Source: Eledone cirrhosa (Eukaryota). From it: a stretch of DNA of 64,000 nt. Position numbers and translations under genes: made by a program. The notes under the pieces were generated by a model, which ran no database searches, was not told the origin of the DNA, and worked only from the letters and a program-made list of their open reading frames with translations. Numbering within the stretch: the stretch's first letter is position 1; each line of letters starts with the position of its first letter. The DNA lies in NCBI GenBank assembly GCA_964016885.1, contig OZ024753.1, forward strand, positions 33,232,001 to 33,296,000, read 5' to 3'. Positions 1 through 64,000 of this stretch are shown here, piece after piece.

Positions 1-538
1 CATCCCTTTCTTCGTCCTCACTGAAACCCATCTCAGTAACCTCCACTTGGAAGCCGAGGTGAAAGTGAAACATTTCAAAGCCATCCGTGCTGATCGCGCT
101 GGCAGAAGAAAGGGAGGGACTGCCATTTATGTCCATAATTCTTTCTCAATAGAGGCTATGAACATATTCGCTAATGGATACTGTGAAGCAGTCACTGTAT
201 TCAGTCAAACCAACAACCTAATAGTAGTTGGGCTCTATAGGCCACCCCAAACGCCTGTACCATGCTTCAAGGAATGCCTCAACAGCATAAAGTGTTTCAT
301 CCAAGAGTGTCACCCTGACAACATCTTAATGATGGGGGACTTCAACCTCCCCGGAGTTGACTGGTCCACAAACAGCCTGCCACCAGGTTCTTCTGCCTCA
401 ACCTCTGACAGGGAAGCTGTGGAATCGCTTCTTGACTTCATGGATGATTTCTTCCTATCCCAACTGGTGCTCGAACCAACGAGGTGCCACAAAAACGTCC
501 TAGACTTAATTTTCAGCAATCACACTGACAATATCCAC
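1..538 (+). mobile_element. LINE fragment encoding an apurinic-like (APE/EEP) endonuclease domain, cut off by an assembly gap
   Basis: Translation shows LTETHL, RADR..RKGGTAIYV, VVGLYRPP, MGDFNLPGVDW and PTR...VLDLIFSN, the conserved APE motifs of CR1/L2/Jockey-type LINEs. Confidence 0.85.
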
Positions 539-738
539 NNNNNNNNNNNNNNNNNNNNNNNNNNNNNNNNNNNNNNNNNNNNNNNNNNNNNNNNNNNNNN
601 NNNNNNNNNNNNNNNNNNNNNNNNNNNNNNNNNNNNNNNNNNNNNNNNNNNNNNNNNNNNNNNNNNNNNNNNNNNNNNNNNNNNNNNNNNNNNNNNNNNN
701 NNNNNNNNNNNNNNNNNNNNNNNNNNNNNNNNNNNNNN
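539..738. other. Assembly gap (200 N)
   Basis: Run of N. Confidence 1.
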
Positions 739-835
739 CAGTACTCAAACTGTTATTAATCTTCATTGAAAAAGTCAATCTAAACATTATTTGAACAATT
801 TAAGAAGGTACGTAGTGACAGGTAACAGCCTAATA

Positions 836-1005
836 ACTGTTTCTACTTTTGGTACAAGGCCAGCAATTTTCCCAGTGCATTACTGGTACTTTTTTTTATA
901 GACCCCATAAGGATGAAAGGCAAAGTTAACCTCGATGGCATTTGAACTCAGACCATAAAGTGGCATAACTCTATGCTACAAAGCATAGCGTCCGACCCTC
1001 CACAG
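836..1005 (-). mobile_element. tRNA-derived SINE family A copy. Other copies or fragments lie near 3153-3322, 17487-17676, 24670-25160, 26110-26230, 28304-28686, 30161-30341, 34001-34197, 34827-35016, 40787-40962, 45291-45530(+), 45600-45790(+) and 58945-59160
   Basis: Recurrent ~185-nt unit. Sense strand has a B-box-like GAGTTCAAATCC, a central GCCGAGGTTGACTTTGCCTTTCATCC..GGGGTCGATAAAATAAAGTACCAG (resembles Meta/MESC-type SINE cores) and a GGCCTTGTGCC..AGTAGAAACAATT(ATT)n end. Confidence 0.85.
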
Positions 1006-1700
1006 TGACAAGAAATCTGAAGATAAACCTTGGACAACTAGAGCTGAATCTGGGAGAAGATGCAAGCAAAAGAGTTATTTAATTGAATCAGCAAGATTTT
1101 ATCCTTGGTGCAAAGTTATAACAGCTCTTAACAATATGGGGTCCAATCTGTAGCATATATTCATACCAGATTTGAGGAGTATAGCTTTCACCCTTTTTAT
1201 TGTCTCTCACTAGTCACGGAGGTCAGGGAAAATTTTATCAACACTACTCTTCTCTCCCTCAGATAAATCTATAATATAAAAAATAACATATGTTGTGCCT
1301 AGAGCCAAATTTGTGGCAAGTAATTAGACAAGGTCTTTGAGTAGGGAATACCATTCTATCTATCTTCCAACAGTCAAGAAGATCCTGAAAAAGGGTCTTG
1401 GACATAGACCGTCCCACTTTAGATAAATCTACAATCAAGAATTTTTAAAATGAAAGCATATGTTGCTATGTAGTCAATGTATTGATCGTCTGATATCTCT
1501 GTTATTTATCATATATTGATTAGCTTCCAATTGAGAATTATTGGCTGCATTTTATTGCAACATAAAACAAAAAAAATTTGACTGATTTATTACTGAAGAA
1601 ACAATAAATAAATATTAACAAATATAAAACAATAACAATGATAATAATATATAATAATAATAATAATAATAACAATAATAATAGTAATAGTAGTAATAAT

Positions 1701-2620
1701 AATGCTTTCTTTATTAACCACAAGGGTTTACATAAAGTAGACATTAAGGACAGTACAGGACAATACAGGACGGTACAAATGGGCATTTCTGCATGTAAAA
1801 AACAAAAACAGAGGATGTAACAAAAAAATAATGAAAAATTCCTCAATAGGGGGGAGACTTCGGAGGGACATTTGTGGAGAAAGCCCATTAAAAGGCCACA
1901 GTGACTCTGACGACCAGGGCAAGTGCCCTCTCCCAGTTTTCCACCTTTAATTTACAGACACATACTCAGAGTAGGCCCATTCACCCAGGCCATACTTGCT
2001 TCTCTCACCCATCTTTCAACAAAATGCTGGGAAGAGAGCACTTCCCTCTCTACCGTGATTTTCCTTTTCAAATGAAATTTGAAAAAGTCATCAGGGCATC
2101 ACCGAAGAGGTAAGTGCTCGTCTTCAGCCCTTTCAAACGTGTCCACCATACTATCTCTTTCGCCATGGCCAGCAGACAGATAAAAACTGCCTGCCCTTCC
2201 CGGCTAAAGGAAGAGGGCGGGGCAATCTTCACGATGGACTCAGCTGATAGCCGGATTCGTCCTACGTGCGACAGCAGGTGTTCGACATAAACCCACAAGT
2301 CAGCAATGCTCGGACACTGGACGAGTGCGTGCAGGACGGTTTCGTCGACCTGCGCACATCTCGGACATGCCCGGCTGACGGCACCTCCATGCCTGTAAAG
2401 TTTATCCTGAACTGGCAAGGCTCCTCGGTAGCACTGCCAGGCCAGGGATTTCTGGAAGTTGTCCATAGGCCCCGGCCCGAAAGTTCTTCCGAAGAGATTG
2501 GCTAGTTGTTTTTCGTTAAGGCCTAGAGTTTCCCCAAGTACGTCGTCGCTCTTCCCCTCCACTAATCCTCTATAGAACGCCGAGGTGGAGTTTCCACCGA
2601 TCACATTGCCCGATTGGTAG
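1701..2620 (-). mobile_element. Tx1/L1-clade LINE 3' fragment (zf-RVT cysteine-rich C-terminus plus 3' UTR)
   Basis: ORF 2068-2604(-) has FQKSLAWQCYRGALPV..KLYRHG and CPRC...ETVLHALVQC. It ends in AATAAAGAAAG beside a (TAA)n tract. Confidence 0.8.
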
Positions 2621-2730
2621 TAATAATAATAATTGTTTCTACTTTTGGCACAAGGCCAGCAATTACCGGTACTTTATTTTATCGACCGCATAAGGATTAA
2701 AGGCAAAGTTATAATAATAATAATAATAAT

Positions 2731-3138
2731 AATGATTTCTTTATTGGCCACAAGGGATGACTTCAAGAAAAACATTACGGACGGTACAATGTGGGTTTTT
2801 TTTTCATTATTTATATAAGAAAAAAAGAAAAAAAAGCCATAGAAACGTATAAACAATAAAAATGAAAATTGAAACAATGAAAAATTCCCCAATAGGGGGG
2901 AGACCTCTGAGGGTTACTCGTGGCGAAAACCACACAAAAGACCACGGCCACACTGAGCATCAGGGCAAGCGCCCTCTCTCAATTTTTCCATTTCTCAAAC
3001 TACAGGCGTATATTCAGAGCGGTCCCGTTCACTCGGACCATTCTCGCTACATTCACCCACCTTTCAACAAACTTTCTAGAAGGCAGCACTTGCCTCTCCA
3101 CCCCGATTCTCATCTTCAAGTGAAACTTGAAAAAGTTA
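2731..3138 (-). mobile_element. Second, diverged Tx1-like 3' fragment; a further remnant lies at ~19060-19110
   Basis: Colinear with 1701-2090: TTTCTTTATT..CCACAAGGG end, AATAGGGGG..AGAC, CAGGGCAAG.GCCCTCTC, TGAAA.TTGAAAAAGT. Confidence 0.75.
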
Positions 3139-3630
3139 ATCATGATAATAATAATTGTTTCTACTTTTGGCACAAGGCCAGCAAATACCCAGTGTATTAC
3201 TGGTACTTTATTTTATCGACCCCATAAGGATGAAAGGCAAAGTTAACCTCGGCGGGATTTGAACTCAGAATGGCAAGGGCCATAACTCTATGCGTCAAAG
3301 CATGGCGTCCGACCCTCTACCAATAATCATGATAATAATAATAATAATAATAATAACAATAAAGCAAAACCAAAAATTGTTAAAAGAGACAAATAAAAAA
3401 ATAATACAATAAACAACAACAGTAATAATACCAAATATAAAATGAAGACAAAGCTAAAAAACATTAAAACAAAGATGCAAATAAATAAATAAATAAAATA
3501 AATAAATAAAAGCAGCAAGAATTTGGTAATTTGTTCTATATCTTTAGTGTTTTCTGCTTTGTTGGTTTTGATAGAAAGTGTATTTAATGTTTTATCATCA
3601 TAAATGATAACATATTGACTTCACACAGAT

Positions 3631-3757
3631 GCACATACAGACATACTTACAGACATACTGCCAGACATACTGCCAGACATACTGCCAGACATACTGACAG
3701 ACATACTGGCAGACATACTGCCAGACATAGTGCCAGACATACTGACAGACAGAGAGA
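3631..3757. repeat. 12-bp minisatellite (AGACATACTGCC)n
   Basis: About 10 visible tandem units. Confidence 0.9.
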
Positions 3758-4173
3758 CAGATTTGATCCTCATGTTTCTTTTTCCTGCATATTAATAATG
3801 CTTACATTAAGATAATAGGTATACAGGCTTCGTTACAAACACATATGTACTCTCTTTCTCTCATATATATATACCTATATATATATAAATATACATATAT
3901 AAATAAATACATAGAATAAATACATAGAACAAGACACTTTATTTCACATTGCTCCAGTTTACTCAGCTGTAGAAATGAGATGATAGTGAAAGTGAACGTG
4001 TAGGCACCACGGAAAAAAAGCACCCAGCACTCACTGTAAATGAGGTTGGTGTTAGGAAGGGCATCCAACTGTTGAAATCAAGCCAGAATCAGTTCCCGTC
4101 CCACCCTTGCAAGCAGGGAAAAGTGGACGTAAAATGATTATGATACATACACATATATATGTATATATATATA

Positions 4174-4741
4174 AGGCGGCTGCCAACTCGTTTTCGAGTA
4201 CGGCCACTACTTTATATCCATGTAGGAGAAGCCCTACCGATACGCTGAACGAGTGTGACGTTTTAGTCCAGCCAGCGACTTGAAAACTCTGGTACAAACA
4301 CTACACTTGTGACAATTATTGACACAGTGCTGGGCCCATGGTACCATGTGACAACAAGTGCAAAGAGATCTCCAGATATAAAGCAATGCCTGTGCCTTGA
4401 AGCTTTTATAGTGAGCAAAGGCACTGCACAAAGCCAGTCCCACTCTCTTAACCAAGATGATATTTACCAAAAAGAAGAACAAGTCAACATCATTGGATAC
4501 CATCAGGGTTGCAGGTGTTATATCAGAGTTTTCCTTCTCCTAGAATTCTGCCTTGACAAAGGCTAAGGGGTCATCTCTCCCGGTGATTTTGGATGGCCAT
4601 TGACTCTTAAAAGCTCCTTTGCCCTTTGACAGTTTTTTGTTTTTAGTCCTGCAGGATGTCCAAAGTCACCCTCCTCACCAAGAAACCTTGGTGGGGTTGC
4701 CAGTTTAGTCACCAACGACCTGACCATGGGACAGGTTGTAC
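4174..4741 (-). mobile_element. Short internally deleted, non-autonomous RTE-type element. Further copies at 55082-55629(+) and partial 51892-52123(+)
   Basis: Three related copies. Sense strand joins an RTE 5'-UTR-like motif CTAGGAGAAGGAAAACTCTGA to a terminal C2H2-finger remnant (CSVCTRVFKSLAGLK.HTRSAH) and ends GAGTTGGCAGCC.CC(TA)n. Confidence 0.7.
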
Positions 4742-4752
4742 TGGGATACATG

Positions 4753-4788
<36 letters not shown>

Positions 4789-5356
4789 GCACGTATATAT
4801 GCATATATCATCATCATATATATATATATATATATATATAGATATACATATATATATATCCAAATACATACATAAATATACTTACATATATATATACACA
4901 CGCACACGCATGTGTGTGTGTGTGGGGGGGGGTGCATGTATACATATATATATTTAGTATGATACCCACCACTTAGAAACAATGTATTTTAAGGAATCTG
5001 CTAGAAATAGCAGCCATACATTTTTCAGGTTAGACAGACACATAGGATAATGTAGTTCTGAAATCATTGGGTTTTGGTTGACAGAATCAGCAGAGGGTGA
5101 GACAAAATACCTTGTGGTATTTGCTTATATCCTTTTTGTATTTTGAGTTCAAATCTTTCTGAGATTAAAAAATCAAGTACCAATATCGAAAATTACTCAT
5201 GCTGAAATAGTGGCACAAACACGCCAGTCACTGGCATTGGAAATAAGTGAAGGCAAAAACAGGTGCAGCACAGAAATCCCTGTTAAAGATAACACAAGAT
5301 CACAAGATGAGTATTTTTGACATAGCAAGGATTTGAAACTGGCAAGTACTGTAATA

Positions 5357-5536
5357 CATGGATGTCAAACATGCGCTATGTGGGGCACATGCAACCCTTT
5401 ACAAGCACAATTTTTTTACACCGCGATCATGTTTGATCTTTGTAAAATGAAAAAAAATAGTTGTCGCGTGTGGACCTCAGACAATACATGTGACCCATGT
5501 GGCTCTCGAGGAGGGGGCCTCAGTCTGATATGCCTG
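5357..5536. mobile_element. hAT-type MITE
   Basis: 8-bp target-site duplication CTGTAATA at 5349-5356 and 5537-5544. Imperfect 14-bp TIRs CATGGATGTCAAAC / GTCTGATATGCCTG. Confidence 0.7.
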
Positions 5537-6499
5537 CTGTAATACATAGATGTGTGCCAGGCAGCAGAGGAAGAGGGTGGCCAAGAAGGTGCTGGATAAG
5601 CAACATCTACACATGGGTTGACAGTTGTCCCTAGGAGGTGATTAGAATGGCAGAGGACAAGACTGTTTGGAGGAAATTGCAGAAAACATTCACAAAACAT
5701 TGGGGTCTATGATGATGATGATGATTACTAGTCGAATCCTGCAATTGACATAATCAATTATACCATTGAAGGTTGTGTTCCAACATAACCACACAATTTA
5801 AAGATTGGAACCTATAAAGTGCTGAAGAACTACATGATGAAATCATAGTGTCTGAAAAATAAACTCGATGGCAATAACTGGAAGCACTTTTGATCAAAGG
5901 GCTTCATTATTAAGTTTCTTCACCTGATGTGAAGGAACTACAATGATAAACTATTCAATAAAATGAAGCAAATCTTCCAATATACACAAACCATTAACAA
6001 ATCTAATAGCACTGGCTGTGGACATATTTGGCAATGCACCAACTTCTAAAATATATAATAACGAGGAATAATGAGATACAAGAAAATACAGGCAATTACA
6101 AACATACAAAAACCTAATTTAGCAGAAAACGTACAAAGGATACACATTTTAATTACTGAAGACTATATCTTAACGAATCAGTCCCATTTGTTTAAAATAC
6201 TGTTTGAATGTAGGCAAGATGGATGGACACACATACAACACACACACACAGAAATAGATGTCAAAGAAAAATCCTCAATTCCTCGAAGAATGGTGTTTAG
6301 GAATAGCACTGAAAATTTATAAAGAAATAAAATTACTTGTAGAGAAGTCAAATACAAAACTTATGTGTGTGTGTGTGTGTGTATGTGCATATATATGTGT
6401 GTACGTGAGTGTTAGTGTGTGTGTGTGTAAGATGTACAATAATCATATTTTTCTTTGGCTCTCTTAATATCTCCAACTAATTAAATGTTTCTTGTAATA

Positions 6500-6920
6500 T
6501 TTTGTATTTAATGATCTTCTTCGCCCACTTATTCCTGAGACGGTTGTGTGGACAAAGTCCTCAAACATTCCTTCCAGCAGGTCCTGTCAAAAGCAACCAT
6601 CTATAACTGATCTGGCTGGATCCCCAAGCAAGACCAGCCAAGCTCATGGATGTTATCCAGCTATCTTGCTCAGGATCTATCCCTGGATCTCTTGCCAGTT
6701 GGTTTGCTATAAAATCTGTCCAGTGATTCTTCCCTGAGACATTCTAACCACATGCCCATAATATTGGAGCTGTGACCTCTCAATTCAAAAAAGTAGCAGC
6801 TCTACCTGGAGTGACTCTCTGATCTCCAAACTAAGCTATCCACTCTATCGAGTAACATTACTCCAAGGACCCTTCCAAGGAACCCCATTTCAGCTGCCTG
6901 TATTCACCATCGTATTTTTC
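6500..6920 (-). pseudogene. Decayed RTE-clade RT C-terminal remnant. Similar remnants lie at ~5540-5720, 27170-27340, 30470-30700, 32830-33180, 44590-45000 and 49715-49900
   Basis: Minus-strand translation gives IERSQLQYYGHVVRM and GRP..RW-like motifs, with stops and frameshifts. Confidence 0.55.
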
Positions 6921-6979
6921 ACCTTTCTTCTGATTACTGAATGCTGTAGTTAATGTTCAATTTGCATATATATATATAT

Positions 6980-7625
6980 AACTTTGAATTGTTGATTATC
7001 CAGGAGATAAACCCTGCATCAATTTTTATGAGTATAGGTGAGGCTTAGTGGTTAGAGCATTGGCCTTGCAATCAAAAGGTTGTGAGTTCAATTCTCAGAC
7101 CGGGTGATGTGTTGTTTCCTTGAGCAAGACACTTTATTTCACATTGCTCCAGTTTACTCAGCTGTAGAAATGAGATGATAGGGACTAGGGTCCATATCAT
7201 TCCACTGCAAAGTGGTCGTGGAGGTGCCACGGCAAGAAAGCACCCAGCACTCACTGTAAATGAGGTTGGTGTTAGGAAGGGCATCCAGCTGTAGAAATCA
7301 AGCCAGAATCAGTTCCCGTCCCACCCTTGCAAGCAGGGAAAAAGCGGACGTAAAATGAAATGATGATGATGATGATGATATATTATCTATATATTAATCA
7401 GGCTGTGGCCATGTGGGGGCAGCAGAATTATATGGTGTATATATATATACACACACCATATAATTCTGCTGCCCCCACATGGCCACAGCCTGATTAATAT
7501 ATAGATAATATATACTCATAAAAATTGATACAGGGTTTATCTCCTGGATAATCAACAATTCAAAGTTAGTACTGAACCAAGCATGTGTTTAAAATGGAGA
7601 TGTGTCATAAACCTGTGACTAAATA
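6980..7625. mobile_element. Fold-back (palindromic) element in (TA)n, with its left arm interrupted by a SINE
   Basis: 6980-7036 plus 7381-7438 is the reverse complement of 7453-7567. An unpaired tail runs 7568-7625. Confidence 0.8.
7037..7378 (+). mobile_element. tRNA-derived CORE-SINE family B, full length. Other copies at 3928-4140(+), 35925-36257(-), 41581-41905(-), 55750-56050(-) and 56448-56787(-)
   Basis: A-box GGCTTAGTGGTTAGAGC and B-box GAGTTCAATTC, then CORE-like CCTTGAGCAAGACACTT...CAGTTTACTCAGCTGTAGAAATGAG, an RTE-like 3' end and a (GAT)n tail. Confidence 0.9.
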
Positions 7626-7694
7626 ATATATATATGGCGTAGGACAGAACAAAGGAGAGGCACAAAAAACAAAAAACAAAGAAAAGAACCCCCA

Positions 7695-7737
7695 GTCACT
7701 GAAGAGGTCACAGAATGTGTGACGAAAGAACTTTGAC
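7695..7737 (+). ncRNA. Type I hammerhead ribozyme motif in a PLE-type remnant (element ~7636-7891)
   Basis: gtca-CTGAAGA-g.gtcac(agaatgt)gtgac-GAAA-gaac-TT-tgac. Confidence 0.7.
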
Positions 7738-7945
7738 AATATATAAACAACCATCTGGTTGTGGAACCAACCAACCAACTGGAAATTTATAAATTCCTAA
7801 ATTTATAAATTTATTATAATAAATTGAAGTGAAAGCAACTGGTGCGTGTGTTTCTTATTGGCAACATGACCCTCCCAAAGTATAACAATATCGGTTTCAA
7901 AACACGTTTTCAGATAAAGAATCTTGCTAAACAAATTCAGAATCG

Positions 7946-7991
<46 letters not shown>

Positions 7992-9809
7992 TATATAAAA
8001 CTTATGAGAGAGAGTAATAAAAGCCAGATATCTGTGTGGGTATTCTGAATATGTCAAAGCAATTATTTGATAGTGGTAGCATTGATATGTTGTTGTGAAA
8101 ATACTTTAGACTGAGATATTGATAGGTCTTTTGCAATTTCACACTAACAACATAAATATATGCATGTATGCATGTGCGTGTGTATCTATATATATATATA
8201 TCATCTATATATATATATATCATCATTTACTGTCATTTTCCCTGCTATATCTATGTAATATATATATAAAATATAGATTAAAAAAGCATGAGTTCATCCA
8301 TTGCTCACTAACTATTTGCAATATATATAAACATATATGAACTAATTATAGATACAGAATGAAATTGAATATATACCAAATATGGTATTTTATTTGATTC
8401 CAACAGGTGAAACAACAATTAATTATCTGTAAAAGATAATGGCAGGAAATATTTCGAAAAAAAAGAAAAGGACAAGGTTTTACAACAATATATGGGAATA
8501 ACAAATAAATGTTTGTGGGGAAATGAATGAAATCCTTTCGGGAAATAAGGTAAAATAAATTGTAAGATAATAAATGAAATCCTTAAAAAAGAATAAAGAA
8601 TGGTAAAGTAATTCTGTAGAGGAACATGGCATGAAGGAAAATGAAAGGAGAAAATTGTAATGAATTGAGCAGTTTCCCAATGGATTAAGTATACAGTGAA
8701 GAAATGAGATAAAACTATTGAAAATACGAACAAAATAAAAACCGAATTTATATACACATAAATGAGAACACTAATAAATATAGGTAAGTCAATAACATCA
8801 GATATTGATGAGATTAAACTGACTGAGTTTAATCAATTTATATCTCTAAATAGAAAGTAAAGATATTGAAGATGATAAATGCATGGCCCTTGTTGTTTTT
8901 GTAAAACAGCTTGACAGCTAACACAATGATATTTGTTATGGCTAAATACAGATGGAATAAAATTATAATGCTTTTAGAAATGCATGTATATAACATGTGT
9001 CCCTTCATACACTATCATGCTGTGAGTGTTTGTGAGTACGTGAGTGTGTGCATGTGTGTGTGCGTGTGTGTGCGTGTGTAATACATGCTAGCATGGAAAG
9101 TGGACGTTAAACAATGATGGTGATTTATATATATATAACATTAAAAGAGATAGAAGTCTAAACAATGCAAAATGGACTGTAATATGAGGTAACAAAAAGT
9201 AAAAGTAAGTTACCTGGTAATCTTTGAGAGAGAGTTAGTTCCACAACAAATTAACACATCAAGTATGGTCTGTTAATTTGTTGTGGAACTCTATACCAAA
9301 CTTGTCCTTTGGACTGAGAGGTCTACCAACTTTGGATATAGCCTTGAGGTTTTTTTTTCACTACAATATGCTATATATATATATATATGTAAGTTGCAGT
9401 AGGAGAAAAACAACAACCTAATTCTTGAAAATATATTTATTTGTTTACAATTGTTTCAGAGGACAAAATCAAAATATATATACTCCGTGTGCTCTTTAAA
9501 GAGTTTGGCCTCTGGAAGAGCATCCAGCTGTAAAACCCATGGTAAAACTGAAATGTGAGATATAGCACTTGTCCAGAATAGGGCGATAATAACTCTGATT
9601 AAGTACGGTCTTGGTCTCTGACAGCCCATCTAACAGCAAACAATACAGTACAATAACTGTAGAAACCATGCTAAACAAATGGTCGAATAAATTTTACAGT
9701 TGTGTCAGGGACATTACAATCTATTTAGTACAGGATTTGTGGTAAAAATTGACCTTGTACAGTCTTGTAAATGGATTGGTGGTGGGAAGGGCATCAAGCT
9801 GTTGAAAAC

Positions 9810-9896
9810 ATGTACATATATATATATATGCATGTACATATATATATATATATATATATGCATGTACAGATATATATATATATATATATATGCATG

Positions 9897-9936
<40 letters not shown>

Positions 9937-10000
9937 TGTGTGTATATATATATGCATGTACATATATATATATATGCATGCACATATATATATATATGCA

Positions 10001-10031
<31 letters not shown>

Positions 10032-10251
10032 GCATGTACATATATATATATATATATATATATGCATGTACATATATATATGCATGTACATATATATATA
10101 TATGCATGTACATATATATATATATATGCATGTACATATATATATATAAATGCATGTACATTTCATTTCATTTTACGTCCGCTTTTCCCTGCTTGCAACG
10201 GTGGGACGGCAACTGATTCTGGTTTGATTTCTACAGCTGGATGCCCTTCCA

Positions 10252-10288
<37 letters not shown>

Positions 10289-10377
10289 GCATGTACATAT
10301 ATATATATATATATATATGCATGTAAATATATATATATGCATGTACATATATAAATGCATGTACATATATATATGCA

Positions 10378-10435
<58 letters not shown>

Positions 10436-10498
10436 TGTACATAGATATATATATATACATGTACATATATATATATATATATATATACATGTACATAG

Positions 10499-10529
<31 letters not shown>

Positions 10530-10547
10530 CATAGATATATATATACA

Positions 10548-10607
<60 letters not shown>

Positions 10608-10662
10608 TGTACATATATATATATGTATATATATATATATGCATGTACATAAATATATATAT
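9810..10662. repeat. Compound (TA)n-TGCATGTACA satellite, resuming at 14049-14378
   Basis: Variable-length TA runs punctuated by TGCATGTACA on both sides of the PLE. Confidence 0.9.
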
Positions 10663-10686
10663 ATTTTATAAAAAATCACAGATTAT

Positions 10687-10737
10687 AGTTTAAGCAAAGA
10701 ATCGCTGCTTTCACCCTTAATGGGATCTTCTGAAACT
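10687..10737 (-). ncRNA. Variant hammerhead ribozyme in the 5' inverted pLTR
   Basis: Reverse complement reads agttt-CAGAAGA-tccc(attaa)gggt-GAAA-gca(gcgattctt)tgc-TT-aaact. Confidence 0.65.
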
Positions 10738-10820
10738 AACAAAGTCAATCTGTAAACGCAGAAGTGGATATTTCAAAAAACGTTTCCCTCGGTTGAGCAC
10801 TCTATTGACTTATATTCATC

Positions 10821-12941
10821 ATGCAGAAACAACATCTGAATATTTCTACAAAGAATATACCGGTACCAAGCAGGAAAACATACCTAAAACTCCTGATACA
10901 GAAAACAGACGCGTTCATTAAAAGGTTGCGTTGACGTGCCTTTTATTTCGATAATCCGCGAAAAGCAGACAGCAAACAGGATAAATTTGTGTTTAAAACC
11001 TATAATAACCCCCCGTGTAACCCAGCATTGCTACCCTTCGAAAATGATGTCTTGGAACTCATACGGACTATTAAACTTCGGAATAGGAGCAATTCCTTCC
11101 AGCAGGACCGGAACAATAGAATTCGTTCTATTAAGGATTCTAATGCCGTGCACGTCCATTCCGACAAAACTGGCAACCTATATCAAGTGGAGCGCAGTAC
11201 TTACCATCAACTACTACATAATGCTGTAATTAAGGATTACCGTAAAACTAATCGGTGCGTCATCAATGAAATCAACGATGCTAGGTTTAAAATCACCTCT
11301 GATCTCAACATCCTGGACCGGACCGAACCCCTGGACCCTATTTCTCCCCACTTTACCCTGAAGGATCACCAATCCAATTTTCCGAACAACCCCTCTATTC
11401 GGCTTATTAACTCTACGAAGTCCGATTTAGGTAGACTTAGTAAAAGAATTTTTGATAGAATTATACCAGAAATTAGAAGTTTGGCCCCTCTTGCACTGTG
11501 GAATAATTCTTTCGCGGTGATTGATTGGTTCAACGGCATATGCAACAAGGAATATTGCCGTTTTATCCAATTCGACATCAACAATTACTACTCCTCCATC
11601 ACTTTACCACTTCTCCTTAGAGCTATCAAAACACTCACAGTGATTAAGGATTTCGAAGTTGATGTCATCCTCAATGCCTGTAAGTCGGTGATTAATTTCG
11701 ACGACTCTATTTGGATTAAAAAATCCAATAGTACCCCATTCGACGTGAGTATGGGCGCCAGCGATTCTGCAGAGGTTACTGATCTTATCGGCCTTTTCCT
11801 TCTTTTCTCTATCAAGGATGAATTCCCCAACGCTGGCGGTGGTTTGTACCGTGATGATGGTCATTTGACCATGACTAAGTGCGGACCTCGTGCTTGTGAC
11901 AGGTTCAGAAAAGAACTTACAGCCTTCTTTAAACGCTTCAACCTCTCTATACAGGTTGAGGCCAATCTCTCGGTCGTTAATTACCTCGACGTTACCCTCA
12001 ATTTATCGAATGGGTTGTATTACCCGTATAGAAAGCCGAATTATACGCTTAATTACATAAGTAAGCATTCCAACCATCCTGCCAGCATAACCAAGAACCT
12101 GGTAAGAAACGTTTCGTTGAGGCTTTCCCGTCTATCTACTAACGAGCATATTTTCAACGACCATTCCACTTATTACAATGAAGCTCTTGCTCGGAGTGGA
12201 TTTGTCGATAAGGTAGCATATACAGAGTACGAAAATAGACCTAGAAGACATAGATCCCGTCGCATTTGTTGGTATAACCCACCATATAATATGGAGGTGG
12301 CCACACCATTAGTTAAGATCTTTCTTTCCCTTATTACGAAGCATTTTGCCCCTACACATAAATATAGTAAAATTTTTAATAGAAATACTATTAAAATTCC
12401 TTACTCTACGACTCCTAACCTTCCACATAACATCACAGCTTCAAATTTAGCTAAACTACCTAGCTGTAGGAACACGTGCAACCCTGTAGTTAGTACTAAC
12501 TGTAATTGTAGGAATCGGGTTGATTACCCTCTATCCGGGAAATGCCTCTCTAGTAACATTGTCTACAAATGTAAGGTTGAAACACCCACGTCCCGTAGGG
12601 CCTACATAGGGTTAACCGCCAATAGATTCAAGCAGCGTCTTTACATGCATACCCATTCTTTTCGTTACCCTCTAAGAAGGAATATGACGGCACTTTCAGC
12701 TTATATCTGGAGTCTAAAAGACAACCACACCCAATATAAGTTACCCTGGGAGATCCTAGCTAGCGCTAGATCGTATAACGGAAATAAAAGACCATGTGAC
12801 CTCTGCGCCGCTGAGGCCCTGGAAATACTCTACGCCACAGACCACATCTTAAACAAAAAATCTGAGGCAATTTCGGCTTGTAAACATAAATTGCACAACA
12901 CTTTCCTGTATTACAGCCCCACGTTATACCCTAACGGATAG
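10821..12941 (+). pseudogene. PLE polyprotein (reverse transcriptase plus GIY-YIG endonuclease), ~706 codons with one in-frame TGA at 10932-10934
   Basis: The ATG at 10821 is in frame with ORF 10989-12941: MQKQHLNISTKNIPVPSRKTYLKLLIQKTDAFIKRLR*RAFYF. RT motifs FIQFDINNYYSSI, MGASDSAE, LYRDDG, YLDVTL. Linker CNCR....YPLSGKC. GIY-YIG NIVYKC..AYIGLT..FKQRL..H, then C.LC..E and LNKK.E..S.C.H. Confidence 0.9.
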
Positions 12942-13540
12942 TACGATCTATACGTGGATGTTTTACGTCTTGATGTGGTAGGTAAGTAAATGTCTTGTTT
13001 ATACCATTACTTATTTACATAGGTAAGTACATATTACCTGTATGTTTTGTGAAGGTACGTATACTTTCTCGTACGTATATTTGATTGTATATGTTATGGC
13101 GTATAATTTTTTATATATTCTGGTACATATGGTTCGACTATGTGTATACAGCAGTTTTGCATCTGTGTGAGTATGCAGGTTCGTACGTATGTAGGGTGTG
13201 TGTATATGTGTACTTCATGTTTTGGTTGACTTACGTCTCCGAACTTGTGTGTATTTACATGTAGGTATGTGTGTGCGTTCGTTATATACGTATTTATTTA
13301 TTTATATACGTTTATTTAATTATTTATTTATTTGTTACCACGCACGCACACACACACACACATATTTATATGTGCGTGGTTTTGTATACCTATGGCAAGT
13401 GTTTCCACGTATGCTTGTGTCTGTACGTATTTGCATGCGTGTATGTATTTATTTAATTTCTATTACCTCTGTATTGTATTTTATTTACTTTATTCTTAAC
13501 TCTGAAGCGGAGATTCATTCGGTTTCCTAGTTAGAAATTT

Positions 13541-13808
13541 ACTCTACGACTTCAGCTATACCATTTACATGGTTTTGTCTTTGCGTGCTATTGTTCTCCA
13601 CGCTCCACATATGACGTATTATCTTCGGTTTTTCCGTTCATTGCCAGAGAACATCTCTATGAACCACCTAAGAGAACATTAGTCTACGACTTCTTTTATA
13701 CCATAAACGTGGTTCTGTCTTTGCGCGTAATTGTTTTTCACCGCTCCTATTAATGACGCATTATTCGTTTTTTCCCGTTCTTTGCCAGCGAACGTTACCA
13801 CGAACCAA
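13541..13808 (+). repeat. Diverged ~140-bp direct duplication in the PLE 3' UTR
   Basis: 13541-13668 and 13681-13808 share TCTACGACTTC...TATACCA...GTCTTTGCG...ATGACG...CCGTTC.TTGCCAG...GAACCA. Confidence 0.8.
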
Positions 13809-13885
13809 AGTATCGTCTTCCTGTCTTCCTCCGGTTGCAACGTTTTTTGAAATATCCAGTTCTATGTTTACAGATTGACTTTGTT

Positions 13886-13936
13886 AGTTTCAGAAGATCC
13901 CGTTAAGGGTGAAAGCAGCGATTCTTTGCTTAAACT
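13886..13936 (+). ncRNA. Variant hammerhead ribozyme in the 3' pLTR
   Basis: agttt-CAGAAGA-tccc(gttaa)gggt-GAAA-gca(gcgattctt)tgc-TT-aaact, followed by AATAAA. Confidence 0.65.
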
Positions 13937-14045
13937 TTAATCTGTTATTTTAATAAATATTCGCTCTACGGTTCTTATATATATTTGATATATATTTATC
14001 CTTATCGAGCCCTCTTTGGATTTTAGTCTTCAAATTTATTATTAT

Positions 14046-14104
<59 letters not shown>

Positions 14105-14109
14105 TGTAC

Positions 14110-14148
<39 letters not shown>

Positions 14149-14281
14149 CTGACCTCAGATCGTTGAAGCTCACGGTGGAGATGACGATGGACCGTGACGA
14201 GTGGAGAGATGCTGTGTTGAATAAGACCCGTCCCACCCTTGCGAACAGGGAAGAGCGGACGTAAAATGATGATGATGATGA
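14149..14281 (+). mobile_element. RTE LINE family 2, 3' end. Longer copies at 38190-38510(-) and 35680-35830(-)
   Basis: Translates DLRSLKLT.EM..DRD.WRDAVL.KTRPTLA and ends CAGGGAA.AGCGGACGTAAAATG(ATG)n. Confidence 0.8.
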
Positions 14282-14882
14282 TATATATGCATGTACATAT
14301 ATATATATGTACATATATATATATATATATATGCATGTACATATATATATACAAACATATACATATATATATATATATTCATTTTTATTTTAAGGCATAA
14401 CAGTATTTGTTGCCAAAATAATATTGATTTTGCATAAGAGTAATTTATATGTAAACATTTTTTTAAGCCTTAAAATTCTCAAGAATAATTTCATAAAACC
14501 ATTATTTCTTTAAAATAATGTAATTTTTCATAACATTAGTTCATTTAATTATTTTCTTTTTTTTTTTTACTTGATTTCGTTTTCCACTTTATGCTGAGAT
14601 TTACACAATTTAGTTTTTTGATGCTAGTAAAAGGAAGAACATCTTCAAACTGAATTTCAAATTACCAGAATATCATTAAAAATTACAAGAATTCGATACA
14701 AACCAAACACACACACATGTATAGATGTACAAGGGCTAAGCTATGACTCTCTGTCTCTCTGTCTCTCTCTATATATATATGCACACACATTTCTGTGTAT
14801 AAACACATACATTTGTATCGGTATATACACATACAGAGACATACATACATGTATATGTGTGAATGAATGTGTGTATGTATGC

Positions 14883-14931
<49 letters not shown>

Positions 14932-16512
14932 CATCTGAATATGCATGTGTGAATGTACCCTCGAAGGAAATACTTTCGCATGCGAAAATCCAATTAGTAT
15001 TAAGAAAGACAAAAATATCAAAATTATATTTTATATTTTCATTTTTCATTTTTATCCACTCATTTTAGAACAGTGTATTGTTCTTTTTCTTGTTGCTGTA
15101 CTTATTCTTGTTATTATTGTTGTTTCATCCATTTTGTTTTTAAAAATATCAAAAATAAATAAATAAATAATAAATATTACTGTTTGAATTGTTTTATTGT
15201 TATATCATTTTATTTTGTTTTCATTTTTTTTATTTTTAAATATTTACTTTGGTTTCTCATCTAACTTCAATAACCTTTCATTGAATACATATCTGACTTT
15301 CTTGACTTTGCAACTACCTAGACAATTATTTGATAAAATAAAACACATATTCAGCAGAGCAACTAAATATATATATCATATATATTATTACAATGTTGGA
15401 TTATTAAAGCTCAGTTCTTTATAAAACAGTTAGTAATATTGTATCAACCAACCAACTATTGCTGCAACTACAACAACAACAATACAAAAAAGGTTCACCT
15501 TAGAAATTGTTCAAATATGAAACTTGTAAGCTTATATTTACATATAGATATTATAATCAAGATTTAACATATGTTTTCTATGCTGGCAGTAGATAATCTG
15601 AGCTACTGCCCTCCTATATGGATAACATCTCACCCATTTCAATATTAGCATAGTTTCTACAGCTAAATTCACTTCTTGTCACCAACCACTTTACAGAGTG
15701 TACTGGGTGCATTTTGCCATGGCACTACCACCAGTCAGGTTGGCATGTTCTTGACACAACTGAAGAGTTCTCTCACCCCTTTTTATGGTAGATTTCTACA
15801 TATCCCTGAATGTGACCAAAAGGCTTGGCACCTAGAAAGAAATCTCCCTGTAAAGACATTGCTTCAAAAAGGATCCAAGGATAAGAATGGATTATTTTTA
15901 TGGGTTCTGCAAAATTAAGCCTTGCTTTAACATAAGAATATGCCCTTCAAACTCTTGCTGCTGTATTTATAAAGTTAAGTCAGCCAACTTGTCTCCATAT
16001 GAATTCTCCTCCCAAACAGTAGAGAGGGTGCTTTACTGGGCCGAATTTCACAAAATTGACTAAATACAAGGTGGCCCCAAAATAGCTTGACCAATTAACC
16101 ATTTTCAATATTTTGCAAATAATTTGTTTTTAATTTTCTTTAAAAAAGTTTAAAATACATGACTAGAAAATTTAAAATGAAAAACTTTAGGACAGATCAA
16201 TGTGTGAAAATTATTATGAAAAAAATATATGAAATATTCAGAAATTTGTATGTTTATTTATTTACTCCTTTGAAGTAATTATAAATAAATCATTCATATT
16301 CACTGCTTTATTCAAACTGATTTAGTGATTATTTAGGACTTTGAGCTACCAAGAAGTTGAACTACCATTGTTTTGTGGGAAATATATATCATCATCATTT
16401 TATGTCCGCTTTTCCCTGCTTGCAGATATATATATATATATATATATATATGCTGATACACTTGCACACATATGTAACTACATACGTATATACCAATGTG
16501 TCTGTATTTATT

Positions 16513-16554
<42 letters not shown>

Positions 16555-16707
16555 CGTGTACATACACATACATATACACACACATTCACCATATTCACAT
16601 ATTTATATATACATACATATACATATATGCACACATATATTCATCATATTCACATATTTATATATAAATACACACACATTTATATATAAATACACACACA
16701 CACACAC

Positions 16708-16759
<52 letters not shown>

Positions 16760-16836
16760 TATATACTATTTTATATTATATAATACATATATATATGTCT
16801 AATATTATATTATATATGTGTGTGTGTGTATTAAAC

Positions 16837-16876
<40 letters not shown>

Positions 16877-17431
16877 TAGATATAGATAGATAGATATATA
16901 TAGATACAGCTGGTGTATTGTGTAGACTTATTAAGCAGAATCTATCATGGTACGTTTGATATATCACATTAATTTTAGAGCTGCTTTGTTCTAAGTTTGC
17001 AGACTTTCACAGTGATATTGTGATACTGCATCAATAGGCTTTTGGTAATAACCTATAGCACAGATACTGATAACAAATCTAATCTACAACCACCGCCACT
17101 GCCGCTACTAATGATAGTACTTAATATTACTACTAACATCCATCTATACTACTAATACTAGTACTACTACCATTATAACCACCAGCACTATTACATAACG
17201 ACCACCACCTTCACTACAACTGCTACTACTACTATTACTACCACCACCACACTACTATTATTACTACCTACTCCTACTTACTACATCCAACACTACTACT
17301 ACTATTAATAATTGTTTCTGATTTAAGCACAAGGCCAGGCCAGCAGTTTTAGGGGAAGGGAAATTCGATTAAATTTCCCCCTGTACATTACTGGTACTTT
17401 ATTTTATCGACCCTGTCAGGATTGTCCACTG

Positions 17432-17471
<40 letters not shown>

Positions 17472-18169
17472 TAATAATGATAATAATAATTGTTTCTACG
17501 TTAGGCACAAGGCCAGCAATTAACCAGTGCATTACTGGTACTTTATGTTATCGACCCCGTAAGGATGAAAGGCAAAGTCAACCTCGGCGGGATTTGAACT
17601 CAGATCGTAAAGGGACGTAACTATGCTGGAAAGCATGGCGTCCGACCCTCCACTGGTACTGCCAATCCACCGCCCTTGATAATGATAATAATAATACTGT
17701 TACTATCCTTGTGTTGTTTTAGTTAAGACAGTATTAATAGTTTAACTCAGTAATTGTTTAGCAGAAAATATCTAAAAATTGGGTTTGCTAATTCCTATAT
17801 TTATAGTATCTTTACTAGTTGACAGATTTTTGTGAAATTCTGTATCATTGTAAATATTTGTAATATTAGAATGCGCTATGGTCCTGTAGCTCCCAAAGGG
17901 GTTGTAGAGGCATGACAACTCATTTATAGAGCATTTTAAAACCTGACAGAGTCCATCTCTCCAGGTAATATTAGAATAAAGAATTTAATTATTTAATGTG
18001 AGGAAGCCATAGTTCTATTTTATACTTTTTAAAGAATGTCTTTGTTAATGAGGCTTCATGTAGTACAGGACGTTGTTCTATGTACTATACATGCAACTTT
18101 GATGAGTTGTAGTTCACCTGAACACTGTAAACAATAATTTCATTATTGTTAAGAGTTAATACAATGAAA

Positions 18170-19173
18170 AGTTGAAGAAAAGAAGGAGGAGGGGAATGAG
18201 AAGGATGAGAAGGAGGATGTCAAGGATGAGGGGGAAGAGGAGGACAATAAAAACAATGACAACAACAATGGCAACAACAACAACAAAACAGCACAACACA
18301 ACAACAACAAGTAAAGGAACTGTAGAAAATGTATTAGAAAGAAGAACAACAACATCAACAACAAAAACAACAACTACAACCACAACAATAACAAAATCAA
18401 CAGCAACAACAATAATGAAAACATCAACAACAACAACAACAACAGCAGCAGCATCAACAACAACAGCAACAACAACAACAATAGCAACAGCAACAACAAC
18501 AACAACAACAGCAACAACAGTAACAACAACAACAGTTAGGAAGCCACAAAGAATTAATATGACAGTATAAAACAATACTTGAGGATTTCCAGAGTTTTGA
18601 GTATTTACAATGGACCAAGAAATATTTGGTTAAGTATTATTGTGTGCAGTTTTGCCTTTAGCAAGATAGAAACAATGGGAATTGTAAAGAACAATAGGCA
18701 ATGGTCAGTAGATATAACGTACAATAATGGTTAGAGAGGAGAGAAGAGATAGAGAGATAGAGAGGAGAGAGGTGGAAAGAGAGAGATTAGAGATAGAGAG
18801 ATTAGAGATGGAGAGATGGAGGGAGAGAGGAGAGATGGAGGGAGAGAGGAGAGATGGAGGGAGAGAGGAGAGATGGAGAGAGAGAGGAGAGATGGAGAGA
18901 GACAGGAGAGAGGTGGAGAAGGGAGAGGAGAGATGGAGATAGAGAGGAGAGATGGAGAGATAGAGAATGCAGGAAGAAGGTTAGGGGAAGATAAAACTTG
19001 AATAGAAATTAGAGAGATATGGGAAGGAGGGAAGTAGACAGACAGATAGATAAATAGATATGTTTCTTTATTAGCCACAGGGGCACAAAAGAAGGGGACA
19101 AATACAAAGGGGGAAGTTTATATACAATAAAAACGTGTAAAATGTTATCACAAATGAAACTTAAAAAATAGAG

Positions 19174-19247
<74 letters not shown>

Positions 19248-19280
19248 CTAGACAGACAGACAGATAGATAGATAGAGATA
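18170..19280. repeat. Low-complexity block: (AGG)n, (AAC)n, a GA-rich minisatellite and (GATA)n
   Basis: Visible simple repeats. Confidence 0.9.
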
Positions 19281-22200
19281 GATAGAGGCAGCTATAAAGT
19301 GATAGGGAACTATAGAGACAAACAGAACAAGAAAGAGAGAGTGATAGAGGTAAAGAGGGACAGATAGAAAGAGACAGAGAGAGATAGAGAGAGGGTTGGT
19401 GGTGTTTCAGTGATTGTTTAAAATTATATTGATTAGGTTAGATGTCAGTAAAGACATAGGGTGTTTCTTGAAGTCAATTAGAAAAACAATTGTTTAAACT
19501 TTATATTATAAACACAGGATGATAGATTATTGAACACAGAAAGATAGATTGCGGAGATTAGTGAGACAGAATATTTTTCTTTGTTTGTCTTATTTTTAAA
19601 TTTGTTTAGTTCTAACAGGAATAACTGAGTGGTTAAGAAGTTGGTTTGTTATATTTGGTTCAATCCCATTCTGCAGCACCTTAACCCTTTAGCATTTAAA
19701 CCATCTGTATCCAGCTGTATCTGGCCAGAATTCTCTCACCTATTTCTATTCAAACCAGCTGTAACTGGCCACACATACTGATGTTAAGGTATTGTTCTCA
19801 AAATAAATAGCATCATCAAAATCTCGTAGCTTCGATATTATGTGAGATAATGATGTGAGGTAAAGCCTTTACCTCAAAAATACAATAGTAAATATAGAGT
19901 AATGTAAATGGCGAAGTGCTTTTTACCATAGCATTGGATCAACCTAAATTTTGAGAATGGTAGTCACTGTGTGGAAGTTTGTTGATGAGAAAATTCTTGC
20001 TCTCTGCTGTTAGACTTAATTCAACATGTCAAAGTTTTCAACAAAAATTCTAATAAGGACAGTTAATAAAATCTATAGTTATTGAGGTAACATAGGATTA
20101 TATATTAAAATGTATAGTAATGTGCTGCTATATGCAACTTTTTGTGTAACTCAGTCCCACTCTTGGTTGGTGTTTTGGTAGGCCTGCAACTGCCACACAA
20201 ATTTCGGCCAAAACACAGGTCCTGCTACGAGCAAGGTACAGTGCAGCCATCAGACCAGACTTGTCTAATAACAAGACCACCCATTTGTACACTGTAAATG
20301 TGGTTGGTGTTAGGAAGGGCATCCATCTGTAAAAGTCAAAACCAAAATACAGTTCCATTTGAGCAAGGTATGGCATGGCCAGTTGGCCAGATTCTTCTCA
20401 TATGATCGAACATCTAACCCATGCGAGCATGGAAAAATGGATGTAAAATGGGGATGATGATGATGATTCATATATACATATATATATAAATACACACACA
20501 TATATATATATATATTTATATATATATATATATATATGAATATATATATACATATATATATATAAATACACACATATATATATATGTATACATATATATA
20601 CATATTTATACATATACATATATTTTACATATATATACTTATACATATATACATATATATACACATATATATACTTTTACATACATATACATATATATAT
20701 GTATATGTTTATGTATGTATCATCATCATCATCGATTAACATCTATCTTCCACGCTAGCATGGGTTGATGTATGTATATATATATGTGTGTGTGTGTGTA
20801 TGTATATGTGTATATATATATATTATTCTTAGAGAATTTCAAACAGAATTTTCAGTTTTATTATGTGTTCTAAGAATTAAATTTAAAATCTTTTTTTTAA
20901 TTACCATGTGGTTTTTTTCCATTCTCTCGTTTATTAGATGTTGTATAAAAAATACAGTTTTATGACAGGCTCTTTCATCAAGTCATACTTAAAAGATAAC
21001 TAAATAAATAAATATATAATGATATGGTAAATGCTGAGTTAAGGTTATTGAGTAAATATTATTTGGTATAAAGCAAATAGTGAAGTGTTTATCTGTGCCA
21101 TTAATATATTTCAACAATGTTTGTTTATTTTGTTAGTTTATATCCTTACTAATAGATGTGTGTGAAGGCATTTAGCCTAGTAATTATATTGTTGGGCTTA
21201 CAATCATTAGGTCAACAGTTTGATTTTCTGACTGGATGCAGTATTTTGTCCGTGAGCATAGAACTTTGTTTCATATCGTTCTAATCCACTTTACCAAAAA
21301 TTAATATAAGTTGCCACTGGGGTTTAACGTTAACGATGTGATGATCTGACAGTTACATTACTCTATAGTTACTACTAAATTTTCATGGTAAAGGCTTTAC
21401 CTCACATAATATCAAATTTATGAGATTTTGATATTATTTATTTTGAGAACAATACCTTAATGGACGGCCAATTACAGCCTGTTTGAACAGAGAGAAGTGA
21501 GAGAATTCTGGCCGGATATGGACAGTTTAAATGCTAAAGGGTTAAAAGAGAGGTATAGTATGCTCAGTTGCTTTATGTCCACGAAACCAGGATAATATTT
21601 GGCAATTGTCCAAGCATGAAATGTTAGACAGAAAATGATAACTGATTAATAAATGTAGTATGGTAATCATTAGTTTTTGGGGTTTTTTTTTCTTCTATAC
21701 TGGCATGAGTCAACTGAGATTATTGAAGATAGAATTCTACCTGATACCAACCTCTTACTCTGTTTTGTTTAGTTAAGTACAACACTATATGTATAACCCG
21801 CTAAGCAGCAAGATTTCTGTTTTTGAGAAACAAACAAAAATATTTGCCTGCAATGTTGAATGTGAAGAGAAGAAAACAAGCATAGACACATATACACACA
21901 TACACAAATGTACCCATACCCCCACACGCACATATATAATGCATATCTTAACTGAGAATGTAACCCAGATTTAACTCCCACATTACTGACCTTCATACAT
22001 AATTCTGATTACTATAACTCCCCTTTAAACAATTAATCTTTGTTTATTATTACCAGATAAAAATAGTTGAATACAAAGAATTTTGCCAAATTTCTATTCT
22101 TTATGATTTCTAAAAGAATAAAAAATAAAAACATTTCCAAAGCTCACCAATTTATCCCTGAACTCCCCTATTCTACACCCAACTTATTAGATTTCAATGA

Positions 22201-22922
22201 CAATCCTCAAACTAAGATCAATAAATCTGTGTTTGATGTAACTCCATCCCTTAGAGAAGACATAAGATTTGTAATGTGTATCCATCTGCCACAGTATGAA
22301 AAGAAAAAAAGGAAAAAGAAAAAGAAGGAAAAAGAAAAAGAAAAAAAAAGAAAAAGAAAAAGAAAAAAAAAGAAATAAGAGAAGAAAAAGAAAAAGAAAA
22401 AAGAAAAGGAAGAAAAAAAGCTAAAAAAAAATAATAATAAATAAATATTCAAAAGTCCAAAAGACTTCAAGATCTGAAGAGGAAAAAAATTCAAATGGGA
22501 CAATGAGATCAGATAGAGAAGTCGCATGCAGAGAGAGGAAGGCGTGGTAATATGATTTCACAAAAGAGATGCTTTTTTTAAAGCACTGCCTGCCAATTAT
22601 TAGTGTTGTTGTTATTGTAGTTGTTACTGTGGTTGCTGTTATTGTCATAGGGAATCATATTTCTATTTGGAATTATATAGATTCTGAACTTGAATACAGA
22701 AGCTGAAGCCATGGAAATATGTTAAAGTATCATACAACACAGTTACAGAAATACATTCAATGCACACATTACATGTATATATATATATATATATATCCAT
22801 ACATATATATATATATATACATGCTGAATTTGCCGACGACATAGTTACAGAAATACATTCAATGCACACATTACATGTATATATATATATATATATATCC
22901 ATACATATATATATATACATGC

Positions 22923-23682
22923 TGAATTTGCCAACGACATAGTTTTGGTGACAAATACAGTGAAGGAGGCAGAGGATTTGATGCGGGAGGTTGAGACTGT
23001 GTCGATGAGTGTGGGGCTGAGAATGAATGAGACTAAAACAAAATATCTGGTAGAGAATGTTGAGAAGCCAGAGGGGATCACTAATGTAGGCGGGAAGCCG
23101 TTGGAATTGGTTGAGGACTTCCTGTATTTGGGAGCAAAGATTGGGAATACGGAAGATGATGTGGTTGAGAGGAAGAGCAAGGCCTGGGCGGCGTGCCACA
23201 GCTTGAGATCGGTGTGGAAGTCGGACCTTCGTAGAGACCTGAAAATCCGCCTCTTCATTGCTGTAGTGGAGTCTGTGCTGCTGTATGGGTCTGAGACTTG
23301 GACACTGACCAAGAAACTCACTCAGATGGTGGATGGGTGCTACACGAGAATGCTGAGGATGGCTCTGAACATTAATCAGTATACACTGAGGATGAAAAAC
23401 TCAGAGCTGTATGGGAGCATCCCAAAAGTCAGCTCAAAAGTGACACAGAGGAGACTGAGGTTGGCTGGACATGCTCACCGACATCCAGAGTTGACATTGC
23501 ACTCAATGCTCCTTTGGGAGCCCCTACATGGACACACTAGAAGAGGAAGACCAAGGTTAACATATGTTGATGCTCTAAGGACAGACACTGGTCTGTTGGA
23601 GATGCAGGATATGGCAGCGGGAGATGCAGGATATGGCTGGAGAGAACTCGTCCATGGATCTCGGGAATTTTACCCGCCTTAG
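22923..23682 (+). mobile_element. 5'-truncated RTE-like LINE (RT C-terminal half)
   Basis: FA(D/N)DIVLV, GLRMNETKTKY, VEDFLYLG, ESVLLYGSETW, RRLRLAGHAHRH, GRPRLTY. Ends at a (TA)n run. Confidence 0.85.
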
Positions 23683-23684
23683 AT

Positions 23685-23721
<37 letters not shown>

Positions 23722-23817
23722 AATATGTATGTAAAAGGTAAACAGAAATAACAACACAATCAGTACAGTATATGGAAGGGATATAATAGGTTAACGCATG
23801 ATATAGGAGGAAGAGGG

Positions 23818-23853
23818 TCTTAACGTTTCGGACGCTAGTCCTTCATCAGAAGA
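23818..23853 (-). ncRNA. Minimal type I hammerhead with palindromic stem III (element ~23731-23897)
   Basis: Reverse complement reads tctt-CTGATGA-a.ggac(tagc)gtcc-GAAA-cg-TT-aaga. Confidence 0.8.
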
Positions 23854-23976
23854 ATGTCTATAGATAAAAATAACAGGTCCATTCATGTTGCCATCTCAGA
23901 CACATGCATATATGTCCCAAGGCTCTGATATCATCAACACCATAAACACAGAGCTGGCATATCTAAGAACTAACTA

Positions 23977-24032
23977 ACTGCCTGATGAGGTCATAGCCAT
24001 TCAATGGCTATCATCGAAATATATATAACAGT
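23977..24032 (+). ncRNA. Type I hammerhead motif (one stem I mismatch)
   Basis: actgc-CTGATGA-ggt.atagccat(tca)atggctat.atc-GAAA-tatata-TA-acagt, then AATAAA and (TA)n. Confidence 0.75.
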
Positions 24033-24093
24033 AAATAAAGGATTATGAGTTCATGCAATTGACTTAGGTTTCGTCACTATATATATATATATA

Positions 24094-24469
24094 AATTTTG
24101 AGTATATGTTGGTTGTATACCAACACTTCAGTATGTAGATTGGAGCACTCGACGAAGTGCGCGGGTTGGTTTGGTTACTCCGGAGTAATGTAAAATAAAA
24201 TAAAATAACTAAGTCAAATGTTTAAAATTTGGCTTCGTTTATTACTGCTAAATATATTTCGGTGACAGCCATCTTTGGATGTGACCTCTTCAGGCAGTCC
24301 GAATTAGTGTGGTAGAGACGAGTACACATGTTGAGGTGTCGTCTCTACCACATTAATTCGGACTGCCTGAAGAGGTCACATCCAAAGATGGCTGTCACCG
24401 AAATATATTTAGCTGTAATAAACGAAGCCAAATTTTAAACATTTGACTTATTTATTTTATTTTATTTTA
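24094..24469 (-). mobile_element. Non-coding fold-back PLE-type element with two head-to-head hammerheads (24244-24298 on -, 24362-24416 on +)
   Basis: Arms 24191-24321 and 24339-24469 are near-perfect inverted repeats. Ribozyme reads actgc-CTGAAGA-ggt..acc-GAAA-tatatt-TA-gcagt. Unpaired tail 24094-24190. TA flanks. Confidence 0.88.
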
Positions 24470-25736
24470 TATATATATATATATATGTGTGTGTATGTGT
24501 GTGTCTATTTATATATATGTATGCATATAGGATAAAGATCCCATAACTCCTTGTGGAGTCATAGAGGCACTGTCATACGGTGTGTCTACGGCAATTTTAA
24601 ACTTGGTGGAGCCCAACCCTCTCCAAGTCTGAACACAGTGGATTTTTTTCTATAGAGGAAGACACAACCCCAGTACTGGACTGGTACTTTTTTTTATCGA
24701 CCTTGAAACGATGAAAGGCAAAGTTGAACACAGTAGTTGATAAAATAAAGTACCAGTAATGCACTGGGATTGATGTAATTGACTTTCCCCTCCCCCAAAA
24801 TTAGGCCTTGTGCCTATAGTAAAATTATCATTATTATTATTATTTGGGTGATGAATTGGCAGTTTCAGCAGAGTGTCAGGCAACATGCTTTGCTACATAT
24901 AGTTATAGCCCTTTACATTCTGAGTTCAAATTCCACCGTGGTGAGCTTTGCCTTTCATCATTATAGAGTTGACAAAATAAAGTACCAGTAATGCACAGGG
25001 GTTGATTTAATCGACTTTTGCCTTCCCTTCAAATAGCAGGCCTTGAGCCAAATGTAGAAACAGGGTTGATGAAATAAAGTACCAGTAATGTACTGAGATC
25101 GATTTAGACAACTTCCCCTCCCCCAAAATTGTTGACCTTGTACCTAAATCAGAAACATTATAATCATGATCTACCAATATTTATTACTTTATAAATGATA
25201 AACAACAACCAAAATCTTTTTTTTTTTCCAATTAGAATTTTCTTTACTTGTTGTTTAAATAAATATCTTAGTTTTTAGTGACAAATCATTAAGATGAAGA
25301 AAAAAGAATCATTGCTAAGATTTCATAACTGACAACAAGTAGCAATGTTTCTTTGATTGTTCATGGTTCTTAAATTTTCTCATTTTTATATATTTTTCAA
25401 ATACATTTGAGAAAAGTAATGAACACACTTCTTTTTTTCTTTTAATACTGATTTTTCACTAATTGAATTAGTTGAAGCTTTTCATAGTTTCCAAAATTTG
25501 ACTTCGTGAAAAATCTATTAGTGATGTGATTTAAGTTTAACTATAAAACTAAATGATTTTATGGTGGTGAGTTTTTGACCTTAGGTCAATCCTGATTGAG
25601 CTGATCTATGATGAAAAGCATTCAATCTATGACCATCTCATATGTTTCATTGTGTCATTTTTTTATTCTCAACCCACCCAAAACTATCCCTTGTTCAATG
25701 AAACAAAACCAAGTAACTGAAAAGTTTGCTACTTAA

Positions 25737-25951
25737 CCCTTCAGCATTCACAATACACTATCTATTTTTGTATTTTCATGATAAAGGCTTCCTCACATAA
25801 TATTGAATCTATGAGATTTTGATATCTATTTGATAATATCTATTTTGAGAACAATACCTTATCATTAGTATGAGAGGCCGGTTACAGCCAGTTTAAATAG
25901 AAAGAGGTGAGAGAATTCTGGCCAGATATGGCTGGTTTAAATGCTAAAGGG
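25737..25951. mobile_element. piggyBac-type MITE; partial copies at 19685-19880 and 21385-21541
   Basis: TTAA on both sides and TIRs CCCTTCAGCATT / AATGCTAAAGGG. Internal sequence is shared among the copies. Confidence 0.75.
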
Positions 25952-28900
25952 TTAAATTGAAATCTTCCAACATAATTTGATATATCAACCATTGTTGAAT
26001 TACATTACAAATACTATCATGATAATTATTCTTGATGACTTTCAAATAATTTTGAAAATAATCAAGAAGTTAGAGAGAATTAATAATATGATTAACTTTC
26101 TCATTTTTAAGCTGAGTATATGTTTTCTGGCTCTTTACTTTCAGAGTTCAAATCCTGCTGAGGTCAAATTTGCCTTTCACTATTTTGGGGTCTATAAAAT
26201 AAAGTACCAGTCATGTAGAAGGGTTGATTATAATAGATGGTGAGAAATACTGTAATGCATTTTAAGTCAGGGAAAATTGTGAAACCCTTTATATTTGCAT
26301 CCAAGAATATCTGCCCTTCCCCATTTCACACTTCTTGCTAAACTCTGCAAACCCTCTATAATGGCATACAAAAGCAAGCATAAAACCGATAAGGATGATT
26401 GGTTAATATAAACTTAGACGAAATCTATGGAGAAAAAATAAAATGCTTAGAGTTAAAATGCACTTGATCTTAAGTCTGCTTCACCAGGGCTGTCCTGGGG
26501 TTAAAGAACCACAACAACAACAGAAATATTAATATATCTGAAAAAATAAAATAGAAATAAAATGTTATTGTCTCCTAAAATACATTGACGAACAAATACA
26601 ATAATATTTTATTAATTTCACCTATGTAATTAATTTGACAACCAATAGACAATAAATATAAAAAACTGAATCAAGTCTTTCCTAATAAAACAACCAATTG
26701 TATTAAAAATAGAATATATTTTTTAATTGAATTTTGAAATTGCTCATGGCTGTAATATATTTTAATGATCTGTTGAAAATGGCCTTGTCTATTGATTATA
26801 TGTGTGTGTATGTGTGTGTATGTGTGTGTGTATGTGTGTGTTTATGTATGTATGTATGTATGTATGTATGCATGTATGTATGTATGCATACATGTGTGTG
26901 CGTGATAAATTGGTAGAAAAGACCATTTCAACAGACCGTTAAAATACATACACACCTACCTTATTTGACAGCTTAATAACTCTACCAATTTGCTGCCTTA
27001 TATAAGCAAATAAAACGACAATTAGATGGGGTTGTTATAGTTTTAATCTAATTGGCATAAAACACTGTCTTAAAATGTCCTACCCAACCCATGCCATCAT
27101 TATAGAAAAGTGGATATTAAAAATGATCATCATGGTGATGGTGATAATTTAATGGTCAGATTTTATGGGCAAAACCAACTGACAGAAGACCCAAGGGTAG
27201 ACCCCAAACAAGATGGTTGGATAACATCCATGAGTGCAGCTGGTCTTGCTTGGAGATTCAGCCAGATCAGTTGGAAATGGTTGCTTTGACAGGACCCGCT
27301 GGAAGGAATGTTTAAGGACCCTCACAAGAAGAAGAAGAAATGATGATGATGTTTATGGTGCTGATCATGCTGGTGGTAGTGATGATGATGATGATGATCA
27401 AACAAAACAACAGCCATCTTATATTCAATCATCTGATTGGCTTCCTTCCTTTGTGTCAAATGTTAACTTCAGTACAGTTGAGGCAAGCATTAGTCAATAG
27501 CAGCAGCAACAATGATACAAATAACATCAACACCAGCAACAACTACAAAAATAACACCAACCCCATCATCAACAACAGCATCAACAACCACAATAGCAGC
27601 AGAAGCTGCTGCCACTATGACTTCTACTACTGCTCTGATACTACTACTATTACCACCATCACCATCATTACTATTGCTACTACTACTACCACCACCACCA
27701 CCACCACCACCACTACTACTACTAATGATGATGATGATTCAGTGAACTTTCTCTTATTTCAGACAACTTTCATTTTCAATAATGCAAAGATTAAAAAGAA
27801 AAGACAAAAAGACACCCAAAATAATAAAACAGAAGACAGATAATTTAGAAACTTAATCCTAATCTATAAGCTGGTTATTTTCAAAGATCAGATTATATTT
27901 TTGGTGAAATATATTTCTGAGTTGATAATATATATTTAACTAAATTCTCAGTTGCAAATTTTGAACTTCAGTTCAAAACTTACATAATTCAAAAGTTTAT
28001 AATATATCGCAATTGTATACAAATATATATTTATTGGTGATTTTAAAGACTGTGATTTCCATTTCAAATCAAACAAATATAATAAAATAAAAATGTATGT
28101 GGTTCATTTAAATTAGAGTTTCAGCCAAAATATTTTGAATTGCCTATTGCAATTGTTTACATCGATCAAATCAAATTGACCAACAATATCCCAGGCCTCA
28201 TTTGGTTACCGAGACAATGTTTTTATTAGTTTTTCCATTGCTGATATTATTTACTGGTCACAACTCCTAGCACTGTTCACATAATAATCTAACATATGAG
28301 AGATAATTGTTTCTACTTTAGGCACAAGGCCAGCAATTACCCAGTGCATTACTGGTACTTTATTTTATCGACCCCGTAAGGATGAAAGGCAAAGTCAACC
28401 TCGGCGGGATTTGAACTCAGATCGTAAAGGGACGTAACTATGCTGGAAAGCATGGCGTCCGACCCTCTACTGATACTGCCAATCCACATATGAGAGATAA
28501 TTGTTTCTACTTTAGGCACAAGGCCAGCAATTACCCAGTGCATTACTGGTACTTTATTTTATCGACCCCGTAAGGATGAAAGGCAAAGTCAACCTCGGCG
28601 GGATTTGAACTCAGATTGTAAAGGGACGTAACTATGCTGGAAAGCATGGCGTCCGACCCTCTACCGATACTGCCAATCTCCCGCCCATATGAGAGATAAT
28701 GGTTTCTAATTTGGGCACAAAGGCAGCAAATTGGCAGAGTTGTTAGAACATTGGATAGAATGCTTTGTGCCCACTGAGTTCAAATTCTATTGAGGCCAAC
28801 TTTGCTTTTCATTCATTTGAGGTCAATAAAAAAGTACTAGTCTAGTACTGGGATTGATTCTTCCTTTATATTTCTTTCTCACTTCCATTCCCTGACTCTC

Positions 28901-31336
28901 TCTCATTCTCTGGAAAAAATCTGCTCTACTCAGACCTGGACAGGGAATGAGCTCGACCAGGTTTAAAAATGGCCTAGAAATGCTATATGTTAATATGACA
29001 CTTCTACAACTCCACAGGGAGTTATGGGTCCATACCAATACGTTTTACCTATAAAGGCAGCAATTTTTGAGGGAAGGGGAAATCAAAGTGCCTCCAAAAG
29101 GATGAATGACAAAGCTGTCATGCAAATCTTCTCACCACACAGCCAGGTCAGATGCAGTTGGTTACTTACAAACTGTTTGTATTTTATATTGATCAAAATT
29201 TCACTATGTTTTAAGTGGTTTAACTGCAATCAATACAACTTTAAAAATAAAAATAAAATTACAAAAACGAAATTGTTTTTATCAACCCAAGACATTCTCT
29301 ACTTTACAAATTGACTAAATAAATATTTTTATAAGTAGTCGTTAAGTGATTTACATTTTTTTCAATAGAATGTTGGTACAAAAAACGAATTCATCATTTT
29401 AAGTTTTGTTTTTAGAATTCCACCCACTTCTTGTTGTTAATGTTGACACATATACACTTCCCAGATCATTGCTAATTGAGTAATATGAGTTTATTGTGTG
29501 TATTGCAATAATAAATTATAGAGCTAGAGATTAACAGTAGAATACTAATGAAGACACAACAATTGCTAATTGTAATTCTAGTTTATCCAATACAGAAGAA
29601 AATAATAGAGAGGCTAACATTCTATATAAAGAGAGAGGATGTTAATGGAGTCTATAAACAATATGATACAAGCAACAATTTACAATGTATGCTTACTAAT
29701 AAAGAAGACCGATGATGAACATGCTGAGAGGAATATTGGTTAGTTGTTATTTAACCATGATGAGATCCAATCATTGTACCAGCATCATCATCATCAGTAG
29801 CAGGTGGCCAAAGTGCTCCTCTCTTTATTACAGCTTTCATAACCAATTCTGGTCCTTGCAGTACTGTGATTGGATGATTGGCCCTGACCATCAGTAGGAT
29901 TTAAATAGCTAGGCAAAATTTGAACTCAGAACACAAAGGGTTGGTGCAGATACCACAGGGTAGCTTGTTTGGTGCTCTAGGAATACCACCAAGCTATTGC
30001 TGTGAACTGGTACTTTATTTTGTCAATCCCAAAAGGACGAAATTATGAAAGGATGAAGTTGACCTCTGCAGGATTTGAATTAAGAATAGAGAGAGAGAAC
30101 AAATGCCACAAATTTATTATATTTGACCACCTAATCTATCTTCCAGTTTACTGCCTTTAAATAATTGTTTCTACTTTTGGCACAATGCCAGCAATTATCC
30201 CAGTGTATTTCTGGTACTTTATTTAATCAACCCCATAAGGATGAAAGGTAAGTTAACCTAGGTGGGATTTGAACTCTGTCCGTAAAGGAACGTAACTATG
30301 CTGCAAAGCATGGCGTCCGACCCTCTACTGATACTGCCAATAACGCTATGGCATATAATGCCTTATTTTAACAAGATTGTATAGAATAAGATTAAAATTA
30401 AGACAAAAAAGGAAAAGTGAATAAAGGTTGGGGTTGGTAAGACAAATTCTACACCCTTTGTAGGACAGTATATCTCAGCAATGCTCTATTAACAAGATAG
30501 TAAAAATGTTGCCATGAAAAACAGCCAGTGATATCCACTGCATCAGCCAATTCACCTCCAACCACAGGAAGCTCTTTCCTATGATGTTATGTCCTTATTA
30601 CAATATGCTTGAGGAAAACAATGGACTAGGGACAGACGAGGACTTCTGAGGCCTTAATGCCAACTGGCACAAAATAGAATCATTATCATTATGTTTTCCT
30701 TGCTAGCAAGGGCTGGACAAATTAGTCCATTAAGGTCTGAATTGAATTATATTGAATCAAAATATATTGGTAATAGCTAATATCATAGTACATGTGTAAG
30801 AGATGAATAAAAAGTTTACATTTGAAAAATCAAATCCTAAAACATGTTTTCAGCTTTCACCGAGCTGTTGCTAAGTGGTCTCTTGTGATAAATCCATTTA
30901 TAATATTGATTAACTAAATATTCTATTTACTAACACGACAGAGATTTTATACACAACATTTGTTGATAGTGTATAATATCAGCAGGTTTTCCATGCTGGT
31001 ATGGGTTGGATAAGATGTATCTTAGTCAAGATTCTAGGGTCTGATGCCTTTTATGGGACTAACCCTCACTTATTTTTTAAAGTAATATAGTGATTTTACA
31101 TGTAATAGCTGAGTAACATGGACACTCTCTCCCTAGCTAGCAGGGAAAACATTTTAATATATATATATATATATATATTTGGATCATCATCATTGTTTAA
31201 TGTCCATTTTCCACACTAGCATAGGTATATACATATATATATAATCAGTGGATATGAAAAAGAAAAACAATGCCCAATCTGGTATGAGAGCTGATATATT
31301 ACATTATTAATTTATATTCATACACAGAACAAAAAG

Positions 31337-31408
31337 CACTACCTAAGGTTTTAAGCTCCATCTCACCAGATTATGCACCGTGGTGCTTTGTGACCTAGTC
31401 ATCAGGTG
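31337..31408 (-). ncRNA. Decayed hammerhead motif (GAAA to AAAA) with a long branched stem II
   Basis: Reverse complement reads cac-CTGATGA-...gcac(cacg)gtgc...-AAAA-cc(tta)gg-TA-gtg. Confidence 0.5.
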
Positions 31409-33750
31409 TTTCAAACTCGTTCAAATGCTGAGTGCTTGTGTTTATGTTTATGTCTCATAACTTAGCAGTTCCAGTAAAATGATATCAATATAATATATAG
31501 TTGAAAATAACAATACTGTGGATGATATAATTGACTAAATCCTTACAAAGAAGTGCCCAAACTGTGTTACAGTGAAATGACTAAAAAAATAATGGAATAA
31601 TAGATGAAAAGAATTATCTAGAAATTCTCAGTAATATTATATATTAGGATTAAGAGAATAGCATCATTTTCCTTATTATACCCCACCATCCACCCCCGCA
31701 GAACCTACCAGACATTACTGCAGAAGAAGATGAAAGAGGAACAGAGGTAAAAAAAAAAATAATACTATAGTAAAATAAAACCAAAAATAAAACCAAAAAT
31801 AAAACCAGTAATTAAAAAAATAACAATAGCTACAAAAATATCAATAAAAACCAATTAGTCGCCTTTGAGATTTAAATGAACACAGATAATTGTTAAGAGA
31901 AATGAGATTATCAGGACAGCCATGAAAACTTTATCCACTTAGAAAAAATCTAAGCTAATATATTTGAAGTAAGGATATATATACTGAACTTCTCTCCACA
32001 AACATTCCCAGGTTTACTGTCTGCTGTAAGTCCTTACAATTTCAATTCCAATGCTAAATCTAATTGAATTCTTTTTCTACACCATTTTCTCCACTTTTTC
32101 TTTCTTCAATATCTATACAAATCTGGCTTTCCATATCATTCAGTTCTCCATAAAAGCTCAATCATTCTAATTGAATACACAAATATATATCTTTTATTCA
32201 ATACCAAAGTTACATAAAAGAATTACTGAGACTACCACATAATATGCCATTTTTTTCATCCCCTCAATGATAATGTTTAGACATTCATTTTTTCTCCTCT
32301 TCCTGTTCCTCACACTTTCTCCATTTGTGAGAATGTGTGTGTGTGATATGATATGTGTGTATGTGTGCATATGCATGTGTTATACAAATATATACATTTA
32401 GTATATATACGCATACAAATATAAGAAACTGTCTGCATGCACTCTCCAACCCATTTACAGAGATAGAAAAATAGATAAATACACATACTCACCACATATC
32501 CATATATATATATGTGTGTGTGTGCGTGTGTTATCTTTGATGGATGATATTAAAAATTTCAAAAACATATATAGCACAACATAGATAAATTTAGAGTAAT
32601 GCAGTGATCTTTATAAAGCAATATGTGGTGATATAGGTCTTGAATGAGAGTGCATCAGAATGAGACTTCTGGCATTGTACTCATGTTGCCTTACACACAC
32701 ACACACACACACACATATGTACGTACATACACATGTATATATGTATCATCATCATCATCATTTAACATCTATTTTCCACACTAGTATGAATGAATGAATG
32801 AATGAGTGTGTGTGTGTTGTGTGTTGTGTGTGTGTGTGTGTAAGAAGCAGAACAAGACACACAGGAAAATATGGTGAAGGAGACTATGGAAGCTGAAGGA
32901 CCTGACTGTTAAATATAGGTCTAGAAAAGCTCTATGTGACGTATATGTCAAGGGGGAGGAGTCAGCTATATATGACATAGAGGACAATTGAAAGTTTCTA
33001 CATGACAAACTCCTAGAGGCTACTGAGGAGACATGTGGCTGAAGTAAAGCTCCAGTCAGACCTTGTAGTGGAACAACACTGTCTATAGAACTGTTAAAGA
33101 AAAGAGACAGGCATGGACAAACTGGAGAAATGGGGGCAGTAAAGATCAATATTAAATAGCTAAAAGAGAAGCTGGATGACAGATATACATAGATTCCCAG
33201 CAGCGTGCTCTGGCATTGAGCAAGACACTTTATTTCACATTGCTCCCGTCCACTCAGCTGGCAAAAGTGAGTTGCAGCAGTAATTTGAAGTGCCAGACTT
33301 GCCACACACTTTGTCATGCTGAATCTCCCTGAGAACTATGTTAAGGGTATTCATGTCAGTGAAATACTCAGCCACTTGCATGTTGATTTCCCATTAATTT
33401 CATATCAACTGAAACACTAGTCATCGTAACTAACGGAGTGCCTCTAATACACAGCATGCTGAAAAGCCGAAAGCAGGAGGTTTGTTAATGTCTTGCACTG
33501 TGAGAATCAGACACATAGATTCACTAAACAGTGTGTCTGTGATAACAAGGACTTTGTTGGGGGAAAATGTGTATGAAATGACAATGGTGCACACAGTGTC
33601 ATGGATGCTCAAAAGAAGGAGGCCTGGAAATGTAATGAATGTGATTACATCCAGGTGAACAAATAGAGGGGCCAGTTATTGAAAGGGATAATTGTAGAAT
33701 TAAGGAAGCAATCTAAGAGATGAAAAATGCATACATACATACAACATATT

Positions 33751-33804
<54 letters not shown>

Positions 33805-36256
33805 AGAGTATTGAAGCTTGCTTGAAGCATTGTGGAATAATAAGGTATATTTCTTTAGGTCGTTTTGGAAGCCTCAACAATGCAGATGGGTAAATCTCTG
33901 GGTAACAAGATCCGGTGGTGGAGAGAGAGATGTAACTGAATGTAGGTTGAGATGTGTAGTGTGTAGAAGAGTGTAGGAAAGAGCGTAAAGATAACAGTAA
34001 TAATTGTTTCTACTTTAGGCACAAGGCCAGCAATTACCCAGTGCATTACTGGTACTTTATTTTATCGACCTTGCCTTTCATCCCCGTAAGGATGAAAGGC
34101 AAAGTCAACCTCGGCGGGATTTGAACTCAGATCGTAAAGGGACGTAACTATGCTGGAAAGCATGGCGTCCGACCCTCTACCGATACTGCCAATCCACAAT
34201 AATAACACGAGATAGAGTTACCTTGGGAGAGATTTAATTGTCCCTATATATTTCGGATTCACATGCATCAACTGGGTTTTTTTCCGGGGGGGGGGGGGGT
34301 AGAGGTTGTTTTGAATATATATGTGTGTGTGTGTGCGCGCGCATATATATATATATATATACACACTCACATATATATTGAAGTTCTTCAATAATGAAAA
34401 CAAGATTTTATACAGCACTTAAACGAGTCTATTTGACAGTTTACCAGATACAATTGTAAGCGATTAAAAATTATTTTTTAATGAAACTAGATTGAATTTT
34501 ATTTAATACTTTTGAGTATGTATGTATATATTAATTGTAACAAGTCAGACAATTAGATTTCATCTAGGATCTCTGTTTTCCACTCACTCCATGATTCTAC
34601 AAAAATCATATGCTGTAAATACGGATCCGTGTATCATATATGGTACATATATATGGTACATAGTGGATAAAAGGATTTGTCTGGGAACACAAAATACATG
34701 TGTATATATATATATATGTATATATTATAAAATTTATAATATATTCACTCATATTATAATCCATTTAGTTTCAGAGATATTAAAACACTCTTGTTACATG
34801 TTTTATTTCGAAATATTTCAACAACTTATTGTTTCTACTTTTGGCACAAGGCCAGCAATAACCCAGTGTATTACTGGTACTTTATTTTATCAACCTCGTA
34901 AGGATGAAAGGCAAAGTTAACCTCGGCGGGATTTGAACTCAGAATGGCAAGGGCCATAACTCTATGCGGCAAAACATGGCATCCGACCCTCTACCGATAC
35001 TGCCAATCCACCGCCCATCAACAACTTATAATGTAAGTTTAACATGTTTTCTTTCCATATATTCTTAAAATTCTACGACAAAATTTATTATTTCTATAAA
35101 TATTGTATTTATTGTAAACACACTTTTCAACATTATTATCTAAAGTGTTTCACAAATTATTAAATAAGCAAATAAAAATAAAATATGAAAATAAGATATC
35201 ACTAAAATGATAAAGAACAACAAAGAACATTTAAATGATGTATGTATATTGCTTACTTTTTCAATATATGACAGAAATAGTTATGGTGTGAAAACAATAT
35301 AACAATGATATTTGTATTGGAAGAGTTGAAAGACTTATGGAAATCACAACTTTATGTCTATGTAAATATGCATGTACATATATTATATGCAAATTATATA
35401 TTATGGTCAGCATCAAGAGAGAAAGACAGAAAATGACAGACAAAAATGTGAACTTTTCTCTATATATATGTATGTAAACCGTGTTATATTTTTCCCCATA
35501 TTCTTATTAATATGTAATTTAATTTCATTATATATTTCCGTCGCATGAAGAAGCCTTTAAACTGAAACGGGTATGAATGATACGGAAATTCCTATTTTGT
35601 AAATAAATGTTTTGCTCTTATTCTGAGAGAAAATCCCTTTAGCATTTTCTACTATTTTTTTTTCTTTTTTACTATTCATCATCATAGGTCTGCTTTTCCC
35701 CACTTGCAAGGGTGGGACGGGTCTTATTAAGCACGGCATCTCTCCATTTGTCACGGTCCTTTGTCATCTCCTGCGTGAGCTTCAGCGATCTGAGGTCTGC
35801 TCTCACCACCTCCACCCATGGTCTTCCTTCTATATATATATATATATATATATCAACTCATGTCACTTCTCTACATTCTATATATATGTGTGTGTGTGTT
35901 AGATAATATATCATCATCATTTTATCATCATCATCATTTTACATCCACTTTCCCCTGCTTGCAAGGGTGGGACGGGAACTGATTCTGGCTTGATTTCTAC
36001 AGCTGGATGCCCTTCCTAACACCAACCTCATTTACAGTGAGTGCTGGGTGCTTTTTTTGCCGTGGCACCTCCACGTCCACTTTACAGTGGAATGATATGG
36101 ACCCCAGTCCCTATCATCTCATTTCTACAGCTGAGTAAACTGGAGCAATGTGAAATAAAGTGTCTTGCTCAAGGAAACAACACATCACTCGGTCTGAGAA
36201 TTGAACTCACAACCTTTCGATTGCAAGGCCAATGCTCTAACCACTAAGCCATGTGC

Positions 36257-36305
<49 letters not shown>

Positions 36306-37064
36306 TAGATAATATATATATATATGTGTGTGTGTTAGATAATATATATATATATATATATGTTGGCTATAAATGAGTTAACATCAACAGAATCTTCAAG
36401 TATGGTCATTGCTTTAATCTTCACCTTTTATCTTTTCCCTTTGCTTGCCCTCTGTGTGAAAATTGGCCAACACTACACCTGATATAGCCCCTCCATACAC
36501 ATGCATACATGTATATCATCACTGATACACTGTTCACTTTCCTGACATTTGTACATTATTCTATGTACTATACATGCACATTTGATGAGCACCTGAGCAC
36601 TGTACACAATTTCATTATTATTATTATTTATAATGAAATAAGTATATGATAGTGTTCTAGAGCTTATATTTATATAATCAAATGAAAAAACTTGTATGCA
36701 GTGTTCCAGCATGACCAAAGTTCAATAATAGAACATAAGGAAACAAACTAAAGATAAGAATAGCTTCCAGCTGTAGAAAGTATGCTGAAAGTGGTAAGCA
36801 TGAGAGATATGAGCCCTGGGCTGTCTGGGAGAACAGTCGATCTGGTTCAATACAGAAACATCCAATGCTCACCATCATTGGAAAGAAAGGCATCGAATGA
36901 TGATGATGATGAATATTGATAAATCTACAAACAGAACAAGTCTAAGTGGAAATATTTCCTGCAGTTTTAGAAAATGAAAAATTACCTCTTATTACTTAAA
37001 AGCAATCATATTTCATAATTTTAAACACTTACCATTTCATGTTAGTCAATTAAGTTTAGTGAAA

Positions 37065-37112
<48 letters not shown>

Positions 37113-37405
37113 CATATGTATATACATATACATAAATATGGTATATATATTATATATATATGTTTAAGTGTGTGTGTGTATATATGTATGTATATATATA
37201 TACATAAACGTATATATGGATATATATCTAATATATATATGTTTAAGTGTGTGTTTATATGTATGTCTATATCTTGTGTGTCTATATGTATGTCTATATC
37301 TTGCAAGCAGGGAAAAGCGGGCGTAAAATGATGATGGTATATGTATATATATATAGAGAGAGAGAGACATACATACATACATACATACATACATACATAC
37401 ATACA

Positions 37406-37467
<62 letters not shown>

Positions 37468-38141
37468 AGTAAATATCTATATGATACATATGATATATAT
37501 CTATGTGTGTCTTGTGGATATTTCAGTTTACTCAGACACCAGAATTATGGGTGTTCAACTTTGTCTCAAGAACTGATGTCATATATAACAAAAAGTTTAT
37601 ATCACTAATAGGAGAGCAAATATTTGGAATTGAAATACTGCAATAAATAAGGTAATAATTTTATAACAAATATTTAGAGATATTTCATATATACATATAT
37701 TATATTTATATAAACAATTCATATATGTATAGATAATATATACATATATATATATATACATAGATACACACTCTGTTACTTTTCCCAAGATTTAGTAAGT
37801 GACATAGTCACTACTTTAAAACTCATAGTCTTCTAAATGTTTTTGATTAAAACATACAGTATATTGCCAAATATACTATACATACATTCATGTATACATT
37901 GCTATTTCAGAGCACCAATAATACCTAATTTTTGCTGGGCCAGCAATCGCTCTGTATAATCAACTCCTGATTATTACTGCAATACTATAAGAATCTAGCT
38001 CCTATAATTCTCGGCAAAGGCAGCAGAGTGTGTGGTCTTGATAAATGCTCACAAGTGAGAAACAGACTGTCTGTCACTAGATCTACCAACTCAAATTATT
38101 TAGAACTACAAGTGAAGTCATTCTTTTCCTTTTTTTCAAAA

Positions 38142-38193
<52 letters not shown>

Positions 38194-38579
38194 ATCATTT
38201 TACATCCGCTTTTCCCCGCTTGCAAGGGTTGGATGGGTCCTATTCAGCACAGCATCTCTCCACTTGTCACGGTCCTTCATCATCTCCTCCGTGAGCTTCA
38301 ATGATCTGAGGTCTGCTCTCACCGCATCCACCCATGTTTTTCGTCGTCTTCCTCTACTGCGTCTTCCTTCTACTGGCATTTCTTGGCATTTCTTTACCCA
38401 GTGGTCATCCTCCATGCACATTGCATGTCCATACCATCACAGTCTTCTCTCCCGCACACTACAACTTATCCCTCTTAAACACAGTTTCTCTCTCAACACA
38501 TCCATGATCGGTCGTTCATATATATATGTGTGTATGTATGTATGTACGTGTGTGTGTGTATGTATATATATATATATAT

Positions 38580-40703
38580 CGAGGAGAATAAATGGGAGAA
38601 AGACAGTCTCCCCCATATCGACCCAATAGAGGGACCAGCAGTGTTAGTCGAGGGGAGTATAATAAGTAAGGCAATCAAGGATGTGAAGACGGGTAAGGCG
38701 GCTGGGCCTTCGGAAATAGTTGCTGAGATGCTGAAGGCATCTGGCACGGTGGGACACACCATGGTCACCCGCATAGTTAACCAAGTCGTACAGAATGGGG
38801 TTGTTCTGAAGGACTGGCATAGCAGCATCATCGTTAACTGTTATAAGGGTAAAGGAGACGCCCTAGATAGGAGTAACTATAGAGGCATTAAATTAATCGA
38901 CCAGGTCATGAAGGTCACGGAAAAAGTAATAGCGCAACTAATCAGAGAGAGAATTGACCTAGATGAAATGCAGTTCGGGTTTGTGTCAGGCAAAAGTACC
39001 ACAGACGCTCTTTTCATAGTACGACAACTACAGGAGAAGTACCTAGCTAAAGGTAAACCCCTCTACTTATCTTTTGTCGACTTGGAGAAAGCCTTCGACA
39101 GAGTCCCCCGCTCCATTATCTGGTGGGCTCTTAGAAAACTAGGCGTTGATGAATGGCTTGTGAGGGCTATACAAGCCATGTATAAAGAAACAGTCAGCAA
39201 GGTTAGAATTAACAACGAATATAGTGAAGAGTTTAGCGTAAAAGTTGGCGTCCATCAGGGCTCTGTTCTCAGCCCCCTACTATTTATTATTGTCCTTCAG
39301 GCTATAACAGAGGAGTTCAAGACAGGCTGCCCATGGGAACTCCTATACGCAGACGACCTGACACTCATAGCGGAATCAATGGCCGAGCTAGAGAAGAAAT
39401 TCCAAACATGGAAGCACGGCCTAGAGTCAAAATGACTTAAAATTAACCTGGCTAAGACCAAAGTACTAGTTTGTAGGAAAGAAAACAAGGCGGCGGTCCC
39501 TTCTGGGAAATGGTCGTGCTCGGTGTGTAGGAAAGGCGTAGGTAGAAACTCCATTTTATGTCCTAAATGCAAAGTATGGGTGCATAAAAGATGTAGTGGG
39601 ATCACAGGTAAGCTAACTAAGAACATAGATTTTACATGTGGCCGGTGTTCTGGTGCAATAAGTAGCAGCAAGTGCCCACAAAATACTAGCTCTTTCAATT
39701 GCGCAGAGGGTTCTATAGAAATAGTGGACAGCTTCCGTTACCTGGGCGATAAAATCAGCAGTGGGGGAGGGTGCTCTGAAAGTACTGTAGCTAGAGTCAG
39801 AACTGGTTGGAAAAAGTTCAGAGAGCTTATACCACTATTAGCTGCTAAACGGTTCTCCCTAAAAATGAAAGGCAGTTTGTACGATGCCTGCATACGAACA
39901 GCAATGCTGCATGGCAGTGAGACCTGGGCATTGTGTGCAGAGGATATACGCAGACTAGAGAGGAATGAAGCTTGCATGCTCCGCTGGATGTGTAGCAGTA
40001 ATATACGTGAACGGCAAAGCATAAACGAACTAAGGAAAAAATTAGAGATAAGAGGGATCAGATGTTGTTTACTCGAGAGAAGGCTACGTTGGTATGGACA
40101 CGTGATGCGCATGAAAGTCGATAGCTGTATAACAAAGTGCAGGGCAATAAAGATAGACGGTAGTCACGGAATAGGCAGACCTAGAAAAACCTGGGACGAG
40201 CTGATAAACTCCGACATCACACACTTACACCTCTCCAAGACAATGTCACTGGACCGAGACCTTTGGCGGTACTCAGTAACAGAGAAGACCCGCCTTACCT
40301 AAATATATAGTAAAACCTACTCCAGCCAGTAGGCATCTCTAACAAAATACACCCCGTCCCACCACCACCACCACCCCCACCCCATCCACACCACCCCGTT
40401 CTATGTAAAGTTATATTGGTGCCGCGCCATCGAGGCCGAAACAAATGAGATCCCGTAGGTGTCACGACAAAAAAACACACAGTCCACGCTGTAATGTGGC
40501 CGTGTAGGCAACACGGTAAAAACCTCCCAGACCCACACTGTAAATGTGGTTGGTGTTAGGAAGGGCATCCAACTGTAGAAAACCTGCCAGACAGTCCTAT
40601 GCGAGCAAGACAATCACTCTTGCCTCAAGTGGGACTACCCACGTCCAAACCCATGCAAGCGTGGAACACGGACGTTAAACGTTGATGATGATGATGATGA
40701 TGA
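38580..40703 (+). mobile_element. 5'-truncated RTE-clade LINE (family 1): RT domain with a PHD-type finger, 3' UTR and (GAT)n tail. One in-frame TGA at 39433-39435
   Basis: ORFs 38530-39435 and 39523-40302 are in the same frame. Motifs KAAGPS, NYRGIKL, QFGF, FVDLEKAFD, GVHQGSVLSP, LLYADD, FRYLG, GSETW, LRWYGHVMRM, GRPRKTW. Confidence 0.92.
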
Positions 40704-41378
40704 TATCATCATTTTATGTCTGTTGTTCCATGCTAGCATATAAAATACATATATATCTATTATATATATATATATATATATATATAATTGTTTCTACTTT
40801 AGGCACAAGGCCAGCAATTACCCAGTGCATTACTGGTACTTTATTTTATCGACCCCGTAAGGATGAAAGGCAAAGTCAACCTCGCCGGGATTTGAACTCA
40901 GATCGTAAAGGGACGTAACTATGCTGAAAAGCATAGCGTCCGACCCTCTCCCGATACTGCCAAATATATAATGCAGAGCTCCCCTTCTCTTCAATTAATA
41001 CAATGCTTGCTATTTTACTGCAAAATCTCCCTTCTTATCACATGATTTTGTCTCATACTTGAATTTCATTGTTTTTTATATCATTCAACTTTGGCTACCA
41101 CCAAGATGATACTGCAAAGCGTATTATTGGTAATTTTTTTTGTTACTTCAGCACTAGCATTGTTTTCAAGTCTTTGACACAATTGAAAAGTTTTCTCAAC
41201 TCTCTGCATGGCATGGTCTCTACAGCAGAATGCTCTTCTTACATCTTCATCAAAGTATCACTGTCATGTTAGGATCTATCCTATACCATAGTACCTTCTG
41301 CTAGTGTGTCTTCTACGATAGTTTCAGATTTATTAATGCCTTGTGTGGGAATTTAGTTGGTGAAAGCCGTAAGGCTGT

Positions 41379-41418
<40 letters not shown>

Positions 41419-42417
41419 TATACATATAATCATCATCGTTTAACGTCCATTTTCCACGCTAGCATGGGTTAGACGGGTTAGGTTAGATGGGTTAATATAT
41501 ATATATATATATATATATGAAGTCTCCATATTTGTATATATATATACAAAGTCTCCATATATGTATGCATATATATATATCATCATCATCATTTTACATC
41601 CACTTTTCCTTGCTTGCAAGGGTGGGACGGGAACTGATTCTGGCTTGATTTCTACAGCTGGATGTCCTTCCTAACACCAACCTCATTTACAGTGAGTGCT
41701 GGGTGCTTTTTTGCCATGGCACCTCCACGACCATTTTGGAGTGGAATGATATGGACCCCAGTCCCTATCATCTCATTTCTACAGCTGAGTAAACTGGAGC
41801 AATGTGAAATAAATTGTCTTGCTCAAGGAAACAATACATCACCCGGTCTGAGAATTGAACTCACAACCTTTCGATTGCAAGGCCAATGCTCTAACCACTA
41901 AGCCATATATATATACGAAGTCTCCATATATATATATATATATATATAGAGTGGAGAGATGCTGTGCTGAAAAGATAAATCCAACTTATGCAAGTATGGA
42001 AAACAGATGTAAAACTGACGGTGTTGACGATAACAACGATGATATATACTATCTAAGATAAAAGTGCAAGACAGTACATACCAATAGAACAAATTAAATT
42101 CCTTTATGGCAGAATATATTCTTATAAAATTCTATTCTGAATGACAGTTCTCTCCTTAATTTTCCATTATTTTATATTGGTGTCTTATGGGAACTGCAAT
42201 AACACAGGAAGCACCAGAAATAACAACAACAACAAAACCATCACGAATACCAACAGTAACGTTACTAATGACAACAACAGTAGCAACAGCAGTATCACCA
42301 ATAAGAACAGCAACAAAGACATCAGAATCAGTGATAACAACATTATCAATGAAAATAATAATTTCCAATTAATGGACTCTGACTAGATTGTTGTGGTATA
42401 TTAGTGTCAGACTTGCC

Positions 42418-42457
<40 letters not shown>

Positions 42458-42504
42458 TTGCCCGCCCAGCCAGTGGGATGACATTATCTTATGGTTAAAA
42501 CAGC

Positions 42505-42544
42505 ACCAGTATGTCGAGCGCCGATTGGCGCTCGACATACTGGT
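42505..42544. repeat. Perfect 18-bp GC-rich hairpin
   Basis: ACCAGTATGTCGAGCGCC-gatt-GGCGCTCGACATACTGGT. Confidence 0.9.
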
Positions 42545-42563
42545 CGGTCAAGGTGTTCAAGGT

Positions 42564-42597
<34 letters not shown>

Positions 42598-42715
42598 TAT
42601 AAGTATGTACACACACATATACATACACACGCACACATATATGTATGTATATATCTTCATCATCTTCGTTTAACGTCTATTTTCCACGCTACTATGGGTT
42701 AGACATATATACATA

Positions 42716-43080
42716 TTTAGGTTTGTTGGTTCACCACTGGATAGAACTGGTCATTCCATATGGTCAATCTCAATGTAATATTATGGAGAGTACTCAACAT
42801 AATGCAACTCACCCGTCTTCGTCTGTGTAGTTGGTGGTGCGAGTACGGAGTTAATTATTAGGGCGGCCGACTGAGGTAGAAGCTGCTAAATAGTGGGTCG
42901 TCCTCCTGTCTCTGATTTTCAGCCCCATGGATTTTATCTGTTATATTCCTTTGTTATATTTTGAATACCTGATGATATCACCGGATTCATACTGAACCCG
43001 GTCATTGAAATGATCATAGTATAATAAACATTTCAAGGATTTACACCAGTCCAGCCTCCTGTTATTTTATAATTATTATA
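42716..43080. mobile_element. PLE-type mini-element: reversed tail (42716-42857) fused to a forward pLTR with a hammerhead at 42965-43022(+). Same family as 59843-62199
   Basis: atac-CTGATGA-tat.accgg..ccggt.att-GAAA-tgatca-TA-gtat-AATAAA. 42716-42857 is the reverse complement of ~62060-62200. Confidence 0.85.
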
Positions 43081-43152
43081 TTATATATATACCTATATAT
43101 ATATATGTGTGTGCGTGTGTGTTTATATATACACACATACATATATATATAT

Positions 43153-43640
43153 ATTGTTATACTTGGAGAGGGTCATATTGTTGTAATAATATTGCCAGAA
43201 ATAATAACAGAATACATTCACTATTTGGTTGATTTTAGCTTCTGTATCTTTTATATCTCCATAGTTAATTTATTTGGCAATCAATGTATATATATATCTG
43301 TATTTTTAACCAACAGTTAAAAATACAGATATAAATATATATATATATATAGTCTATCAACGTTCTTTCGCGCTACACATCTGCAACATCATCAGTGATA
43401 CTATTATGTTTCATTGTATTGTATTGTATTGTAATGTCTACACCATTGACACATAAGTATGTTTTGAAACAGCTAGTGAGTTTGAAATTAGAAACATAAG
43501 CTTTCACCGTATTTTTGACTAAAGAATATTTAGCCTGATAGTGGGGTTTGGAACCCTCTAAAAATTGGAAAAAGATGAGTAGCGACGTACTCATCTTTTT
43601 CCATTTCTTAGATGGTTCTAAAGCCCACTATCAGTCTTAA
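43153..43640 (-). mobile_element. PLE-type mini-element with a hammerhead-like motif at 43355-43400(-) and a 5' fold-back (43535-43581 / 43588-43634)
   Basis: Reverse complement reads tatca-CTGATGA-tgttgca(gatg)tgtagcgc-GAAA-gaac-GT-tgata. The 3' end ATGACCCTCTCCAAGTATAACAATA matches 7866-7891. Confidence 0.7.
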
Positions 43641-44408
43641 TATATATATATATATATGCGCACGTATGTGTGTGTGTATAATGTATTGTATGTTTGTATG
43701 TATATACGTATGCCTGTCAATATGGTTATTCCTTGGAACCTTGCCTGTAGAGAATTTTACTGTTAACTGCATAGTTAACAGTTCAACAATTATTGATTCT
43801 TTAACGATTCTCCTTGGTCTATTTTACATTGTAATTACCTGTGTATTCTTTACAAATAGTTTTTTCATCTATGTTGTACATATATTCCTACACAGCCATC
43901 ATTTTACTGCACTCCCACATTTCTTCTCTTCCCCTCCTTTTTCAAAAGGTGACATCTCTAAAATAACAATTCTTATGGAGTTTAGAACTTTTATTCTGAA
44001 AATTGAATTAGTAGAGAAATAGCATACGTGATATTTCAATGTTGCCATTTACAAATAACATGTTTCTGTCTTTTGTGACATTATATTTATTTTATTTTAC
44101 TTTATTTTATTATTATTTTGTTGGTGATTGAGGAAATATTTTGAAAAGTGTATAACATTTTATGTTCATATTTTTTTTTAGAATTCTCTACCCCTTTAAG
44201 AAAATCAAAATAGTTTATATATTATATATATATATATATATATAAATGCATACACACTCACACACATATACATATAGATATTAATTTGCATATGTGTTAG
44301 TTAATCACCGACACTTCAATATGCAGGTGGGTCTGTTTACTCCAGAGTATATTAATAAACATGAAGTATAAGTCAACAGGTTAACATTAGCTTCGTTTAT
44401 TCAGAGTT

Positions 44409-44467
44409 GCTGTTATATATATTTCGGTGATAACCGTTATGCAACAGCAATAACCTCATCAGACAGC
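44409..44467 (-). ncRNA. Intact type I hammerhead (element ~44292-44480, related to the 23977 and 24244 family)
   Basis: Reverse complement reads gctgt-CTGATGA-ggttattgctgtt(gcat)aacggttatcacc-GAAA-tatata-TA-acagc. Confidence 0.85.
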
Positions 44468-47400
44468 TACTAGAATTTGCACAGAAAAAAACAGAAATAC
44501 ATAAAGTTGAAATAAACCTTATTTCTGTTGTTTCTAGTCATTGATATGCTCTGGGCTATAATTTGATATTGATTTTTCAAGACTCCAGTAGCATATGGAA
44601 ATTGAATGCAAAGGATGTACAAAGGTTAGAAGGAAATGGAATGAGGATACTTCACTGAACTTGTAATATTAGTATGGATGAATGATTGAGCATAGATGGC
44701 CTGAGAGTAAAAGCTGAATATAAAAGGAATGAGATGTTGTGTGCAAAGGAGAAGATTGCACAGTTACTGCTATGTAATATTTATCGAAAGGTGACAATTT
44801 AGACAAGAAGTGCTAAGACATCAAGATGGATAGTAGAGACAGAACCGAAATACAGAGGAAGACATGGGAAATGTGGTAAAAGCTCATTTCTCTAATCTTA
44901 ATGACAAGAAGGAAATGACAAAGGACCACATAATGTAGCAAATCAATGGACAGAACAACTATCCAGTTTAACCCATGACAGTTTGAGAAAGTAGACATAA
45001 ATTGATGATGAGGAGGAAGATGATGATGATGATGAAAATTAAACTGATGATAATGATAACAACTATTATGATGTAGGTGATAATAAAGAGGGGTATGACT
45101 ATGACACTGATAATGATGATAACAGTGATGTTGATGATGATGATGATATCAATTACGAAGATGACAACAGCGATGATAATGATGATAATAAAAATGTCAA
45201 TGACAATGATGATTATATATTATCATTACAATAAAAACCAAAACTCAAACTATCAGATTACTTACTTCCATAAATAGAAAACGTTATTTTGGCAGTATCG
45301 GTAGAGGGTCGAACACCATGCTTTGCAGCAAAGAGTTACGGCCCTTTATAGTCTGAGTTCAAATCCCGCCGAGGTTAACTTAGCCTTTCATCCTTACGGG
45401 GTCGATAAAATAAAATACCAGTAATACACTGGGTAATTGCTGGCCTTGTGCCAAAGGTAGAAACAATTATTGAAGTACCAGTAATACACTGATAAATTGC
45501 TGGCCTTGTGCCAAAAGTAGAAACAGTTATTAAACTATCAAATATTTCACCAAACAGCTTTCACCATCACCACAGTGGTGTTGGTATATCATAATACATG
45601 GATTGGCAGTATCGGTAGAGGGTCGGACACCATGCTTTGACGCATAGAGTTATGGCCCTTGCTATTATGAGTTCAAATCCTGCCGAGGTTAACTTTGCCT
45701 TTCATCCTTACGGGGTCGATAAAATAAAGTACTAGTAATACACTGGTATAACTGCTGGCCTTGTGCCAAAAGTAGAAATAGTTATTAAAGTATCATAATT
45801 ATGAGAATTTTTATTTTAACTAAAATATGTTTTCATAAACAACATGTCAAGTGGGAAATGAAACAGACAAAGAAATATAATTTACAGACAGAAAATAACA
45901 TTTCATATTATTATTAAATAATTATTATCATCACATTTCATATAATTATTATTATTAAGTTATCATCATCATCATTATTATTATTATAATTTAATATTTT
46001 TGTCAGTTGTTTGTAGTAAAAACAATTATATTGTTTTAATAAAGCAAAATATTTGTGTCCATTTTTCTCGTTACTGCTGTCATGGCTGTGACTTATTGTT
46101 AAATTTTTGTGTTATTTATTGTCTGTTAGATCAGTTACTATTTGCTGATTGAACAGAAACAATATAGGATACACAAGACACTTCAATATTGTCAAGTACA
46201 TGACAAACTCTCTGGTGTTGGAGCCATGAGAAGATGTGCAAGTAACTGAGCATTCTACACACACGTGTACCTTTAACATAACTCTCTAGGAGATTGTGTG
46301 ACAAGGCTAGCTGGATTTATAGCAGGGAGGAAGGTGCTTTTGACCCCACCCCACCCCCACAAGCTAGGGGCCCTATCAGTGGGGTCAGGGGGCATAGTAA
46401 GATAGATGTGCCCTGGGAATGCCAAAAGTATGCCCCCTGATGTTTTTTTTTATTTTATCTTTTAAACACATCAGAACAATACTTTTAACAAAAAATACTT
46501 AATGTCAATCCTGTGGTCAATTCATTGAAGTTTCACTTCTTTAGATACATCAAATCGTTACCAAAACAATATTTAATTAAAAAAAAAATACTTATGGCAA
46601 TTCATGAAAATTTCTGTACTTTAGCAACATCAGATGATTGTTGTGGAATGTAAAGGGATGTAACTATCCAGTTTTATGCAAGGATATGGTATATATGCAT
46701 GTGTGTATGGATATATTTATAAATGTATATAAATATATTTGTATGTGTGTGTTTTTAAGTACATTTAAGTGTGGAAAGTGCACTTAAAATGAAGGTTATC
46801 AGATGTTTTCATTTAACATTCCAATTGCATGTGCCAAGCTGACTTTGAAATGTACACTTGGGAGTTTGTTGTGTACTTTAAATATAAGCCGCACACCTGC
46901 AAACCTGAAGTGCACCTCCCACCCCTGCTCCCAAGTTCTAAATCTGGCTCTGCAAGTACAACTCACTTTTCCAGCTAAATGAACTGAAGCTAAGTGGTGG
47001 AATATAATGTATTTCTTGAGAATACAATGCGTCACTGGGAATCAAACTCACAACTTTATGATAAGGTGTCAAACACATAACCTCTACACCACATGCCTTC
47101 ACACATTCACAAACTCTTTCTTTCTCTCTCACACACATCGTGTAATTCACATGCATACACACACACTCACTTATATATCCTAACATCCTATACACATATA
47201 CACACACACTTACATACACAACCAATGATTCACTTGCATGCACACACAGGCACTCTCTTTCTCTCTCTTTAAAAACAGACCCCTATAAATTTCAGAAAAA
47301 GAAGACATGTGCACACACACGCACACTCAAATTTACAAGTAAATACACAACATCACAAATACAGGCACAAAAACATACCATCTCAGTCACAACTACATGT

Positions 47401-50400
47401 TAATCCCCAAACACATACACACACATTCATAAACAGCCACCTACAATCACACATATACACACACACATGGAGACACACCAACACAATCATCCCTGAATGT
47501 ATATACTCCTCCCTCATCATAAACCTACACACTCACACAGACACACTAACATAATTGTTATACAGTTGCATACTCCTCCTTACTACAAACACACAATACC
47601 AACATAATTGCCACAACATGTACGTACATCCACCTCTCTCGCTCTCTCGCACACACACTCAAACACACACACACACAATGATAAAGACACATATAGGTGT
47701 GTGCATAACGACAAAATTTCCTGATTTCTAACCAGTGAGAGTTGACAGGATTAAAGGGAGATTACAAGAAACGTAGTTTAAGTGTCCTTATTGCTGTCAC
47801 AAAAAGCTTTCAGCTGTTGTTTTCCCTCTAATTATTTTAGACAGAATCAAATATTTTCATATATGTTTCTCTTTTATTTAATAATTACATTTATTTTTCA
47901 CACTTTACATAATTTTTATTTCTTTTAAATTATTCCTGGATATTTTTTTAAACTGTTGTTTATGTTATGATGTGACACTGACAGGAAAATCTCAACTGAC
48001 TCTTTTAGTATACGCAAGATTTGTTGTTATTTTTTAATGTTATTTAGGAGGGTAAATTGGTGGAGTTGTTGAAGCTTCAGTTTAAATCTTTTTTGTATTT
48101 ATTCTAGTTCTCTGTGTTATGATTTCAAATCCCACGAAAGCCGACTTTCCCTTTCAGAATACTACCCAGAATCATCATCATCATATTACATCCATTTTCT
48201 ACACTTGCATGGCTTGGACAGGTTGTTCTGGTCTGAAACTACATTGGTTGGTGAACCACCACTTAACTCTGACAATTCATATTTGGCATTGTTTCTATGA
48301 CTGGATACACCTTCCTAATGCCAGCCACTTTACAAAGTGTATATATGGATATGTAACTACTGATTGAGTTGTCAGGGCACATTAGTGACATTTAGTATGT
48401 CTGGGGAATTTTAAACATCCTGAAGGCCATCAACTTTCCAGGTCTGAGCACAGCTGGCTTCTTTCAGAGAAAGGGAGAATGAAAGGGAAGGAGAGGATGT
48501 GAGAAAAAGTTATAGTGGAACAATCAACCCTGGTACTTGACTGGTACTTTTTTTATCAACCTTGAATGAATGACAGGCAAAGATGACTGCAGCAGTTTTT
48601 GAACAGAGGATACAGAGAGCTCTGAACAAGAATGAATACCTGAAAACATTCTATCTGGCCTTCTAATGATATACAAAGTGTATTAGTGAATCTTATGATC
48701 ATAATAAAGAACAACACTACAACACAGAATGGTAATAATAAAGATGAGTGTTATGAGTGTTATGTGAGTTAAAATAATGGTACAACTAATTCTAGTCTTC
48801 ATTTTTTTTTAGGATTGATAAACTCAATACCAGTCAAATCAAATTAATTCCTTAAACAATGACAAATTCCTAAAGCCACAATATATACTTTTCAGCATTT
48901 GTTTTTATGTAAGTGACATCCAAACGAGTATCCTCCACTATCAACAAAATTACCCTCCACCTCTGGGTCCCACATATGTATGTCTTTACAAATGTTTTTT
49001 ATTTATTTATATATATCTCTGCATACTCCAATGTCTTTAGTAGTGATGAGATATTGTAACACATACACACACAAATGTGACAGTTCTAATATGTTTTATG
49101 ACTGTTCATTGATACATACACTTATTTTGATGGGATTAAAAACAACAAAAATTTTTAAAAAAGATCCTGTTGAGGTCAAGTGTTTTCTGGGGATTTTTTT
49201 ATATATGTCTACTAATCTGAAATAAATCTTTAATCCAAGTACATGTAGTTTGGTTTTAATTTTTTTTTTTTTTGTGAGTGGGGGCTGTTATTTGTTATTT
49301 CATCTATATAGCTTTTTTTTGTGAGTGGGGGCTGTTATTTGTTATTTCATCTCAATAGCTTTTGTATTTTATCAGATTCTGAGAAAATAGTGTAGGAATA
49401 AATGCCTTACGCTTTTTGTTCCTTGTTTTGGATCTCTGGACACTGAGTTCAAATCCCATCAAGGTTTGCTTTGCCATTCATCATTTTATGGTTAATAAGT
49501 TAAAGGAGAATTTAATAGGAGTGGATTGGAAGGATTATTGAAGTATCAGATGAGATATAAAAATAGAGAAATAGATGGGTAGACATTTATATATATATAT
49601 CAGGATGGATTCAGCTTGAAACTGGTGAGACCATTTCTCAACAGAGCACTTTGGGTAGTAGAGTATGGTTATATTATAAAGAGTCGGGACTCCAACTCTT
49701 TATATGTAATACTCATGGATGATGATTGATAGGTGAAAAAGTACCAGGAAATGCCAGTGGGGCGAAGCCACAGTAGAGGTAGACCAAAAAAGACCTGGGG
49801 GAAGAGGTGGGGAGAGCTGAACTCACAGAGGAGCTAACGAAGGAACACAGCGAGTAGAGAGATGCTGTGCTGAGAAAGACCCATCCAACCCATGCAAGCA
49901 CCATCATTTTTACGTCCGTTTTTCCACACTTGCATAGGTTGAATGGGTCCTTTGCAACACAAAAAATTAGTTGTAACGGTAATCATGTCACAGAATGTGT
50001 CACACTGAATCCCCCTGAGAATTACATTAAGGATACAAATGGCTGTGAAATGTTCTGCTTCTTACATATTAATTTCCTGAGCTGGCTGTTTCATTGTTCG
50101 AACAACTGGAACGCATGTTGTCAAAAAGGACGGACATCCAGCAACACATATACATAGATTAGGGTGGTGGTGGTGGAAAGGGTGATGATCATGGATCATG
50201 TTGATGATGATGATGATAATGACTGATTATTCTAGTATTTCTAGCTATCACTGAAGAATGAAAATGATTATGAGGATTGTGGTAATGATCATTATCATCA
50301 ATATCATAATCATCGTCAACATCATCATCATCATCGCCATTCTCATCATCATCATCGCCATTCTCATCATCATCATCATCGCCATTCTCATCATCATCAT

Positions 50401-50689
50401 CATCATCATCAATATCATCATCAACCTCAATATCATCATGATGCCAACATTTGCTGCCGACTATAACAGTACAAGTTATACTGATTTCTTCACAATTGGC
50501 AATTTATAAGGCAGTTTATTGATCGACTGATCGATCAATTGATTGAAGGACTCCTATCCCATCCCATGCCCCACCCCTTCACTGCTTGATAAGAAAAGTA
50601 TAAGGAAGTATAAGGAAGTACAAGGAAGGATATAGAAGTGGAGACAAGGAAAATAATCTGTGAATTGAATAAACATTGCCTTATCTCTT

Positions 50690-51190
50690 GAACTGGTAAA
50701 AACAAAGAAGATGAAAGAAAGAAAGAAAGAAAAAGAAAAAGAAAAAGAAGAAAAACAAAAAACAAAAAACAAAAAAAAGAAAGAAAAGAAAAAGAAAAAG
50801 AAAAAGGAAAAGAAGAAAAAAGAAAAAAAGAAAAAAGAGGAAAAGAAGAAGTGAAGAAGAAGAAGAAGAAGAAGAAAAGAAGGAGAAAGAGAAGAAGAAG
50901 AAGAAAAGGAGAAGAAGAAGAAGAAAAGAAGGAGAAGGAGAAGAAGAAGAAGAAGAAGAAGAAGAAGAAGAAGAAAAGAAGGAGGAGAAGAAGGGGGAGG
51001 AGAAGAAGAAGAGGGAGAAGAATCGATATAAAGACAACCTCAACAGTGATTACAAAACCTTTGTCAATAACTGTAGTTGTGACAAACAATAGCAATAACA
51101 TCAACAACAAAACACAACAATAATAACAATTACAACAACAACAACAAACAATAGTACAAACAACAACAATGGTAACAACAACAATAGCTA
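50690..51190. repeat. Purine-rich (AAG)n/(GAAAA)n and (AAC)n low-complexity tract; a similar tract lies at 22297-22445
   Basis: Visible simple repeats. Confidence 0.9.
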
Positions 51191-51443
51191 TCAGTTCTAT
51201 ACACAATACACCTTTCTCTTAGTCACACAAAATGTTCTATTTTCCTACATTTCTTTTTTTCCCACCTATTTATGTATTAGTTTGCTTGTTTATCTATATA
51301 TTTATTAGGTGTGTGTCCTTGTTTCCTTTTATTTCACTCATGTTCAGTGATTTAATATATAGTGTGTTCCCAAAAAATGTATATATATACTTCAACAGCA
51401 TTCTAATATATATTGCCTGTAATCAAAGTGTGTATACATTTTT

Positions 51444-51493
<50 letters not shown>

Positions 51494-51577
51494 AAAGGTA
51501 AACAGAAATAACATCACAATCGGTACAGTATATGGAAGGTATATATTAGGTTAACACTTGATATATCAGGAAGAAGG

Positions 51578-51613
51578 TCTTAACGTTTCGGACGCTAATC
51601 CTTCATCAGAAGA
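51578..51613 (-). ncRNA. Minimal hammerhead, second copy of the 23731 family (element ~51491-51710)
   Basis: Reverse complement reads tctt-CTGATGA-aggattagcgtcc-GAAA-cg-TT-aaga. Flanks are colinear with 23731-23897. Confidence 0.75.
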
Positions 51614-52675
51614 AAGAATGAGAAATAAGATAGATTGAGGGGACAGGCGGGATGTAATTGGAAAAAATGTCTTTAGATAAAAATAACAGGTCCATTTATG
51701 TTGACATCTCTTGCAAGAGAGTGAGAGAGAGAGAGAGACAGATATACATATGTGTCTGTGTAGGTATGTATATATGTTATATATATGTATGCATTTGTGT
51801 TTTTATAAATATATATAGAGAAAGAGAGAGAGAATGATAGAGTGAGATACATGTGTGAGTGCATGTATGCATGCATGTATGTATACATGCTTCACTATAA
51901 AAGCTTCACGGCACAGGCATTGCTTTATATCTGGAGATCTCTCTGCACTTGTTGTCACATGGTACCATGGGCCCAGCACTATGTGTCAATAGTGTAGTGT
52001 TTGTGCCAGATTTTTCAAGTCGCTGGCTGGACTAAAAAGTCACACTCGTTCAGCGCATCGGTGGGGGTTCTCCTACATGGATATAAAGTAGTGGCCGTAC
52101 TCGAAAATTAGTTGGCAGCCACCATGTATACATGTATGTATATATATATATCTAACACAATGCTAGCATGGAACATGGACACTAAACAGTGATGATGATG
52201 ATGATGGTGTGTATGTGTGAACAGACTTTTATTGGTATCAACAATGAGTCTTCTAGTTGTTTGATAAACGGAACTGCCTACTTGTGGAATTAATATGCAC
52301 ACACATGGCTGAGCATTTCATAAACACGTGTATGCTTCAAGTAATTCTCAGGGAGATTCAACATGAAACATTGTGTAACAAGGCTGGTCCTTTTTAATCA
52401 AAGGTACAGTCCATCTGATGGGATTCCAAAAAAGGTTTCCATTCCCCCAATTTCACTCACAAGGCTTGGGTTGACCCAATGCTGTAGTAAATGACACCTG
52501 CCCAAGGTACCACTAAATAGGATTGAGCTCAGGACTGTCCAGGTCAATATATATCAGGAAAGTAAGTGGAATTTAGAAATATAAATATTTTCTTTAATAT
52601 AATTGAATGAAAAGAGTAGAAAATAGATTTGTTAACAACAGCAACAGTTGACTGATAAAATGACAAGTCAGTCAC

Positions 52676-52972
52676 TCATATTGGTGGCCTCCCCACAACT
52701 CTGGTAGACAGAATGGAGAAGGCGTTTACCCGGAGGACAGCAAGGGAGACGCGCTGGAAAAGCCATTCGAACTCACGAGGCTCACACCTGCAGCTGGCCA
52801 GCTCTATGCCTATGGTGGTGAGTAGGGAGGTAGCCCTAGGGCCGAGGACACTAGAAGTCTCCACTGCCAAGGGTACGACCGCAAACCTGTCGGAGAGCAA
52901 CCGGTATTTGGAGAGTTTGGCCTCCTCAGCCTGACGTGCAGCAGAACCTGGTTGCAAAGTGAACTCCTTCAC
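52676..52972 (-). mobile_element. CRE-clade non-LTR retrotransposon C-terminal (restriction-like endonuclease) fragment
   Basis: AEEAKLSKY...VPLAVETSSVLG...LFQRVSLAVLRVNA matches the K..KY / P.A.ET.G..G / QR.S.A..RGNA signature. Confidence 0.75.
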
Positions 52973-53125
52973 AATTCAGCTTATGTGTGTGTGTGTAGGG
53001 GGGGGGGGGGTGATTCCAGAATCAGGCCCAATTATGACTGATTGAACCGTGAACTGATCAATTGTGAAACGTGTCATATGGGAATAAAATGTGTATAATA
53101 TCAATTTACAATAGATAAATTGATA

Positions 53126-53606
53126 ACTATGATGATGATGATAATGGCGGGGGTGATGTTGGTAGTGATGATGGATAACAGTAATGGTAGTTTTAATTAT
53201 GATGATGATGATGATAAAGATTATGATCGTGATGAACTATGATGATGATGATGATAATGGAGGGGGTGATGTTGGTGGTGATGACATGGATAACAGTAAT
53301 GGTAGATTTAATTATGATGATGATGATGATAAAGATTATGATCATGATGAACTATGATGATGCTGATGATGATGATAATGGAGGGGGTGATGTTGGTGGT
53401 GATGACATGGATAACAGTAATGGTAGTTTTAATTATGATGATGATGATGATACAGATTATGATCATGATGAACTATGATGATGCTGATGATGATGATAAT
53501 GGAGGGGGTGATGTTGGTGGTGATGACATGGATAACAGTAATGGTAGTTTTAATTATGATGATGATGATGATAAAGATTATGATCATGATGACAATGATG
53601 ATGATG
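53126..53606. repeat. Minisatellite of four ~110-120-bp units built from GAT repeats
   Basis: Units start AACTATGATG at ~53126, 53235, 53351 and 53471, each with GGGGGTGATGTTGGT..ATGGATAACAGTAATGGTAG. Confidence 0.9.
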
Positions 53607-53843
53607 TATTTCTCCACATAACCCATTCCTCCCCACCCAGCAATGATAGAACTTGTCAAACATAGATTACAAGACATACACACTATCTGACAAAATCAAA
53701 GTAAAGTATGTAGTGTCAGACTTTATAATAATCTTTTAAATCAAGACAATTCTTTGTACTGTACACATATCTGAGAAAACAATCAGTTACTGGGTTACTG
53801 TTGGATTTTCATTCCTACTACACATTATATATATATATATATA

Positions 53844-54260
53844 TTGTAGGAGTTCTATTTAAATTGTTGGGATACAACAAGCAAATATTTTTTATAACTG
53901 ATATAAAGCACTCAACAAATTATTGGAGTAAAACTACGATATATTAACAAATGGAAACTATATTTATAAAACCATATTTATTTCATTATACATATTTCAA
54001 GGACACCAAGTTAAATTATGGTGTGCTTTCAGCAGATAAAATATAATATAGAGCAGTTTTATAAATAAATATTGACATACCCTTAAAGAATGCAACCATT
54101 TCTGTTGGAAGCTCCCAGGTAGTTATTTATTTATAAAACTGCTCTATATTATATTTTATCTGATGAAAGCACACCATAATTTAACTTGGTTTCCTTGAAA
54201 TATGTATAATGAAATAAATATGGTTTTATAAATATAGTTTCCATGTGTTAATATATTGTA
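53844..54260 (-). mobile_element. Fold-back PLE-type element with two hammerheads (53982-54040 on -, 54155-54213 on +)
   Basis: Arms ~53936-54071 and 54125-54260 are inverted. Ribozyme reads tttat-CTGATGA-aag.acacca..tggt..ctt-GAAA-tatgta-TA-atgaa. Tail 53844-53935. TA flanks. Confidence 0.87.
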
Positions 54261-54274
54261 TATATATATAAACA

Positions 54275-55057
54275 TAGGAAAAAATTAGAAATAAGAGGGA
54301 TCAGATGTTGTTTACTCGAGAGAAGGCTACGTTGGTACGGTCACGTGATGCGCATGAAAGACGACAGCTGTATAACAAAGTGCAGGGCAATAAAGATAGA
54401 CGGTAGCCACGGAGTAGGCAGACCCAGAAAAACATGGGACGAGCTGATAAATTCCGACCTCACACGCTTACACCTCTCCAAGACAATGTCACTGGACCGA
54501 GACCTTTGGCGGTACTCAGTAATAGAGAAGACCCGCCTTACCTAAATACAAAGTAAAAACCTACTACAGTCAGTAGGCATCTCTATCAAAACACACCCCC
54601 GTCCCACCACCTCCACCCCACCCACACCGCCCCTTTCAATGTAAAGTTATGTTGGTCCCACAACATCCAGGCCGAAACAAATGAGATCGTGTAGGTGTCA
54701 CGACAAAAAACACACAGTCCACGCTGTAAATGTGGCCGTGTAGGCAACACGGTAAAAACCTCCCAGCCCCACACTGTAAATGTGGTTGGTGTTAGGAAGG
54801 GCATCCAGCTGTAGAAAACCCGCCAGACAGTCCACGCTGTAATGTGGCCGTGTAGGCAACACGGTAAAAACCTCCCAGCCCCACACTGTAAATGTGGTTG
54901 GTGTTAGGAAGGGCATCCAACTGTAGAAAACCCGCCAGACAGTCCTATGCGAGCAAGACAACCACTCTTGCCTCAAGTGGGAAAACCCCCGTCCAAACCC
55001 ATGCAAGCGTGGAACACGGACGCTAAACCTGATGATGATGATGATGATGATGATGAT
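54275..55057 (+). mobile_element. RTE family 1 3' fragment with a ~115-bp tandem duplication in the 3' UTR
   Basis: Colinear with 40032-40700. ~54714-54826 is repeated at ~54827-54940. Confidence 0.9.
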
Positions 55058-56947
55058 GCGTGTGTGTGTATATATGTATATGGTCGGGTTTGTTGGCGAC
55101 TAAACTGGCAACCTCACCGAGGTTTCTTGGTAAGGAGGGTGACTTTGGACATCCTGCAGGACTAAAAACAAAACCTGTCAAAGGGCAAAAGAGCTCTTAA
55201 GAGTAAATGGCCATCCAAAATCACCGGGAGAGATGACTCCTTAGCCTTTGTCAAGGCAGAATTCTAGGAGAAGGAAAACTCTGATATAACACCTGCAACC
55301 CTGATGGTATCCAATGATGTTGACTTGTTCTTCTTTTTGGTAAATATCATATTGGTTAAGAGAGTGGGACTGGCTTTGTGCAGTGCCTTTGCTCACTATA
55401 AAAGCTTCACGGCACAGGCATTGCTTTATGTCTGGAGATCTCTCTGCACTTGTCACATAGTACCATGGGCCCAAAACTATGTGTCAATAATTGTCACAAA
55501 TGTAGTGTTTGTACCAGAGTACAAGTCGTTGGCTGGACTAAAAAGTCACACACGTTCAGCGCATCGGTAGGGGTTCTCCTACATGGATATAAAGTAGTGG
55601 CCGTACTCGAAAACGAGTTGGCAGCCACCATATGTATATATAAACATACATATACATATATATATAAATATATATAAACATGTATATATATATAAATATA
55701 CATATATATATAAGTATATATGTATGTATATATAAACATACATACATATCATCAACATCATTTTACATCCAATTTTCCCTGCTTGTAAGGGTGGGACAGG
55801 AACGTATTCTGGCTTGATTTCTACAGCTGGATGCCCTTCCCAACACCAACCTCATTTACAGTGAGTGCTGGGTGTTTTTTTACCATGGCGCCTACATGTC
55901 CACTTTACAGTGTGGGCTGGGTGCTTTTTTGCTGTAGCACCTCCACGACCATTTTGCAGTGGAATGATAGGGACCCCAGTCCCTATCATCTCATTTCTAC
56001 AGCTGAGTAAACTGGAGCAATGTGAAATAAAGTGTCTTGCTCGAGGAAACAACGCTATATATACACATTCGTATATACAAACATACATATATATATGTAT
56101 ATATAAACATACATAAACATACATACATATATATATATTTATACATGTATTCATACATATATATACATATATGTACATACAAACATATGGATATGTATAA
56201 TCATCATCATCATCATCAATGTTTTACATCTATTTTCCATGGTTTAATGGTTTGTCACTTTCAGTGGCTTGAAAGGTCAGATGACTCCATCTCACTTTTA
56301 CATTTCTATCTGTCTTAGTTTCTATGACTGGATGTCCTTCCTGACACTAACATCACAGCATCTATTAGGGTGGGAGCATTTTAGCAAGGCATCAGCACTA
56401 CCCCTTTGCCTGGTGTGTGTGTGTGTGTGTGTATATATATATCATCATTCATCATCATCATTTCATTTTACGTCCGCTTTTCCCTGCTTGCAAGGGTGGG
56501 ACGGGAACTGATTCTGGCTTGATTTCTACAGCTGGATGCCCTTCCTAACACCAACCTCATTTACAGTGAGTGCTGGGTGCTTTTTTGCCGTGGCACCTCC
56601 ACGACCACTTTGCAGTGGAATGATAGGGACCCCAGTCCCTATCATCTCATTTCTACAGCTGAGTAAACTGGAGCAATGTGAAATAAAGTGTCTTGCTCAA
56701 GGAAACAACACATCACCCAGTCACAGAATTGAACTCACAACCTTTCGATTGCAAGGCCAATGCTCTAGCCACTAAGCCATGTGCCTCCATATATACATAA
56801 CCAAGAGTTTATATGGTTCGTTGATTATTCAACAAATTCAATTTTACAATAGATTAGAAGCACTCAACAGTAATTTATCTGAAGTATTTATAATATTATT
56901 CAAAATATCAATAAATAAAAAAATATTCTCATAACCAAAATATATAT

Positions 56948-57004
56948 TTTATTATACATATTTCAAAGGTACAATGGTGTTTCAGTACGTTTTCATCAGA
57001 TAAA
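56948..57004 (-). ncRNA. Intact type I hammerhead (element ~56799-57068)
   Basis: Reverse complement reads tttat-CTGATGA-aaa.gtac(...)gtac.ttt-GAAA-tatgta-TA-ataaa. Confidence 0.8.
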
Positions 57005-57067
57005 ATATATGAGAGATTGGATATGCGACATACTCCTAAGGTTTTGAATTTTCAATTCCTGTAGTGG

Positions 57068-57101
<34 letters not shown>

Positions 57102-57211
57102 GTAATCTACACTCTACTTTCCCAAGAATCGGGTACTCAGCTGAAGAATGGTCATACTAGTTTAAGCTGGTAACCCTCAATCTATCTATCTATCTATATA
57201 TATATATATAT

Positions 57212-57423
57212 ATAGGAAAATGTTCAAGACCCCGACGGCAGAGCTCAAGCTGTTTCAACGGCTATTTCGGCGGCTATTTCAGTTCAGAAAAGCCGTTGAA
57301 ACGGCTCGAGCTCTGCCGTCGAGGTCTTGAACATTTTCCTATTACCCACTCTACTACCCTAAGTATTGAGTACTCTGGTGCATTATGGTCCACCTGGTTC
57401 CTTACCACACTTCCTTCATTATC
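57212..57423 (+). mobile_element. GC-rich fold-back element retaining only the 3' half of a hammerhead
   Basis: Arms 57212-57263 and 57291-57342 are inverted. GAAA-cggc(tcgagctct)gccg-TC. Tail 57343-57423 contains GAGTACTC. Confidence 0.75.
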
Positions 57424-59842
57424 TATATATGTATATATACTTGCCATAACTTCATACTCATCTCCCTTCAATCACTTTTCCCAGTACCACAGAGGGCTAT
57501 TCGTTTGTGCCACAAAAATGCACTCGGTCACTATGTAAGGTGGTTGGTGACAGGAAAGGCACCCCATTGTAGAAGCCATGCCTAAAGTGGGTTAAGAGGG
57601 CCCTTCAGTTGTGTCATGGCATGATAACCTCTCTAGTGTTGGTAATTTTCATGATGAATGCACTCAGTACATAATGTAAATTGGTTGAATGATAGAAAGG
57701 GTATTCAGCCATAGAAAGCTTGCAAAGAAACAGGTTCTAAGGACCTAGAATTGTGTCAAAGACACGACAATACCTCATGTACTGGTGCACTTGGTTGAAC
57801 ATGAGACCGAATGAAAGAGGTATGTATATCCCCACCCTGTGTGGGAGCTCAGTAGCCACATTCCAGTACTGACTTGGTCTATCAGGTAAAGCAGACATTA
57901 AATGAGGATGATGATGTGTATATATATTCTAGGTGTGTACGTATGTGTATGGGGGTGGGGGAGGGGTTTCTAGAATACACACAGCTATAAATTACTGAAA
58001 ACATCAACACCAATATTACTAGATAAAAATTAGTTTGAAATGGAACTAAAATATTCTCATCTTATTCCCTATACAGAATATCTTGGTGTGTGTGTATGCA
58101 TAAATGTGAATGTATATAAATGTGTGTGTGTGTGTATATATATATCATTAATTATGTGAGACTGTTTGTTGTTTCAAGATTTGTTGTTTGTGGGCAAATG
58201 CCTGATGCAGTTCATTTTTGTTAACATAAATATATATTTTCTTTGGCCAGCAAGGAAGATTGCTTTTGGTTAAAAACCCCAATGTTAACGCGTGCAGCAA
58301 TTTTACTATCATAAATTCAATTAACTTTGAATCTCCTCAGGGTCAGAGAAGTTGGATTCTGTATGTTTTAATCAGTGAAGGTTATATTCCATTTTCTTTT
58401 TTTATAATGTCTTATCTTGCATTGACCGAAAAAAGAAATGTAATTGAGATTTATTATACATATTATTAGAATGAAATAATTTGGGAGTGGTGTGGGATGG
58501 CTGGACGGTTAAGATATTTGCTTCACAATCTTGAGTTTTAGGGTTTGGTGCTACTGCATGGCATCATGGACAAGTTTTTTCTACCATAGCTTTAGGTCAA
58601 CCCAAGCCTTGTGTGTATAATGCACTCAATACACTGTGTAGTGTGATACTGCTGGTGCTACAATAAATTGTTCTCAGCATACGCAGTAGAGTGGTAGTTT
58701 AGGTGCCGCAATAAAATGTACCTAATACATTCTGTAGAGTTATAGTGCTGGGGCCATGATAAAAAAGGCAATCAGTATGCTCTGTAAAGTGGTTAGAATT
58801 AGACAGGGAGAAACCATGCCTAAATATGCAAAATACAAGCAAATTGTGGTTTTCTGACCCATCTAGTCACAGACCATGAGGGAATTTTCAACCTTTGCAA
58901 GTATGGAAAGTGGATGTAAAATGACAATGATAATACTATATAAAAAATGGTTTCTAATTTAGGCACAAGGCCAACAATTTTTGGGGAAGGGAAAGTTGAT
59001 TAAATCAACCCCACTGTGTTACTGGTGCTTTATTTTATCAATACTGTAAGGATGAAGAGCAAAGCTAACCTCGGTGGGATTTGAACTCAAAACGTAAAGG
59101 GACATAACTATATGCTGCAATTCATGCTGCTCGATGCTCTACTGCTATTGCCAATACACCAAGAATAAAAGTAAATAATATTGAATTTATAAGACATATG
59201 ACAAAGATTATAACAGTTTAGCATTATAAAGAATCTGCTTTAAAATGTTGTGAGATAATAGTTTATGTAGTTCTGAAGAAACTTACTGCAGAAGACATTT
59301 TGGGGAGAAATAATCTGTATCAGAGAAATATGCTTATTCTGATATTCGTCTCATATGTCAGACATGGATAACAATACATTCAATGTATTTATGTATGAAC
59401 CCATAACGCCTGATGGTGTCATAGGAACAGCATACAGATGTTTAGAGCATTTTAATTTTAAACCTGGCAGTGTGTGTGAACAGAGAAGAAGAGCATGTGA
59501 TATAGAGGAAGTAAGAAATAAAGAAATATAGAAGTAAAATCAACTCCAGTATTCAACTGGTATATACTTATCAACTTCAAAAAGATGAAAGTCAAAGTTG
59601 ACCATTACAGGTTTTGAACTCAGAATGAATACTATAAATCGCCATCGTTTACTGATTGGACTGTTGCATATACAGCCCGGTTGGTCCCCATCTTATACGA
59701 AATTATACACTTTGTTATGATGATGATGATGATGATGATAGCACTCTGAGACAGGTTTTTGCTTGATACAAGCTTATACTATATCTAATTCAGTGAGTAG
59801 ATTATAGCTAATAATATAAACTTGTCTATATATATATATATA

Positions 59843-62199
59843 TTATTATAAAATGATAGGAGGCTGGACTTGTGTAAATCCTTGAAAGGTTTATTATACT
59901 ATGATCATTTCAATGACCGGGTTCCGTATGAATCCGGTGACATCATCAGGTATTCGAAATATAATAAGTGAATGTAATAGATAAAATCCATGGGGCTGAA
60001 AATCAAAGACCCGAGGACGACCGCCATCCAGCATCTTCTACCTTTGCCGGTCGCCCTCAAGTGACATGGCTAAAGCTTACAGTGTGCTACTACCGGTCAA
60101 ATAAAGGAAAACAGAAAGGAATAGGAACATAAGTCAGCGTTAATATCATGCCACAAGAAAAAAGAAAGAAAGAAGAGAGAAGAAAGGGGAAGGAAGAAAA
60201 GGAAGAAGAAGAGAAGTCAGGGTTAATGTCAGCTATAAGAAGAAAGACAGAAAGAAAGAGGAGGAAAGGTCGGTATTACAGTCAGGCCAGGAATGTCGTG
60301 AAAAAAATTTATTCTAAGGGACTCACTTGTACCCATTAGCACACGACACTAGAATGTCTCCCCCTGAGAACAAAAATAAATATTATCCGACTATACCCCT
60401 TACTCTACATCCCACTAGGATAACTTATAGAGGATCTATATAATAAAATTAACGTTTCTTCATAAAAGACTCTCTTTAACTAAACCCCGCAACCCAAAAC
60501 CTTAAAAAAGTTTTTTAAATGTTTAATTTTCAATTTTCTATTTGTTCAATTCTCAATCTTCTTACTCTTGAATTTTATAATGTTATTCTGAATTCTTTCA
60601 ACTTCATCCTATAAATCTAAACAATATTTTAACGTTCAAACTTTCTGTCGGACTGTTGGGTTGGTTTTCCTGGCGGCGGGACTGCGCCCCTGGCGCATAG
60701 GCCTACCTTGAGTGCTTGGAAAAATAAATTTCCCCTTCTTTCGGTAAATGAAACTACTCGGAGTGGCTTGATTCGCCCCAGGGACCCAGTGCGCAGCCGG
60801 TTTTTTGACCGCCATATAGTACCTTTAAATTACAGATCAAATCAGAACTATTAGACGTATTACGCCTTCCTCTACTTAAGCAAATCCCCCTCCTGGGTAA
60901 AGGAATAGTACTGGTTTTGTACAAGGATGGCCTAACGATGCAGGCTGACTTCCTGCTGGCGCAACTGAAGCCTGTTATACATTCCTAGAGTGCTCGGAAA
61001 AATCGATTTCCATATCTTTCGCTTGGCGATATCACTCGGAGTGATGGGCTACCCAAGCTTGTAGTCGCCGCATGCTGTTTGACGGCTAAACAAAGACAAT
61101 CTTTACTCTATAATAAAATTTAAGTGTCTTCATAAAAGACTCTTTCTTTGCTTAAACCTTGCAACCTTAAAAATGTTAAACTGTTTAACTTTCAATTTTC
61201 TAATTTCTTTAATTTTATAATGTTAATATTAAATATAAATTTGTTAACTTCATCCTATAAGTCTAAACAGAAATGTAACGTTCCAATATTCTGCTCACAC
61301 ATTATAACATACAGACCCCCCACTATATTTACCTCTGCTAAGATACGGGCCCCTTTGAAAATATTTTTTTCGGGCCATTCCTGGCCTGACTGTAGTCTGA
61401 CATTAATATCGACCTTTCTTCCTCTTTCTTTCTATCTTTCTTCTTGTAGCCATCAACCCTGACTTTTCTTCTTCCTTTTCTTCCTTCTCTTCTCCCTTTC
61501 TGTCTTTCTCCTTGTGGCATGATATTAACGCTGACTTATCTTCCTCCCCCTTTTTGTTTGCCTATATTTGACCGGTAGTAGTTGTTAAGATACGGGTCCC
61601 TTAGAATAAAATTTGTTCGTGACATTCCTGGCCCGACTGTAATACCGACCTTTCCTCCTCTTTCTTTCTGTCTTATAGCTGACATTAACCCTGACTTCTT
61701 CCTTTTCTTCTTTCCCCCCCTCTTCTCCTTTCTTTCTGTCTTTTTTCTTGTGGCATGATATTAACGCTGACTTATGTTCCTATTCCTTTCTGTTTTCCTT
61801 TATTTGGTAGTAGCACACTGTAAGCTTTAGCCACGTCACTCGAGGGCGACCGGCAAAGGTGGAAGGAACAGAATAGCGGTCGTCCTCGGGTCTTTGATTT
61901 TCAGCCCCATGGATTTTATCCATTACATTCACTTATTATATTTCGAATACCTGATGATATCACCGGATTCATACGGAACCCGGTCATTGAAATGATCATA
62001 GTATAATAAACCTTTCAAGGATTTACACAAGTCCAGCCTCCTGTCATTTCATTATAATATTTAACTCCGTACTAGCACCACCAACTACAAAAACAAAGAC
62101 GGTTGAACTGCTTTACGTTGAGTACTCTCCAGATTATTACATTAAGATTGACCATACGGAATTGACCAGCTCTATCCAGTGGTGAACCTCAAACCTAAA
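59843..62199 (+). mobile_element. 2.36-kb ORF-less PLE-type element with ~480-bp inverted pLTRs, two hammerheads (59896-59953 on -, 61947-62004 on +) and a 140-bp tail
   Basis: 59843-60323 is the reverse complement of 61596-62058. Ribozyme reads atac-CTGATGA...GAAA-tgatca-TA-gtat. Internal direct duplications. TA flanks. Confidence 0.88.
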
Positions 62200-62221
62200 T
62201 ATATATATATATATACATACA

Positions 62222-62650
62222 AGAGGAAGCTTAGTAAAATCGAAAGTTTGGCTGTGGCCAAGCAAAGTTGACCTACAATAAGGAATGAGTAGCAAAGCAC
62301 TCAATAAGGGTAGGTCCTTAGAGGGATAACATACGTTTAAATAGCTTGAAAAATTGATAGATAATAGATAGATATTAGATATTAATTTAACAATGAAAAG
62401 AATAACAACAAAGTCAAGTTATTTTACCTATTCATATTGTTTATGATATGAATAGATAAAATAACTTGACTTTGTTGTTATTCTTTTCATTGTTAAATTA
62501 ATATCTAATATCAGACTCTGTATCTAAGGAATTAACTCATCAGAACAAGGAATGTTTCTATGGATTTCATTGGATTACTTGCTATCAGATTACATTGAGT
62601 TCTATCTATGGTACGGACCCTACCACGAAAGGTAAACCACATAGAAAAAA
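62222..62650 (-). mobile_element. PLE-type remnant with an internal 67-bp fold-back and half a hammerhead
   Basis: 62371-62437 and 62446-62512 are inverted. CTGATGAG on the minus strand at ~62536-62543. AAGCACTC at 62295. Confidence 0.65.
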
Positions 62651-62662
62651 AAAATATATATA

Positions 62663-62905
62663 TATATATAAACAAATAGTAGAAAGGAAAAAGATATTTT
62701 CAGTAGAAAATGTTTAAGAGATTCTTTCAGTGTAATATCAAAACATTTATTTATTTATAAAGAGGATATTTCCGCATTTGATAATGGGTTTGATATTACA
62801 CTGAAAGAATCTCTTCAGCATTTTCTACTGAAAAAATCTTTTTCCTTTCTACTATTTGTTTTTATATATATATATCAACGTGTGTGTTTCTTTCCTACAT
62901 TCGAG
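62663..62905 (+). mobile_element. Fold-back element in (TA)n with a short tail
   Basis: Arms ~62663-62743 and 62789-62875 are inverted. Tail 62876-62905. Confidence 0.75.
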
Positions 62906-62929
62906 ATATATATATATATATATATATAT

Positions 62930-64000
62930 GTAGGAGGTGAGTTTTATTGTAGTACAATAAAGCAATGCAGATATCGGATAAGAAGCACTCTACAGTTTGT
63001 GGGACTGGAGTATGCATAATATAAGATCAAAAGATGGTTAAAGGAGTTCAATATATTTTATTATGCGCATTTCAAAAACAAACATCATCAAACAATAATA
63101 TTTGTGTTTTCATCAGATAAAACAGGAGAACATGATATGAAGGCTAAAAAAACACTTGTTGATAGTGCAGTTTTAAATCAACATATGAAAAGTGGTTTTA
63201 GATTGATGTGTGATATTGGGAAAAATATTTTATTTAGAGAGGGGGGGAGAGAAAAGGATGAAAAGGGAAGGAGATGAGAGGGAGAGATGGGTGATAGAGA
63301 GAAAGAGATAGTTTTTATAACAGAGAGGAGATATATTTTATATAGAGGGGTTGAAAACCGTTGGAAGATACTGTATAAATTAAAAATTTTGAAAATTAAC
63401 GAAGGGAGGATATGTGCGAGGAAAAAATATATTATATTTAGGGAGGGGTGGGGGTGGAAAGGATGAAAAAAAGGGGAGGAGATGAGAGTGAAGGTGGAAA
63501 GGGAGAGATGGGTGATAGAGAGAAAGAGATAGTTTTTATAACTGAGAAAAAGATATAATGTTTTAATATAGAGAGATTGGGAACCGTTGGAAGATAATGT
63601 ATAAATTAAAGGAATTTGAAAATTAACGAAGGGAAATTATGTATGGAGATAGAGAGAAAAAATAACGAAGGGAGATTATGTATGGAGATAGAGAGAAAAA
63701 AAAAAAAAATAATAATTGTGGGTGAATATTCAAAAGGAGAAATGTAGGAATTTTAAAATTAGCAAAGAGAAAAAGTTTATGTATAGGATTTGAGAAAAAT
63801 AATGTGAAGTTAGAGTTTTTATATTGAATTCATATGTATTAATAATGAGTTCGTTGATGGGGAGAAAAAAATAATAATAAATTAAGGATGAAATTGAGAT
63901 TAAAAAGATTTATGATAGAGAGAAAAAATAATAATGATTGCGGATGAATACTCAAAATGTCAAAAACAAATGTTATTGTTTTACGAGGAGATATAATGAG
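62930..64000 (-). mobile_element. 3' end of a long PLE-type element running off the window, with an intact hammerhead at 63057-63121(-) and internal tandem repeats
   Basis: Reverse complement reads tttat-CTGATGA-aaa.acaaatattatt(gttt)gatgatgtttgt.ttt-GAAA-tgcgca-TA-ataaa. ~63222-63430 is repeated at ~63431-63650. Confidence 0.8.

Follow-up and report, generated by a model that had tools for sequence, protein, structure and literature searches.

Why does one eight-base word, GAGYRCTY, recur shortly before the terminal (TA)n runs of PLE-related insertions? The question is raised by a 64,000-nt stretch of the Eledone cirrhosa genome (the window; contig OZ024753.1, positions 33,232,001 to 33,296,000). 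Here the original prediction placed the word in the 3' tails of unrelated ribozyme-element families and read it as a shared cis signal, such as an RT/endonuclease binding site or a promoter element. All 13 of the 8-mers are present at their cited positions, several on the minus strand. Enrichment near TA runs is modest in the window alone, where a (TA)4 run follows at 25-80 nt in 6 of 22 strand-wise matches, a count attained by one of 400 permuted motifs. It is strong in a sample of 138 evenly spaced loci elsewhere in the same genome (1.38 Mb), with 98 of 276 sites 25-80 nt ahead of a TA run against a background of about 6.5%. Within the first 600 kb of this sample, 40 of 119 sites fall in the zone (background 6.5%), and none of 400 permuted motifs reaches 40 (best, 23). 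One narrow sub-pattern has 29,561 plus-strand matches in the genome versus 3 for its reversed control.

By sequence comparison, GAGYRCTY makes up the 3' arm, together with the four bases after it, of a predicted hairpin with a bulge (layout RCTC-stem-loop-stem-2 nt-GAGY), the arms of which covary. Two such hairpins, H1 and then H2, were found in tandem ahead of the ORF in each family examined. The end signal requires the upstream RCTC arm and the inner stem, and the quasi-palindrome that was first noticed is only its 3' half. The full 8-mer occurs in 9 of 16 H1 and 6 of 9 further hairpins (10 of 25 lack it), so it is not itself required. A palindromic double-stranded DNA site would have a self-complementary centre and no distant partner arm; of the 15 full 8-mers, 3 have TA or CG in the middle, and the partner arm covaries.

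In a motif-blind test, 16 of the 33 long-end clusters, comprising 40 of 85 insertions, have a hairpin that begins 6-15 nt past the called junction. The controls gave a mean of 0.2 and a maximum of 2 in 300 for shuffled tails, 0 for reverse complements and 0-2 for upstream-shifted windows. The test failed in 17 of the 33 clusters, some of which represent other PLE clades or chance pairings among other repeats. A swap test with no selection on the stem identified full pairing in 12 of 27 clusters versus 1.9 expected (p = 1e-4); of 96 sites remote from TA runs, 2 pair fully. The outer pair, scored in 54 copies, is A-T in 43, G-C in 10, G-T in one and A-C in none. The first three inner pairs (162 in total) comprise 137 Watson-Crick, 11 G.U, 2 A.C and 12 other pairs, and G.U pairs are fixed in three families. 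No two of the 16 family representatives align at E<=1e-3.

Predicted stability is low for several of the hairpins (-2 to -6 kcal/mol), and about 6 of 23 representatives have a minimum-energy fold that either lacks the bulge or is a different structure. When 13 hairpins were aligned with MAFFT, RNAalifold returned zero consensus pairs, because the alignment did not match up the 5' arms and the loop lengths differ. A position-free scan for RCTC..GAGY was not informative: with a 2-nt 3' bulge there were 257 matches, versus 143-246 for control arms, and the pattern equals its own reverse complement. The best 150 of 225 Rfam matches include only chance miRNA matches on TA repeats, and no hammerhead match for the core of the coding PLE.

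The families are less numerous than the sites. The ten tail sites do not stand for ten unrelated families; they reduce to about five to six independent groups. Alignment joins 42788 with 62120 (88% over 133 nt) and 53906 with 56858 (71% over 108 nt), the match of 53906 to 62983 being weak, and 49644, compared by eye, reads like a 57368-family copy in which part of the hairpin has been lost to a short deletion. Single-linkage clustering of motif matches merged families, and end-anchored clustering was used instead. The motif does not mark every hammerhead-bearing insert, as it is lacking from the hammerhead pieces at 23982 (+) and 44462 (-). No member of nine other end clusters (84 ends) carries GAGYRCTY, and the motif was not found at ends adjoining other PLE clades. 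An association with Nematis-like ends was considered and rejected (one of six members, a nested neighbour).

The two hairpins correspond to two copy ends. H1 sits just past the short end and H2 just past the long end. The 35-75 nt to the terminal TA run, taken originally as the spacing of the signal, are not fixed; what is fixed is how far the motif lies downstream of the short end. H2 was met by chance after the long end in four clusters, as well as in L093/L127, and was predicted in advance and then found in three further families. In three families with both hairpins in the same element, the arms are ACTC/GAGT in H1 and GCTC/GAGC in H2; one H2 is GCAC/GTGC, and one H2 type has neither inner stem nor bulge. 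The distance from H2 to the ATG is 18-70 nt and varies between families. Raw DNA reads from three runs join TA runs mainly at two spots, which in the coding PLE family lie 2 nt before the GCTC arm of H1 and 3 nt before that of H2. The junction-to-helix spacer is variable, 2-3 nt in one family and up to about 10 in others. Among 86 two-ended insertions, 77 are long-short, 9 short-short and none long-long, a count in which long-short may be inflated, as the family labels were set from asymmetric insertions. Pairing of H1 with H2 via the palindrome was also considered and, on inspection by eye, rejected: five families would form 6-8 of the 8 pairs, but two families would form none.

The carriers were predicted to be separate ribozyme-element families. 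Instead, the tested families continue into Hydra ORFs and occur as fold-backs, and they do not fit non-LTR retrozymes, which are non-coding tandem units with a hammerhead in each. Most carriers are ends, truncated on the 5' side, that belong to coding PLE families of the Hydra clade. The ORF in the window is 93% identical to an open 709-aa copy, L003, and has RWR, DKT, CxC-X5-C, CxxC and CxH motifs. The L003 translation contains YRDD and a C-terminal YIG, placing RT and GIY-YIG endonuclease in one ORF. Consistent with the Hydra clade are RLRWRAF (the RWR variant of RWK), SDKTG (DKT for DKG), a CNCRNRADC linker together with CDLC and CKH near the C-end of L003, in which no CCHH was seen by eye, and insertion into (TA)n. 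Canonical CTGANGA..GAAA cores of putative hammerheads are present in several families, and CAGAAGA in the coding family of the window. A length below 3 kb is a soft feature of the clade (Craig et al. 2021, PMC8557442); the window insertion is 3,383 nt including the inverted piece, and the tandem period is about 3.5 kb in another family. A Pfam search with the ORF gave no significant family. The genome contains 28,328 first-look candidates of the ORF, and ORFs of the hairpin families are just 40-55% identical. A metagenome scan returned seven loci, five of them one locus across different assemblies. The nearest outside matches have about 40% identity, and the ends of those loci resemble Hydra-1_Amil by eye.

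Features are listed in Table 1. The 10665..10785 pLTR, the inner boundary of which was read by eye, matches the 3' pLTR at 94.7% over 113 nt and is 90 nt shorter at its end. The predicted motif just upstream of the PLE ATG (10795) is present as a remnant of H2; intact copies (L002, L010 and L014) have GCTC..TT-GAGC-ACTC at the H2 position, 18 nt ahead of the ATG. In the coding PLE the long end is at 14048. Elsewhere, the 53906 family runs on into H2 and a Hydra ORF, as does the very abundant 57368 family, and L126 has H2 after the long end in the family of the 62064..62127 hairpin. The two copies reported inside the 2.4-kb element are present but lack an upstream RCTC arm and, as far as shown, are not part of the end signal. 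That insertion, for which there was no ORF match, may be a non-autonomous passenger.

Table 1. Positions of PLE and hairpin features, counted from the first letter of the window.
Feature	Position	Strand	Remarks
Inverted truncated pLTR of coding PLE	10665..10785	-	Short end, no tail, against (TA)n
H2 remnant: loop, TT bulge, GAGCACTC	10786..10802	+	5' arm lost at the copy's 5' inversion junction
Hydra-clade PLE ORF, RT and C-terminal GIY-YIG	10821..12941	+	Stop at codon 38
Hammerhead-like core of 3' pLTR	13891..13914	+	Non-canonical CAGAAGA start, from sequence
H1 of coding PLE, GCTC..TC-GAGC then CCTC	13963..14014	+	Few nt past short-end junction
H1 in long end of fold-back insertion 24094-24467	24143..24186	-	ACTC arm, 6-bp inner stem, TC bulge
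H1 of fold-back copy, 62120 family	42788..42851	-	
Decayed H1, 57368 family	49644..49664	-	Short internal deletion, compared by eye with family copies
H1 in long end of fold-back insertion 53845-54256	53906..53929	-	
H1, 5' arm ACTT (G.U pair)	56858..56885	-	Related to 53906 family
H1 in fold-back insertion 57215-57423	57348..57375	+	
H1 in long end of 2.4-kb insertion 59844-62198	62064..62127	+	
Internal GAGTGCTY copies 60710 and 60988	60710..60995	+	Within 60-nt internal duplication, no RCTC arm
H1, mismatched first pair (CCTC), 5-bp inner stem	62295..62324	-	Read by eye
H1 downstream of hammerhead at 63116-63070	62983..63011	-	

A shared cis signal is supported, in that 16 non-aligning representatives have it in common; the covariation does not favour a promoter, and a role with the RT is what we infer. 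Probably, each hairpin of the pair ahead of the Hydra-clade ORF binds and positions an RT, and copying starts just 5' of it. Directly observed are the hairpin pattern, the covariation, the position at both junctions, and a short and a long end per insertion. Positioning of the RT by hairpins for internal initiation would explain the PLE 'tail'. A read-through RNA would carry pLTR-hammerhead-H1-tail-H2, and two RT molecules, probably a dimer, would occupy H1 and H2 of a single RNA. The endonuclease would nick both (TA)n strands, each 3' end annealing to a short UAU/AUA junction patch, and each RT would copy 5'-ward from its hairpin, which would thus be left uncopied by its own priming event. 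H1 would then show up only in the H2-primed copy, as the 'tail', and two cDNAs, often short, would be joined head to head into a fold-back with the tail on one side. The 35-75 nt gap would correspond to a family-specific H1-H2 spacing. Annealing to a UAU/AUA patch contrasts with PAc, for which the reported priming site lacks homology with the target (PMC11167929).

All positional data would fit equally well if the hairpin were a cleavage signal, bound in single-stranded sense DNA or RNA by the GIY-YIG endonuclease or a host enzyme that cuts a few bases 5' and thereby sets the copy end. The geometry is that of SsnA, a GIY-YIG enzyme that binds an ssDNA hairpin with a required base after the stem (NTS) and cuts a few nt upstream (PMC11893778), although SsnA is a bacterial, single-domain nuclease with no RT and is an analogy for cleavage only. 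Craig et al. (PMC8557442) ascribe the tail to EN-mediated resolution, and Penelope EN needed the tail in plasmid DNA, as cited by Frangieh et al. (PMC11167929). However, target-primed copying expects the junction to be the RT start, as shown for PAc (PMC11167929), a DNA cut would require further ligation to the target, and the fixed G.U pairs lean slightly to RNA. On balance, we consider cleavage unlikely.

Considerably less probable is that the 8-mer works in double-stranded DNA, where it would serve the next tandem unit as a promoter or as an element for a host transcription factor. H2 does precede the ATG closely, the commonest forms, GAGTGCTC and GAGCACTC, are reverse complements, and the 8-mer may resemble NK2 homeodomain sites. 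Promoters are described in PLE pLTRs, as cited in PMC11167929 and PMC3846280. Such a site would not account for the presence, 7-70 nt upstream, of a complementary arm, nor for the covariation of the inner stem, the existence of GCAC/GTGC and GAGC-TTAA variants or the fixed distance to both copy ends. Marginally less probable again is a role in translation or RNA folding (ribosome entry on hammerhead-cut RNA, or a hammerhead switch), with the copy ends adjoining for another reason. The hairpins are indeed placed in the 5' leader of the ORF, and hammerhead stem III in two published Hydra families is ACTC/GAGT, the hairpin-base helix, but there are two hairpins, each bound to one end within a few bases, the H2-to-ATG distance varies, and stem III sequences differ in families of the Eledone cirrhosa genome. 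That the motif is an inherited word without function, or chance, might be suggested by the origin of several cited sites in the same or related families. This is very improbable in view of the 16 non-alignable representatives, the divergent ORFs, the compensatory changes and the recurrence of the word in elements of coral and sea cucumber, and is largely refuted by the motif-blind and swap tests.

Recruitment and positioning of the RT by a 3' RNA stem-loop is a feature of LINE/SINE and R2 elements, in which the structure is copied and priming occurs at the RNA 3' end. If RT positioning is correct, the Hydra hairpin would differ in lying 3' of an internal start, in being uncopied by its own event and in being doubled. 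PAc, of the Poseidon clade, has two internal RT start sites flanking the tail, which match the genomic ends in vitro; both target strands are cut and extended, RNA 3' of the start is needed and a dimer is predicted (Frangieh et al. 2024, PMC11167929). The insertions described here likewise have two discrete ends separated by a tail. PAc is, however, one element of another clade, in which copying starts within the ORF, in an AC-rich stem loop, and the available text reports no conserved repeated signal and no rule of one signal per start. Insertions of the Hydra clade (PMC8557442) are alike in RW(R/K), DKT, CxC-X5-C, lack of CCHH, (TA)n targets, the pLTR hammerhead and the inverted truncated copy with a one-sided tail; tails are 60-180 nt long in Eledone cirrhosa versus 30-40 there. 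Animal non-LTR retrozymes (PMC7229834; bioRxiv 10.64898/2026.07.22.740005) also have hammerhead short repeats linked to PLE pLTRs, but are tandem non-autonomous units, whereas most pieces described here are stubs that coding families have left as fold-backs.

No description of the hairpin was found in the published literature, including the available text of the two retrozyme papers, and the main text of Craig et al. 2021 (PMC8557442) contains no 'hairpin', 'stem-loop' or 'palindrom'. It is nevertheless present in their consensi, without comment in the available text. Among six published Hydra consensi it is clear in three (coral, sea cucumber) and not in all, being imperfect in Hydra-1_Amil and without clear form in Hydra-1_Obim. 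The hairpin appears common to many unrelated Hydra-type families in several animal phyla.

More tentatively, and leaning slightly against it, we consider a two-seat docking code: a pair of RNA hairpins, pre-dating the cnidarian-bilaterian split, that would seat one RT of a dimer per hairpin on a single RNA, each priming one target strand at a short TA-complementary patch next to the helix, as telomerase aligns on its template. If so, one rule would account for the tail as well as for the inverted pLTR and fold-back stubs, and any RNA bearing both hairpins would be insertable at (TA)n. The hairpin pair would address how PLEs pick internal start sites, and why they have a one-sided tail and inverted ends. 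It also offers a minimal, mutable substrate, a 4-bp helix and 2-nt bulge at both start points that is kept across families and phyla, and lets the ends of Hydra elements be called where these are very abundant. Among retroelements, it is the PLEs whose RTs are most closely related to telomerase RT, and an RNA-positioning rule of PLEs would therefore bear on telomerase origins.

All 13 cited copies of the 8-mer GAGYRCTY were confirmed in the window. The predicted enrichment ahead of TA runs is also present, modestly in the window and more strongly in the sampled genome. In the window, 6 of 22 strand-wise matches lie 25-80 nt upstream of a (TA)4 run, a count equalled by 1 of 400 permuted motifs. 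The genome sample comprised 138 evenly spaced 10-kb stretches of the 3.0-Gb genome. In the first 60, 40 of 119 motif sites fall 25-80 nt before a TA run, versus a 6.5% background (none of the 400 permuted motifs attains this count), and 98 of 276 do so in the whole sample. The motif is common to families that cannot be aligned, although the cited sites do not all belong to unrelated families as had been proposed: 42788 and 62120 share a family, and 53906, 56858 and 62983 are related. The 49644 site, by eye, is a deleted copy of the family named for site 57368. Two hammerhead-bearing pieces in the window lack the motif. GAGAACTC at 23642 is a chance near-match inside a LINE-like ORF fragment.

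The ORF of the coding element includes RWR, DKT, a CxC-X5-C linker and CxxC/CxH, and lacks CCHH. These features mark the Hydra clade of Penelope-like elements (PLEs; PMC8557442). The sample contains many further Hydra families, whose proteins are 40-55% identical. The hammerhead core of the coding family starts CAGAAGA, not CTGANGA, in both window copies and at sampled locus L002, so a canonical ribozyme may not be needed for the spread of this abundant family. A coding family, also present as tandem arrays with a period of ~3.5 kb, is the source of the very abundant 57368-type stubs of ~200 bp.

Motif-blind clustering of 1,879 TA-adjacent ends gave two end types per family, short (~40-70 nt beyond the hammerhead) and long (60-180 nt more). 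Inverted end pairs at the same locus (n = 138) are asymmetric in 94 cases, symmetric in 35 and intermediate in 9. Motif-bearing families have 141 short and 141 long ends. Their 86 two-ended insertions comprise 77 long+short, 9 short+short and no long+long, a long+short share that may lean high because family labels were taken from asymmetric insertions. This arrangement, in which one copy is inverted and only one side has a tail, is already known for PLEs (PMC8557442, parts consulted).

Coordinates of the features discussed (window positions unless a sampled locus or contig is named)
Feature	Position	Strand	Remark
Coding element	10665-14048		
Hammerhead core, coding family	13891-13914	+	
Hammerhead core, coding family	10716-10739	-	
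Remnant of hairpin H2, cut by the 5' junction	10786-10802		
Hammerhead piece without motif	44298-44462	-	ACTC arm kept; GAGY arm deleted
Hammerhead piece without motif	23982-24077	+	Looks like a lone short end
2.4-kb insertion	59844-62198		Contains motifs 60710 and 60988
Translated fragment	22828-23682	+	Presumably LINE-type reverse-transcriptase ORF
Translated fragment	38479-40302	+	Presumably LINE-type reverse-transcriptase ORF
Translated fragment	2068-2673	-	Presumably LINE-type reverse-transcriptase ORF
Tandem array, 57368 coding family	G000:C1:91476605-91487267		
Tandem array, 57368 coding family	C1:437200343-437210965		
ACAC/GTGT-type fold-back family	L127:8201-8495		
ACAC/GTGT-type fold-back family	L080:6855-7284		
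ACAC/GTGT-type fold-back family	L043:6253-6559		

The 8-mer contains one arm of a predicted hairpin and is not the palindrome originally described: its centre is self-complementary in just 3 of 15 full 8-mers, and 10 of 25 hairpins lack the full 8-mer. An RCTC directly past the short-end junction pairs with the GAGY of the motif over an inner stem and a bulge, mostly of 2 nt. The trailing RCTY is common and dispensable (full 8-mer in 15 of 25 hairpins). A strict hairpin was found in 16 of 33 long-end clusters, each defined by an inverted short partner, and in 40 of their 85 insertions. Shuffled tails gave a mean of 0.2 and a maximum of 2 over 300 trials, reverse complements gave 0, and shifting the window by -150 to +30 nt gave 0-2. 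Among the other 17 clusters, only part of which are assigned, are fortuitous pairings of other repeats, neighbours nested in one another, two junctions called wrongly and other PLE-type ends. No pair of the 16 representatives aligns at E<=1e-3 (two have a short-end cluster in common), and inner stems vary in sequence among families with pairing retained. In a swap test unselected for stems, full pairing occurred in 12 of 27 motif clusters versus 1.9 when 5' and 3' halves were exchanged between clusters (p = 1e-4); it occurred at 2 of 96 motif sites distant from TA runs. The outer pair, in 54 copies, is A-T in 43, G-C in 10, G-T in 1 and A-C in none. Individual hairpins are weak, the minimum-energy fold differs in several, and a sequence-only alignment of the hairpins gave no consensus fold. 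The motif is part of a real clade-wide cis signal, shared by non-alignable families with covarying arms, but it is half of a hairpin and not the whole signal, which is better termed paired bulged hairpins.

We refer to the hairpin just past the short end as H1 and to that just past the long end, ahead of the ORF, as H2. In tandem copies of the coding family (sampled loci L002, L010 and L014), the sequence past the long end runs through H2 to the ATG, and site 10795 is the H2 of the coding element, truncated by the 5' junction. H2 past the long end was noticed by chance in three more clusters; it is also present there at L093/L127, where H1 and H2 both end in TTAA. We predicted H2 beforehand for three families whose query included RCTC only, or no part of it. 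Past the long end of the 57368 family, 10 of 12 loci continue with TATCTA-GCTC, an inner stem of 4 bp, TA, GAGC-ACTT and then a Hydra ORF; of the 12, two neighbouring loci overlap, one enters a TA run beyond the 5' arm and one is unrelated. H2 followed by a Hydra ORF is present at each of 12 loci of the 53906 family, of which 11 are distinct and two carry a mismatch. For the third family, H2 shows a double change, GCAC-loop-GTGC, and lacks the inner stem; it is intact at 7 of the 12 loci. H1 reads ACTC/GAGT and H2 reads GCTC/GAGC in three families.

RAD-seq reads (three runs, one study) matched to the L002 leader join TA runs mainly at 723 (2,223-2,794 reads) and 811 (526-757), among the matches listed; the GCTC arms of this leader start at 726 and 815. 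Directly at the long junction, the template begins with TAT in 6 of 7 H2 leaders with a standard helix and with ATA in 1 of 7 (such triplets, 9% in tails), which would allow annealing of a nicked (TA)n end. In a small, selected set of nine copies reaching the ATG, the 5' junction lies inside H2 in three and at the long junction in one (the window copy, L003, L024 and L026); an occupied H2 may make copying stall or switch. An internal duplication contains sites 60710 and 60988, neither of which has a partner RCTC arm. The insertion that contains them has Hydra-type short and long ends and a non-coding interior with nested duplications, in which no match to Hydra protein was found; it is perhaps a passenger RNA copied via the two hairpins.

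The motif occurs in 0 of 84 ends from nine other clusters: those adjacent to ORF fragments that are Neptune-, Nematis- and Poseidon-like by their motifs, with the labels assigned by adjacency, and six more. Other fold-back families with short and long ends have a different tail word of ACAC/GTGT type (also at L035 and L048), and one adjoins Neptune-like ORF fragments. These families may have a separate start signal. In metagenome contigs, a coral-like Hydra element (single locus, five assemblies) has ACTC..CT-GAGT right after the hammerhead. Among six Hydra consensi inspected by eye in the supplement of PMC8557442, a source consulted in part, the hairpin is clear in three, variant in two and absent from one. 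Hydra-1_Ajap has two GCTC..GAGCACTC hairpins at its start, ahead of the ATG, and Hydra-2_Ajap and Hydra-2_Amil have one each at the end. Hydra-1_Crog has GCCC/GGGC at the start and an imperfect copy at the end, that of Hydra-1_Amil is imperfect, and Hydra-1_Obim has none. For Hydra-2_Amil and Hydra-2_Ajap, the hammerhead table there gives stem III as ACTC/GAGT, which is also the helix at the base of the hairpin. Ribozyme and hairpin might conceivably exchange strands in both families.

In target-primed copying, the 3' junction of the element is the start point of the reverse transcriptase (RT). For the anole PLE PAc in vitro, the consulted parts of PMC11167929 report RT start at the 3' junction, two internal starts with both strands extended, a requirement for RNA 3' of the starts, and a predicted dimer. 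The simplest reading of our analysis is that the hairpin seats an RT immediately 3' of the start, one per hairpin. Each hairpin would hold an RT, copying would begin just 5' of it, and H1 and H2 would both be occupied on one RNA. The absence of long+long insertions favours one RNA with both seats filled over independent choices. The main rival, for which SsnA is a precedent (PMC11893778, parts consulted), is that the GIY-YIG domain would cut 5' of the hairpin and so set the copy end. The original prediction named an RT or endonuclease binding site or a promoter; a promoter element fits in part, agreeing with the position ahead of the ATG, but the covariation does not fit it.

The elements themselves are already known, as are their hammerheads, inverted ends and tails. 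Neither the hairpin nor a rule of one hairpin per end was found in the literature searched, with subscription papers, Repbase reports and several supplements outside its scope. The hairpin is undescribed in the consulted parts of PMC8557442, PMC11167929, PMC7229834, PMC3846280, PMC11893778 and bioRxiv 10.64898/2026.07.22.740005; Fig. S2 of PMC11167929, outside that scope, may bear on start-site structure. The paired hairpins would represent a new variant among RT-positioning RNA elements, with a mechanism that is directly testable.
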